Source of the DNA: Nitrospirota bacterium
GTDB lineage: Bacteria; JACPQY01
DNA length: 46,489 nt
Direction of reading: 5' to 3'
Assembly (NCBI GenBank): GCA_016180645.1
Contig: JACPAV010000010.1
Span: 62,001 to 108,489 of the forward strand
Shown piece by piece: positions 1-46,489 of this stretch. The notes below the pieces were generated by a model that saw only the letters and a program-made list of their open reading frames with translations, searched no databases and was not told where the DNA came from. Every line of letters begins with the position of its first letter. Within the stretch, counting starts at the first letter, position 1. The position numbers and the translations under genes were made by a program.

Positions 1-64
1 TACGTCCATCTGCTGGCCGCGGACCTCGCGGCTTCACAAGGACAGTAATCCTCTCCCGGGTACC

Positions 65-1606
65 TTGATCCTTCCGTTCTGGATCGTGCTGGGCGTGGTC
101 TTGCGCCTCCTCGTCGTGCCTCCTGAACCCGGCTTCGATGAGGTGTGGAGGCTTCTTTCGGCCGAAGCACCATGGCCGGATCTCTGGAAACGATCGTTGC
201 TCCTGCTCGGAGGCAACCCGGCCTACCCGGCCTTCTTGAAACTGTTTGGAATTGTCGACGAGGTCTCCCCCTGGAGTCGCTGGCCTGGAATCCTCGCCTT
301 CATGATGGGCATGTGGATGGCTTGGAGGATTTTTCGCCGTTGGTTCGGAAGTCGCATCGCCCAATGGACACTGGTGGCCCTCGCGCTAAGTCCCTTCCAA
401 GTGTTCCACGGTGTTTCGTTGAAGGAGTATTCGATCCTTCTGCCGGTCACTCTCTTGGGGACCTGGCTGGGATGGGAAGCCGCGCAGCCCGGCGGCAGGC
501 GAGGGTGGACGTGGTGCGCGCTTGCCGCGACGGAGGTGCTTGGAGTCCTTCTCGCGTTGCCCACGGCGTGGTTCTGGCTGGCCCTCGGAATCGCTCAGGT
601 GATCGTGCATGGCGTGCGCGGATTCCGATGGAGAAGCTGGATGGCGGCCCATGCCCCGGCCGCCCTGCTGGCGGGATGGACCATTGCTACGTGGAGCCAG
701 GGCTACCTGCCAGGTTTCCTCCATTTCGGCGGAACCGTCCGAAACGACGTCCTCAAATGGGCGACAGACCTCGTGGTGTACGTGCAGGTGTGGGTGTGGG
801 ATCCGCCGGCCCGCGTTCAACTGGGGCTCAGGGGAACCCCGCTCCCCGGAGGAGTGTTCACGGCCTATCACCTCCTTTGGTTCCTCAAACACATCCTGCC
901 ATGGCTGCTCGGACTTCCCATCCTTCTCCTCGGCTTCTTCGGCTGGCGGCGCGGCGCGCCCGTGCAACGGAGCAGCGGAGTTCTTGGATGGTGCTTCATG
1001 CTTGCCGTGGGCCCCGTTCTCGCCTACGGGATCTTTTTCGCGATCCTCGGACATCCCCATCTCATGTACGCTCGGGTATTTTACGGCTCATCCCCTTGCT
1101 TGTATGTGCTTCTTTCAATCGGCGCTGCCCGGTTGAGTGGAGGCGCGAGGTGGGTGATGGCGCCCATCTTGGGCGCCGCCGGAATATCTCTGATTCTGAT
1201 GAGCTTGGGGAGACATCCGGACCAGGAAAGGCCGCTCGGACCGACTCTTCGAAAGTGGGCGTCGGAGCTCGGGAATGGCGAGGTCGCCGCCGTTTTCCCC
1301 TCGGAGGCCTTTCCGTATGTGCGAAAACTCCTCCCGGAACCGGCTCGAGACAGGATCCGTCCGACGGAGATGAGGGCCGCGCGAGCGGACCTCTCCTGGG
1401 GGCCGACGTTGGTCGACCCCCGATACATCGAGGACTTGTCCTCCTGGAGGGATCCGGATGTTCGTTGGCTCCTGGTTGTCCCGTGGGCGCTCCATTGGAA
1501 GGATCCGGAATTGTCGAGCCTGCAAGACGGGCCGGTCGAATGGGATCTCACCGTCGAGAGACCCAACCTTCGCATCTACCGCCGTCGACAGCTGGGGATG
1601 CCATGA
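65..1606 (+). CDS. GT-C fold (ArnT/PMT_2, GT39/83-like) membrane glycosyltransferase, paralog 1
   Basis: Polytopic hydrophobic protein; acidic DE motif after TM1 (GFDEVWR), GGNPAY, SPFQV..LKEYS, C-terminal soluble domain. Frame is open back to position 2, so the true start may lie upstream. Confidence 0.75.
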   Translation: MILPFWIVLGVVLRLLVVPPEPGFDEVWRLLSAEAPWPDLWKRSLLLLGGNPAYPAFLKLFGIVDEVSPWSRWPGILAFMMGMWMAWRIFRRWFGSRIAQWTLVALALSPFQVFHGVSLKEYSILLPVTLLGTWLGWEAAQPGGRRGWTWCALAATEVLGVLLALPTAWFWLALGIAQVIVHGVRGFRWRSWMAAHAPAALLAGWTIATWSQGYLPGFLHFGGTVRNDVLKWATDLVVYVQVWVWDPPARVQLGLRGTPLPGGVFTAYHLLWFLKHILPWLLGLPILLLGFFGWRRGAPVQRSSGVLGWCFMLAVGPVLAYGIFFAILGHPHLMYARVFYGSSPCLYVLLSIGAARLSGGARWVMAPILGAAGISLILMSLGRHPDQERPLGPTLRKWASELGNGEVAAVFPSEAFPYVRKLLPEPARDRIRPTEMRAARADLSWGPTLVDPRYIEDLSSWRDPDVRWLLVVPWALHWKDPELSSLQDGPVEWDLTVERPNLRIYRRRQLGMP

Positions 1607-3165
1607 AGCGCGCGGCCCTGCTCGTGGTTCTCTTCATGTTGGGAGCCGGCGCGCGCGCGTTGTGGCTCCGGAGGGAGCCGACATTCGATGAGGTGTGGCG
1701 GCTTGAGGCGGCGAAAGCAAATGGGAGCGCCCTGTGGGGCGCCTCGGAGAAGCTGTTGGGTGGGAACGTCTTGTACCCGGCGGCCCTGAAGCTGTTTGGG
1801 ATCAGGTCCAAGGAAGGAGTGCGCCCCACACTCGTCATGCTGGCCGCCTTGAGCGCATCGATGGTCATGAGCTACCTCGTCTTCCAATCCATGTTCGGAC
1901 GGAGGGTGGCCACGGGGACGACGGCGCTGGTGGCCCTAAGCCCATTCCAGGTTGTCCATGGCGGTGAGCTGAAGGAGTATTCCCTCTTGCTCCCCTTCGC
2001 GCTCATGGCGGTCTGGGCGGGTTGGGGGTCATGCAGACCCAACGTGCGCCATCGGACATGGGTGCTCCTGTCCCTCTCAGAGACCGCGTGTGTGGGGTTG
2101 GCACTGCCCTCCGCCTATTTCTGCGCTGGATTGGGGCTGACTCAAGCGGTACTGGGCGGACGGGGTCTGTCGTGGACGAAATGGTTTCTGGCCCATCTCC
2201 CCCCCGCGCTTCTGTGCTTGAGCCAAGTCTGGGGCTGGCCCCCCGGCTATGAACGAGGTTTCCTGAACTTTGCCGTGAGCATGGACAATGGCCCGTTGAA
2301 GCTCGCTTCCGACGTGCTCTTCAACGTTGAGTTCTGGCTTTGGTCTCCCACCGTCGTCGAATGGCAACGGCTCTCGCATGAGCCGATGTTCGGAGGACTC
2401 GTGAATGCCGGTGCCTTCGTCCGGTTCCTCAGGGATGTCCTTCCGTGGTTCTTGGGACCTCCGGTGATCTTTGGAGCGATCGCTGGGGTCGTCCACTCTG
2501 GTCGCGGCCATGAACGGGAGGGGGGGAGGGCCGCGCTGTATTGCGGTCTCGTATCATTCATGCCGATCATCGCATACTTCGCCATCTTCGCGATTCGCGG
2601 CGCCCCACACCTGTTCCACCCTAGATCCTTCATGGCGGTAACTCCGGCGCTATACGCACTTCTTGTTCTTGGACTTCTCTCGCTCTCCGGATTAATGAGA
2701 GGGATCGCTCTTGGTGCCCTTGTGTGCGGACTGTTTCTGTCCTTGGCTCTCTTGCTGACGGGGAAGCATCCATCGCTTCTTCCCGATGCACGCCCCCTTC
2801 TCAACCGGGCGTACGAGGGGATGGGAGAGGGGAATGACGTGTGGGTGTACCCAAGCGAAGCCTATCCCTACGTGCTGCATCTTTCTCCCCCACCCGTACG
2901 CCCCCGGTTGCATCCCCTCAACCTCGATCCCAGACGGACGCGACCGGGTTGGGTCCCGACGCTCTTTAACGGCGCGTATCAGGAGGATTTTACCTTACTG
3001 GAGGGGGTGGCGGGGAACCCAGGGCTTATGGTAGTCACTTGGGCCCTGTACTGGCGAGATCGGGACTTGAAGCGGCTCGAGACGACACTCCACGGATGGG
3101 ATCTCGTGGAGTCCCAACCCAACCTCAGATTCTACCGGCGCCTCAGCTCGCCCCGGGGGAGCTAG
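1603..3165 (+). CDS. GT-C membrane glycosyltransferase, paralog 2
   Basis: ATG 1603 overlaps the previous stop (ATGA); TFDEVWR, GGNVLY, SPFQV..LKEYS; collinear with paralog 1. This is the C-terminal 520 aa of ORF 145..3165. Confidence 0.75.
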   Translation: MKRAALLVVLFMLGAGARALWLRREPTFDEVWRLEAAKANGSALWGASEKLLGGNVLYPAALKLFGIRSKEGVRPTLVMLAALSASMVMSYLVFQSMFGRRVATGTTALVALSPFQVVHGGELKEYSLLLPFALMAVWAGWGSCRPNVRHRTWVLLSLSETACVGLALPSAYFCAGLGLTQAVLGGRGLSWTKWFLAHLPPALLCLSQVWGWPPGYERGFLNFAVSMDNGPLKLASDVLFNVEFWLWSPTVVEWQRLSHEPMFGGLVNAGAFVRFLRDVLPWFLGPPVIFGAIAGVVHSGRGHEREGGRAALYCGLVSFMPIIAYFAIFAIRGAPHLFHPRSFMAVTPALYALLVLGLLSLSGLMRGIALGALVCGLFLSLALLLTGKHPSLLPDARPLLNRAYEGMGEGNDVWVYPSEAYPYVLHLSPPPVRPRLHPLNLDPRRTRPGWVPTLFNGAYQEDFTLLEGVAGNPGLMVVTWALYWRDRDLKRLETTLHGWDLVESQPNLRFYRRLSSPRGS

Positions 3166-4620
3166 GTCGGGAGGGGAGTGCGGTGGGGCCTGAAGGATCC
3201 TCAGCGCGGCGGGATTGAGGTTTCCGCGGTCTTTCAGAAGCATGAGCTTCAAAGTGGTCCAAGCCAGTTCGGGGAGGTGGGATTTCCGTGGATGATGGCG
3301 GACGATTCCCAGGAGTCGGCGGGCGTCCAGGTAGAATTCCCGGTAGGCCTCGGCCTGAAGCCGGTACAACCGATCCGTCGAAATCGCGCTCAGATTGAAT
3401 CGTGAATGAAAGTACTCGAAATCCCTGAACGAAGGCTTCTGTGCGCCGGGCTGGATTCGATACCAGTCCCCGAGCGCCGTTCCCGCAAAGGGGGTGACGA
3501 TGAAAAACATGGCCTGGGTGAGCGGCGACCGGACGGCGAAGTCAATCGTCGATCGGATCTCATCCTCGGTCTCGGACGGGAAACCCAGCATGAAGAAACC
3601 GTTCGTGAAAATACCGAGTCTCACCGATTCCTCGATCGTCCACTTCACGCGGTCCAGCTTGAGGTTTTTCTTGATCATGAGTTGCAATCGGGGCGTGACC
3701 GTTTCCACGGCCACGCAGAGGTACTGACAGCCGGCCTCCTTCGACTTTTCGAGGAACTCACGGTCCATCCGATCGCAGCGGAGGCCGTTGGGAAAGTGAA
3801 TCGCCGTCCCAGGACCGCGGGAAGCGATCCCGTCCAGAATGGTCTTGCCTCGACTCAGATCCCAGTTGAAAATATCGTCGACGATTTCAAAGTCCTTGAT
3901 GCCGTAGCGTCCGATGATCTCATCCACTTCGGCGAGCACGTTGTCCGGAGATCGGGGGCGGAAGTCCTTCCCGAAGTTCTCGTGGCAATACGTGCATCGG
4001 TACGGACACCCGCGCGAGGTGAAGAGGGCCATGTAGGGGCGACGGCCCATGGTGCTCATGCTCTTGAGGCTCCCATAGGCATGCACGTCAACCAGATCCC
4101 ACGCCGGGAAGGGAAGGGCATCTAGGTTCTCAATGGCATTCCGGCGCTTGGAGAAGAATACTCCTTTATCCCGTCGGAAGGCGATTCCATCCGTATCTTC
4201 CGGTCGCCCTCCTCCGAACCACTGCTCGACGAATTCGTGGAAGGTTTTCTCGCCCTCACCGATGCACAGGTAGTCGATCCGAGGGTCGGACAGGACTTCC
4301 CTGGGGTAGGACGAGGCGTGCGGACCCCCGACGATCACGGGAGTATCCGGGCAGCAGGCTTTGACTTGCGCCGCCGCCCAGTGCATCGCCGTAGCCTCGG
4401 CCGTCAGGGCACTCAACCCAACCAAGTCCGGTCTGAAGTCACGCAAAGTGTCGACCAATTCGCCGTACGGATGCTGATCGTAGCCAACATCGACAATTCG
4501 TACTTCGTGATGCGAATGCAGCCTCAAATAGGAAGCGAGATACATGAGCCCGAGAGGGGGCGTCATTCCGAAATTGTTGGGCGTGAGATAGCGCGCCTTG
4601 GCAAGTAGAATTTTCCCCAC
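2995..4620 (-). CDS. Cobalamin-binding radical SAM protein (class B methylase-like)
   Basis: PPLGLMYLAS and GGPHAS B12-binding N-domain; SRGCPYRCTYC CxxxCxxC; DDIF, FMLGFPSET. Start uncertain (GTG 4620; ORF open to 4659). Confidence 0.88.
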   Translation of the reverse strand: MGKILLAKARYLTPNNFGMTPPLGLMYLASYLRLHSHHEVRIVDVGYDQHPYGELVDTLRDFRPDLVGLSALTAEATAMHWAAAQVKACCPDTPVIVGGPHASSYPREVLSDPRIDYLCIGEGEKTFHEFVEQWFGGGRPEDTDGIAFRRDKGVFFSKRRNAIENLDALPFPAWDLVDVHAYGSLKSMSTMGRRPYMALFTSRGCPYRCTYCHENFGKDFRPRSPDNVLAEVDEIIGRYGIKDFEIVDDIFNWDLSRGKTILDGIASRGPGTAIHFPNGLRCDRMDREFLEKSKEAGCQYLCVAVETVTPRLQLMIKKNLKLDRVKWTIEESVRLGIFTNGFFMLGFPSETEDEIRSTIDFAVRSPLTQAMFFIVTPFAGTALGDWYRIQPGAQKPSFRDFEYFHSRFNLSAISTDRLYRLQAEAYREFYLDARRLLGIVRHHPRKSHLPELAWTTLKLMLLKDRGNLNPAALRILQAPPHSPPDLAPPGRAEAPVESEVGLGLHEIPSVECRLEPLQVPISPVQGPSDYHKPWVPRHPLQ

Positions 4621-4714
4621 TTCAGGAATCAAAGTACCAGATCGACGCAATGTTGACAAGGCCGTGTTCCAATGCCTGCTTGACGATGATAGGCGTCTAT
4701 GATGTGATCTAAGG

Positions 4715-6346
4715 GTGCGCGTTCTCTTCGTTTTTCGGAATTCGGAGTGGCTTGGAATCGAGTATCTTTCGGCGGTCTTGAAACGTGCGGGCCACGAAAC
4801 GGCCCTGCTTTACCACCCAGGGTGCGGCGAGGTGGAACGTGAAATCCCCTGGCTGGACAAGCTCCAATCCAGGCTGGGGATCGAACGGCTCATGTTGCGG
4901 CGAGCCGACCGTTTTGAACCCGACTTGATCGCCTTCTCATCCACAACCACCTTGTTCCCATGGGTGAAAAAGATGTCCAAGTACCTTAGGGATCGGCTCC
5001 AGGTACCCGTCTTGGTGGGTGGAATCCATCCTACCGTGGCCCCGGAGCACGTCCTGAAACATGACGGTATTGACATGCTGTGTCTGGGTGAAGGTGAGAA
5101 TGCCATCGGCGAACTAGTGGACAGCATGTCCAGAGGTGAGTCTCGGACCGACATTCCCAACCTGTGGTTCAAGCGCGGGGAAACCATCATACGCAATGAG
5201 ATCGGTCCACTGATCCAAGACATGGACAGCCTGCCCTATCCGGACAAGGACATCTATCTGCCCTATGGAATCATCCAGAATCGACTCCATGTGATGACAT
5301 CCAGGGGGTGCCCCTACTCGTGCTCGTACTGCTTCCACAGCTACTATCACGATCTCCACAAGGGGAAGGGGAAGTACTATCGCCGCCATAGCGTTGGCCG
5401 TGTCATCGAAGAGATTCTCCACTTCAGGCGGAAGCTCCGGTTCACTGAGATCTACTTCTATGACGACATCTTCACGATCCATGAACGCTGGGTGCAGGAG
5501 TTCGCGCGGGCCTACAAGAAAGAGGTGGGAGTCCCTTTCAAGATGTTGGTCTACCCCGAGTGGGTCCGAAGGGACACGATGCAGCTCCTCAAGGAGGCAG
5601 GCTGCTACTACGTTGATCTGGGCGTGGAATCCGGGAGCCGGAGGGTCCGGGAGGAGCTGATGAACCGACCGGTTCAGGATGAGAGCATGCACCGCGCGGC
5701 CGCCATCCTCCACGAACTGGGAATCAAGTTTGCGAGCCTCAACATTTTCGGGACTCCGGGAGAGACGGAAGCGGACATGCGCGCAACCTACGAACTGAAC
5801 ATGGAAATGAAACCGACGGGCGCGATCGGGAGCATCCTGTATCCCTTCCCCAGGACGACTTCGTACGATTACGCAAAGGCGAATGGGTTCCTGGATGCGG
5901 AGGGCGATGCGAAAGTGATCGAGGGACTCGGGTCGTACAAGGGATTTCCGGTTACGAAAATTCCTCACGCCGGCGCAGCCCTGAGATACATGCGTCTCCT
6001 TCCGTTGCTGGTCAAAGTGCCACGGGTGTTGCATCCGCTGTTGTTCCGCATGCCGTATTGGAGAGTGTTCGATTTCATCCTCCTGCCGTTCGTTTCGATT
6101 TGGAGGAACTTCTACATTAGGTCCAGGGAATTCGCCGGTGGTTTGTTGGGAAGTTGGCATCTCTACTTGGGTGAGATCTTCCGACGACCTCCACGGAGCC
6201 GGCCGAAGGTTGGGTGGGCAAGCTCTGGGAGGCGTGCGCATGTTGAATTCTCCCCATCCCTCACGGCCCCGCCGCCGATCAGGCTTCTCACGGACGTCGC
6301 GGCACCCGCGGTCACGGATCAATCGGTCGCCCCACCTGCGGCCTGA
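4715..6346 (+). CDS. Cobalamin-binding radical SAM protein (class B methylase-like)
   Basis: LGIEYLSAVLK, GGIHPT, GEGE; SRGCPYSCSYC; DDIF, GVESGS, IFGTPGET. Confidence 0.9.
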   Translation: MRVLFVFRNSEWLGIEYLSAVLKRAGHETALLYHPGCGEVEREIPWLDKLQSRLGIERLMLRRADRFEPDLIAFSSTTTLFPWVKKMSKYLRDRLQVPVLVGGIHPTVAPEHVLKHDGIDMLCLGEGENAIGELVDSMSRGESRTDIPNLWFKRGETIIRNEIGPLIQDMDSLPYPDKDIYLPYGIIQNRLHVMTSRGCPYSCSYCFHSYYHDLHKGKGKYYRRHSVGRVIEEILHFRRKLRFTEIYFYDDIFTIHERWVQEFARAYKKEVGVPFKMLVYPEWVRRDTMQLLKEAGCYYVDLGVESGSRRVREELMNRPVQDESMHRAAAILHELGIKFASLNIFGTPGETEADMRATYELNMEMKPTGAIGSILYPFPRTTSYDYAKANGFLDAEGDAKVIEGLGSYKGFPVTKIPHAGAALRYMRLLPLLVKVPRVLHPLLFRMPYWRVFDFILLPFVSIWRNFYIRSREFAGGLLGSWHLYLGEIFRRPPRSRPKVGWASSGRRAHVEFSPSLTAPPPIRLLTDVAAPAVTDQSVAPPAA

Positions 6347-6502
6347 GCGTGGAGTGGGGGGATCCGCCCCGCAGGCTGTGTTTCAAGAACGTCCGTGTGA
6401 TACAACGCGTGGGTGAGGCGGTCTCGCGCATCGTTCCGAAGGCCTCGGGTGGAAGAAGAGTTGCGAAGTTTCCCCCGCCCTGCTGAATTCTGAGAGAGTC
6501 TG

Positions 6503-8044
6503 ATGTCCCTCCCACCTGCCGTCCGAGCGTTGCTGATCTGGATGCTGGGCATGAGTCTCCGCCTCCCCCTTCTAGGGCGGGAACTGAACCTCGATGAGAT
6601 AAAAAGATGGCAATCGGCGACGGGTCCGCTGGGGGAGCTGTGGGATCGGTCGATCATCCTGCTGGGGGGGAATCCACTCTATTCGCTGTTTCTTAGACCG
6701 TTTTCGGGACTGGAACCGACCGTGTGGATCCGGCTACCCGGATTATTGGCTGGGGCCATGGTTGCGCCGTTGGCCTACGCGATTCTGAGGAAGAATTTCG
6801 GCGAACGGATTGCATTGGGTTCGGCTGCGATACTGGCCTGCTCGCCGTTCCAGGTCGAGCAGGGCGCCCTCCTGAAAGAGTATCCTCTGGCCCTTGTCCC
6901 CGAGACCCTGACGTTGTGGTTTGCGGCAAGACTGGTGGCCGTAGGAGGCGGCCCCGGGCTTTGGGCGGCCATCGCCGCGGCCGAAACGGTTTCCGTTTGG
7001 TTGTCGCTCCCCTCGATCTTCGTTTGGGGTGGGCTGGCGGCGGCCTTGCCCCTGGCGTGGCATCGAACCAAGAAGTTCCCCTGGGGCCATTGGCTTTGCA
7101 GTCAAACCCCTGTGCTTGCGTCTGGGATCGTGACCGCCTTGAGTTGGCCGCATGGAAACGAAGCAGGTTTTCAGCAGGTCGTCGGGCGGCTGCACCTCGA
7201 TCCTCTTTCGCTCGCGGCGCAAGAATTGACCGGCCTGGCCGCGTGGTATCCGAATCTGGATGTACGCTTACAAGACTTTCTGACCGCAATGAATTGGGCG
7301 GATGCCTACGGGCATTTCGAGGGGATCATCAAGATTGTCTATTTTCTTGCCAAGATTGGCCTCGGGGGAGGAGTCGTCATTCTTGTTCTGAGGGCCTGGA
7401 CTCGATATAGCGATAGCGCGCCGCTGAAGCTTTTCGCATGGACGGTGGGGTTGGCCCCCTTCCTCTATTACATCGCGTTCCTCGCGCGTGGCTACGGCCA
7501 TCTTTACTTGCCTCAGGCGTTCCTCGCTTCATCCATGGGGCTGACCACGCTTCTCGCCGCCGGGTTCGAGGCGCTATCGTCCCCATGGAAGAGGATTATC
7601 GGATTGGGGTTGGGGGCGGCCTCCGTGCTGTCGCTGTTGACGCTCTTGGCTGGCGTGTGGCCCCACCCCTACCGCCCCGTCCGGCCCCTCCTGAGCCGAC
7701 TGCCGCACGGTACGCCTGCATGGATTTACCCTGCCGACGCGGTGCACTACATCCGTTACAACGCGCCCCCGCCTAGGAGGAAATCCATCCGTTCTCTCGG
7801 GCCGACCGCGCTGGAGAGGCCGGACACGTGGAAACCGATTTTTGAAATCGCCTCACGGCAAGTCGCGAGGGAAGCGCTTCGAAAACTGCCGAGGGGGGAG
7901 GCCGCGCTTGTGGCCGTGAGGTCCTACCTGCAATGGAGCGATCCGGACCTCGCTGCGGTGGATCCATGCAGATGGGCGCTCGACGCGCAAGATGGGGACG
8001 TGTGGATCTTCAAATCCACGCCACCCAAGGAGAAGTGCCCATGA
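6503..8044 (+). CDS. GT-C membrane glycosyltransferase, paralog 3
   Basis: LNLDEIKRW, GGNPLY, SPFQV..LKEYP, WIYP..A..Y, WSDPDL. Confidence 0.75.
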   Translation: MSLPPAVRALLIWMLGMSLRLPLLGRELNLDEIKRWQSATGPLGELWDRSIILLGGNPLYSLFLRPFSGLEPTVWIRLPGLLAGAMVAPLAYAILRKNFGERIALGSAAILACSPFQVEQGALLKEYPLALVPETLTLWFAARLVAVGGGPGLWAAIAAAETVSVWLSLPSIFVWGGLAAALPLAWHRTKKFPWGHWLCSQTPVLASGIVTALSWPHGNEAGFQQVVGRLHLDPLSLAAQELTGLAAWYPNLDVRLQDFLTAMNWADAYGHFEGIIKIVYFLAKIGLGGGVVILVLRAWTRYSDSAPLKLFAWTVGLAPFLYYIAFLARGYGHLYLPQAFLASSMGLTTLLAAGFEALSSPWKRIIGLGLGAASVLSLLTLLAGVWPHPYRPVRPLLSRLPHGTPAWIYPADAVHYIRYNAPPPRRKSIRSLGPTALERPDTWKPIFEIASRQVAREALRKLPRGEAALVAVRSYLQWSDPDLAAVDPCRWALDAQDGDVWIFKSTPPKEKCP

Positions 8045-9588
8045 CCCGTGAGGGCGGTCCGCACTCCCCCGGCGTACCCGCTTGGGTGTGGGGCGCTGCC
8101 GCTGCGAGCGGTCTCGTGGCAGTCTACCTGGCTACCACACAGGACCTTTCATTTGACGAGGCGAACCGCTGGTTTCTTTCGCAAAGACCTCCGGCGGAAA
8201 TCGTCCGCCTCAACGTCAATATCACTCAGGGGAACGAGCTGTTCCTTCTCTTCCTCCACGGGGCGGGTGCGGTCGTGTCGTCTCCCCGCTTCTGGAGGCT
8301 TGTCAGCCTCCTGGCCCACGTCGCGGCGGTGACTCTGTCCTGGCGGATTTTCAGTGAACATTCCGTCCGGACCGCCGGCTTCGTTGCCCTCTGGATCGCC
8401 GCCTCGCCCCTACACCTCTCGGAAGCCTATGATCTGAAGGAATACAGCCTTGGCGTCCTCCTGGGATTGGGGATCGTGCATTTCTCGGCGCCGGGGCGCA
8501 CAACCTCGCTGACGAAGGTTGCGCTGCTGGGTTTGGTGGAGGCGGCCGGGACCGGTGTTACACTTGCGATGTCTCCGTTCTGGGGTGCGGTCGCCCTTGG
8601 CCAAATATGGCTCCAGCCGGGAAAATGGGGTCGGAAAGGGTTGGTTCTCCTGCTCCAGCATCTACCCATGGCCCTCCTCACGGCCTTCACGCTTTGGAGA
8701 TGGGACCCACGATACAAGCCGCTTTTCCGGGTGATGAATGGTGAAATCGTCCGGAACGACCCCTTGAGAATCATTGGTGATTTCTTTGCCCACGTCTACG
8801 TCTGGTCGGGCCTTCCGGGTACGCCGGATGTGAGTCCGTGCGGCTCTCCACCACCGGAATGGTTCTGGCCGGTTTTGGGGATGGGTGCCTGGGTGGTCGG
8901 TGGATCCCTCTTTGTCCTGATCGGGGCCGGCATGGCGGGGCGGGGTGGGAACGACGGTCGGCGACTTGTCCTCTGGTGGGGGTGGCTCGGTCTGGCTCCC
9001 CTCGGTATCTATTATCTTGGATCGCTCCTGCTTGGCTCCCCGCATGTGTACCCGAGTCGAATGTATCTGGCGGCTTCGCCGTTCGTCTTCGGGGCGGTGG
9101 GCGTGGGGATAAGCGCGCTGCCAAAGGCTCTCGGGGCGATCCTGTTCGCGCCGGCCGCCGTCAGTGCCGTTCTCATGATGGGCCTGCTGATTTTCGGGCA
9201 TCATGCCGCTCAGCCCGACCGATTGAAGCGACTTCTCTCGCCATATTCCTCATCCCTCGAACCCCGCGATCCAGTCTACGTCTACCCTGGCGTGGCCTTT
9301 CATCAGGTATTGAGCAATGCGCCCGGGGTGTGGAGGGAACATCTGCGGGCGGTCGGGAACAACATTCTTGAAGAGCCGCTGGGTGACGGCTCCCTGGTGG
9401 CACCCGCCCATGAGAATGAGTTGTCGGTTTGGGCGGACCAACTCTCGTCTCCGGAACAGGGATGGTTGATCCTGTATCCCCAGTTCCTGATCGTGCGGGA
9501 TCCCGCCCGGAGTGTCTTGCGCCGCTCGGGAAAAGAGTGGAGATTGGCGGGGTGCAACCGAACGGCCGCTCTCTACCGGACGCCGTGA
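8041..9588 (+). CDS. GT-C membrane glycosyltransferase, paralog 4
   Basis: ATG 8041 overlaps the previous stop (ATGA); LSFDEANRW, QGNELF, SPLHL..LKEYS, YVYP. Confidence 0.75.
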   Translation: MTREGGPHSPGVPAWVWGAAAASGLVAVYLATTQDLSFDEANRWFLSQRPPAEIVRLNVNITQGNELFLLFLHGAGAVVSSPRFWRLVSLLAHVAAVTLSWRIFSEHSVRTAGFVALWIAASPLHLSEAYDLKEYSLGVLLGLGIVHFSAPGRTTSLTKVALLGLVEAAGTGVTLAMSPFWGAVALGQIWLQPGKWGRKGLVLLLQHLPMALLTAFTLWRWDPRYKPLFRVMNGEIVRNDPLRIIGDFFAHVYVWSGLPGTPDVSPCGSPPPEWFWPVLGMGAWVVGGSLFVLIGAGMAGRGGNDGRRLVLWWGWLGLAPLGIYYLGSLLLGSPHVYPSRMYLAASPFVFGAVGVGISALPKALGAILFAPAAVSAVLMMGLLIFGHHAAQPDRLKRLLSPYSSSLEPRDPVYVYPGVAFHQVLSNAPGVWREHLRAVGNNILEEPLGDGSLVAPAHENELSVWADQLSSPEQGWLILYPQFLIVRDPARSVLRRSGKEWRLAGCNRTAALYRTP

Positions 9589-11123
9589 AGCCCTCGGGCA
9601 CTATCCCGAAGGTGGTGATGGCCGCGGCTGTCTTGTCCTGCCTGCTCGCGTGCAGATTGGCATTCCGCGAAGAACTCAGCCCGGACGAAATCCACCGCTG
9701 GCTGCTCGCCCAACTTCATCCGAGGGACATGTTTCAAATGGCGCGGAGCATCACCGGCGGCAACGAGCTCTTCCTCCTCATGACGAGGGTATTCGTGGCG
9801 ATCCACTGGTCCCCCCTCGCGGTGCGGGTTGCCAATGTGCTGATCCATGGCCTGACGGTTCTCCTGGCGTACCGTTGGTTCAGTGCATGGTTGGGCCGGC
9901 GCGTGGCGGGATTCGTGGCCATCTGGATCGCAGGGTCGCCCCTTCATGTCTATGAAGCATACGACCTCAAGGAATACAGCGGTGCGGTGTTGATCGGTCT
10001 GTGGGCGGTCCGGCTGGGCCTGGAGTCCCCGGAGCCGGCTCTGAAGCGGTCCATCCAACTCGGCTTGATCCAGATGGCCGGCACGGCCTTTACGCTGACG
10101 TTGGGACCGTTTTGGGGGGCATACGCGGTGACGCAATGTCTCACGGCGCAAAAGCGTTCAAGAAGATGGATGGCCCTGATGGTCCTTCAGCACGCTCCTT
10201 GGATCCTCATCGGGCTTCTGACCCTCCATCGGTGGGATGCGGCATATCGGCCCATCTACTTCAGCCTCCATGCGCAGGCGCTGAGCAGCAATCCCCTCAA
10301 GATCGTGGCCGACTTCTTTTCCCACGTCTACTTGTGGGTGTGGCTGCCTTGGGCCCAGCAGCCTGTCGAATGCGTCCCTCCGATGGCTCACTGGCTGTCG
10401 AACGGTTTCGCGATTGGACAGTGGGTGATTGGAGGGCCGCTCCTTCTGGCCTTTTTTTGGCCCTCGAACACCCATCGGCAGGAGAAGGATTTGCCTGCGG
10501 CGAAGTGGTGCTACCACTTGCCTATCTGGCACCTGGCCCTGTATCTTGCCGCTACGGGCATCATGGGAAGTCCGCATTGGTACATTCCCCGTGTGTACCT
10601 CGCCAGTTCCCCATTCGTATTCGCCCGCATCGCGGCAACCCTCGGAGAGCGGAAAGTCGGGTGGAGAATCGTCATGCTTGTGCCGGCGGCGCTCGCTGCC
10701 TTGGTTTCCATGATTGGGCTTGTCCGAGGGACCCACCCGTCACAGCTTCCCTCGCTACGCAAGTCTCTCCAGTCCGCGCAGGGGGAACTTCAAGGCGTGG
10801 GGCCGATCTACATTTATCCCGGCACGGGATTCCACTATGTTCAGACCTACGCGCCTCCTGATGTTCGCAGCCGCCTTCGACCGGTGTGGAAGGACGTGAT
10901 CGAGGACCCCTCAGGGTGGGGCACGATCCTGGCACCGATCTCCCCGGAGGAAAAAGCCCGATTCAAGGCTGAACTTACCGGCCAAGAGGACGCTTGGCTC
11001 ATAGGGCTGCCGGACCTTCTCTCCTTCCGGGATCCGCACCTCAGCATCATGCAGTCGAGCGGGAGACAATGGAAAACGCTCTCATGTTCTTCGCACCTGC
11101 TGCTGTACCGCAGTCTGCCATAG
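9585..11123 (+). CDS. GT-C membrane glycosyltransferase, paralog 5
   Basis: GTG 9585 overlaps the previous stop (GTGA); LSPDEIHRW, GGNELF, SPLHV..LKEYS, YIYP; most similar to paralog 4 (shared EAYDLKEYS, DFFxHVY). Confidence 0.75.
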   Translation: MKPSGTIPKVVMAAAVLSCLLACRLAFREELSPDEIHRWLLAQLHPRDMFQMARSITGGNELFLLMTRVFVAIHWSPLAVRVANVLIHGLTVLLAYRWFSAWLGRRVAGFVAIWIAGSPLHVYEAYDLKEYSGAVLIGLWAVRLGLESPEPALKRSIQLGLIQMAGTAFTLTLGPFWGAYAVTQCLTAQKRSRRWMALMVLQHAPWILIGLLTLHRWDAAYRPIYFSLHAQALSSNPLKIVADFFSHVYLWVWLPWAQQPVECVPPMAHWLSNGFAIGQWVIGGPLLLAFFWPSNTHRQEKDLPAAKWCYHLPIWHLALYLAATGIMGSPHWYIPRVYLASSPFVFARIAATLGERKVGWRIVMLVPAALAALVSMIGLVRGTHPSQLPSLRKSLQSAQGELQGVGPIYIYPGTGFHYVQTYAPPDVRSRLRPVWKDVIEDPSGWGTILAPISPEEKARFKAELTGQEDAWLIGLPDLLSFRDPHLSIMQSSGRQWKTLSCSSHLLLYRSLP

Positions 11124-11131
11124 CCCGCCCG

Positions 11132-12691
11132 GTGGTGGGTTCAGCGGATCGGCGTTTTCTCCTCGGGCTTGTGCTGCTCTCTTCAACCGTCGGCGGTGTG
11201 CTTGCGTTCAAGATGGATCTAAGTGTGGACGAATTGCATCGTTGGGAACTGGCGGGTGGCAATTGGGGGGACCTTTGGGACGGGAGCAGGAGAATCCTTG
11301 GCGGCAACGTTCTCTATGTGGCATGGCTGAAGATCCTCCGGGGTTTTTCCATTTCCCCCCAAGCGGCTCGTTTGATTGGATTACTGGCGCATGCGGCGGC
11401 CATCCCGCTGTGGTTCACCTGGGTTCTCGCGCGGCTTGGCCGGATGCCGGCGCTTCTATCTTCGGCATGGATGGCGGCATCTCCTCTACATGTCTTTGAA
11501 TCCTACCCCTTGAAAGAAACATCTCTTGTATTCCCCTTCGTGCTTTGGACGCTCACGGTGGGGCTGGGTAAACGCTTGCGCTGGAGTCGCGTGGCGCTTC
11601 TCGCCCTGGCCGAGGCATTGATCGTAGGCTTCTCGTTGACGGCAGCGCCGGTTTTCGCGGCCGCGTTCATGGCCAGGTTCCTCTCGACAAGGCGTCTCGA
11701 TGTTCGATCGATTCTCCAACCTCTGCCGATGCTCGTGGTGGGAGCGCTCACGGTGTTCACGTGGGATCCGACATTTCGAGAATCTTTCACCCTCTTCGCC
11801 TCCCGAATGTCACACGACCCGATCGCGCTGTTGATCGACCTGGTGGCCGATGTCGAGGCTTGGCGGTGGGTGGAGTTGGCCCGATCGAATCCATTTCCGT
11901 GCTCCGCGCCTCCAAGTGAAACGGCCTTGTGGGTCATGCGCGGGGTGGAGGTTTCGACCGGAGGGTGCCTCCTTGCCCTGCTCGCGCGAGGTCTGGGCGG
12001 CGGTACCGCCGGGTTTGGACGGGGGCCGGTTCTTCCTTTTGCCTGCCTCGCCTTCCTACCCTTGCTCTTCGAAGGCGCCGCTTCCGCCTTGAGAGGGCAT
12101 TTCGTTCTCTACCAGGCGCGGGGGTTTCTCTATGCCACTCCCTTCCTCTATGCGATCCTTGCACAAGGGGTGACGAGAGGACCGGCGGATGGGTGGAGAA
12201 GATGGAGCGTCTTGGCGGCGCCGTTGCTGCTCCTATCGCTGGGAGCGTACGCCATGGCCCTGGCCGGGTTTCACCCGCACACCCTGCGCCCCTTGGGAGC
12301 ATGGGATCGCAAAGTGAAGGAGTCCATCGGCGACCAAGGTCGAATCTTCGTTCACCCGTCCATCTACGCGCGCTACATTGCGATGAATGGGGGCGCTGCG
12401 CTACGCAGGAGAAGCCTGCCCTTGGGGCCGGAACCGCTCGCCAGCCCCCAGGGTTGGCTGACTTTGATGTCTCCGCTTGATGAAATGGAGTGGCGTTCGA
12501 TCACAAGCCCTTTGACTCGAAATGACCACGTCCTGGTTCTCGCCGCGGGTCTGCCTTGGCGGGATCCCCATTTCCAACTGGGCAGGGATTCATGCCGCGA
12601 ATGGAGCCTGGAATGGTGCGATTCGAGAATGGCCATCTACGGGATCGTGGCGGAGACGCCGAGTTGCACACGTCAGCCGGCCGACCGGTGA
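11132..12691 (+). CDS. GT-C membrane glycosyltransferase, paralog 6
   Basis: Probable GTG start 8 nt after the previous stop; LSVDELHRW, GGNVLY, SPLHV..LKETS, WRDPH. Confidence 0.72.
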   Translation: MVGSADRRFLLGLVLLSSTVGGVLAFKMDLSVDELHRWELAGGNWGDLWDGSRRILGGNVLYVAWLKILRGFSISPQAARLIGLLAHAAAIPLWFTWVLARLGRMPALLSSAWMAASPLHVFESYPLKETSLVFPFVLWTLTVGLGKRLRWSRVALLALAEALIVGFSLTAAPVFAAAFMARFLSTRRLDVRSILQPLPMLVVGALTVFTWDPTFRESFTLFASRMSHDPIALLIDLVADVEAWRWVELARSNPFPCSAPPSETALWVMRGVEVSTGGCLLALLARGLGGGTAGFGRGPVLPFACLAFLPLLFEGAASALRGHFVLYQARGFLYATPFLYAILAQGVTRGPADGWRRWSVLAAPLLLLSLGAYAMALAGFHPHTLRPLGAWDRKVKESIGDQGRIFVHPSIYARYIAMNGGAALRRRSLPLGPEPLASPQGWLTLMSPLDEMEWRSITSPLTRNDHVLVLAAGLPWRDPHFQLGRDSCREWSLEWCDSRMAIYGIVAETPSCTRQPADR

Positions 12692-12699
12692 GCAGGACC

Positions 12700-13419
12700 A
12701 TGCCGCGCACCCTCTCGATTATCATCCCTGCGTTCAATGAGGAATCCAGTATCGAAGAGGTAATCCGAAGGGTGGAACGGGTGGATATTGCATTCCTGGG
12801 CGTTGAAAAGCAGATCGTCGTGGTCGACGACGGCTCCACGGATGGCACCGTCTCGAAGGTGAGGTGTTCCGGAAGGGTCTCAGTCGTTCGGCATCCGCAT
12901 CGCCGAGGAAAGGGAAGCGCCATCCGGACCGGGCTGGCGCATGCAACGGGTGATCTTGTCCTCATTCAAGACGCGGACCTGGAGTACGATCCTTCCGACT
13001 ACCCATGCCTTCTGGATCCCATGCTGAAGGGTGCCGCCCGCGTGGTATATGGCTCCCGATTTCTGCTGAGGCGACGTCCGGAGGGAATGCGGCTCGCGTT
13101 CCTGGGGGCCAATCGTATCCTGACCCTTCTCGCGAATGTTCTCTATGGCGGCCGCCTTACGGACATGACCACGTGTTACAAGCTGTTTCGTACGGAGGAT
13201 CTGCGCGCGATGGACATCGAGGCTGAAGGATTCGAGTTCTGTCCCGAGGCCACGGCGAAATTGAAAAGAGCGGGGGTAGACATCATGGAAGTACCAGTCT
13301 CGTACCAAGCCAGGCAGTCGAAGGGAGGGAAAAAGCTCAGGTGGTGGGATGGTCTCGCCGTTGTCAAGTCGCTTTTCGAGTGGCGCTTCCGAAGGGTCGC
13401 GTCAATTGCACGCGCCTGA
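12700..13419 (+). CDS. GT2 glycosyltransferase, DPM1/polyprenol-phosphate sugar synthase-like
   Basis: LSIIIPAFNEE, VVDDGSTDGT, GKGSAIR, IQDADLEYDP, VYGSRF, TDMTTCYK, GKKLRWWDG; ATG 12700 preceded by AGGA (alternative GTG 12688). Confidence 0.9.
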   Translation: MPRTLSIIIPAFNEESSIEEVIRRVERVDIAFLGVEKQIVVVDDGSTDGTVSKVRCSGRVSVVRHPHRRGKGSAIRTGLAHATGDLVLIQDADLEYDPSDYPCLLDPMLKGAARVVYGSRFLLRRRPEGMRLAFLGANRILTLLANVLYGGRLTDMTTCYKLFRTEDLRAMDIEAEGFEFCPEATAKLKRAGVDIMEVPVSYQARQSKGGKKLRWWDGLAVVKSLFEWRFRRVASIARA

Positions 13420-14497
13420 ATTCCAGTTCGTACGCGTCGGCCACGGCTTCCCAACAATAGAGGCGAAGGGCGCGGTCACGGGCGACCGCACGGCGGCGAA
13501 CGGACGACTGCCCATCGCGGATGGCCTCCTGAATTACACCGAGGAGGCTCCTGGAGGTTTTCTGATAGTAGAGTCCATCCTCGCCCAGGACTTCTCGGTT
13601 AAATGGATTGTCGAGAGCGGCGACCTCGCATCCGGAGGCCATGGCTTGGATGAGGGCCGGATTTGTCCCCCCGACCTCGCATCCGTGAATATAGATCCTA
13701 GAGTTGCACCGCAATTCCTGAAGTACTCCCGGATCGTATATGGGGCCGAGGAAGTGGATTCTACCATTGGCATACCGATGTAGCTGCGTCACGTATCGGC
13801 TCCGATAGGATGCCCACCCTACCACCGCAAGTTGGAGAGGCGAGGGGGCAGAGGCCCACGCTTCACACGCCAGGAGCACATTGTTTTCCGGCTCGAGCCG
13901 CGTGACGATCAGGCCATAGCTTTGCGGAGTAAGGTGGAAATGGTTCGCCAGCAAGGCCGCATTGCGGGACGACTCCGGAACCGCTCCGTACGGGATGTAG
14001 GAGGAATCGGCAAAGTATGTGGATCGATAATAGTCGGCCAATACCTTGGAATCGCAGACAAGGACCTGGCTCCACTTGGCGCATGATCGGGCGCTCCACC
14101 GGTAGTAAGCCTTGGAAGTCGGCCCCCATTTGGCCCTAAGCCAATCCATCCCCCCCACGTTTGTAACAACGGGTATGCCAAAGGCATTCAAGAGAAGAAT
14201 AAGCGGTGCATGCGCCACGTTGAAAAGAAGGACCGCGTCCGGCTTCTCGCGAACTACATGTGGGAGGGCGAGAACGGTTGCGGATAAGATGTGGAGGTGC
14301 TTGGTCGGTATGCTGGGCATGTGCCGAAGCCGAACTCCGAGGTGCTCCTGGGGACGATCCGGGTACAGGCTCCTGTCACAGAATACAGTTACTTCATGCC
14401 CCCGGGCCACCAGCCTGGCAGATACTTCCTGGGCACACATCTCCATCCCGCCGTACCGGCAAGGGATGCCTTTTGTGCCGAGAATGGCAATCTTCAT
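13364..14497 (-). CDS. GT4 glycosyltransferase with DUF1972-type N-terminus
   Basis: MKIAILGTKGIPCRYGGME, RLEPENN, GCEVGGTNPALIQAMASG, DNPFNREVL. Confidence 0.85.
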   Translation of the reverse strand: MKIAILGTKGIPCRYGGMEMCAQEVSARLVARGHEVTVFCDRSLYPDRPQEHLGVRLRHMPSIPTKHLHILSATVLALPHVVREKPDAVLLFNVAHAPLILLLNAFGIPVVTNVGGMDWLRAKWGPTSKAYYRWSARSCAKWSQVLVCDSKVLADYYRSTYFADSSYIPYGAVPESSRNAALLANHFHLTPQSYGLIVTRLEPENNVLLACEAWASAPSPLQLAVVGWASYRSRYVTQLHRYANGRIHFLGPIYDPGVLQELRCNSRIYIHGCEVGGTNPALIQAMASGCEVAALDNPFNREVLGEDGLYYQKTSRSLLGVIQEAIRDGQSSVRRRAVARDRALRLYCWEAVADAYELEFRRVQLTRPFGSATRKAT

Positions 14498-14504
14498 GCC
14501 GGTC

Positions 14505-15272
14505 TCAGCGCTCGGAGGTCAGCGGTCGAGCCGGGAAGGTCCTGCTCAACGCGCGCAGGGATCCAACGGCCCTATATTCTCGAACAATGGTGAGCAGAAA
14601 CCTGGCGCCTTGGGTCGGGATATGAAGCTTGGAACGACCGATCCGGGCGCGTGCCTGAATGTGCATTTCGCCTATTCTGATTCCTCGTGCGACGGCCCGG
14701 AGTGTCATCGCGAGGCCGTAGTCAAAACCGTCCGGCAACGTGCCCACCTCTTCCAAGAACCCCCGCCTGAAGGACCTCATCCCGGAAGTGGGATCAATCA
14801 GGCGATGGTCGTACAGCAACGTGATGGCGGCTCTAAACAAGCGGTTCCCCAATTTTCGAATAGGGTCCAGATGACCGGAAAAGTCTCCATAGCGGGCACC
14901 GATTACCAGTTCGGCATCTGAACTCAGGGTTTCTTGGACAAGAGCAGAGAGCGCCCCAGGTGGGTAGGAGTGGTCGCCGTCCAGCATGGCCAAGACGGTT
15001 CCTCGAGCGGCCGCAAATCCAGTCCGCAGAGCAGCGCCGTATCCCCGTCGGTGCGGGTGCCGAAGGACGCCGACCCCCGTGAGGCTGGAAAGGACATCGG
15101 CGGTCCCGTCGTCCGACCCGTCATCGATAAGCAGTACTTCCGTTGAACGGATCTTGGGTAAAGACCGAAGAATGATCTCGCATGCCGCAAGAGTTTCCTC
15201 AACGACAAAGTGTATGGCTCTTGCTTCATTGAAGACCGGGATGACGATGGATAGCTGATCCCTACCTTTCAC
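14505..15272 (-). CDS. GT2 glycosyltransferase (DPM/DPG-synthase-like)
   Basis: LSIVIPVFNE, IDDGSDDGT, GYGAALRTG, LDGDHSYP, DPTSGMR, RIGRSKL. Confidence 0.87.
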   Translation of the reverse strand: MKGRDQLSIVIPVFNEARAIHFVVEETLAACEIILRSLPKIRSTEVLLIDDGSDDGTADVLSSLTGVGVLRHPHRRGYGAALRTGFAAARGTVLAMLDGDHSYPPGALSALVQETLSSDAELVIGARYGDFSGHLDPIRKLGNRLFRAAITLLYDHRLIDPTSGMRSFRRGFLEEVGTLPDGFDYGLAMTLRAVARGIRIGEMHIQARARIGRSKLHIPTQGARFLLTIVREYRAVGSLRALSRTFPARPLTSER

Positions 15273-15736
15273 CCTGCACCAATCCTCTCATCTGACTGTG
15301 GCTGGGCGAGAGTCTGAGCAGATAGGCGGCTTCTCCATCCCTACGATGAGCTTCGTGACGCACAGGGCGGGAGTTGGTGCGGGGCCATTGTCCAAGTATA
15401 GGTTTCGTGGGGCTGTGATTCAAGCTGCCCTGGCGGACCAGCGAAAAATCACCCCCCTCTGGGATCTCGGTTGCGGCGCCGTCCCCAAGACTCTTGGGGG
15501 ACGAATCTGGTCTTGGCATGCCACTACCGCCCGTGTCCGGGCTGGGGGGGGAACGAAGGGCGGCGAGGACGTGCTCCAAACGGTGGACCAATGCGCGGTT
15601 GTGGAGTTGAGAATCTGCCCGTTCGGGTGAAGACGTATGTCAAAGAGGCCAAGGAACCGGAAATTCCGAAGCGGTATCCCTGATCTTGCGCGCTTCGTGG
15701 CAGGAACAAGGTGGATGGGACAACCTGCGGGCCGAT

Positions 15737-15953
15737 GGCGTTTCCAAGAGAGGCCGCCGTTTGGTAGAATAGCATTGTTGGGTGATCTGATCCTGTCCGA
15801 CGTTCACTTGAGGGGTAAAGGTGATCCCCGCCAGTCCCAGTTTGTCCGTTTCATGGAAGCCAAGGCCCCCGAAGTGGAAAACCTTTTCATCGCGGGCGAC
15901 CTGCTCGACCTGTGGTTCGGAATGAAGCCCATCCTCGTGCGGGAGTACTATCC
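15737..15953 (+). repeat. 217-bp direct repeat, copy 1 (lpxH promoter + 5' end)
   Basis: Matches 17483..17699 with 9 mismatches by manual alignment. Confidence 0.95.
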
Positions 15954-16008
15954 GGAACGATGGGGTCGCCATTGCAACTTGAATTACGCGGGGGTCACTG
16001 TTCCGTAG
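15775..16008 (+). pseudogene. lpxH: Truncated lpxH copy (first ~60 codons, then unrelated tail)
   Basis: LLGDLILSDVHLRG...REYYP nearly identical to the N-terminus of 17521..18282; diverges after 15953. Confidence 0.85.
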
Positions 16009-16399
16009 AGAAGCACCACGCCCGGATCCTGTCGACCGCGAAACGCGCGTGCTCCAACGCCTCCAATGCGTCGGCCTCGGTGTACTCTTGATCACGGTAG
16101 AAGGCCAAGGTCCGGCGGGCATCCAACCAGTCCGATCCCTTTTCAACTTTCCTCAGCTCCTCCGCCGTGGCTTGTGGAATTCGCTTCCGCGCGGCGCTTG
16201 CAAATGTGCTTCCCACATCGTGCCTCTTCGGGTAGTCGATGCCGAGAAAATGCAGCGCCGCCTTGAGCGTCAACTCCACGGTCTCCTGCCCGCGGCGAAT
16301 GGTCTGGTTCCAATTGGCCTCTTGGAAAAGGGCTTCCGCTTCTTTCAGGGTCCGTTCCGCGTCCCGCATGATCGCGCGGGCCTTCTGGTGGTTGGTCAC
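15995..16399 (-). CDS. HEPN domain protein (HEPN-MNT pair)
   Basis: A..L....W......QE.VEL.LKA.L...G..YPK.HD pattern of HEPN (PF05168-like); 1 nt downstream of the MNT gene. Confidence 0.85.
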   Translation of the reverse strand: MTNHQKARAIMRDAERTLKEAEALFQEANWNQTIRRGQETVELTLKAALHFLGIDYPKRHDVGSTFASAARKRIPQATAEELRKVEKGSDWLDARRTLAFYRDQEYTEADALEALEHARFAVDRIRAWCFSTEQ

Positions 16400-16400
16400 A

Positions 16401-16904
16401 CTACAGCTCGAATTCTTCGCCGAACTTCAGGTCGGGTTTGATCTCCCAGTACCAGGAGCCGTCCGGCTGCCACACGCGGCGAGATCCGAGTTCCTTGAGG
16501 CGTTTCCTCATTTCTTCGAGCTTGCCTGCAAAAAAGCCATTGCGATCAAACAGGATGACGGCTTCCTCGGTCATGTCGAGATAGAGATGGCGGTTCTTCC
16601 GGGCCTGCTCCGTGGACAAGGTGAAATGACGGACCCGTGTCGTGCCCGGCAGGTCTTCGTCCAACCTTCCCTCCGGGCAGGTCTGGGCGAGCTTTTCAAG
16701 GAGCGCGCGCTGGGACCACCAGATTTCATTCGACTCCGGCCGTGTCAGCACGATGAGGATGTCAATGTCGCTCTCCGGACTTGCGGTCCCGCGGGCGACG
16801 GAGCCAAACAGCACGACCGAAACCAGATCATCCTGGTGTTGCTCCTGGAGCCCATGAGTGAAGGCCTCAAGGAACCTGCGGTAGTGATCGAATCCAAGTC
16901 CCAT
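16401..16904 (-). CDS. Minimal nucleotidyltransferase (MNT) antitoxin-like protein
   Basis: VVLFGSVARG...SDIDILIV GS-x10-DxD motif; C-terminal GSWYWEIKPD. ATG 16904 lies 6 nt after TATAAT. Confidence 0.88.
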   Translation of the reverse strand: MGLGFDHYRRFLEAFTHGLQEQHQDDLVSVVLFGSVARGTASPESDIDILIVLTRPESNEIWWSQRALLEKLAQTCPEGRLDEDLPGTTRVRHFTLSTEQARKNRHLYLDMTEEAVILFDRNGFFAGKLEEMRKRLKELGSRRVWQPDGSWYWEIKPDLKFGEEFEL

Positions 16905-16953
16905 TCGAGGATTATATACCAAGCGCGGTCACAACTTGCGTTTTTCCTGACGA

Positions 16954-17014
16954 TGGTAGCCGCACCCTTTACGGGTGCGTTTTCGGACGCGGGCATAAAA
17001 GCCCGCGGCTACCA
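16954..17014. repeat. GTAG-type REP doublet (REPIN-like)
   Basis: TGGTAG-CCGCACCC-TTTAC-GGGTGCG...CGCGGGC-ATAAAA-GCCCGCGG-CTACCA: two hairpins in inverted orientation with GTAG/CTAC feet. Confidence 0.85.
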
Positions 17015-17057
17015 GCCAATGCCATCTCGGGCACCGGGTGCAAGATTCCAGATTCCA

Positions 17058-17432
17058 GTATTTTGAACGGGTCCGGACGCTCGTTCGGGAGCGGTTCCGA
17101 GGCCGAGATCGGGTTTGCGGGAGTTGCCATCGGCCCGGGAGATCCTTGCGCCTGTGGAGGACTTGAACCGCCTGGTCCGGCAGGAGGCGGGGGTCACGGG
17201 TACGAAGGCGGAGGCGTTGCACGGGCGCGTGGGGCCGGAACTGGCGCGGTCGATTGCTTTGGTCCTTGCGGTTCGGCATAGCCAGAAAACATATGACGAG
17301 TTGGGGCGGTTTTTTGGATGGGTTCACCCGACGACGATTGCGAACAGAGCCAAACGATTGGAGCGGCGCCTCCGACCCGACGAACGGCTGCGGATGATCC
17401 TTGACCGTTGCGAAAAAGCTTGCCTGTCATGA
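17058..17432 (+). pseudogene. C-terminal remnant of RAYT/IS200-like Y1 transposase with DnaA_C-like HTH
   Basis: ARSIALVLAVRHSQKTYDELGRFFGWVHPTTI resembles the Bac_DnaA_C HTH at the C-end of such transposases; upstream FERVRTLVRER lies in another frame (apparent frameshift); no HUH/Tyr domain; followed by AGGTCTGACCCC. Confidence 0.6.
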
Positions 17433-17482
17433 ATCGAGGTCTGACCCCAAAGCCACTCGGCGCGGACGAGGGGACCTCTCTC

Positions 17483-17699
17483 GGCGTTTCCAAGAGAGGC
17501 CGCCGTTTGGTAGAATATGATTGTTGGGTGATCTGATCCTGTCCGACGTTCACTTGAGGGGTGAAGGTGATCCCCGGCAGTCCCAGTTTGTCCGTTTCAT
17601 GGAAGCCAAGGCCCCCGAAGTGGAAAACCTTTTCATCGCGGGCGACCTGCTCGACCTATGGTTCGGCATGAAGCCCATCCTAGTCCGGGAGTATTATCC
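17483..17699 (+). repeat. 217-bp direct repeat, copy 2 (lpxH promoter + 5' end)
   Basis: Matches 15737..15953. Confidence 0.95.
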
Positions 17700-18282
17700 T
17701 GTGCTGCGTCTCCTGCGGAGGCTTTCGCAGTCGGGGATGAAAATTCACTACCTGGAAGGCAACCATGATTTCAACCTGCATCCCTACGTGGAGGATGCTT
17801 TGGGATCGGAGGTGAGCCAGGAACTCGAATGGTCGTTCGGGGGTCGCCGGGCGCTGCTGACCCACGGCGACGGACTGGACCCCGGCGATGTGAAGTATCG
17901 CATCCTGAAGCGGATCGTGCGGTCGCCCTTCTTCAGGTTCCTGACGGCCTGCCTGCCCGGTTCCGCCATGTGGCGATTGGGGCTGCAATTCTCCACGGTG
18001 AGCCGGAGTTACCTCGGCCGGGACCGCCCCCAATTAGAGGCCCAAACGGCTTTTGCGCAGGACCGCGTTCGCGCGGGTTACGACGTCGTGATTCTGGGCC
18101 ACGCGCATGTGCCCGGAATCGTGCCCGTGGAATCCAACGGGCGAAAAGGACTGTATGTCAATGTGGGCGACTGGCTCACGAATTTCACCTACGTGGACGT
18201 CCAGGATGGGCGTTTCACGATCAAAACGATGGACGGGCGTCCCCTGGATGCCCGGGTGTCTGCGAACGAGGAGGTCGTATGA
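17521..18282 (+). CDS. lpxH: UDP-2,3-diacylglucosamine diphosphatase (LpxH-like metallophosphoesterase)
   Basis: SDVH, GDLLDLW, EGNHDF, THGD, GHAH, NVGDW motifs. Confidence 0.82.
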   Translation: MLGDLILSDVHLRGEGDPRQSQFVRFMEAKAPEVENLFIAGDLLDLWFGMKPILVREYYPVLRLLRRLSQSGMKIHYLEGNHDFNLHPYVEDALGSEVSQELEWSFGGRRALLTHGDGLDPGDVKYRILKRIVRSPFFRFLTACLPGSAMWRLGLQFSTVSRSYLGRDRPQLEAQTAFAQDRVRAGYDVVILGHAHVPGIVPVESNGRKGLYVNVGDWLTNFTYVDVQDGRFTIKTMDGRPLDARVSANEEVV

Positions 18283-18821
18283 TATCCAAAAGGCTGATCC
18301 CGCATCCCAAGCTGAAACAAATCTTCGGCTGGTTCGTAAAGAAGACCTTCCACGATTTGGAAATCCGGAATGGCGGCGAGTCGTCCTACCTGACAGACCT
18401 GCTCTCGGAATTCGCCCGGTCGGAGCGTGTGTTCAAGGTGCTGGACGCCCAGGGTCGGCCGCTCCGGACCATCGTGGAGCTGCTCGAAGCTCGTCAGAAG
18501 ACCGAAGACCGGCAGGGGATCGAGCTGGATCAGCACATCGGGGACTATTCCCTGTTCATGACGGGCTTCTTTGTCGAGTTTCTTCGCCGCGGCGGTTTTG
18601 TTAATCTGTATCGAGAGGAAGGCATGAGAGCATACTGGCGGCTATCCAATGAAATCCGGTTCTCCGGCATGGAGGGATCCCGTCTGTTCGGCGACCTCGC
18701 GGCCGATTTCGACCGTCTGTCCGCCGCTCTCCATTATCTTCGGAACACTTACATCGGAAAGAAATGGGTGGACGATCCGTCCAAGGACGTGGCCGAGGTG
18801 ATTCCGCTCCATCGCGCATGA
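18279..18821 (+). CDS. Conserved hypothetical protein (180 aa)
   Basis: ATGA overlaps at both ends, GAGGAGG RBS; YLTDLLSEF...HIGDYSLFMTGFF looks like a conserved helical family. Confidence 0.75.
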   Translation: MISKRLIPHPKLKQIFGWFVKKTFHDLEIRNGGESSYLTDLLSEFARSERVFKVLDAQGRPLRTIVELLEARQKTEDRQGIELDQHIGDYSLFMTGFFVEFLRRGGFVNLYREEGMRAYWRLSNEIRFSGMEGSRLFGDLAADFDRLSAALHYLRNTYIGKKWVDDPSKDVAEVIPLHRA

Positions 18822-20035
18822 GCTACCTCAAGGGCCGGACGATCGTTGTAGGCGTTTCCGGAGGGATCGCCGCCTACAAAGTCTGTGAGTTGGTCCGGCT
18901 CTACGCCGATGCGGGCGCGAGCGTTCACGTGGTGATGACGCGCGGGGCGCAGGAGTTCGTGCGGCCGCTGACGTTTGAAACCCTGACGGAGAACCCTGTT
19001 ATGACCGACGTGTTCGCGCTCCAGCAATCGAAGATCTGGCATATCGATCTCCCGGGGAAGGCGGACGCGGTAGTGGTGGCCCCCGCCACGGCCAACATCG
19101 TGGCGAGAATGGCTCAGGGGCTCGCGGACGATCCGGTTACGACGTTCCTGCTCGCCACCAAGGCGCCGGTGTTGGTGGCGCCTGCCATGAACACCAACAT
19201 GCTCGAACACCCGGCCTACCGGCAGAACGAAGCCCGAATCCGCGAGTTCGGTTATGAGGTGATCGAGCCGGGGGAGGGATTTCTGGCCTGCGGGTTTGTG
19301 GGCAAGGGGCGCATGGCGGAGCCGGAGGTCATTCTGAAAGCCACCGAGAAGCGACTGGCGCCCCAAAGCCTGAAGGGCAAGACGGTGCTGGTGACGGCCG
19401 GGCCGACGCGCGAGTATTGGGATTCGGCGCGATTCATTTCGAACCCTTCCTCCGGCCGAATGGGGTATGCGATTGCCCAGGAGGCGTGGTTGCGGGGGGG
19501 GGTGGTCACCCTGGTGGCCGGCCCGGTCGAGCGCGAGAACCCCGTGGGCGTTCGGACGATCCACGTCGAGACCGCCGAGCAGATGATGAGGGAGACTCTG
19601 ACCGCCGGCCGGAAAGCGGATCTCGTGGTCATGGCGGCGGCGGTCGGCGATTTCATTCCGGAGAAGCCGGTGGCGGGAAAGATCAAGAAACGCGAGGCGG
19701 CGGCAAACGGAACCGTTTCGCTGACGCTCCGGACGAATGTGGATATTCTGGAGACTTTGGGCCGAGAGAAAAACGGGACCTTGCTCGTGGGATTTGCCGC
19801 GGAGCCGGCGGGCCTCGTGTCCGCCGCCGGGTCCAAGCTGAAGGAGAAGAACTTGGATCTGCTCGTGGCCAATCCCATCGATGGAGCGGAGAGGGCCTTT
19901 GAATCGGAGGATAACCACGTTACGTTGTTCTGGCGCGACGGACGAACCGAGGATTGGCCGAGGCTGCCGAAGGACGAGGTGGCCAGACGGCTTCTCGAAC
20001 GCGTGAGCGCCATGCTTCTTGACTCTCGTCGCTAG
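18818..20035 (+). CDS. coaBC: Phosphopantothenoylcysteine decarboxylase/ligase
   Basis: GVSGGIAAYK, APATAN, PAMN, LACG..GKGRM, TAGPTRE, SNPSSGRMG, AAAVGD, VGFAAE. Confidence 0.97.
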   Translation: MSYLKGRTIVVGVSGGIAAYKVCELVRLYADAGASVHVVMTRGAQEFVRPLTFETLTENPVMTDVFALQQSKIWHIDLPGKADAVVVAPATANIVARMAQGLADDPVTTFLLATKAPVLVAPAMNTNMLEHPAYRQNEARIREFGYEVIEPGEGFLACGFVGKGRMAEPEVILKATEKRLAPQSLKGKTVLVTAGPTREYWDSARFISNPSSGRMGYAIAQEAWLRGGVVTLVAGPVERENPVGVRTIHVETAEQMMRETLTAGRKADLVVMAAAVGDFIPEKPVAGKIKKREAAANGTVSLTLRTNVDILETLGREKNGTLLVGFAAEPAGLVSAAGSKLKEKNLDLLVANPIDGAERAFESEDNHVTLFWRDGRTEDWPRLPKDEVARRLLERVSAMLLDSRR

Positions 20036-20053
20036 TGGGCGAACAATAGGACT

Positions 20054-20248
20054 ATGGCAGATCGAATTGAAGGTTTCGATACGGGCGGGGGCCTGAGGTC
20101 CAGTGCTCGAGTGCAGCAGGGGGACGAGGATCGTCAGCGCAGGGCGGCGGAGGCTGAGGATCGTCGCCGGAGAGAAGACCAGGCCGAAGCGCTAAGGCAA
20201 GCGGAGCAGTCTCGTGGCCGCGGCCGGCAGCTCGACACCCTCGCCTAA
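20054..20248 (+). CDS. Small charged hypothetical protein (64 aa)
   Basis: Fills the gap exactly; own TTGACT-N17-AACAAT promoter candidate; coiled-coil-like middle, C-terminal GRGRQLDTLA. Confidence 0.55.
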   Translation: MADRIEGFDTGGGLRSSARVQQGDEDRQRRAAEAEDRRRREDQAEALRQAEQSRGRGRQLDTLA

Positions 20249-21186
20249 CTTCGACTCTTTCGAATCACCTTCAGGGCCCCCGGCACAATCTCAAACGTGG
20301 CCGGGAGTGTTCCGGGCTGTTCGCCATCCAAATCGATCAGCACTCGTTCGTCCGATTCGACGTCCATCCGCGTCGTTCGGTAGAAGTGAATCGCAGGGTT
20401 CGGGAGCACCTCGGTGGTTTCGTAGAGTTTCGACAGATTGCGAACGATCGTCAGCGGAGACATGGCATCGAGGACGATGACGTCGAAGAGGCCGTCGTCC
20501 AGGATGGCCTTCGGCGCCCCACGCATCCCTCCGCCAAAGTACTGTCCGTTGCCTATGATCACGGCGGTGATCTTCTGATCGAAGGAATGGCCGTCGAATT
20601 TCATCCGGATGGATTTTGGACGGTAGGAAAAAAGCGAGACGAGGGTGTTGATGTAGAAGGTAAAGAAACTTCCGAGCCATTTCGGCGACCGATTCGCGCG
20701 GTCCACCACTTCGCCGCCGAGGCCGAAATCGGCGATGTTGATAAAAGCGCGCGAGGTGGGCCGACCTTCATGATTCCTCAGGCGCGCCACGCCGAGGTCG
20801 GTGGGGAGGGGAGGAGCGGAGGCCAAGAAGGCGAGGGCCGCCTGAGGTTCCCGTGGGACTCCGATGGATCGGATAAAGTCCGAGCCGGTGCCGAGCGGAA
20901 CGACTCCCATGGCGGTGTCGGACTTGCCCGCGAGGTAAAACCCATGGGCGACCTCGTTGATCGTTCCATCCCCTCCAACGGCCACTACGACGGTGAAACC
21001 TTGCTTGACCGCCTCAGCGGTGAGGTCCGGAATGTCGCCGCGCGTACGGGAGGTCCTCAGCTCGAAGGATGAGAAGCGCTGATCGAGTTCTTTCTGGAGG
21101 TGCGGCAACTGTTTTCCGAGGCGACCGGCCCCGGCCGAGGGATTGGCAATGAAGCAGAACGACCTGGCCGGAGCTTCGGGGGTCAT
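20245..21186 (-). CDS. Diacylglycerol/lipid kinase family (YegS/BmrU)
   Basis: ANPSAG, VGGDGTINEV, PLGTGSDF, NGQYFGGGM, DDGLFD, DLDGE. Confidence 0.93.
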   Translation of the reverse strand: MTPEAPARSFCFIANPSAGAGRLGKQLPHLQKELDQRFSSFELRTSRTRGDIPDLTAEAVKQGFTVVVAVGGDGTINEVAHGFYLAGKSDTAMGVVPLGTGSDFIRSIGVPREPQAALAFLASAPPLPTDLGVARLRNHEGRPTSRAFINIADFGLGGEVVDRANRSPKWLGSFFTFYINTLVSLFSYRPKSIRMKFDGHSFDQKITAVIIGNGQYFGGGMRGAPKAILDDGLFDVIVLDAMSPLTIVRNLSKLYETTEVLPNPAIHFYRTTRMDVESDERVLIDLDGEQPGTLPATFEIVPGALKVIRKSRS

Positions 21187-21236
21187 CCCACCATCCGTCT
21201 GAGATTTGACATTTGAGATTTCAGAGGTGGTGGGAT
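21185..21236. repeat. Intergenic hairpin with AAT(C/G)TCA heptamer core
   Basis: ATCCCACCA/TGGTGGGAT and TCTGA/TCAGA arms; core related to 41998..42025. Confidence 0.65.
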
Positions 21237-21985
21237 CACGGAAAAGTCATCCTGGCCGCCGATCCCAGCCATTCCATCTGATCCACCTTCTTGCCTTCGT
21301 AGTAGACATCCAAGGCCCTGGGTTTGAAAAGGATCAATCGAATCTTTCTCCGGCCGGAGAGCCGTTTCCTTTCGCCTTCCCGGAGAAACAGTTTCTGCGG
21401 CTCCTCGCCATCCACTTGGTATTCCACCGAGGTGAATTCGCGGCATACCAGTTCGACGGAAACCTTTCCCTGCGCCTCGCCGTTGCCGCCCAGGGCGGTC
21501 ACGGTAACGGCGGATTTGCGAGGGGCAAGTCCCCAGACGGCCAATCCGAGAATGATGAACAGGATACCCCCCACGAGAAGCAGTCTGCGCCGATCCATGG
21601 CCCAGGGGGAGGGGCCGGCGTCGGACGTGTTTCTCCGGAACGTCATGAAAAGGGCGATGACTTCGGCCCAGGACTGCGGGTCTTCGCCAAGAACCGTGAG
21701 GATCTCTCTGAGATGCGCGCGGAAGTAGATTTCGGGAAGGGTGACCGGTGCGTCGTCATTCTCGATCGCCTGAAGGGTGGCGGATGAGATCTTGGTCCGG
21801 ACGGAAAGATCGTTCAGGGTGATCCCCGCGGCCTCGCGCTTCTCCCTCAGTCGCGCGCCCAGCGGGGGGGGGGGCGAGGCATGGGGGGGTCGGCCCGGGA
21901 GGTTCCGGGAGGGTCCACGGGAGGTCGCCTTTTCGACCCGGCCGAGGAGGTGGAGCGGGCTCCGGGATTCCGTGGTGACGGTCAC
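21236..21985 (-). CDS. rodZ: RodZ-like protein (HTH_25 + TM + DUF4115-like)
   Basis: LGARLREKREAAGITLNDLSVRTKIS..LQAIEND...LPEIYFRAHL, single TM, beta-rich C-terminus. Confidence 0.7.
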   Translation of the reverse strand: MTVTTESRSPLHLLGRVEKATSRGPSRNLPGRPPHASPPPPLGARLREKREAAGITLNDLSVRTKISSATLQAIENDDAPVTLPEIYFRAHLREILTVLGEDPQSWAEVIALFMTFRRNTSDAGPSPWAMDRRRLLLVGGILFIILGLAVWGLAPRKSAVTVTALGGNGEAQGKVSVELVCREFTSVEYQVDGEEPQKLFLREGERKRLSGRRKIRLILFKPRALDVYYEGKKVDQMEWLGSAARMTFP

Positions 21986-22737
21986 TTCAACAGTTCGAGT
22001 TTGCTACGCGCTTGGCGGGCGAAATCGCTGTAGGGCGCGAGACGGATCACTTCCTGGTATTCGACCTTGGCCGATTCCTTCCGGCCGGTCTCGGCGAGGA
22101 GATCCCCCATGTTGAAGTGGGCCTCCACATAGTCGGGGTTCAACTTGAGCGATTGCCGGAAGGCGTCCTCGGCATCCGCGTTTTTCTTCACGCATCGCAG
22201 GGCAAGTCCCATGCTGTTGAGCAGGAACGAATGTTCCGGACGGAATCTCAGGCCGTTTCGAGCCGCGGCCAGCGCCTGGTCGCAATCGTGTTTCAAGTAG
22301 TACGTGTAGCTCAGGTTCTGGTAGACATTTTCGGGAGCGGGATAGAGGACGTTCGAGAGCGCCGCCTGGAATTCTTGAATGGCGCTGTCGTGCCGGCCGA
22401 GGCCGGCATAGATCACACCCAGTCTGTTGTGGGCCTCGGCGTAGTCTTTCTTCAGTTCGACGGCCCGCTTGAGATGCTCGATGGCCTCACCCGTCCGCCC
22501 GATGCCCTGGTAGGCGATGCCCATATCGAACTGGATGACCGCATCCTTGGGATTCAGTTTCTCCGCCTTCATCAATTCCTCAAGGGCGGGGGTATAGTTG
22601 CGCTCGGAAAGGTAGGATTCGGCCACACGCTGGTGGACGAGTGCCTTCTGGTTCGAACCGCAGCCGGACGCGGCGACACCGACCCACACAACGGCGGCCA
22701 AGCCACGGCTTGACAAGGTTCGGAACGCGTCTATCAT
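21982..22737 (-). CDS. TPR lipoprotein (PilF/PilW-like)
   Basis: Lipobox ASGC, multiple TPRs (YAEAHNRLG, EAHFNMG), LY.APENVYQNL typical of PilF/PilW; start uncertain (22716-22767). Confidence 0.75.
   Translation of the reverse strand: MIDAFRTLSSRGLAAVVWVGVAASGCGSNQKALVHQRVAESYLSERNYTPALEELMKAEKLNPKDAVIQFDMGIAYQGIGRTGEAIEHLKRAVELKKDYAEAHNRLGVIYAGLGRHDSAIQEFQAALSNVLYPAPENVYQNLSYTYYLKHDCDQALAAARNGLRFRPEHSFLLNSMGLALRCVKKNADAEDAFRQSLKLNPDYVEAHFNMGDLLAETGRKESAKVEYQEVIRLAPYSDFARQARSKLELLK
22710..22737 (+). promoter_or_regulatory. sigma70-like promoter for fur
   Basis: TTGACA (22710) N16 TATCAT (22732). Confidence 0.6.
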
Positions 22738-22753
22738 GGTTTTCGATATCTCC

Positions 22754-23176
22754 ATGATCCCCAACAATCAGGTCGGAAGCCTTTTTCGACAGAACGGACT
22801 TCGGCTGACCAAGCAGCGCCAGGCCATCATCAACATCTTCCTTCGTTCACGCAAGCACCTCAGTGTGGAGGAACTCTACCAGCGGGTGAAAAAACTGTCG
22901 CCCTCCATCGGGTATGCCACCGTGTATCGCACGGTCAAGGTCCTTACCCGGGCCAATCTGGCCGAGGAGCGGCAATTTGGGGATGGCCGCTCCCGCTTCG
23001 AGAGCGCGATGGAGAAGAAGCATCATGACCACCTCATCTGCGTGAAGTGTGGAAAGATCGTCGAGTTTGAAAACGACCAGATCGAGCAGTTGCAAGAGGC
23101 GGCGGCGCGGCACCGCGGCTTCAAAGTGCTCAGCCACAAGCTCGAACTCTACGGCCACTGCCCCTCCTGCCAGTAG
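22754..23176 (+). CDS. fur: Fur family transcriptional regulator
   Basis: GLRLTKQR, HLSVEELY, IGYATVYRT, HHDHLICVKCG, LYGHCPSC. Confidence 0.95.
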   Translation: MIPNNQVGSLFRQNGLRLTKQRQAIINIFLRSRKHLSVEELYQRVKKLSPSIGYATVYRTVKVLTRANLAEERQFGDGRSRFESAMEKKHHDHLICVKCGKIVEFENDQIEQLQEAAARHRGFKVLSHKLELYGHCPSCQ

Positions 23177-23206
23177 CTCCGGCCCCCCTCCAATCCTCCA
23201 CCCGCA

Positions 23207-23758
23207 CTAGATCCGCGGCAGCGTGATGCCGACCTGCGACTGGTACTTGCCTTTTCGATCTTTATAGGTGGTCTCGGGCGCCTCGGAGCCTTCAAAGAAG
23301 ATCACTTGGGCCAGGCCCTCGTTGGCATAAATTCGCGCGGGGAGGGGGGTGGTGTTCGAAATTTCAAGAGTCACATATCCTTCCCATCCGGGTTCCAGGG
23401 GTGTGACGTTGGTGATGATTCCGCACCGGGCATAGGTGGACTTGCCGACGCAAATGGTCATCGTGTTCTGAGGGATCTTGAAGAACTCGACGCTCCGGGC
23501 GAGGGCGAAGGAATTCGGAGGAACGATGCAGCAGGCGCCCTTGAAGTCGATGAACGAGGCCGGGTCGAAGTGCTTGGGATCGACAATGGTGGTGTTGATA
23601 TTGGTGAAGATCTTGAATTCATCGGCGACGCGGAGATCGTAGCCGTAGGAGGACAGGCCGTAGGAAATGACGTCGGTTCGGACCTGTTTTTCGACGAAGG
23701 GATGGATCATGTCCTTCTCGCGCGCCATTTTCCGGATCCATCGATCGTTGCAGATCAT
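23207..23758 (-). CDS. dcd: dCTP deaminase
   Basis: [41 protein letters not shown] 23758 with AAGGAAG RBS. Confidence 0.97.
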
Positions 23759-23792
23759 GATCTCTTCCTTGAACCGGGGAGGGTATGACAAT

Positions 23793-24545
23793 TCATCTAT
23801 GTGGCCGTTTCTGTTTCGCGAATTCGTATAGCATGATCGCTGCGGCAACGGAAACGTTCATCGAATCGAGTCGCGGGTCTTGAGCAATGGACACCAGGGC
23901 GTCGCAGCGCTTCTTGGTGAGTTCGCGAAGCCCCTCGCCTTCCTCCCCCACCACCAGAGCCAGCGGTTCTCCCGCATCGATGGGTGAGGCATCCACGGGG
24001 GCGCCACCGGGATCCGCCCCGAGCACCCTGAACCCGGCCGATTGGAGCGCGGTGATGGTCTGGGCCATGTTGGCCACGAGAACGATGGGGATGTGCCAGG
24101 CGGTCCCGGCGGACGTGCGGATGACCGTCTCCGTAATCTGCGCCGCGCGATCTTTGGGAAGGACCACGGCGGCACAGCCCAGGGCAAAAGCCGTTCGAAT
24201 GATGGCGCCTACGTTACGGGGATCGAGCAGGTGGTCGAGCAACACCCAAAGATCCTGAAGTCCCGCTTTCTCAAGGCATTGATCAAGAGTTTGGTACGGG
24301 AACGATTCCGCAAGAGCCACGATTCCCTGGGCATGTCGGTCGGGGTAGCGGCGGTGGAACTCGCGGGGGTCGAGCACCAGGATGCGGACTCCCGCCCGTC
24401 CCGCGTCTTCCAGCAGAGTTTCGAGGCGCCGCTCCTGAACTCCCTGCCGGATCTGAATCTCTCTCAGGCGAGTCCGCTTGGAGGAGAGGGCCTCCGCCAC
24501 CGTGTGGGGACCGAACAGAATCAAGTCCGAGTGGGGAGGTCTCAA
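23793..24545 (-). CDS. rlmB: 23S rRNA Gm2251 methyltransferase (TrmH/SpoU family)
   Basis: [38 protein letters not shown] 24545 overlaps the pyrF stop. Confidence 0.9.
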
Positions 24546-25255
24546 TTTGCGGGGAGGGAGCCGAGGATCGATTCGAGCGTTCGGACCGGGTCCGGAGAAC
24601 TCCAGACCGGCCGGCCGATCACGAGGTAGTCTGCGCCCCATTCGACGGCCTGCTGGGGCGTGGCTTTCCGCTTCTGATCGTCGGCTGGGGAATCCGGCAA
24701 TCGAATGCCGGGAGTGACGAGGAGGAACTCCTTGCCGCAACCTCGTCGAACCACCGGGATTTCGTGCGGAGAGCACACCGCTCCGTCCAAGCCGCACCGA
24801 TGGGCCAGCTTGGCGAGGCGCTCGACGATTTGGGTGAGGGGATGCGCGACGCCAAGATGTTCCAGGTCGAGCTGACTGAGGGAGGTGAGGAGGGTTACGG
24901 CAATCAGGCGCGGTCTCGCCACGCCGATCTTCCCGGCTTCATCCGTGACCGCTTCCGCGGCCGCCCGCATCATCGGTTCACCCCCCTGGGCGTGAACGTT
25001 CACGATGTCCACCTGCATCCGGACAACCTCGCGCAAGGCACGGGAGACGGTGACCGGCACATCGTGGAATTTCAGATCAAGAAAAACCCGAAGTCCCTGC
25101 CGCTTGAGCTCCGCCACGGCGCGTGAGCCTTCGGTGGTGAAGAGTTCACTCCCGATCTTGAAAAAATCGACCAGCCCTTTCACGGCCTTCACCCACTCCA
25201 TGGCTTCGTGGAGAGAAGCGGTGTCGAGCGCGAGAATAATCCTGTTAGTGGGCAA
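24542..25255 (-). CDS. pyrF: Orotidine-5'-phosphate decarboxylase
   Basis: [41 protein letters not shown]. Confidence 0.97.
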
Positions 25256-26525
25256 GAGCCTCCCGAACCTTCTGCACGGTCTCCTCGGGCGTGATCTCCT
25301 GACTCGGCCCGCCGCGACGGAGTTTGAGTTCCAGCCGGCCTTTCTCGATGAGCCGTTTTCCGACCACCAGTTTCACGGGAATGCCGGTGAGATCGCCGTC
25401 TTTGAACTTCACGCCGGCCCGCTCGTTGCGATCGTCGAATAGGATCTCCAGCCCGGTGTCCGTCAGTGCCCGTTCGATTTCCGCCGCCTTTTCGACGGGC
25501 GCACCCTCCGGAACGGCCGTCGTGATCAGCACGTCATAGGGAGCGATCGCTCGCGGGAAGTACGGTCCGTCCGCGTCGTGGTTTTGTTCGATCGCGGCGG
25601 CCAATGTGCGACCGATCCCGATGCCATAGCATCCCATGACGATGACGCGCTCCGAGCCGGTTTCATCCAAGTAGACCGCCTTCATGGATTTGGAATACTT
25701 CTCCCCGAGCTTGAAGACGTGGCCGACTTCGATGCCCCGCGTCAGCCGCGCTTGCTTCCCGCATTTGGGGCATGGACCCGCCGAAGCGACCGGGGCTGAT
25801 TCCGCCTTTGTCCCCGCCGTTAATTCCACATTCGCGGCAAAAGGGCACGCATCGCAGACGATCATTTGATCCTCTCCCGTGTCGGCGAGGACCATGAATT
25901 CGTGCGAGAAACTTCCACCGATGTTTCCCGTCGCCGCCTCGACCATCTGAAAACGCAGGCCGCAGCGCTGGAAAATCCGGTGGTAGGCCTCTGACATTCG
26001 CTGATAAGTGCCCTCGGCATCTTTTTCAGTGCGGTCGAAGCTGTAGGCATCCTTCATGACGAATTCGCGCCCGCGCATCAGGCCGAATCGGGGCCGCACT
26101 TCGTCTCTGAACTTGGTCTGAATCTGATAGAGAGTCACCGGCAACTGGCGGTGCGAGCGTACGTCGCGGCGGACCAGATCGGTGATGACCTCTTCATGCG
26201 TGGGGCCGAGGCAGAACCAGCGTTCGTGACGGTCCTGGAAGCGCAAAAGTTCCTTTCCGTAGACGTCCCAGCGTCCCGTTTCCTGCCAGAGTTCGGCGGG
26301 GATGACCATCGGCATGACCACCTCCTGCGCGCCTGTGCGGTTCATCTCTTCACGCACGATGTTTTCGATCTTGCGGATGCTTCGCAGTCCGAGGGGCAGC
26401 AGATTGTAGACCCCGGCCGCCACCTTCCGGATCATGCCCGCCTTGAGCATGATTCGATGACTGACCACCTCGGCATCCGAGGGGTCCTCCCGAAGTGTCG
26501 GTATGTAGGCTTGGCTCCAGCGCAT
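25245..26525 (-). CDS. proS: Prolyl-tRNA synthetase (bacterial type, short form)
   Basis: [50 protein letters not shown]; only 426 aa. Confidence 0.97.
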
Positions 26526-26608
26526 GATTAGGAAATGGGTCTAGTGCACAAGGGGTCGAGTGGTCAAGTGGATTCTACATCCGGGCGCAGACGTCATGGA
26601 GTACTCGA

Positions 26609-27760
26609 TCACTTGATCACTCGTTCACTTCTCCGAGCGGCGGCGATCTTTTCGACCTCATCCACAAGGACGTCCACCATCTCCTCTTCCTTGATCTTGC
26701 GGACGAACTTGCCGTCTTTGACCAGCATGCCGACGCCCTTGCCTCCGGCGATGCCGACATCCGCCTCGCGCGCTTCACCCGGGCCGTTCACCACGCACCC
26801 GAGCACCGCCACGTTGACCGGCTCCTGGATGTGGGCGAGGCGTTCTTCGAGTTCTTCCGAGAGCTTGAACAGGTCGATCTCGATGCGGCCGCACGTGGGG
26901 CAGGTAATGAGGTTGATGCCCCGCTCGCGAATCTTGAGCGCCTTCAGGATTTCGTAGGCCGCCTTCACTTCATGAACCGGGTCTTCCGTTAGCGAAACGC
27001 GGATGGTGTCTCCGATGCCTTCGAGAAGGAGGACGCCCATCGCGATGGCGGATTTGATGTGTCCCGCTTGTCCACGGCCGGCCTCCGTCAGCCCGAGGTG
27101 CAACGGGTAGTCGAGTGCGCTGGAAAGCTGCCTGTAGGCGTCGATCATCGTGAGCACGTCGGTGGATTTCACCGAAATCTTGATGTCCTGAAAACCGACG
27201 TCCTCAAGGATCCGAACGTTTCGGATCGCGCTTTCGACGAGGGCGGGGGCCGTCACTTTGAATTGATACTTTTGTAGGATGTCCTCCTCGAGCGAACCCG
27301 AGTTCACGCCGACCCGAATCGGCACGTGCGCCTCTTGGGCCGCCCGCACCACTTGCTTGAGCCGGTCGATCCCGCCGATGTTGCCCGGATTAATCCGAAT
27401 GCACTCCATCCCCTGCTCGATGGCTTTCAAGGCGAGCTTGTAGTGGAAATGGATGTCCGCCACCATTGGAATGCCGATTTCCTTCCGGATGGAGCCGAGA
27501 ACGTTGGCGGAATCCTCGTCCGGCACCGCCACCCGAACAATTTCGCAGCCGGCCTTTTCCAGCCGGTGAATTTGTTCGACGGTGGCCTTGACATCGGACG
27601 TATTTGTGGAGGTCATGGACTGCACGATGACCGGCGCGCCGCCGCCGATGAGGACGTTTCCAACCCGGATCTGCCGCGTTGCCCGGCGTGACCCCGCACT
27701 TGCGGCCGGCGGAGAAGCGGCGGGAACCATGGCTGGAGTCGGCTGTGGCCGTCCCATCAC
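26609..27760 (-). CDS. ispG: 4-hydroxy-3-methylbut-2-en-1-yl diphosphate synthase
   Basis: VQSMT, ADIHF, RINPGNIG, HLGLTEAG, GDTIRVSL, CPTCGR, GCVVNGPGEA. Confidence 0.98.
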   Translation of the reverse strand: MMGRPQPTPAMVPAASPPAASAGSRRATRQIRVGNVLIGGGAPVIVQSMTSTNTSDVKATVEQIHRLEKAGCEIVRVAVPDEDSANVLGSIRKEIGIPMVADIHFHYKLALKAIEQGMECIRINPGNIGGIDRLKQVVRAAQEAHVPIRVGVNSGSLEEDILQKYQFKVTAPALVESAIRNVRILEDVGFQDIKISVKSTDVLTMIDAYRQLSSALDYPLHLGLTEAGRGQAGHIKSAIAMGVLLLEGIGDTIRVSLTEDPVHEVKAAYEILKALKIRERGINLITCPTCGRIEIDLFKLSEELEERLAHIQEPVNVAVLGCVVNGPGEAREADVGIAGGKGVGMLVKDGKFVRKIKEEEMVDVLVDEVEKIAAARRSERVIK

Positions 27761-29085
27761 AGTCGGGGGAGCACCTGGGTTTTCAGATAGGTGAGGGCTT
27801 CATCCCGGGAGCGGAGGCGACCCTCGAGCTGGGCGGTCTCCACCTCTTCCAGAATGTCCTTGAAATTCGGCCCCGGCTCAAGGCCGATGGAGATGAGATC
27901 GTCGCCGGTGAGCAGCCGCGGCGGGCGGATTTCTTCTTCACCGAATTCCGCCAACTTCGCTTTGCAGAACTCGTGCATGGACAGGTCGCCATGACAAGCG
28001 AGGCAGTCGATCCGATGCAATTCGAGGTGTTCGGTGAAATTGTCCATTCGCAGGAAGCGTTTCAGAGTACTCTCGCGCATGTTCTTTGCATCCTTGAACC
28101 GGAGGTGCTGGGCGACGAGATCGCAGATCTTCTCCCGCTCGTCGTTGGGAAACTTGAGTCGCCTCAGGATCTGGTCGGCCATTCGAGCGCCCACCTCCGT
28201 ATGCCCGTCGAACCGAATTCGTTCCTTCACCTTGAAGGTGGGGGGTTTGCCCACGTCGTGCAGCAGGGCCCCGAAGGCGAGCGTTGCCGACGGCTCCTTC
28301 AGTTGTCGAAGGAGGAGGAGCGTGTGGGTGTAGACATCCCCTTCAGGATGAAATTCCGGAGGCTGTTCGACGCCGATCATGGTTTCCACTTCGGGCAGAA
28401 CATAGTGTAGCACGCCGAAGTCCCGCATCAATTCGACGGCGGTCGCCGCCGGACCGTGCGTCATCATCTTGACGAGTTCGTCGCGGAGGCGCTCGGCGCT
28501 GACGTCCACACTGAGAGCCGCAAGCTCGCGCACGGCGGCGGCCGTTTCAGGATGAATGTCGAATCCCAGCCGGGCGGCGAACCGGAGAGCCCGCATGATC
28601 CGGAGGCGGTCCTCACGGAGACGCCCGCGCGCATCACCGATGGCGCGGATACATTTTGTATGGAGGTCCTTCTCGCCGCCGACAAAATCGTGAATCTTCT
28701 TCCCAATCGGATCGTAAAAAAGCCCGTTGATGGTGAAGTCCCGGCGGGAGGCATCCTCGCGGGGGTCCTGGGAGTAGTTCACGGCGTCCGGATGCCGTCC
28801 GTCCGCATAGGCTTCGTCTTTTCGGAACGTGGCGACCTCGTATTCGCCGTCCTCCTGGAGAACGAGGATGACGCCGAACTGTGCGCCGACCGGCACGGTG
28901 CGTTCAAACAGCTTCATGATCTCATCCGGCGTGGCCGACGTGGCGATGTCGTACTGCTTGGGTTCGGTGATCGGAAGACCGAGGAGTTGGTCGCGGACGC
29001 ATCCTCCCACGAGCAGGGCTTGATGCCCCTTTTCGCGCAATCGGCGGAGGATGCGGGAGGCGCCCTCGGGTATGCGATCAAGCAT
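27757..29085 (-). CDS. CCA tRNA nucleotidyltransferase / poly(A) polymerase family with HD domain
   Basis: VGGCVRD, YDIAT, EVATFR, RRDFTIN, EDRLRIMRALRF, HPEGDV..H, LLHDVGKP; start uncertain (29085-29190). Confidence 0.92.
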   Translation of the reverse strand: MLDRIPEGASRILRRLREKGHQALLVGGCVRDQLLGLPITEPKQYDIATSATPDEIMKLFERTVPVGAQFGVILVLQEDGEYEVATFRKDEAYADGRHPDAVNYSQDPREDASRRDFTINGLFYDPIGKKIHDFVGGEKDLHTKCIRAIGDARGRLREDRLRIMRALRFAARLGFDIHPETAAAVRELAALSVDVSAERLRDELVKMMTHGPAATAVELMRDFGVLHYVLPEVETMIGVEQPPEFHPEGDVYTHTLLLLRQLKEPSATLAFGALLHDVGKPPTFKVKERIRFDGHTEVGARMADQILRRLKFPNDEREKICDLVAQHLRFKDAKNMRESTLKRFLRMDNFTEHLELHRIDCLACHGDLSMHEFCKAKLAEFGEEEIRPPRLLTGDDLISIGLEPGPNFKDILEEVETAQLEGRLRSRDEALTYLKTQVLPRL

Positions 29086-29188
29086 GGTCGGCATGGTATC
29101 AAATGGCCGCGGGGCACTCAAACTGGACTTCGTGTCACGCACGGAAACGGTTTGACGGGATGGAATCGGGGACGTAATCTCCCCCTTC

Positions 29189-30628
29189 ATGGCGGACTAC
29201 GACCGGCTCTCGGGAATGGACTTTTCGTTTCTCAAGCTGGAAACGGCCAACACCCACATGCACGTCGGGGCGTGTTCCGTCTTCGCGGCCGGTCCGCTTC
29301 GCAAGAAACGGGGAGGCTTGGATGAGGGGCGCCTGACCCGGGCGGTGGAATCGCGACTTCACATGGTCCCTCGATTTCGGCAGAAGCTGGCCTGGATTCC
29401 GGTGGAAGGGCGCCCGGTTTGGGTGGACGACCGCAACTTCAACATTCACTACCACATCCGTTTCACGGCCCTGCCCGCGCCCGGCACCGATGAGCAGTTG
29501 AAGACGCTGGCCGGACGGGTCATGTCCCAGGCCCTCGACCGTTCCAAACCGCTCTGGGAAATGTGGTTCGTGGACGGGCTGAAAGGAAACCGCCTTGCGG
29601 TTATCAACAAGGCCCATCACTGCATGGTGGATGGTATCTCGGGGATCGACCTCGCCTCTGTGCTGATGGAAACTTCGCCGGAACCGGCGCCCGTGCCCGA
29701 CCCCGAGCCGTGGACGCCCCGCACAGAGCCTCGACCGATGAAGCTTCTCGCCGATTACGTGAAAAGGCGCGCGCTGACGCCTGTGGAGACGGCTCGAGGC
29801 CTCAGATCCTTTGTGCGGCAACCGGTCCAAACCATCGAACGCACCCGGAAGAATCTTCGCGCGTTGGGAGCGGCTCTTGCGCCCGGACTCCACCTCCCGC
29901 CCCGGACCCCTTTCAATGCGGCGATCGGTCCGCATCGGAGAATCGAATGGGTCCAAACCGATCTCAACGATTTCAAGGCCATCAAGAACGCTCTGGGTGG
30001 AACGGTCAACGATGCGGTGCTCGGGGTGGTCAGCGGGGCGCTCCGGGGATTCCTGGCCCATCGCGGCGAAAAAATCTCCGGAATTCAGTTGCGGGCGATG
30101 GTCCCGGTGAGCGTTCGTGATGAAAGCGAGCGAGGCACCATGGGGAACCACGTGGCCTCCATGCTCGCGGAACTCCCCGTGGGCGATCCGGATCCGCGCA
30201 AGCGATTGGAGACCGTTCAGCAGGCCATGGGGAAGCAAAAGGAGTCCAAGAATGCGCTGGGGGCGAAAACGATCAGCCGCCTGGCCGAATGGGCATTTCC
30301 CAACCTGGCCGCACAGGCTGCCCGACTGCAGATCGAGAGGCTTCCGTTCAACCTCGTCGTCACCAACGTGCCGGGGCCGCAGTTTCCCCTCTACTTTCAG
30401 GGGGCGGAGCTGAAAGGGGTTTACCCGCTCATGCCGCTCGCCCAGGGGTTGGGTCTCGGTGTGGCGCTGGTCAGCTATAACGGATCGCTATTCTTCGGAC
30501 TCACCGCCGATTGGGACGTCATGCCCGATCTCGCGGTCCTTGCCGATTGCATTCAAGACTCAACGCAGGAACTGCTCGCGGTCGCAACGGGGAAAGCCGG
30601 GTCCACCGAGCGGCATAAGCACCGCTGA
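29189..30628 (+). CDS. Wax ester synthase / diacylglycerol acyltransferase (WS/DGAT)
   Basis: RLSGMD..FL.LE...HMHVG, LDRSKPLWE, catalytic HHCMVDG, TVND, TNVPGP. Confidence 0.95.
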   Translation: MADYDRLSGMDFSFLKLETANTHMHVGACSVFAAGPLRKKRGGLDEGRLTRAVESRLHMVPRFRQKLAWIPVEGRPVWVDDRNFNIHYHIRFTALPAPGTDEQLKTLAGRVMSQALDRSKPLWEMWFVDGLKGNRLAVINKAHHCMVDGISGIDLASVLMETSPEPAPVPDPEPWTPRTEPRPMKLLADYVKRRALTPVETARGLRSFVRQPVQTIERTRKNLRALGAALAPGLHLPPRTPFNAAIGPHRRIEWVQTDLNDFKAIKNALGGTVNDAVLGVVSGALRGFLAHRGEKISGIQLRAMVPVSVRDESERGTMGNHVASMLAELPVGDPDPRKRLETVQQAMGKQKESKNALGAKTISRLAEWAFPNLAAQAARLQIERLPFNLVVTNVPGPQFPLYFQGAELKGVYPLMPLAQGLGLGVALVSYNGSLFFGLTADWDVMPDLAVLADCIQDSTQELLAVATGKAGSTERHKHR

Positions 30629-31507
30629 ATGAGGGTCCTCATTCTGGGCGGGCGCGGCCAGCTCGGCACCGCGCTGACCGATCTTCTGAAAGAGCGGGAA
30701 AATGGAAACTGCCACTCCGCGACTTCCGCCGAAGCCGATCTCCGAAAACCTGAAACCCTAAGGGACACGGTTGGCCGGTTCAGACCGGACGTCGTGATCA
30801 ACACGGCGGCGTACAATTTTGTGGATCGCGCGGAGCAGGAGGTCAGGGAGGCTTTCATGACGAATGCCGTGGGCGTGCGCGAACTGGCGGTTGTATGCCG
30901 CGACGCGGGCGCCGTATTGATCCATTGCAGTACCAATTACGTCTTCGACGGACGCAAAAAAACGCCCTACGGAGAGTCGGACGCTCCGAACCCTTTATGC
31001 GTCTACGGGCTCTCCAAACTGGCGGGCGAAGTCATGGTGGCGCGGACGTGGGAAAAGCATTTCATCGTTCGATCAAGCGGGTTGTACGGCACGGCCCGCT
31101 CCGACCGCATCAAGAAGAACTTTGTCGAACAAATGTTGGCCCGGACCGGGGAGCAGGCCGAAGTACGGGTTGTGCGGGACCAACGGTGCACCCCCACCTA
31201 CTGCCGTGATCTGGCGGGGGCGTTGCTCCGCCTGGCTGCATCCCGCCGATACGGGCTCTATCACATTACGAACGGTGGTGCTTGCTCGTGGGCCGAATTT
31301 GCCCGGGAAATCTTCCGGCAATCGGGAAAAAAGATTCGCGTGAAGGGAGTTCTGACCGCTGCTTTCCCGACCGCGGCTGAACGGCCCCGCAATACGGTTC
31401 TCGCCAATAGAAATTTCAGACGAGCGGGGTTCACGCCCTTGAGGGATTGGCAGGCGGCGCTGGCGGACTATCTGAAAAATCGTCCGAGCGGGTCCACTCA
31501 GACGTAG
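30629..31507 (+). CDS. rfbD: dTDP-4-dehydrorhamnose reductase
   Basis: GGRGQLG, NTAAY..VD.AE, STNYVFDG, YGLSKLAGE, DQRCTPT, RP. Confidence 0.93.
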   Translation: MRVLILGGRGQLGTALTDLLKERENGNCHSATSAEADLRKPETLRDTVGRFRPDVVINTAAYNFVDRAEQEVREAFMTNAVGVRELAVVCRDAGAVLIHCSTNYVFDGRKKTPYGESDAPNPLCVYGLSKLAGEVMVARTWEKHFIVRSSGLYGTARSDRIKKNFVEQMLARTGEQAEVRVVRDQRCTPTYCRDLAGALLRLAASRRYGLYHITNGGACSWAEFAREIFRQSGKKIRVKGVLTAAFPTAAERPRNTVLANRNFRRAGFTPLRDWQAALADYLKNRPSGSTQT

Positions 31508-32709
31508 CCAATTCGGGTCACGAACCGCATCGGGCAGAATTCAAAGCAGCCTTCGGGATCGAGCGCCTTCAGGGCAAGCGAGAAATCCAATTTTCGGCGC
31601 ATCCCGCGCGTGCGCTTCTCCCGGCCGCAGACCACAAATACCGGAATCCCACGGGCGCGTGCCCGTCGTGCGATGGCGAGGGTTCCGACCTTGTTCACGA
31701 TTCCTTGTCCGGGCACGACGGCATCTGCCCCAACAAGGACCACATCCACTTTGCGGAGAGCGGCATCGACGTCCGTATCCGCAACACGGTGGACCTCGAT
31801 TGCTTCTGCGTGGAGCATCGCTTGTGTTCGACGCCCCTCGCCCAGGGGATACGAATCCGTGGCGAAGACGTGCGATGGCCGGAGATAGCGGAGGGCGGAG
31901 AGAACGGTCGACGAGTAACTGTGAGTCAGGATGGCGCCGGCTCGGGCGAGACCAGGGGGGAACCCAATTGCGGCGCGACTTGGAGCTTCGAGCGAAATCG
32001 GTACCCGACGCCTGTCATTCGCAGGCCTAAAGCCTGCGCCTACCGCGGATTCAGTTTCTAGGTAGCCGCGGGCTTTAGCCCGCGCCGCTCGGTGGGCAGC
32101 CGCTCCGATTCCGGGCATGAGCGGCCGGGCCGCAGCGAGGGTGACCGCAGCCATTTGCCGACATGCCAGGTGCTTTCCTGGAATCCCGCCGATGAGCGTG
32201 CTTGCCTCGTGCGCCAATTCCGCCGCGCCGTGGCTCCGATCATGGGCCAGCCGTCGAACCCCACGGAAGATCTTCCGGTCCAGACCACGGGGAACGCCGG
32301 AGTAGGGCGGAAAGACTCGCCTGAATCCATCCACGAATCGAGGTGGAGTCCTGAGTGACTCCAATTCACGAGGCCGCACCCATCGGTACCCGATGTTCTC
32401 TGAATTCAGTCGAACGCGACGGGTGCTCGTCCGGAACAAGTAGGGCGTGATGACCCAATTCACTCCAAAGGAATTGTCTCGCGCCGTCATGGGCCGTCCC
32501 TTTTGCACGAGAGTCAAATCGTCCGCTGTCAGCCCGGTTTCCTCGTAGATCTCCACGTAGACTTGGACGTCCTCCGGGAATTCGACCGTTCCGCTGACGC
32601 CCGCCCAATAGCCCGGGTACGTTCCGATCCGGCGGCTTCGTTGGAGAACAAGGATCCTCCCCCGGTTCTCCAGGAAGGCGGTTACCACGCGCTGGTTCCG
32701 GAATTTCAT
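31498..32709 (-). CDS. Nudix hydrolase / eIF-2B (sugar-phosphate isomerase-like) fusion protein
   Basis: N-terminal VVTAFL...RS....YPGYWAGVSG...EIYEETGL; C-terminal DRSHGAAELA, THSYSSTV, SYPLGEG, VGADAV, VNKVGT. Confidence 0.82.
   Translation of the reverse strand: MKFRNQRVVTAFLENRGRILVLQRSRRIGTYPGYWAGVSGTVEFPEDVQVYVEIYEETGLTADDLTLVQKGRPMTARDNSFGVNWVITPYLFRTSTRRVRLNSENIGYRWVRPRELESLRTPPRFVDGFRRVFPPYSGVPRGLDRKIFRGVRRLAHDRSHGAAELAHEASTLIGGIPGKHLACRQMAAVTLAAARPLMPGIGAAAHRAARAKARGYLETESAVGAGFRPANDRRRVPISLEAPSRAAIGFPPGLARAGAILTHSYSSTVLSALRYLRPSHVFATDSYPLGEGRRTQAMLHAEAIEVHRVADTDVDAALRKVDVVLVGADAVVPGQGIVNKVGTLAIARRARARGIPVFVVCGREKRTRGMRRKLDFSLALKALDPEGCFEFCPMRFVTRIGYV
32020..32084. repeat. Two GTAG-type REP hairpins inside a CDS
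   Basis: CGCAGGC-CTAAA-GCCTGCG-CCTACC (32020-32044) and GGTAG-CCGCGGGC-TTTA-GCCCGCG (32061-32084). Confidence 0.8.
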
Positions 32710-32754
32710 CGGTGATTCGTGTCCAAATGACGGCCCCTACTGTACAATGCCCCG

Positions 32755-33555
32755 ATGGCTTCGGGAAACGGCGTTCTCCCTTCCATGGTCCGCACGAGGC
32801 TGATCAGGCCTCTCAATGAGAATCTCGCCGGTCTGGGTGGGTACGTGATGCTTCTCTCCAGCGTTCTCCGCCTGACCGTCAAGCGACCGTTCCGGTTTCG
32901 CCTCCTCCTCCAGCACATGGAATTCATCGGCGTGCAATCCTGGTTCATCATTCTCCTCACGGGAACGTTTACCGGAATGGTGTTCGCCCTCCAAACCTAC
33001 AAGGGATTCGCAAAGTTCGGGAGCGAGGCGCTGGTCGGCGCGATTTCCATGCTGGCCATGACGCGCGAGCTGTCGCCGGTGTTCACGGCGGTCATGATCA
33101 CCGCGCGGGCCGGCTCGGCGATGGCGGCGGAACTGGGGACGATGCGTGTGACCGAGCAGATCGACGCCCTCCACACGATGGCGGTCAATCCCGTCCACTA
33201 CCTGCTCGTCCCGCGCATTCTGGCCACCACCCTCATGGCCCCCTTTCTGACCGTCCTGTTCGATTTTGTCGGAGCGATCGGATGTTATTTTGTCGCCGTC
33301 ATGCTGTTGGGGATCGATCCGGGCGACTTCACGGGACGCATTCTCGAAGTGGTGAAAGTCGGCGACGTGTTTCAAGGTCTTTTCAAAGGGCTCATCTTTG
33401 GATTCCTCCTGAGCTCGATCGGATGCTACAAGGGGTTTCATTCGGAGGGGGGAGCGAAGGGCGTGGGCAATGCGACCGTGCAAGGGGTCGTGCTCGCCTG
33501 CATTACGATCCTTGTCGGCGACTACTTTCTGACTGCGCTCATGTTCAGGGCGTGA
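32755..33555 (+). CDS. mlaE: Mla/MCE ABC transporter permease
   Basis: RELSPV.TA....RAGSAMAAELGTMRVTEQIDAL..MAVNP..YL.VPR, GGAKGVG.AT. Confidence 0.95.
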   Translation: MASGNGVLPSMVRTRLIRPLNENLAGLGGYVMLLSSVLRLTVKRPFRFRLLLQHMEFIGVQSWFIILLTGTFTGMVFALQTYKGFAKFGSEALVGAISMLAMTRELSPVFTAVMITARAGSAMAAELGTMRVTEQIDALHTMAVNPVHYLLVPRILATTLMAPFLTVLFDFVGAIGCYFVAVMLLGIDPGDFTGRILEVVKVGDVFQGLFKGLIFGFLLSSIGCYKGFHSEGGAKGVGNATVQGVVLACITILVGDYFLTALMFRA

Positions 33556-33658
33556 TACTATGCGGTCGGCAATTGGGAGTGCATGCTATTGAGGCGACCG
33601 CAAGTACTACGAGGATGAAGAATAGAACAACAAGGAGCTCGTTAGTAAAATCACACGA

Positions 33659-34411
33659 ATGGCCTTCGTCGAAATCCGCGACCTGACCAAGAGTTTTCAC
33701 GCTCACACCGTGCTGAAGGGCGTCAACCTGGACATTGAGAAAGGGAAGACGACGGTGATCCTCGGCCAGAGCGGATGCGGCAAGAGCGTATTGGTCAAGC
33801 ACATCATCGGACTGCTCAAACCGGAGCGTGGAAAGGTTCGCGTGGATGGCCACGATGTGACCACCTGTTCGGAAAAAGAAATGACCGAGGTGCTCAAGCG
33901 GTTTGGAATGCTGTTCCAATTCGCAGCCCTCTTCGACTCCCTTACGGTGGCGGAAAACGTCGGCTTTGCACTCAAGGAGCACACGACCATGGGAGTCGAA
34001 GAGATCGAAAAGATCGTGGCAAAGAAGCTGGCCCAAGTGGGGCTCAAGGGCGTTGAAGATCTGTTTCCGGCGGAACTTTCGGGCGGCATGCGCAAGCGGG
34101 TGGGGTTGGCCCGGGCGCTCTCCATGGACCCGGACATCGTGATTTTCGACGAGCCGACATCGGGTCTCGATCCCATCACGTCGGCCAACATCGATGAGCT
34201 GATCCGCTCCGTGCAGAAGGAGCTTGGGCTGACGGCGATTGTGATCACCCACGACGTGGCTTCGAGCTACGGCATCGGCGACCACATAGCGCTCCTGCAT
34301 GAAGGCCGGGTCGTTGAACAAGGCACACCCAAAGATATTCAGCATTCGCCGAACCCCATCGTGCAGCAGTTCATTCATCGGCGCGTCGAGGGTCCCATCC
34401 AGATCCACTGA
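33659..34411 (+). CDS. mlaF: Mla/MCE ABC transporter ATPase
   Basis: GQSGCGKS, FQFAALFDSLTVAENV, ELSGGMRKRVGLARA, DEPTSGLDP, ITHD. Confidence 0.95.
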   Translation: MAFVEIRDLTKSFHAHTVLKGVNLDIEKGKTTVILGQSGCGKSVLVKHIIGLLKPERGKVRVDGHDVTTCSEKEMTEVLKRFGMLFQFAALFDSLTVAENVGFALKEHTTMGVEEIEKIVAKKLAQVGLKGVEDLFPAELSGGMRKRVGLARALSMDPDIVIFDEPTSGLDPITSANIDELIRSVQKELGLTAIVITHDVASSYGIGDHIALLHEGRVVEQGTPKDIQHSPNPIVQQFIHRRVEGPIQIH

Positions 34412-34417
34412 TCCATC

Positions 34418-35935
34418 ATGAGCACACCCGTTCGAGTCGGAATCTTCGTCGCTCTCCTCCTTGGGGTGCTTCTGTGGGGGACACTCAAACTGACCGGCGA
34501 GCGCGGGATCATGGGCGGGGGCTATCGGGTAAGCTTGGTTCTCGAGTCCGCCGAGGGACTGAGAGCGGGTGGTTTCGTCCGGATGGCGGGTGTTCCGATC
34601 GGGCAGGTGGAGTCCATCGAACTGGAGGGGACGAGCGCGCGAATCCACGTCCGAATCAAGGGCGACGTGCGACTCAGGGAAGATTGCCAGGTGACGGCGA
34701 AGACGACGGGAATCCTGGGCGATCGATTTCTCGACATCAGGGGGTGTACCGATGCAGCTCCCGAAATTCAGGACGGAGGGGAGATCAAACGCATCGGGGT
34801 GTCTACGAGCCTCGATGAGATCACGTCCAAGCTGTCCGGGATTGCGGAGAACATCAAGTCGGTCACCGACGCCCTGAGCAGCGTTCTCGGTGGCAAGAAG
34901 GGGGAGGAGCAGTTCGGCGCCATGGTGGAGGACCTCCGTGGCACGATCCACAGCGTGCGACAGATTGTGGAGGAGAACCGCGGCGATTTCAGCCGGAGCA
35001 TGGCCAATTTCAGGAAGATTTCGGAAAGCCTCGGGGAGTCGGCCCCGGTGATTGCCGACAAGCTTGAGCATGCGGCAGAGGATATTCAGGAGTTTGTGAA
35101 GAACAACCGTGGCCGCCTGGAAAAGGACCTGGAACAGTTCGACAAGATGGTGGCGGAATTGTCCGAGTCGGCCAAGAGCCTGAGAAACATCACGGAAAAG
35201 ATTGACAAGGGAGAGGGGACGCTCGGAAAGCTGGTGAATGACCCGGCACTGGCGGATTCGCTGACGAAGACCATCGGGGATGTGCAGGGCGCCGTGGAAA
35301 AGATCGGCCAACTCAAGATCGGCGTGGAATATCGCGGCGAGGTGATGATGGCGGACAGGCAGGGGGGGGGATCGGACACGGGCATGAAGAACTACCTTTC
35401 CGTTCGCGCCCAGCCGAGGCCGGACAAATACTTTCGATTCGGCGTGGTGGTGGACCCGCTCGCCGCCGAGATCGATCGGAGCCGGGAGTACGATGCGACC
35501 GGCGCCGTCCGATTGGATGACAAGGGGAACCGCGTGGAGGCCGTAACGGCGTCCTCCAAAGACATCAGATTCTCGGTGGAAATCGCCAAGCGATACAGTT
35601 TCCTCACTCTTCGTGGAGGGCTTCTTGAGAGCACGGCCGGAGTGGGCATGGACATGCAGTTCTTCCGGGACGCCCTCATGTTTTCAGCCGAAGGATTCGA
35701 CTTTGCCCGCGATGCCCGTCCACATCTCAAAGTACGAGCGGAATACACCTTTCTCCGGTACATCACGGCCAACGTGGGGTACGACGACCCCCTCTACCGG
35801 CCGGACACGCAGGAGAGAAACATATTGTTTGAGGAGTTCGGCGCGCGCCGGAGGCCGAGTGTGTTCTTTGGTGGGGGCATGCGATTTACAGATGAGGATC
35901 TGAAAACTCTCCTGCCCTTCATTCCAGGCTTGTAG
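34418..35935 (+). CDS. mlaD: Long MlaD/MCE protein with helical stalk and C-terminal beta-rich domain
   Basis: N-terminal TM, AEGL..G..VRMAGVPIG.V MCE domain, GILGDRFL, heptad region, GEGTLGKLVND, amphipathic strands. Confidence 0.88.
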   Translation: MSTPVRVGIFVALLLGVLLWGTLKLTGERGIMGGGYRVSLVLESAEGLRAGGFVRMAGVPIGQVESIELEGTSARIHVRIKGDVRLREDCQVTAKTTGILGDRFLDIRGCTDAAPEIQDGGEIKRIGVSTSLDEITSKLSGIAENIKSVTDALSSVLGGKKGEEQFGAMVEDLRGTIHSVRQIVEENRGDFSRSMANFRKISESLGESAPVIADKLEHAAEDIQEFVKNNRGRLEKDLEQFDKMVAELSESAKSLRNITEKIDKGEGTLGKLVNDPALADSLTKTIGDVQGAVEKIGQLKIGVEYRGEVMMADRQGGGSDTGMKNYLSVRAQPRPDKYFRFGVVVDPLAAEIDRSREYDATGAVRLDDKGNRVEAVTASSKDIRFSVEIAKRYSFLTLRGGLLESTAGVGMDMQFFRDALMFSAEGFDFARDARPHLKVRAEYTFLRYITANVGYDDPLYRPDTQERNILFEEFGARRRPSVFFGGGMRFTDEDLKTLLPFIPGL

Positions 35936-35938
35936 GAT

Positions 35939-37582
35939 ATGGTTATCTCCTGCGGGAAGTGCGCCAAGTCGTTCCTCTTGCCGGATGACAAGATCAAGCC
36001 CACAGGCACGCGCGTTCGGTGCAAACAGTGCGGGCATGAATTTGTCGTGATGCCTCCCACGGCTCCCCCACCGGCAGCAGAGGAGCCTATTCTTCTTTCG
36101 GATCCCGATCCCCTCACCGTCACGCCTGCATCCGGGCTCCAGCGTTCTGCACCGCCGGCCTCCCAAGGGGGCGATGTCGCCTCGTCCTACGAAATCACAT
36201 TCCAAGGGTTGGAATCGGGTGGTCCAGCCCCGTCGGGCGAAGAACCTCCTTCTTCGGGAGGAATGAGCGACGCGGACCTCGTGTCCGCTCTGCAATCCGA
36301 CCCGCTTCTGGCGGCGCCCGAAGAAGCCGCTCCGCCGGCGGGTGGAGATGTTTCGATCGACTTCGGAGTGCTGGATCAGGTTCCGGAGGCGCCGCCCCCT
36401 GTTTCTCTTTCCGCCGGTGCTGAACCTCCGTCCCCGGAGATGGATGCGCTTTCCATGGCGGAACCGGAGGCTTCCGCGTCCGCGCAGGACGTATCCTCCC
36501 TGCAACTCGACAATCTCAGCCTCGAGGAGCCGCCCCCGGAAGAGCACGCGCCCTCGCTGATGGCCGAACCCATGCGCGGTGGCGGAAGCGGTGGCGCGGA
36601 ATCTTCCTCGGCCGGAGCAGACCCGTTGGCCGGTCTCGATCTGGATTTCACGCTGGATGAGAAAGCGATGGGAGGCGGACTTTCGGAGTCGCATCTCTCC
36701 TCACCGTCCCCACCACCTCCTCCTGCCCCGCCTACCCCCGAACCCTCGATTTTTGAACCGACCTCGGTGGAATCTGCGCCGACCCCTCCACCTGCTGCGG
36801 TTACGCAAGAGAGCTTGAAAGCCGAGTTCGAGTCTTTGGGACGCGACAGCCTGATCAAGGGGAACCTGGACGAGATTCAGGCCCCTGAGGCACCGGCCTA
36901 CCCGTCGCCACCCTCACCGAGGGAACAGGAGCCGGTTCGGGCGGCCGCGACACCGACGTCAGTGGCCGCCAAGGTCGCGGCGCGGGCGGCGGAGAAGGAA
37001 AAGAAAGTCGCCCATCTCCGCCGGTTGGAGCTCCGGAGTTCGGGTTGGCTGACGGCCCCTCTTTGGCTAATCCTCCTGGCCGGATTTGGCGCGGCAGTGT
37101 GGTGGTTTTCGCCGGTCCCCATGCCCGGCATGGGCGAGCCGCCTTCGCGGGTGACCGTGGAATCGCTGATTGCTTCCCGGATCGGATTGCGTCCTGTGAC
37201 GGAGGATGTCAGTCCGTCGATCCGCCGGGTTCGAGGCCGATCGTATCAGAATGCGTACGGTGAGAGCTTTTATATCGTCACGGGAGTTGTGCAGAAAATT
37301 CAGGCCGAAACCCAGACCCTGCGCGCCACGTTCCTCGATGCGCAGGGCTGGAAGATGGGTGAGGAGCCTGCCTACTGGGTGAAGGAGATCCCGCCTCGTG
37401 AATTCGCGTTGCTGAGCCTCGTGGAGCTTCGTCAGGCGTTGACGAATCTGGCGGTGGGATTCCAGGAAGCGGGCGCTGATATTTCTTTTGCGATTGTTTA
37501 TCCGACGCCGCTGAAAATTCCGGACCGCACTATCCTCGAATGGACCGACGCCGGACCTCGATCCCCCACCGGCGGTTCGTGA
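35939..37582 (+). CDS. Zinc-ribbon (MJ0042-finger-like) membrane protein with acidic/Pro-rich linker
   Basis: MVISCGKC...VRCKQCGHEF, ~300 aa low-complexity linker, one TM, periplasmic DUF3426-like domain. Confidence 0.78.
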   Translation: MVISCGKCAKSFLLPDDKIKPTGTRVRCKQCGHEFVVMPPTAPPPAAEEPILLSDPDPLTVTPASGLQRSAPPASQGGDVASSYEITFQGLESGGPAPSGEEPPSSGGMSDADLVSALQSDPLLAAPEEAAPPAGGDVSIDFGVLDQVPEAPPPVSLSAGAEPPSPEMDALSMAEPEASASAQDVSSLQLDNLSLEEPPPEEHAPSLMAEPMRGGGSGGAESSSAGADPLAGLDLDFTLDEKAMGGGLSESHLSSPSPPPPPAPPTPEPSIFEPTSVESAPTPPPAAVTQESLKAEFESLGRDSLIKGNLDEIQAPEAPAYPSPPSPREQEPVRAAATPTSVAAKVAARAAEKEKKVAHLRRLELRSSGWLTAPLWLILLAGFGAAVWWFSPVPMPGMGEPPSRVTVESLIASRIGLRPVTEDVSPSIRRVRGRSYQNAYGESFYIVTGVVQKIQAETQTLRATFLDAQGWKMGEEPAYWVKEIPPREFALLSLVELRQALTNLAVGFQEAGADISFAIVYPTPLKIPDRTILEWTDAGPRSPTGGS

Positions 37583-37601
37583 GCTCGCTCCCCGAATTGG
37601 A

Positions 37602-37630
37602 TTGACAAGGGGGGGGCAGGCTCCTATAAG
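37602..37630 (+). promoter_or_regulatory. sigma70-like promoter for the mre operon
   Basis: TTGACA (37602) N17 TATAAG (37625). Confidence 0.55.
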
Positions 37631-37638
37631 TACCACCG

Positions 37639-38682
37639 GTGAGAATCGGTCTCGTCAACAGCATTCTGGGGCTTTTCTCCAACGATCTCGCGATCGATTT
37701 GGGAACGGCCACGACCCTTGTCTACTTGAAGGGGCAGGGGATCATCGCCCACGAGCCGTCCGTCGTCGCGGTCCACACCGATCCTCACGGCGTCAAGCGA
37801 GTCCTTGCCGTCGGCCTGGAAGCCAAGGAGATGCTGGGTAAGACGCCGGGAAACATCCAGGCGATTCGTCCGCTCAAGGATGGGGTCATCGCCGATTTCG
37901 AAGTCACCGGTGAAATGCTGCGCTACTTTATCGCGAAGGCGCACAACCGCCGATCGCTCCTGAGGCCGCGCATTGTCATCTGCGTGCCCTACGGCATCAC
38001 GGAAGTGGAGAAGCGGGCCGTGCGCGACTCCGCTGAAACGGCGGGGGCGCGCGAGGTGTACCTGATCGAAGAGCCCATGGCGGCGGCGATCGGGGCCGGG
38101 CTTCCCATCACGGAACCCTCGGGCAACATGGTCGTAAGCATTGGCGGCGGCACGACCCAGGTGGCCGTGATTTCCCTGGCCGGGATCGTCACCAGCAAGT
38201 CCCTGCGCGTGGCGGGGGACAAGATGGACGAAGCGATCCTCCAATTCATCAAGAAAAAGTATAATCTGCTCATCGGTGAGCGGGCCGCCGAGAATATCAA
38301 GATCCAGATTGGGAACGCCTTTCCGATGAACGAAGTGCTCACCATGGAAGTCAAGGGGCTCGACCAAGTGTCCGGGTTGCCCAAGTCCATCACCATCAAT
38401 TCGGATGAAACGCGCGAAGCCCTTTCCGAACCGATCAACAACATTGTGGATACGCTGAAGGAGACCCTCGAACGGACACCGCCCGAACTGGCTGCCGATA
38501 TTGTCGACCGCGGCGTCGTGCTCACCGGGGGGGGGTCGAAGCTCCACAATTTGGACCGTCTCCTTCGGGAAGAAACGGGTGTTCCGGTGGTGCTGGCCGA
38601 CGAGCCCGATACGTGCGTCGTGCTCGGCTCGGGCAAGGTCCTCGACGAGATCGAGCTTCTCAAGCGGATCACCGTCGAGTAG
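37639..38682 (+). CDS. mreB: Rod shape-determining protein MreB
   Basis: [48 protein letters not shown]. Confidence 0.98.
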
Positions 38683-38691
38683 CGCGTTCGT

Positions 38692-39549
38692 TTGTTCCGC
38701 TTCCGAATCCAGATCGTCCTCGTCCTGATCGTTTTCCTCGCCGCGGGAAACGCCGTCTATCAAGCCAATCGAACCGGCCATCCCTCCACCATGGCAGGAG
38801 AGAAATGGATGGTGGAGCTTTCGCTCTGGCCCACCCGTTGGTTTGCATGGCCGTTTCGTCAGGCCGCGAAAGTGTGGGATCGGTACGTGGCCTTGGTGGG
38901 CGTTTCGAAGGAGAACGAGTCGCTCAGGCGGCGCCTGGCGGAGCTGGAAATGGAAACGACGCGGCTGAAAGAGGTGGAGCTTTCCCACGGCCGGATGAAA
39001 TCGCTCATGGAGTTTCGCGAAACGCTGCCCCAGGCCATGGTGGGTGCCCAGGTGGTCGCGCGAACGGAGGACGGGACATCCGCGGCCCTGTTCATCTCGA
39101 CGGGGGCCAAGAAGGGTGTTTCAGCGGACGCGGCGGTGGTCGGCCTGGGAGGGTTGGTGGGCAGGGTGGTCACAGCGTCGCGCGACTACGCGAAAGTCTT
39201 GCCTATGACGGACGCATCGAGCGCCGCCGGAGCCGTGGTCCAACGATCGAGGGTCCAGGCGGTTGTGCGAGGGGCGGGTCGGAACCGATGCCGCCTGGAG
39301 CACGTCCCCGTCAACAGCGATGTCGGCGTGGGCGATGCGGTTGTGACCTCGGGTCTGGACGGCCTTTTCCCCCCCGGCCTCATGATCGGACTGGTCAGCC
39401 GGGTGGAGCGGCCCACGGGCGCTTTCTTCGCGGAAATTGAATTGGCCCCGGCGGTCCGGATCAGCCAGTTGGAGGAAGTTCTGGTGATTTCGCCCGGCCG
39501 GGCGGATGAAACAAACCCCTCCACCGATTTCCCGGCAGGATCGCCATGA
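38692..39549 (+). CDS. mreC: Rod shape-determining protein MreC
   Basis: TM, coiled coil (ENESLRRRL), GLVGRV, GD.VVTSGLDGLFPPG..IG.V. Confidence 0.92.
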   Translation: MFRFRIQIVLVLIVFLAAGNAVYQANRTGHPSTMAGEKWMVELSLWPTRWFAWPFRQAAKVWDRYVALVGVSKENESLRRRLAELEMETTRLKEVELSHGRMKSLMEFRETLPQAMVGAQVVARTEDGTSAALFISTGAKKGVSADAAVVGLGGLVGRVVTASRDYAKVLPMTDASSAAGAVVQRSRVQAVVRGAGRNRCRLEHVPVNSDVGVGDAVVTSGLDGLFPPGLMIGLVSRVERPTGAFFAEIELAPAVRISQLEEVLVISPGRADETNPSTDFPAGSP

Positions 39550-40082
39550 GGATCCTTCAATCGCCCGGGGCGGCGCCCGAGGTCCGCAGGGTCCGAATCC
39601 ACCTGTTCTGCGTTCTAGCCGCCATGCTTCTCTTGGGTCTGGGCCCCTACCTGCCTTCTCCCATCCAGCCGGTCCACCTGTGTCTGGCCACGGTGGTCTT
39701 TCTAGCCCTCAGCCGGCCTTCGTGGTCGGACCTGGTCGCGGTCTTCTTGTATGGGATCTGGATGGACTCTCTTTATTCGTGGTTCAAGGGCTACGCTCTG
39801 AGCTGGGTGGTCGTATACCTTCTCATCCAGGGACTTCTTCGGATCGTCCGCGTCAATTCCGTGGCGACCCGAACCGCCGTGGGAGCGGGGACCTTCACCG
39901 CCGTCTGGGCCGTGCGATGGCTCCTCAGCGAAACCTTCGATTCGGAAGGGGCGTATTTCCGGTGGGGTTGGCTTTTGCTGCAGCCCCTGCTGGGAGCCGG
40001 GTGGACCCTCCTCTGTTTCGTCCTGTACGAAAGGCTGGAGCGGGTGGGCAAGGAGAAATCACTGGTCTTCCGCGCCCGGTAG
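39546..40082 (+). CDS. mreD: MreD-like membrane protein
   Basis: About 5 TM segments, G..MD motif, located between mreC and mrdA. Confidence 0.65.
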   Translation: MRILQSPGAAPEVRRVRIHLFCVLAAMLLLGLGPYLPSPIQPVHLCLATVVFLALSRPSWSDLVAVFLYGIWMDSLYSWFKGYALSWVVVYLLIQGLLRIVRVNSVATRTAVGAGTFTAVWAVRWLLSETFDSEGAYFRWGWLLLQPLLGAGWTLLCFVLYERLERVGKEKSLVFRAR

Positions 40083-40124
40083 CCGAAATTTGAACGGGTT
40101 GACTGACAGTGAGATAATTCCCCG

Positions 40125-41972
40125 GTGAGCACCCGGTTTATCACCTCCGGTAAAGAAGAGCGGGACATCCGGCGCCGCCTGAAGATCTTTGTAATCGCCT
40201 GTTCGGCGCTCTTCGCGTTCATGCTGGTCCGACTGTGGACGCTCCAAGTGTTCAGCGGCGCGAAGTATCGGATTCAATCGGAGCGGAACCGGATCCGCTT
40301 GGTGGAGGTGAAGGCGTTGCGCGGGGAGATTGTGGACCGCGCGGGACGGACCTTGGCCGAGAATCGCGCGGCGTTCGATCTTCTTGTGGTCAAGGAAGAT
40401 GCTTCCAAAACGCTCGCTCGATCGCTGGGTTCGATTTCGCGCATCCTCGGCGTTCCCCGTGAAGATTTGGAATCGCGGATTGGATCGGCCCCCGCGGCGC
40501 CATTCGGCGAAATCCCGGTGGCCCGGGACCTCTCGTGGGAGCAAGTGGTGACCATCGAGGCGAAGGGCGCCGAGTTGCCCGGATTTCTCATCCGACACGT
40601 CTTCGTGCGGCAGTATCCGTACAGTTCATTGGGGGCACACGTCCTCGGCCACTTGGGGGAGATTACGGAGCAGGAGGTGCGGCAGGAGCGTTACAAAGTG
40701 AAATACCGGCCGGGCGATTTGGTCGGCAAGCTGGGCGTGGAACGCAGCCAGGAGGAGTATCTCAAGGGCGTGGACGGAGGGGAGCTGGTCGAGGTGGACG
40801 CGTACGGTAGCCGGCAGACGGTTCTCGATCGGATCCCTTCAAATCCCGGCGCCAAGGTGTATCTCACTCTGGATCTGGATCTCCAGAAAGTGGCCGAGGC
40901 CGTGATGGAAGGAAAGGACGGTGCGGTGGTCGCCATGGACCCTCGGAATGGTGAGATCCTGGCCTTGGTGAGTCACCCCGCGTTCGATCCCAACGCGTTC
41001 AGCCGAGGCGTGGGCAGCGAGGCGTGGAGTTTGCTGGTCAACGCGCCGGCGAAACCCCTCCAGAACCGGGCCATCGCGGGAGGTTACTCACCGGGGTCGA
41101 CCTTCAAACTGGTTACGGCCCTCGCGGCGCTGGAGCAGGGGAGACTCGACCCCGACCATACGGTGAGATGCCGTGGGGAGTACCATTTTGGCGACCGGGC
41201 CTATCGGTGCTGGCGCGAGCACGGCCACGGGAGCGTCGCGCTCCACCGGGCGATCGTGGAGTCCTGCGATATTTTCTTCTATCTGGCCGGACTCACCGCC
41301 GGTATCGACGCGATTTCCGACACCGCGATGAAGCTGGGTCTCGGTCGGAAGACCGGGATCAACCTGTTGGGCGAGCAGCCCGGGCTCATTCCCACCCGCG
41401 CATGGAAGCAGAAAGTCTACAAGCAGAAATGGATGGATGGGGAGACGCTGTCCGTTTCCATCGGGCAGAGTTTTGTGACCGTCACGCCGCTTCAACTGGC
41501 CACGGCCTACTCCACCTTCGCGAATGGAGGCAGCGTGTTCCGGCCGAGGGTGGTGTCCCGCGTGATCGGCCCGGAGGGGCAGTTCTACCAAGACTATCCG
41601 GTCCAAAAAGAGGGGGCCATTTCCTTCACGCCGGCGGCCTACAAAGAAGTTCTCGAGGGGTTGGAGGGTGTGGTCAGCGAGCCCACCGGGACCGGCTGGC
41701 GGGTCAAGATGAAGGACATCACGATTGCCGGGAAGACCGGTACGGCCCAGGTGGTCAAGATGAAGGAGCGGACCGAGGATAAGGACTTTGAAAAGATCCC
41801 CTACGAGTACCGTGACCACGCCTGGTTTGTGTGCTTCTTGCCTGCGGAGCAACCCCAGTTGGCCATCGCGGTGCTCGTTGAGCACGGCGGTCACGGCGCC
41901 TCCGCCGCCGCCCCCGTCGCACGCGCGATGATCGAGAGATATCTCGCCATTCGGAATCTCCCGAGCTTGTGA
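40125..41972 (+). CDS. mrdA: Penicillin-binding protein 2
   Basis: RGEIVDR, R.YP, GKLGVE, PGSTFK (SxxK), SCD, GKTGTAQ, DHAWF. Confidence 0.96.
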   Translation: MSTRFITSGKEERDIRRRLKIFVIACSALFAFMLVRLWTLQVFSGAKYRIQSERNRIRLVEVKALRGEIVDRAGRTLAENRAAFDLLVVKEDASKTLARSLGSISRILGVPREDLESRIGSAPAAPFGEIPVARDLSWEQVVTIEAKGAELPGFLIRHVFVRQYPYSSLGAHVLGHLGEITEQEVRQERYKVKYRPGDLVGKLGVERSQEEYLKGVDGGELVEVDAYGSRQTVLDRIPSNPGAKVYLTLDLDLQKVAEAVMEGKDGAVVAMDPRNGEILALVSHPAFDPNAFSRGVGSEAWSLLVNAPAKPLQNRAIAGGYSPGSTFKLVTALAALEQGRLDPDHTVRCRGEYHFGDRAYRCWREHGHGSVALHRAIVESCDIFFYLAGLTAGIDAISDTAMKLGLGRKTGINLLGEQPGLIPTRAWKQKVYKQKWMDGETLSVSIGQSFVTVTPLQLATAYSTFANGGSVFRPRVVSRVIGPEGQFYQDYPVQKEGAISFTPAAYKEVLEGLEGVVSEPTGTGWRVKMKDITIAGKTGTAQVVKMKERTEDKDFEKIPYEYRDHAWFVCFLPAEQPQLAIAVLVEHGGHGASAAAPVARAMIERYLAIRNLPSL

Positions 41973-42042
41973 CCCCACCCTTCCCCCGCCGGTGCGATTT
42001 GAAATCTCAAATTTCAAATTTGAGATTCGGAGGAGGTGGGGG
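41971..42042. repeat. Intergenic element: 12-bp perfect inverted repeat of heptamers inside C-rich/G-rich arms
   Basis: AATCTCAAATTT-C-AAATTTGAGATT (42003-42027), flanked by CCCCACCCTTCC and GGAGGAGGTGGGGG. Confidence 0.7.
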
Positions 42043-43143
42043 GTGATTGAGGCCCGCCGCGTGCCGCGAGTGGACCCCGTCTTGTTCGGGGTATTCCTGT
42101 TTCTCCTGCTCTTCGGCGCGCTGAATGTGTACAGCGCATCCCGTTCCTATGCCGTTTCAGGCACACCGCTCTACGTCAAGCAGTTGGCGTGGTGCACTCT
42201 GAGCGCGGGGGCCTTTCTCATCGCCGCGCGTGTCCAAGTCCAAATCCTCCACAGTCTTGCCTATGCGCTCTACGCGCTCTTCATTCTCCTGCTGGTGGTC
42301 ACCCATTTCTTCGGCTTCAAGGCCCTGGGCGCCCAGCGATGGATCGCCGTCGGAGGGTTCACGTTCCAGCCCTCGGAGGTGATGAAACTTCTCATCCCGC
42401 TGGCCATTGCGCGCTACCTGCATGGCGTGAAGGCCCCTCGAGGTTTCGGCCTCCGGGATTTGGTGGTGCCGCTGCTCCTGATCCTCTTGCCTGTTCTGCT
42501 CATCTTCAAGCAGCCCGATTTGGGCACGGCCAGCCAGATCGCTATCGCGTCGCTCACCCTTCTCCTGATGACCGACATCAAGCGCGGTCTCCTCATGCGG
42601 GCGCTCCTCATCGCCGCCATATCCGGTCCTTTGGGGTGGTTTATTCTAAAGGACTACCAGAAGCAAAGAATCATCACCTTCCTGAACCCCGAGAAATACG
42701 AGATGAGCTCCGGGTACCAGGTGATCCAATCCAAAATCGCGGTCGGGTCCGGACAGCTCTTTGGGAAGGGCTTCGCGCAGGGGACCCAGGCCCGTCTTCG
42801 TTTTCTACCGCAGCGGCACAGCGACTTCATCTACTCCGTCATTGCCGAGGAGTGGGGATTCCTGGGCAGCGGGCTCGTCCTTCTCCTCCTGTTCATTTTG
42901 TTCTTCAAAGGGATTCGGGTCGCCTATCTCACGAACAACATCTTCCAAACGTATCTCGTTGTGGGAATCATCGCCCAATTTGCGTGGCAGGCGGCCTTGA
43001 ATGCCTTGATGGTCCTCGGTCTGCTGCCGGTGGTCGGCATGCCGATGCCGCTCTTGAGCTATGGAGGAACGAACCTCGTGGTGATGGGGGCCATCTTCGG
43101 GATCCTCTCGAATATCCGCTCCGAAACCGGCGCGCAGGCCTAG
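42043..43143 (+). CDS. rodA: Rod shape-determining protein RodA (SEDS)
   Basis: GAQRWI, FQPSE.MK, QPDLGT, GYQVIQS.IAVGSG, FLPQRHSDFI, PLLSYGG; GTG 42043 after GGAGGAGG. Confidence 0.96.
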   Translation: MIEARRVPRVDPVLFGVFLFLLLFGALNVYSASRSYAVSGTPLYVKQLAWCTLSAGAFLIAARVQVQILHSLAYALYALFILLLVVTHFFGFKALGAQRWIAVGGFTFQPSEVMKLLIPLAIARYLHGVKAPRGFGLRDLVVPLLLILLPVLLIFKQPDLGTASQIAIASLTLLLMTDIKRGLLMRALLIAAISGPLGWFILKDYQKQRIITFLNPEKYEMSSGYQVIQSKIAVGSGQLFGKGFAQGTQARLRFLPQRHSDFIYSVIAEEWGFLGSGLVLLLLFILFFKGIRVAYLTNNIFQTYLVVGIIAQFAWQAALNALMVLGLLPVVGMPMPLLSYGGTNLVVMGAIFGILSNIRSETGAQA

Positions 43144-43192
43144 CCCTCACGCCTCCGGCTTGTTCCCGAATGTCACCGCACCCGGGTGGCCC

Positions 43193-43229
43193 TTGACAAG
43201 AACACTAATTTGGGATAATTGTCCCAAAT
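43193..43229 (+). promoter_or_regulatory. Promoter with overlapping 22-bp palindromic operator candidate
   Basis: TTGACA at 43193; ATTTGGGATAATTGTCCCAAAT (43208-43229, one mismatch) abuts ATG 43230. Confidence 0.7.
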
Positions 43230-44063
43230 ATGACAAGCCCGGATCGGTCCTCACTCCTGGCCGCGGTGGCCAAGATGCTCCGACCCCTTGCGCGGATCCT
43301 GGTCCGCAATGGAGTCCCCTATGGCACCTTCGCCGATCTGGCCCGGCGGGCCTACGTCGGAGTCATGGCGGAGGAGTCCGGTGTCCACGGGCGGAAGCAG
43401 TCCATCTCCCGCATTTCGATCCTGACGGGACTCTCACGCAAGCAGGTAAGCCGGCTCCTGGCCGAGCCCGATCCTCACGAGAGCGGTGCGGCCGATCGGT
43501 ACAATCGGGCGGCGAGAGTCATCAGCGGGTGGGTCCGCGACCGCCGATTCAGCGGAAACGGCGGCCGCCCAGCCGCGCTCCGATTGGAGGGACGAGGGCG
43601 AACGTTCGGCGCATTGGTCCGGCGCTACAGCGGAGACGTTCCCTCCCGGGCCGTGTTGGATGAACTCCTGCGCGTGGGAGCCGTGGAGAGGGTGGGGCGC
43701 GATGCGATCCGCCTGAAGCGCCCTGCGTATGTGCCTTCGACGGACGAGGCCGGCATGCTCGACATCCTGGGAACGGATGTGGGGGATTTGATTTCGACCA
43801 TCGATCATAATGTGAGGACAAAGGGGCAGGCCCCCTTCTTCCAGCGAAAAGTTTCCTATGACAACTTGCCCGCGGAGGTGATCCAGGATCTGCGGCAGCG
43901 CACCGCATCGAAAGCACAATCTTGGCTGGAGCAATCGGATCGATGGCTGGCCGGGAAGGATCGCGACCTCAACCCGTCGGTGCGGGGCAGCGGGCGGATG
44001 CGGGCCGGAATCGGAATTTACTATTTTGAGGAAGATGTAAGCGAAGGAGGTAAGGAGTCATGA
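43230..44063 (+). CDS. DUF6502-like protein (probable DNA-binding, HTH)
   Basis: LRPLARILVRNGV.Y..F....R.AYV, SISRISILTGLSRKQV, W..D..F, F..LVRRYSGDV..RA.LDEL.R.G, FQRKVSYDNL, GIGIYYFEE recognised as the DUF6502 pattern. Confidence 0.8.
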   Translation: MTSPDRSSLLAAVAKMLRPLARILVRNGVPYGTFADLARRAYVGVMAEESGVHGRKQSISRISILTGLSRKQVSRLLAEPDPHESGAADRYNRAARVISGWVRDRRFSGNGGRPAALRLEGRGRTFGALVRRYSGDVPSRAVLDELLRVGAVERVGRDAIRLKRPAYVPSTDEAGMLDILGTDVGDLISTIDHNVRTKGQAPFFQRKVSYDNLPAEVIQDLRQRTASKAQSWLEQSDRWLAGKDRDLNPSVRGSGRMRAGIGIYYFEEDVSEGGKES

Positions 44064-46096
44064 CGTACAGCAGGTTTCTGTTTCTCATCGCAGCGGTTTC
44101 CATGGCCGGGGGATTGGCCTCGTGCGCGGATACGAAGGACGGCGCCACGGATGGCGGCATCGGGGGGACCGGCATCAAGGAAGCCTCGGAATCGGGTTCC
44201 GGCGAGGTTCTCTCCAGCGCCGCGGCCGTGACCTCCGCAACCGAGGGGTTGAGGCTTTTCTCCGAACTCACTCACCCGCCCGCCGCGGGCACGATCGGGC
44301 AGACGGGAATTCGGGGAGGAACAGGAGGAACCCTACGTCTGGCTCCAGCGAGCCTTTCCGCCCTGCGAAGATCTCATTTTCAATTCGATACGACTCCGAT
44401 TACCACGGCCAAGGGCTACTGGAAGTGCGACCACAACGCGGACGGAAGCTGGACGTTCACGGCGCACGACGCGCAATCGAACCCCGCCGAAACCACCGAC
44501 TTCACGGACACGTATGCCCAGCAAGGCAAGGGGGGCGATTGCGAACTCAACTCGGACTATCTGGGAACGGACTACATTACGAAGGCTTCCTGCAAGCTGA
44601 ACTTCGCCGAACTCATGGCGCTTGCGCAGAACAAGCCGACGTCCTCGTGCATCCCGCTCGGCCAGACCGCCGCGGGGGTGTCCTGCCAGTTGGGGCCGGC
44701 GGGGTGCGATGCAATGGAAGATCTCTCAAACAATGAATACGACGACCTCTTGGGAGTGACCGGCGCCACGTTCAAGTCCACCAAGTCGGGGGGCGCATCG
44801 GAGGAAGGCAAAGTGGCGATCAATCGCTCCGCCAAAACATGGACCATGGAGAAGACCGTGAAAGGATCGGTCCCGGGCATCACCTCCGTCGTCGAGAAGA
44901 TCGAATATACCTACAGTGGCCGCGGCGAACCCGATGCCGAGATCTCGCTTTTCCAAGATTGGCTCAAGACCCCGGAAAAAGCCAAACTGGTCGACTACGC
45001 CACACAAACCTGCGGCGCCTTGACGCCCGCCGCTCTCTGCACACATCTGAAAGACCTCATCACGTTTGTGAAATCGGAGAGTTTCGAACTCAACCCGTCG
45101 ACCAAGGAAGACTTGGTGACGAAGTATACGAAGATCACGACCCAGGCCGATGGAACCGTGATCACGGAAATCGGAGTGCCAGATCAGCCCTTCTTTTGCC
45201 AGTACAACAAGGAGACCAACACCTGCGCCAAGGAACCGACCAAGGGCACCTCCTCCAAGACAACCCAGTATCCGGCGGGATCGACCGTGGCAAAGCTGGA
45301 AGAAAAGGCAAGCGTCCTGACGGATGCAGTCACGAACAAATCCGCCATCTCACTCGAAAAAACGACAACCCGGTCCGACGGCACGGTTGCCGCCGAGTCG
45401 ATCAACCTCACCAAGGACGAATCGACGGGCGCCATCACCGGGACGGGAAAGACGAAGGATGGCCCGAGCGAATCGTGCATCCGATTCGACGGGAACGAAG
45501 CCAAGGAAACCGGCAAGCTGGACAAGGTCGAAACGCATGCGGATGGATCGCTCGTCGAGGAGCACGTGGATGCTCCGACGAAAGGGAAGTTTGCCTACGG
45601 CAAGTCGATCTATGCTTCGGGCCAAGCCGATTGTGCGGCGTACACGGTTACGGGCGGCAAGCTCCTCGAGAGCACGGAAGCCACCGTGCAGGAGAACGCG
45701 GATGGGACCGGTTCCTTGTCCATCACCAATCCGGACGGCTCAAGCATCCACCTTGCATCAACGAAGGCATGTACAGGCTCGGTTTGCACAGTGACGGCCA
45801 CAGGCGAGGGAAAAGACAAGCGTGGGTCGTTCACAATAGCGAAAACGGACCTCCCGAGCGGTTCATCCACGCTCCAGATCGACTGGACTTCGGCGGATGG
45901 CAAGGAGAAAGCCAAACTCGATTTGACGCTCGCGGTGGACGGGACGTCGACGGGCACCCTCCAGCACAACGATGCCGTCTATGACGCGACGATCCAACCG
46001 GATGGGAGCGCCAGGATCTGCCTCAAGAGCGGGTCGGCCCCCGGCGTGACTGCGGGCCAGTGCCTGACACTCTCCGCGGCTGATTTGGCTGGCTGA
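44060..46096 (+). CDS. Large Cys-rich, Thr/Gly/Ser-rich lipoprotein of unknown function
   Basis: Lipobox LASC (C22), DGGIGGTGI motif, 16 further Cys, repeated xDG(S/T) turns; ATGA-coupled with AAGGAG RBS. Confidence 0.8.
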   Translation: MTYSRFLFLIAAVSMAGGLASCADTKDGATDGGIGGTGIKEASESGSGEVLSSAAAVTSATEGLRLFSELTHPPAAGTIGQTGIRGGTGGTLRLAPASLSALRRSHFQFDTTPITTAKGYWKCDHNADGSWTFTAHDAQSNPAETTDFTDTYAQQGKGGDCELNSDYLGTDYITKASCKLNFAELMALAQNKPTSSCIPLGQTAAGVSCQLGPAGCDAMEDLSNNEYDDLLGVTGATFKSTKSGGASEEGKVAINRSAKTWTMEKTVKGSVPGITSVVEKIEYTYSGRGEPDAEISLFQDWLKTPEKAKLVDYATQTCGALTPAALCTHLKDLITFVKSESFELNPSTKEDLVTKYTKITTQADGTVITEIGVPDQPFFCQYNKETNTCAKEPTKGTSSKTTQYPAGSTVAKLEEKASVLTDAVTNKSAISLEKTTTRSDGTVAAESINLTKDESTGAITGTGKTKDGPSESCIRFDGNEAKETGKLDKVETHADGSLVEEHVDAPTKGKFAYGKSIYASGQADCAAYTVTGGKLLESTEATVQENADGTGSLSITNPDGSSIHLASTKACTGSVCTVTATGEGKDKRGSFTIAKTDLPSGSSTLQIDWTSADGKEKAKLDLTLAVDGTSTGTLQHNDAVYDATIQPDGSARICLKSGSAPGVTAGQCLTLSAADLAG

Positions 46097-46144
46097 TTCC
46101 CGAGCTTCTCTCGGGTCCCGAGGTTAAGAGCCTCTAACAGAATG

Positions 46145-46205
46145 CGTAGGGGAGGGTCTTCAGACCCTCCCGACAAGAGGGAGCATCTGAAGATGCTCCC
46201 CTACG
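46145..46205. repeat. GTAG-type REP doublet (REPIN-like)
   Basis: CGTAG-GGGAGGGTCT-TC-AGACCCTCCC...GGGAGCATCT-GA-AGATGCTCCC-CTACG. Confidence 0.88.
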
Positions 46206-46243
46206 GAGGAGATGAGGGACGTTGGTAGGAAGATAGGTTTTCC

Positions 46244-46357
46244 ATGAGCCGCCTCATAGGCTCCCAAGATCCTCTCGGCAACATCGAATTCTTCGAGTAC
46301 GACAAGAACGGCAACTTAGTTCGCCGGGTGAACCGCAACCGGAGCAGGGGGCCATAG
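46244..46357 (+). pseudogene. Orphan RHS/YD-repeat fragment (37 aa)
   Basis: Manual translation MSRLIGSQDPLGNIEFFEYDKNGNLVRRVNRNRSRGP matches the YD-repeat pattern RL...DPLG....YD.NGNL. Confidence 0.6.
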
Positions 46358-46410
46358 GGTCAGACATTTGTATCTTGACAATGTGGGGACGAACATGCAG
46401 GGTGGCTGCC

Positions 46411-46489
46411 GTGGCTCGCCAACTCCGTCCGCTTGCGCCGGGACTCCTGTATCACGTGATTGCCCGAGGGAACCAGAGGCGCAAGGTGT
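46411..46489 (+). mobile_element. 5' end of REP-associated (RAYT)/IS200-like Y1 transposase, cut by the window edge
   Basis: GTG start; MARQLRPLAPGLLYHVIARGNQRRKV matches the MAR.LR....G..YHV..RGN N-terminus; preceded by GGGTCAGAC...CTTGACA. Confidence 0.85.

Follow-up and report, generated by a model that had tools for sequence, protein, structure and literature searches.

A Nitrospirota locus combining six GT-C paralogs with two B12-binding radical SAM genes: a candidate lipid-linked extracytoplasmic glycosylation system

What might a bacterium do with six diverged copies of one polytopic membrane protein, encoded beside short glycosyltransferases and interrupted by two B12-binding radical SAM genes? 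The genes lie at positions 65-15,272 of a window of 46,489 nucleotides, the whole stretch of DNA analysed here (Nitrospirota bacterium, contig JACPAV010000010.1, assembly GCA_016180645.1). We read the locus as a lipid-linked extracytoplasmic glycosylation system in which class B radical SAM enzymes would modify the donor sugar on the cytoplasmic side, and give this reading a probability of about 0.5. The preliminary description of the locus had left room for a match to a characterised pathway. We found none: the curated NCBIfam models were not reached, and this combination of GT-C, GT2, and B12 radical SAM genes is not described in the literature searched.

The locus comprises eleven genes, in the arrangement proposed from the sequence, each at the coordinates given here. 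Six full-length reading frames of about 512-520 codons encode the paralogs, all on the plus strand: P1 (65..1606; 513 aa, with a TTG start identical to that of the stored database protein), P2 (1603..3165; 520 aa), P3 (6503..8044; 513 aa), P4 (8041..9588; 515 aa), P5 (9585..11123; 512 aa from GTG 9585, or 523 aa from GTG 9552), and P6 (11132..12691; 519 aa). Between P2 and P3 lie two radical SAM genes, rS1 (2995..4659, minus strand; a 554-aa frame, possibly starting at GTG 4620) and rS2 (4715..6346, plus strand; 543 aa). The array is followed by a short soluble GT2 (GT2a, 12688..13419, plus strand; 243 aa), a GT4 (13364..14497, minus strand; 377 aa), and a second short soluble GT2 (GT2b, 14505..15272, minus strand; 255 aa). 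Out of three 4-nt overlaps claimed earlier, two stand: ATGA at 1603-1606 (P1/P2) and at 8041-8044 (P3/P4), with the same starts in the stored database proteins. The third, GTGA at 9585-9588 (P4/P5), depends on the choice of start, because the stored P5 protein begins at GTG 9552 and the overlap then becomes 37 nt. The gap between P5 and P6 is 8 nt, and a GTGA at 12688-12691 may form the P6-GT2a junction. The one-strand run rS2-P3-P4-P5-P6-GT2a is joined throughout by overlaps or by gaps of ≤156 nt, and rS2 is likely its first gene; the 3' ends of rS1 and P2 overlap by 171 nt. Since the array begins 64 nt from the window edge, any genes upstream of it are outside view.

The six paralogs can be aligned over their full length, with 26 columns invariant, and have pairwise identities of 23-39% (BLAST E 2e-9 to 9e-104), far beyond chance. 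P1 and P2 (39% identical, E 3e-93) form a clade with support 99/98, as do P4 and P5 (37%, E 9e-104; support 100/99); P6, at 26-29% identity to the other paralogs, is sister to P4+P5 (100/98), and P3 shares 29-32% identity with P1 and P2. Sequence differences are spread fairly evenly over the protein, and its periplasmic part is not hypervariable. The GT-C subfamily that they form is very rare: its profile matches seven proteins at E≤1e-30 among 1.84 billion representatives, and six of these are P1-P6 themselves.

To establish the fold, we modelled one paralog from each subclade with AF2, obtaining a pLDDT of 89.9 for P1 and 90.9 for P5 (pTM 0.91 for both). All Foldseek matches in the PDB at E≤1e-3 (30 out of 30 for P1, 28 out of 28 for P5) are GT-C enzymes or GT-C-containing complexes, among them OST/STT3 complexes, ArnT, AglB, PglB, AftD, AftA, ALG9/12, and DPY19. 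The first unrelated match has a probability of ≤0.38 (P1) or ≤0.21 (P5) and a TM score of ~0.1, and the GT-C assignment made in the preliminary description is thereby borne out. Taken singly, the paralogs scarcely register as PMT_2, with P1 alone reaching the cutoff; among 30 distant relatives, 25 match PMT_2 at E≤1e-3 and 21 attain the gathering score. The chain crosses the membrane about 11 times and ends in a soluble domain of 134 residues. Within the 51-residue loop following TM1 is an Asp-Glu pair (P1 residues 25-26) that is invariant in all six paralogs; across a 79-sequence family, conservation is 79/79 for D25, 78/79 for E26, 77/79 for R72, 76/79 for Y122, and 74/79 for R337.

Both short GT2 proteins resemble enzymes that would supply such transferases. 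Their Glycos_transf_2 domains are clear (E 1.5e-30 for GT2a, 3.4e-28 for GT2b), and the best solved relative of each is the dolichol-P-mannose synthase of P. furiosus, 5mlz (E 9e-19 and 1e-11, respectively), followed by ArnC, GpgS, and GtrB for GT2a and by ArnC for GT2b; the label "DPM1-like" given earlier is thus backed by homology. The top NCBIfam matches are partial and below cutoff (AglJ, PpgS, dolichyl-P hexose transferase, and ArnC for GT2a; AglJ, dolichyl-P hexose transferase, and PpgS for GT2b), and all are polyprenyl-P sugar synthases. GT2a has no TM segments. Sequence homology therefore supports both proteins as polyprenyl-phosphate sugar synthase-like, and together with the GT-C paralogs they probably form a polyprenyl-P-sugar/GT-C system. 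The GT4 has a DUF1972-type N-terminal part (Glyco_trans_4_4, E 1.5e-19; DUF1972, E 1.3e-12; Glycos_transf_1, E 4e-8) and resembles the Cps2T beta-1,4-rhamnosyltransferase model (156 bits, cutoff 500); among PDB sequences it matches nothing at E≤1e-5.

The two radical SAM proteins, encoded by divergently oriented genes, each combine a B12-binding domain (PF02310; E 1.9e-22 in rS1, 8.9e-19 in rS2) with a Radical_SAM domain (PF04055; E 1e-18 and 2.6e-20), and carry the CxxxCxxC motif as CPYRCTYC at residue 218 of rS1 and CPYSCSYC at residue 199 of rS2. The best PDB matches of rS1 are AprD4, 9ccb, and TokK, and homology upholds the earlier "class B" label for both. Both lie 4-5 times below every curated NCBIfam cutoff: the best partial matches of rS1 are ApyD (157 bits, cutoff 750) and HpnJ (139 bits, cutoff 578), and that of rS2 is HpnJ (123.5 bits, cutoff 577.6). 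Besides methylation, ring contraction and cyclisation are among the reactions known for class B members. The class includes methylases of the gentamicin, fortimicin, and moenomycin pathways as well as non-methylases, as far as excerpts of PMC9204698 describe it, and for the radical SAM enzymes HpnJ and Cds an excerpt of PMC13459092 gives ring contraction of a lipid-linked sugar as the proposed reaction.

Do the radical SAM genes belong with the glycosyltransferases? Scoring 8000 candidates against rS2 gave 1186 homologs at E≤1e-10, the best of them at 55% identity, and we surveyed 76 related loci, counting neighbours within 6 kb as raw counts without a matched random-locus control. In keeping with the preliminary description, some relatives of rS2 elsewhere lie near short GT2 and GT-C genes. 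The two closest genomic relatives are in L001 (Nitrospinae, 43% identical) and L002 (45% identical). L001 reads rSAM, epimerase, 236-aa AglJ-like GT2, PMT_2 GT-C, B12-rSAM, methyltransferase, PMT_2 GT-C, GT4, GFO oxidoreductase, rSAM; L002 reads rSAM, 586-aa polytopic protein, epimerase, GT2, B12-rSAM, rSAM, with the GT2 40% identical to GT2a and ~2.7 kb (two genes) from the rS2 relative. All four best-scoring loci (L002, L001, L048, and L003) have a GT2 within 6 kb. GT-C profile matches occur within 6 kb in seven of the 76 loci, one of them weak: in Nitrospinota, Patescibacteria/CPR (two), Elusimicrobiota, Methanosarcinales, Pacearchaeota, and Coatesbacteria. The pairing thus recurs in 6-7 loci from five to six bacterial and archaeal phyla, although the GT-C genes concerned belong, subject to a long-branch caveat, to subfamilies other than that of P1-P6. 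The polytopic proteins of L002 and L048 are not assignable to GT-C: they match no Pfam family, and their hhalign E-values are 0.2 and 0.15, respectively. GT4 and GT2 genes thin out with distance from the radical SAM gene, from 0.49 to 0.09 per 10 kb for GT4 and from 0.43 to 0.23-0.32 per 10 kb for GT2. The association between radical SAM and glycosyltransferase genes looks non-random.

These data bear most directly on the strongest alternative, in which rS1 and rS2 stand outside the glycosylation pathway and modify a membrane lipid, a peptide, or a cofactor, merely lying among GT-C genes. The rS2 family is large and its context mixed: 69 of the 76 loci have no GT-C and 55 no GT2 within 6 kb, so any link is confined to a subset of the family, and many loci (such as L006, L035, and L061) consist of little more than B12-rSAM paralogs in tandem. 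Moreover, rS1 is on the opposite strand, the syntenic loci contain no clear ortholog of it, with the best matches (28-34% identical) scattered over many rSAM arrays, and the partial NCBIfam matches include lipid and RiPP enzymes (HpnJ, a ladderane-type lipid rSAM, and ApyD). Against this, L001 and L002 keep the radical SAM gene beside an AglJ/ArnC-like GT2, the densities of GT2 and GT4 peak next to it, rS2 opens a one-strand series that continues with four GT-C genes and GT2a, and the cluster contains no precursor-peptide, tetrapyrrole, or lipid-synthesis gene. We consider the alternative unlikely. That both enzymes act in the same pathway as the GT2 and GT-C genes has, in our judgement, an even chance; that their substrate is a lipid-linked sugar is a tentative proposal.

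Another possibility is that P1-P6 do not build polysaccharides or glycolipids but are PMT-type protein O-glycosyltransferases, each acting on a set of proteins in the periplasm or at the surface. PMT_2 is the only Pfam family touched by the paralogs: P1 scores above its cutoff (28.9 bits against 26.1), P3 falls below (24.5 bits), and the other four, P2 included, match no family. Pmt4 is among the structural matches (E 3.6e-4 for P5; E 7e-3, beyond the 1e-3 threshold, for P1), and Actinobacteria pair short soluble Ppm1/DPM1-like synthases with Pmt, according to an excerpt of PMC5882110. However, PMT_2 is broad and also covers ArnT-like lipid and glycan transferases, the domain scan finds no MIR or TPR domain in the paralogs, and ArnT and OST outrank Pmt4 in Foldseek, which makes a PMT function improbable.

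The prominence of ArnT raises the question of whether the locus is an already known system, an ordinary ArnT-type locus for modification of lipid A or the LPS core. ArnT is the best structural fit of P1 (5f15, TM 0.56/0.54) and the top Foldseek match of P5 (5f15, E 5.6e-7). Of the solved bacterial structures, ArnT alone is matched significantly by sequence profile: the 79-sequence family profile aligns with 5ezm across ~360 residues (E 3e-6), and it also matches AglB (E 4e-4). Both GT2 proteins have ArnC among their top solved relatives, and an LpxH-like gene lies ~2 kb downstream. Yet P1-P6 match no NCBIfam model, the ArnC model is missed tenfold (53.7 bits, cutoff 529), no ArnA, ArnB, ArnD, ArnE, or ArnF family appears among the window ORFs scanned, the six paralogs and two radical SAM genes are foreign to the Arn pathway, and the subfamily is exceedingly rare. 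We therefore regard this identity as distinctly improbable. It is very doubtful that the functional system is smaller than it looks, with some copies being inactive duplicates or serving as non-catalytic partners: despite the divergence of the paralogs and the four that match no Pfam family, all six reading frames are intact, D25, E26, K120, E121, and 22 further invariant positions are kept in every copy, the catalytic loop EL1 is the best-conserved region (mean identity 33%), and confident folds come from both subclades.

The rest of the window shows a diderm host (Mla, MreBC, and RodA). As stated earlier for wzx, wzy, wzm, and wzt, none occurs among the window ORFs scanned, the sole ABC ATPase being part of the Mla operon and the sole SEDS protein RodA. 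Nor do those ORFs include a flippase (GtrA, SMR/EamA, MATE, or Wzx). Also missing from the cluster are a priming phosphoglycosyltransferase and any nucleotide-sugar gene; the window's single nucleotide-sugar gene, rmlD, lies 15 kb away.

The glycosylation reading can be set beside several known systems. In the ArnC/ArnT system, which adds L-Ara4N to lipid A, a GT2 likewise loads undecaprenyl phosphate and, after flipping, a periplasmic GT-C enzyme transfers the sugar; ArnD tailors the sugar while it is attached to the lipid. That system has one GT-C enzyme against six paralogs here, and it lacks radical SAM enzymes of the kind found here; GT2a and GT2b lack C-terminal TM helices. The mycobacterial and corynebacterial GT-C sets (Emb, Aft, PimE, and Mpt, with Ppm1 and DPA synthesis) similarly place several GT-C enzymes in one organism and build glycan outside the membrane from polyprenyl-P monosaccharide donors. 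AftD, AftA, AftB, and EmbC are among the structural matches of P1 and P5, and the PpgS model is partially matched by both GT2 proteins. Those GT-C enzymes come from other, much larger families. The host here is diderm, and the window shows no arabinose or mannose pathway genes.

The GtrA/GtrB/GtrC and GT136 pentofuranose three-component systems share the pairing of a polyprenyl-P-sugar synthase with a GT-C transferase, and their optional auxiliary enzymes alter the lipid-linked sugar before export (PMC11127046, in the part available). Here the flippase component is absent from view, the transferase is six-fold and of a different GT-C subfamily, and the auxiliary enzymes would be B12 radical SAM proteins in place of epimerases. 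A further comparison is with HpnI/HpnK/HpnJ (hopanoid cyclitol ether) and Cds, where a glycosyltransferase attaches a sugar to a lipid and a radical SAM enzyme, of class B at least in the case of HpnJ, then remodels the lipid-linked sugar (PMC13459092 and PMC9204698, in excerpt). The window has no hopanoid genes, and the presumed lipid here is a carrier, polyprenyl phosphate, and not an end product. On our best reading, the locus is related to the three-component systems, ArnC/ArnT and GtrB/GtrC among them, but has six transferases and, in addition, two class B radical SAM enzymes.

In the pathway that we propose, GT2a and GT2b would, as their homology suggests, act at the cytoplasmic face, taking one or two sugars from nucleotide-sugar donors and attaching them to polyprenyl phosphate. 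rS1 and rS2, which their need for an Fe-S cluster and SAM confines to the cytoplasm, would tailor the sugar in either its nucleotide-linked or its polyprenyl-P-linked form, C-methylating an unactivated carbon or bringing about a rearrangement there, for example ring contraction. This is the weakest step, suggested by the conserved neighbourhood and by precedents, among them the auxiliary enzymes whose substrates are undecaprenyl-P or decaprenyl-P sugars that have yet to be flipped (PMC11127046, in the part available). A flippase encoded outside the window would move the donor outward, and the six paralogs, with their Asp-Glu motif intact, would transfer the sugar or sugars to periplasmic acceptors, either building or decorating one glycan in sequence or serving several acceptors. 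More speculatively, the Cps2T-like GT4 might extend a cytoplasmic lipid-linked primer or acceptor. This combination of genes, recurring in distant microbes, may make unusual cell-surface sugars.

We found eleven genes within 65-15272 of the window, the first base of the cluster lying only 64 nt inside the window edge. The preliminary description had reported six tandem paralogs here, and all six are present on the + strand as proteins of 512-520 aa that can be aligned end to end: P1 (65-1606), P2 (1603-3165), P3 (6503-8044), P4 (8041-9588), P5 (9585-11123), and P6 (11132-12691). Two B12-binding radical SAM genes lie between P2 and P3, rS1 (2995-4659, - strand) and rS2 (4715-6346, + strand), which are divergent and separated by a 55-nt spacer. 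The cluster ends with three putative glycosyltransferase genes: GT2a (12688-13419, + strand; 243 aa, soluble), GT4 (13364-14497, - strand, with a DUF1972-type N-terminus), and GT2b (14505-15272, - strand; 255 aa, soluble). rS2, P3, P4, P5, P6, and GT2a form one same-strand run. Two of the three 4-nt stop/start overlaps described earlier stand, ATGA at 1603-1606 and at 8041-8044, with the same starts in the stored database proteins. For the third, a GTGA does exist at 9585-9588, but the stored P5 protein starts at GTG 9552, and that junction is uncertain. A further GTGA at the P6/GT2a junction may join these two genes.

Several features of the DNA itself were recorded. P2 and rS1 are convergent, and their 3′ ends share 171 nt of reading frame (2995-3165); this overlap could be genuine, or could come from a sequencing frameshift or from ORFs running on in GC-rich DNA. 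Past the region that aligns with homologs, rS1 and rS2 both end in proline-rich C-terminal tails. The lowest GC content of the window is at 4001-6000, the site of rS1 and rS2 (0.57, against 0.58-0.63 elsewhere), and there is a mild compositional difference in GC3 between the cluster genes (0.71-0.73) and the two downstream genes checked, the lpxH-like gene and coaBC (0.75-0.79). Rfam finds no cobalamin riboswitch or other RNA family, and promoter-like sites are not enriched (five, against 4.6 expected from shuffled sequence).

Pairwise BLAST comparisons among the six paralogs give 23-39% identity (E 2e-9 to 9e-104), and their full-length alignment has 26 invariant columns. Against PMT_2 (PF13231; GT39/GT83-like; gathering cutoff 26.1 bits), P1 scores 28.9 and P3 24.5 bits, while P2, P4, P5, and P6 have no Pfam match at E ≤ 0.01. 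None of the six matches any NCBIfam model, the ArnT equivalog included. A profile of the six alone finds no relative among solved structures (best E 0.015, irrelevant), whereas with a 79-sequence family profile (A2), ArnT (5ezm) is matched along ~360 residues (E 3e-6) and AglB is matched too (E 4e-4).

The proposal that the paralogs are GT-C proteins is borne out by structure prediction. AlphaFold2 models built on the 79-sequence alignment are helical bundles with high scores for both P1 (pLDDT 89.9, pTM 0.91) and P5, from the other subclade (pLDDT 90.9, pTM 0.91), the remaining four paralogs being covered by homology. Foldseek searches of the PDB at E ≤ 1e-3 return GT-C entries in 30 out of 30 cases for P1 and 28 out of 28 for P5. 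The matches comprise OST complexes (the matched chains of 640-700 residues being presumably STT3), ArnT, AglB, PglB, AftD, AftA, ALG9, ALG12, and DPY19, with Pmt4 for P5 only. ArnT 5f15 is the best fit to P1 (TM 0.56/0.54), and ArnT is also the top match for P5; the first unrelated proteins have probabilities of at most 0.38 (P1) and 0.21 (P5) and a TM score of ~0.1. Alignment-averaged hydropathy gives ~11 transmembrane segments for the family, within the 7-13 helices ascribed to the polytopic GT-C fold in PMC11127046.

The family has a 51-residue loop after the first transmembrane segment, another of 55 residues at 209-263, and, at the C terminus, a soluble domain of 134 residues. The first of these loops, which would be extracytoplasmic, holds an Asp-Glu pair that is almost universal (D25 in 79 out of 79 and E26 in 78 out of 79 family sequences), and R72, Y122, and R337 are near-invariant. 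In the alignment with ArnT, D25-E26 falls on the PDEGRY segment, whose Asp is the proposed catalytic residue of that enzyme; in PMTs, a DE motif would have the corresponding role. On these models, P1-P6 are GT-C enzymes in the structural sense, with a lipid-phosphate-linked sugar as putative donor.

The GT-C subfamily to which they belong is very rare. When 1.84 billion representative proteins are scanned in full with HMMER, 3358 match at E ≤ 1e-3 and just seven at E ≤ 1e-30; six of these seven are P1-P6 themselves and the seventh is P0134, their sole close outside relative. This 872-aa protein has a C-terminal extension of ~380 residues without a Pfam match, in which we noted a stretch, QQSDGSWP, that may resemble the QW repeat of prenyltransferase/squalene-cyclase alpha-toroid domains. 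Among 30 more distant relatives scanned, PMT_2 is found at E ≤ 1e-3 in 25 and at gathering score in 21.

The maximum-likelihood tree places P1-P6 and P0134 in one clade (support 99/99), with subclades (P1,P2) and (P6,(P4,P5)) and with P3 and P0134 lacking a resolved place. Monophyly of the six alone is not rejected (P = 0.40, AU test). We conclude from this clade structure that the array stems from old duplications within the subfamily. Transfer to distinct acceptors, as suggested in the preliminary description, might leave the periplasmic parts diverging faster than the membrane core. We did not find this among P1-P6: mean identity is 24-33% everywhere along the proteins, so that the sequences themselves give no hint of acceptor specialization.

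The label "DPM1-like" given earlier to the two short GT2s is a fair one by homology. Among solved structures, the closest to both GT2a (E 9e-19) and GT2b (E 1e-11) is the dolichol-phosphate mannose synthase of Pyrococcus, with ArnC next; GT2a matches GpgS and GtrB as well. Their top partial matches in NCBIfam (AglJ, PpgS, dolichyl-phosphate hexose transferase, and ArnC) are all under cutoff; against the ArnC equivalog PRK10714 (cutoff 529), GT2a scores 53.7 and GT2b 48.1 bits. Both are candidate polyprenyl-phosphate sugar synthases, judging from these relatives. GT4 resembles the rhamnosyltransferase Cps2T (156 bits, cutoff 500).

Both genes between P2 and P3 are, as first described, of the cobalamin-binding radical SAM type: an N-terminal B12-binding domain (PF02310), a radical SAM core (PF04055), and a CxxxCxxC motif are present in each (CPYRCTYC in rS1, CPYSCSYC in rS2). 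The two proteins are 29% identical. By domains they are class B radical SAM enzymes, with cobalamin binding and methyl transfer as putative properties. Neither reaches the cutoff of any curated class B subfamily in NCBIfam (HpnJ, BchE, ApyD, PhpK, HpnR, and others), the best scores being 157 bits against 750 for rS1 (ApyD) and 123.5 against 577.6 for rS2 (HpnJ). Among solved structures, both proteins are closest in sequence to AprD4, 9ccb (an unnamed radical SAM protein), and TokK; TsrM, CysS, and OxsB rank lower. AprD4, the closest of these, carries the NCBIfam name of a radical SAM diol-dehydratase rather than a methylase, so that rS1 and rS2 may have a chemistry other than methylation. Several class B enzymes are described as something other than methylases (PMC9204698). 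Residues 446-490 of rS2 form a hydrophobic C-terminal stretch, a weak hint of membrane association. There are at least 1186 homologs of rS2 at E ≤ 1e-10 among 8000 candidates scored, the best 55% identical; the closest (P0009-P0030) range from 42% to 55%.

A scan of 185,579 species-representative genomes with the rS2-family alignment yielded 76 loci, all from genomes other than that of the window, in which genes were counted with small home-made profiles within 6 kb of the anchor radical SAM gene. The two loci closest to rS2 both repeat the GT2/epimerase theme. In a Nitrospinae MAG (L001; rS2 relative 43% identical), the genes encode, in order, a radical SAM protein, a sugar epimerase/dehydratase, a 236-aa AglJ-like GT2, a PMT_2 GT-C, a B12-radical SAM protein, a methyltransferase, a second PMT_2 GT-C, a GT4, a GFO-type oxidoreductase, and another radical SAM protein. 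The other (L002; rS2 relative 45% identical) has a radical SAM gene, a 586-aa polytopic protein, an epimerase, a GT2 that is 40% identical to GT2a (E 1e-56), a B12-radical SAM gene, and a further radical SAM gene. In the next two by profile score (L048 and L003), short GT2s are again present, together with enzymes of sugar modification. Comparison by hhalign reveals no significant similarity between the GT-C family profile and the polytopic protein of either L002 (E 0.2) or L048 (E 0.15), and neither protein has a Pfam match.

Across the 76 loci, the contexts of the rS2 family are mixed. Within 6 kb, 21 have a GT2, 20 a GT4, 13 an epimerase, 23 another B12-radical SAM gene, and 26 a polytopic protein of at least 400 aa; most of the loci have none of these, nor a GT-C partner. 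Gene density falls with distance from the radical SAM gene when compared within these loci, from 0.49 to 0.09 per 10 kb for GT4 and from 0.43 to 0.23-0.32 for GT2. The GT-C profile matches in seven out of 76 (one of them weakly: L015, E 4e-4), and six of the seven are also PMT_2 or PMT by Pfam. As a rough estimate, a PMT_2 gene would occur in such a neighborhood by chance in ~1% of loci. The GT-C-positive loci belong to Nitrospinota, Patescibacteria/CPR (L008 and L049), Elusimicrobiota (L068), Methanosarcinales (L041), a Pacearchaeote (L047), and, weakly, Coatesbacteria (L015). The GT-C, B12-radical SAM, and GT2 synteny that the preliminary description proposed to search for does recur elsewhere, in L001 with both a GT2 and PMT_2 GT-Cs. 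The GT-C genes beside radical SAM genes in these genomes belong to subfamilies other than that of P1-P6, subject to long-branch effects. This pattern fits a conserved donor-making module (radical SAM plus short GT2, with or without epimerase) joined to lineage-specific transferases. On the opposing side, rS1 has no clear syntenic ortholog in the related loci. Separately, six loci (L006, L035, L061, L007, L018, and L068) have B12-binding radical SAM paralogs in tandem, three to six per array, in MAGs of Omnitrophota, Anaerolineae, Planctomycetota, Bdellovibrionota, and Elusimicrobia.

Among the scanned ORFs of the window, which starts 64 nt before P1, we found no flippase of the GtrA, SMR/ArnEF, or MATE type. 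Two radical SAM loci elsewhere contain candidates: L008 (4375-7381) has a 117-aa EamA-like protein directly 5′ of a PMT_2 GT-C gene and a 313-aa GT2, and L068 (11356-12400) has a short GT2 followed by a DUF2304 small membrane protein. No equivalent of either was seen in the window. The small ORFs at 15298-16146, considered for this role, were rejected as not hydrophobic; instead, an LpxH-like fragment and a HEPN/nucleotidyltransferase pair occupy this region. There is no priming transferase or nucleotide-sugar gene inside the cluster. The earlier view that this does not look like a standard O-antigen locus agrees with the absence of the wzx plus wzy and wzm plus wzt families among the scanned ORFs, which a Wzx/Wzy- or ABC-transporter-dependent O-antigen or capsule locus would have.

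Outside the cluster, the window carries ordinary chromosomal genes (coaBC, dcd, pyrF, a class II tRNA synthetase gene, ispG, cca, a wax-ester synthase gene, rmlD, mlaEFD, mreBC, PBP2, and rodA). IspG shares 78% identity with a protein of a MAG labelled Nitrospirae, and we take the host to be an uncultured diderm, tentatively related to Nitrospirota. Just downstream from the cluster is a 217-nt direct repeat (96% identical; 15737-15953 and 17483-17699). The first copy lies inside a 123-aa LpxH-like N-terminal fragment (15637-16008) and the second is the 5′ end of a full LpxH-like gene (17521-18282), with a promoter-like site. Between the copies are a HEPN gene (15995-16399, - strand) and a nucleotidyltransferase gene (16401-16922, - strand), likely a HEPN/MNT toxin-antitoxin pair; the segment 15637-17699 looks like an insertion with duplication of the lpxH 5′ end. 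Further along, a WS/DGAT wax-ester synthase/acyltransferase gene adjoins rmlD (29189-30628), and at 43230-46096 a DUF6502 gene precedes an ORF of 678 aa without a family match except a weak collagen-flanked surface repeat.

How might these genes work together? In the mechanism we propose, the GT2s would load a sugar onto polyprenyl phosphate; rS1 and rS2 would tailor it, with either the nucleotide sugar or the lipid-linked sugar as substrate and, being Fe-S/SAM enzymes, necessarily in the cytoplasm; a flippase encoded outside the window would export the donor; and the six GT-C enzymes would transfer the sugar in the periplasm. A broader and bolder possibility is that the class B radical SAM enzymes in the rS2 clade modify sugars bound to polyprenyl phosphate, whether through C-methylation or through contraction of the ring to give a carbasugar or cyclitol, and so create a new class of lipid-linked donor that lineage-specific GT-Cs install in the envelope. 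The module of radical SAM, short GT2, and sometimes epimerase would then be widespread and hitherto undescribed in uncultured Nitrospinota, CPR, Elusimicrobiota, DPANN, and Methanosarcinales, with the six-paralog array as its most expanded transferase set. We hold this reading tentatively, at a probability of about 0.3.

Precedents exist for its separate parts. Sugars are altered on their lipid by the epimerases of pentofuranose three-component systems and by DprE1/E2 (PMC11127046); HpnJ and calditol synthase are radical SAM enzymes with a proposed contraction of lipid-linked hexose rings (PMC13459092); and class B enzymes methylate sugar-bearing natural products, among them gentamicin, fortimicin, and moenomycin (PMC9204698). 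The cluster appears to share its working logic with the ArnC/ArnT, Gtr, and GT136 three-component systems, and mycobacterial multi-GT-C pathways seem similar in working as well. Compared with the three-component systems, the window has GT-C transferases and candidate polyprenyl-phosphate sugar synthases but no visible flippase, and its proteins stay below the cutoffs of ArnT, ArnC, HpnJ, and other curated equivalogs.

In the literature searched, with most subscription-journal papers outside its scope, we found no link of B12 radical SAM enzymes with GT-C proteins or polyprenyl-phosphate glycosylation. The words polyprenol, undecaprenyl, and dolichol are absent from a 2026 review on lipid modification by radical SAM enzymes. 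One preprint that shares terms with the subject (10.1101/765248) deals with nitrogenase paralogs and is not relevant here. The GT-C subfamily and its sixfold array are new members; the recurring radical SAM, GT2, and GT-C neighborhood is the part that could prove truly new.

Extracytoplasmic glycosylation with polyprenyl-phosphate sugars as donors shapes the cell envelope: it underlies lipid A modification, O-antigen side chains, arabinan, and protein mannosylation. To our knowledge, only epimerases and a deformylase change a lipid-linked sugar before it is exported; with a radical SAM/cobalamin step, if true, C-C bond chemistry would join this toolbox. A single locus holds six of the seven detectable members of this GT-C subfamily among the 1.84 billion representative proteins. 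If the proposal is right, C-methylated or ring-contracted envelope sugars, so far unsought, are predicted in uncultured lineages, and part of the large pool of uncharacterized B12-radical SAM genes in CPR, DPANN, and similar genomes would gain a testable role.
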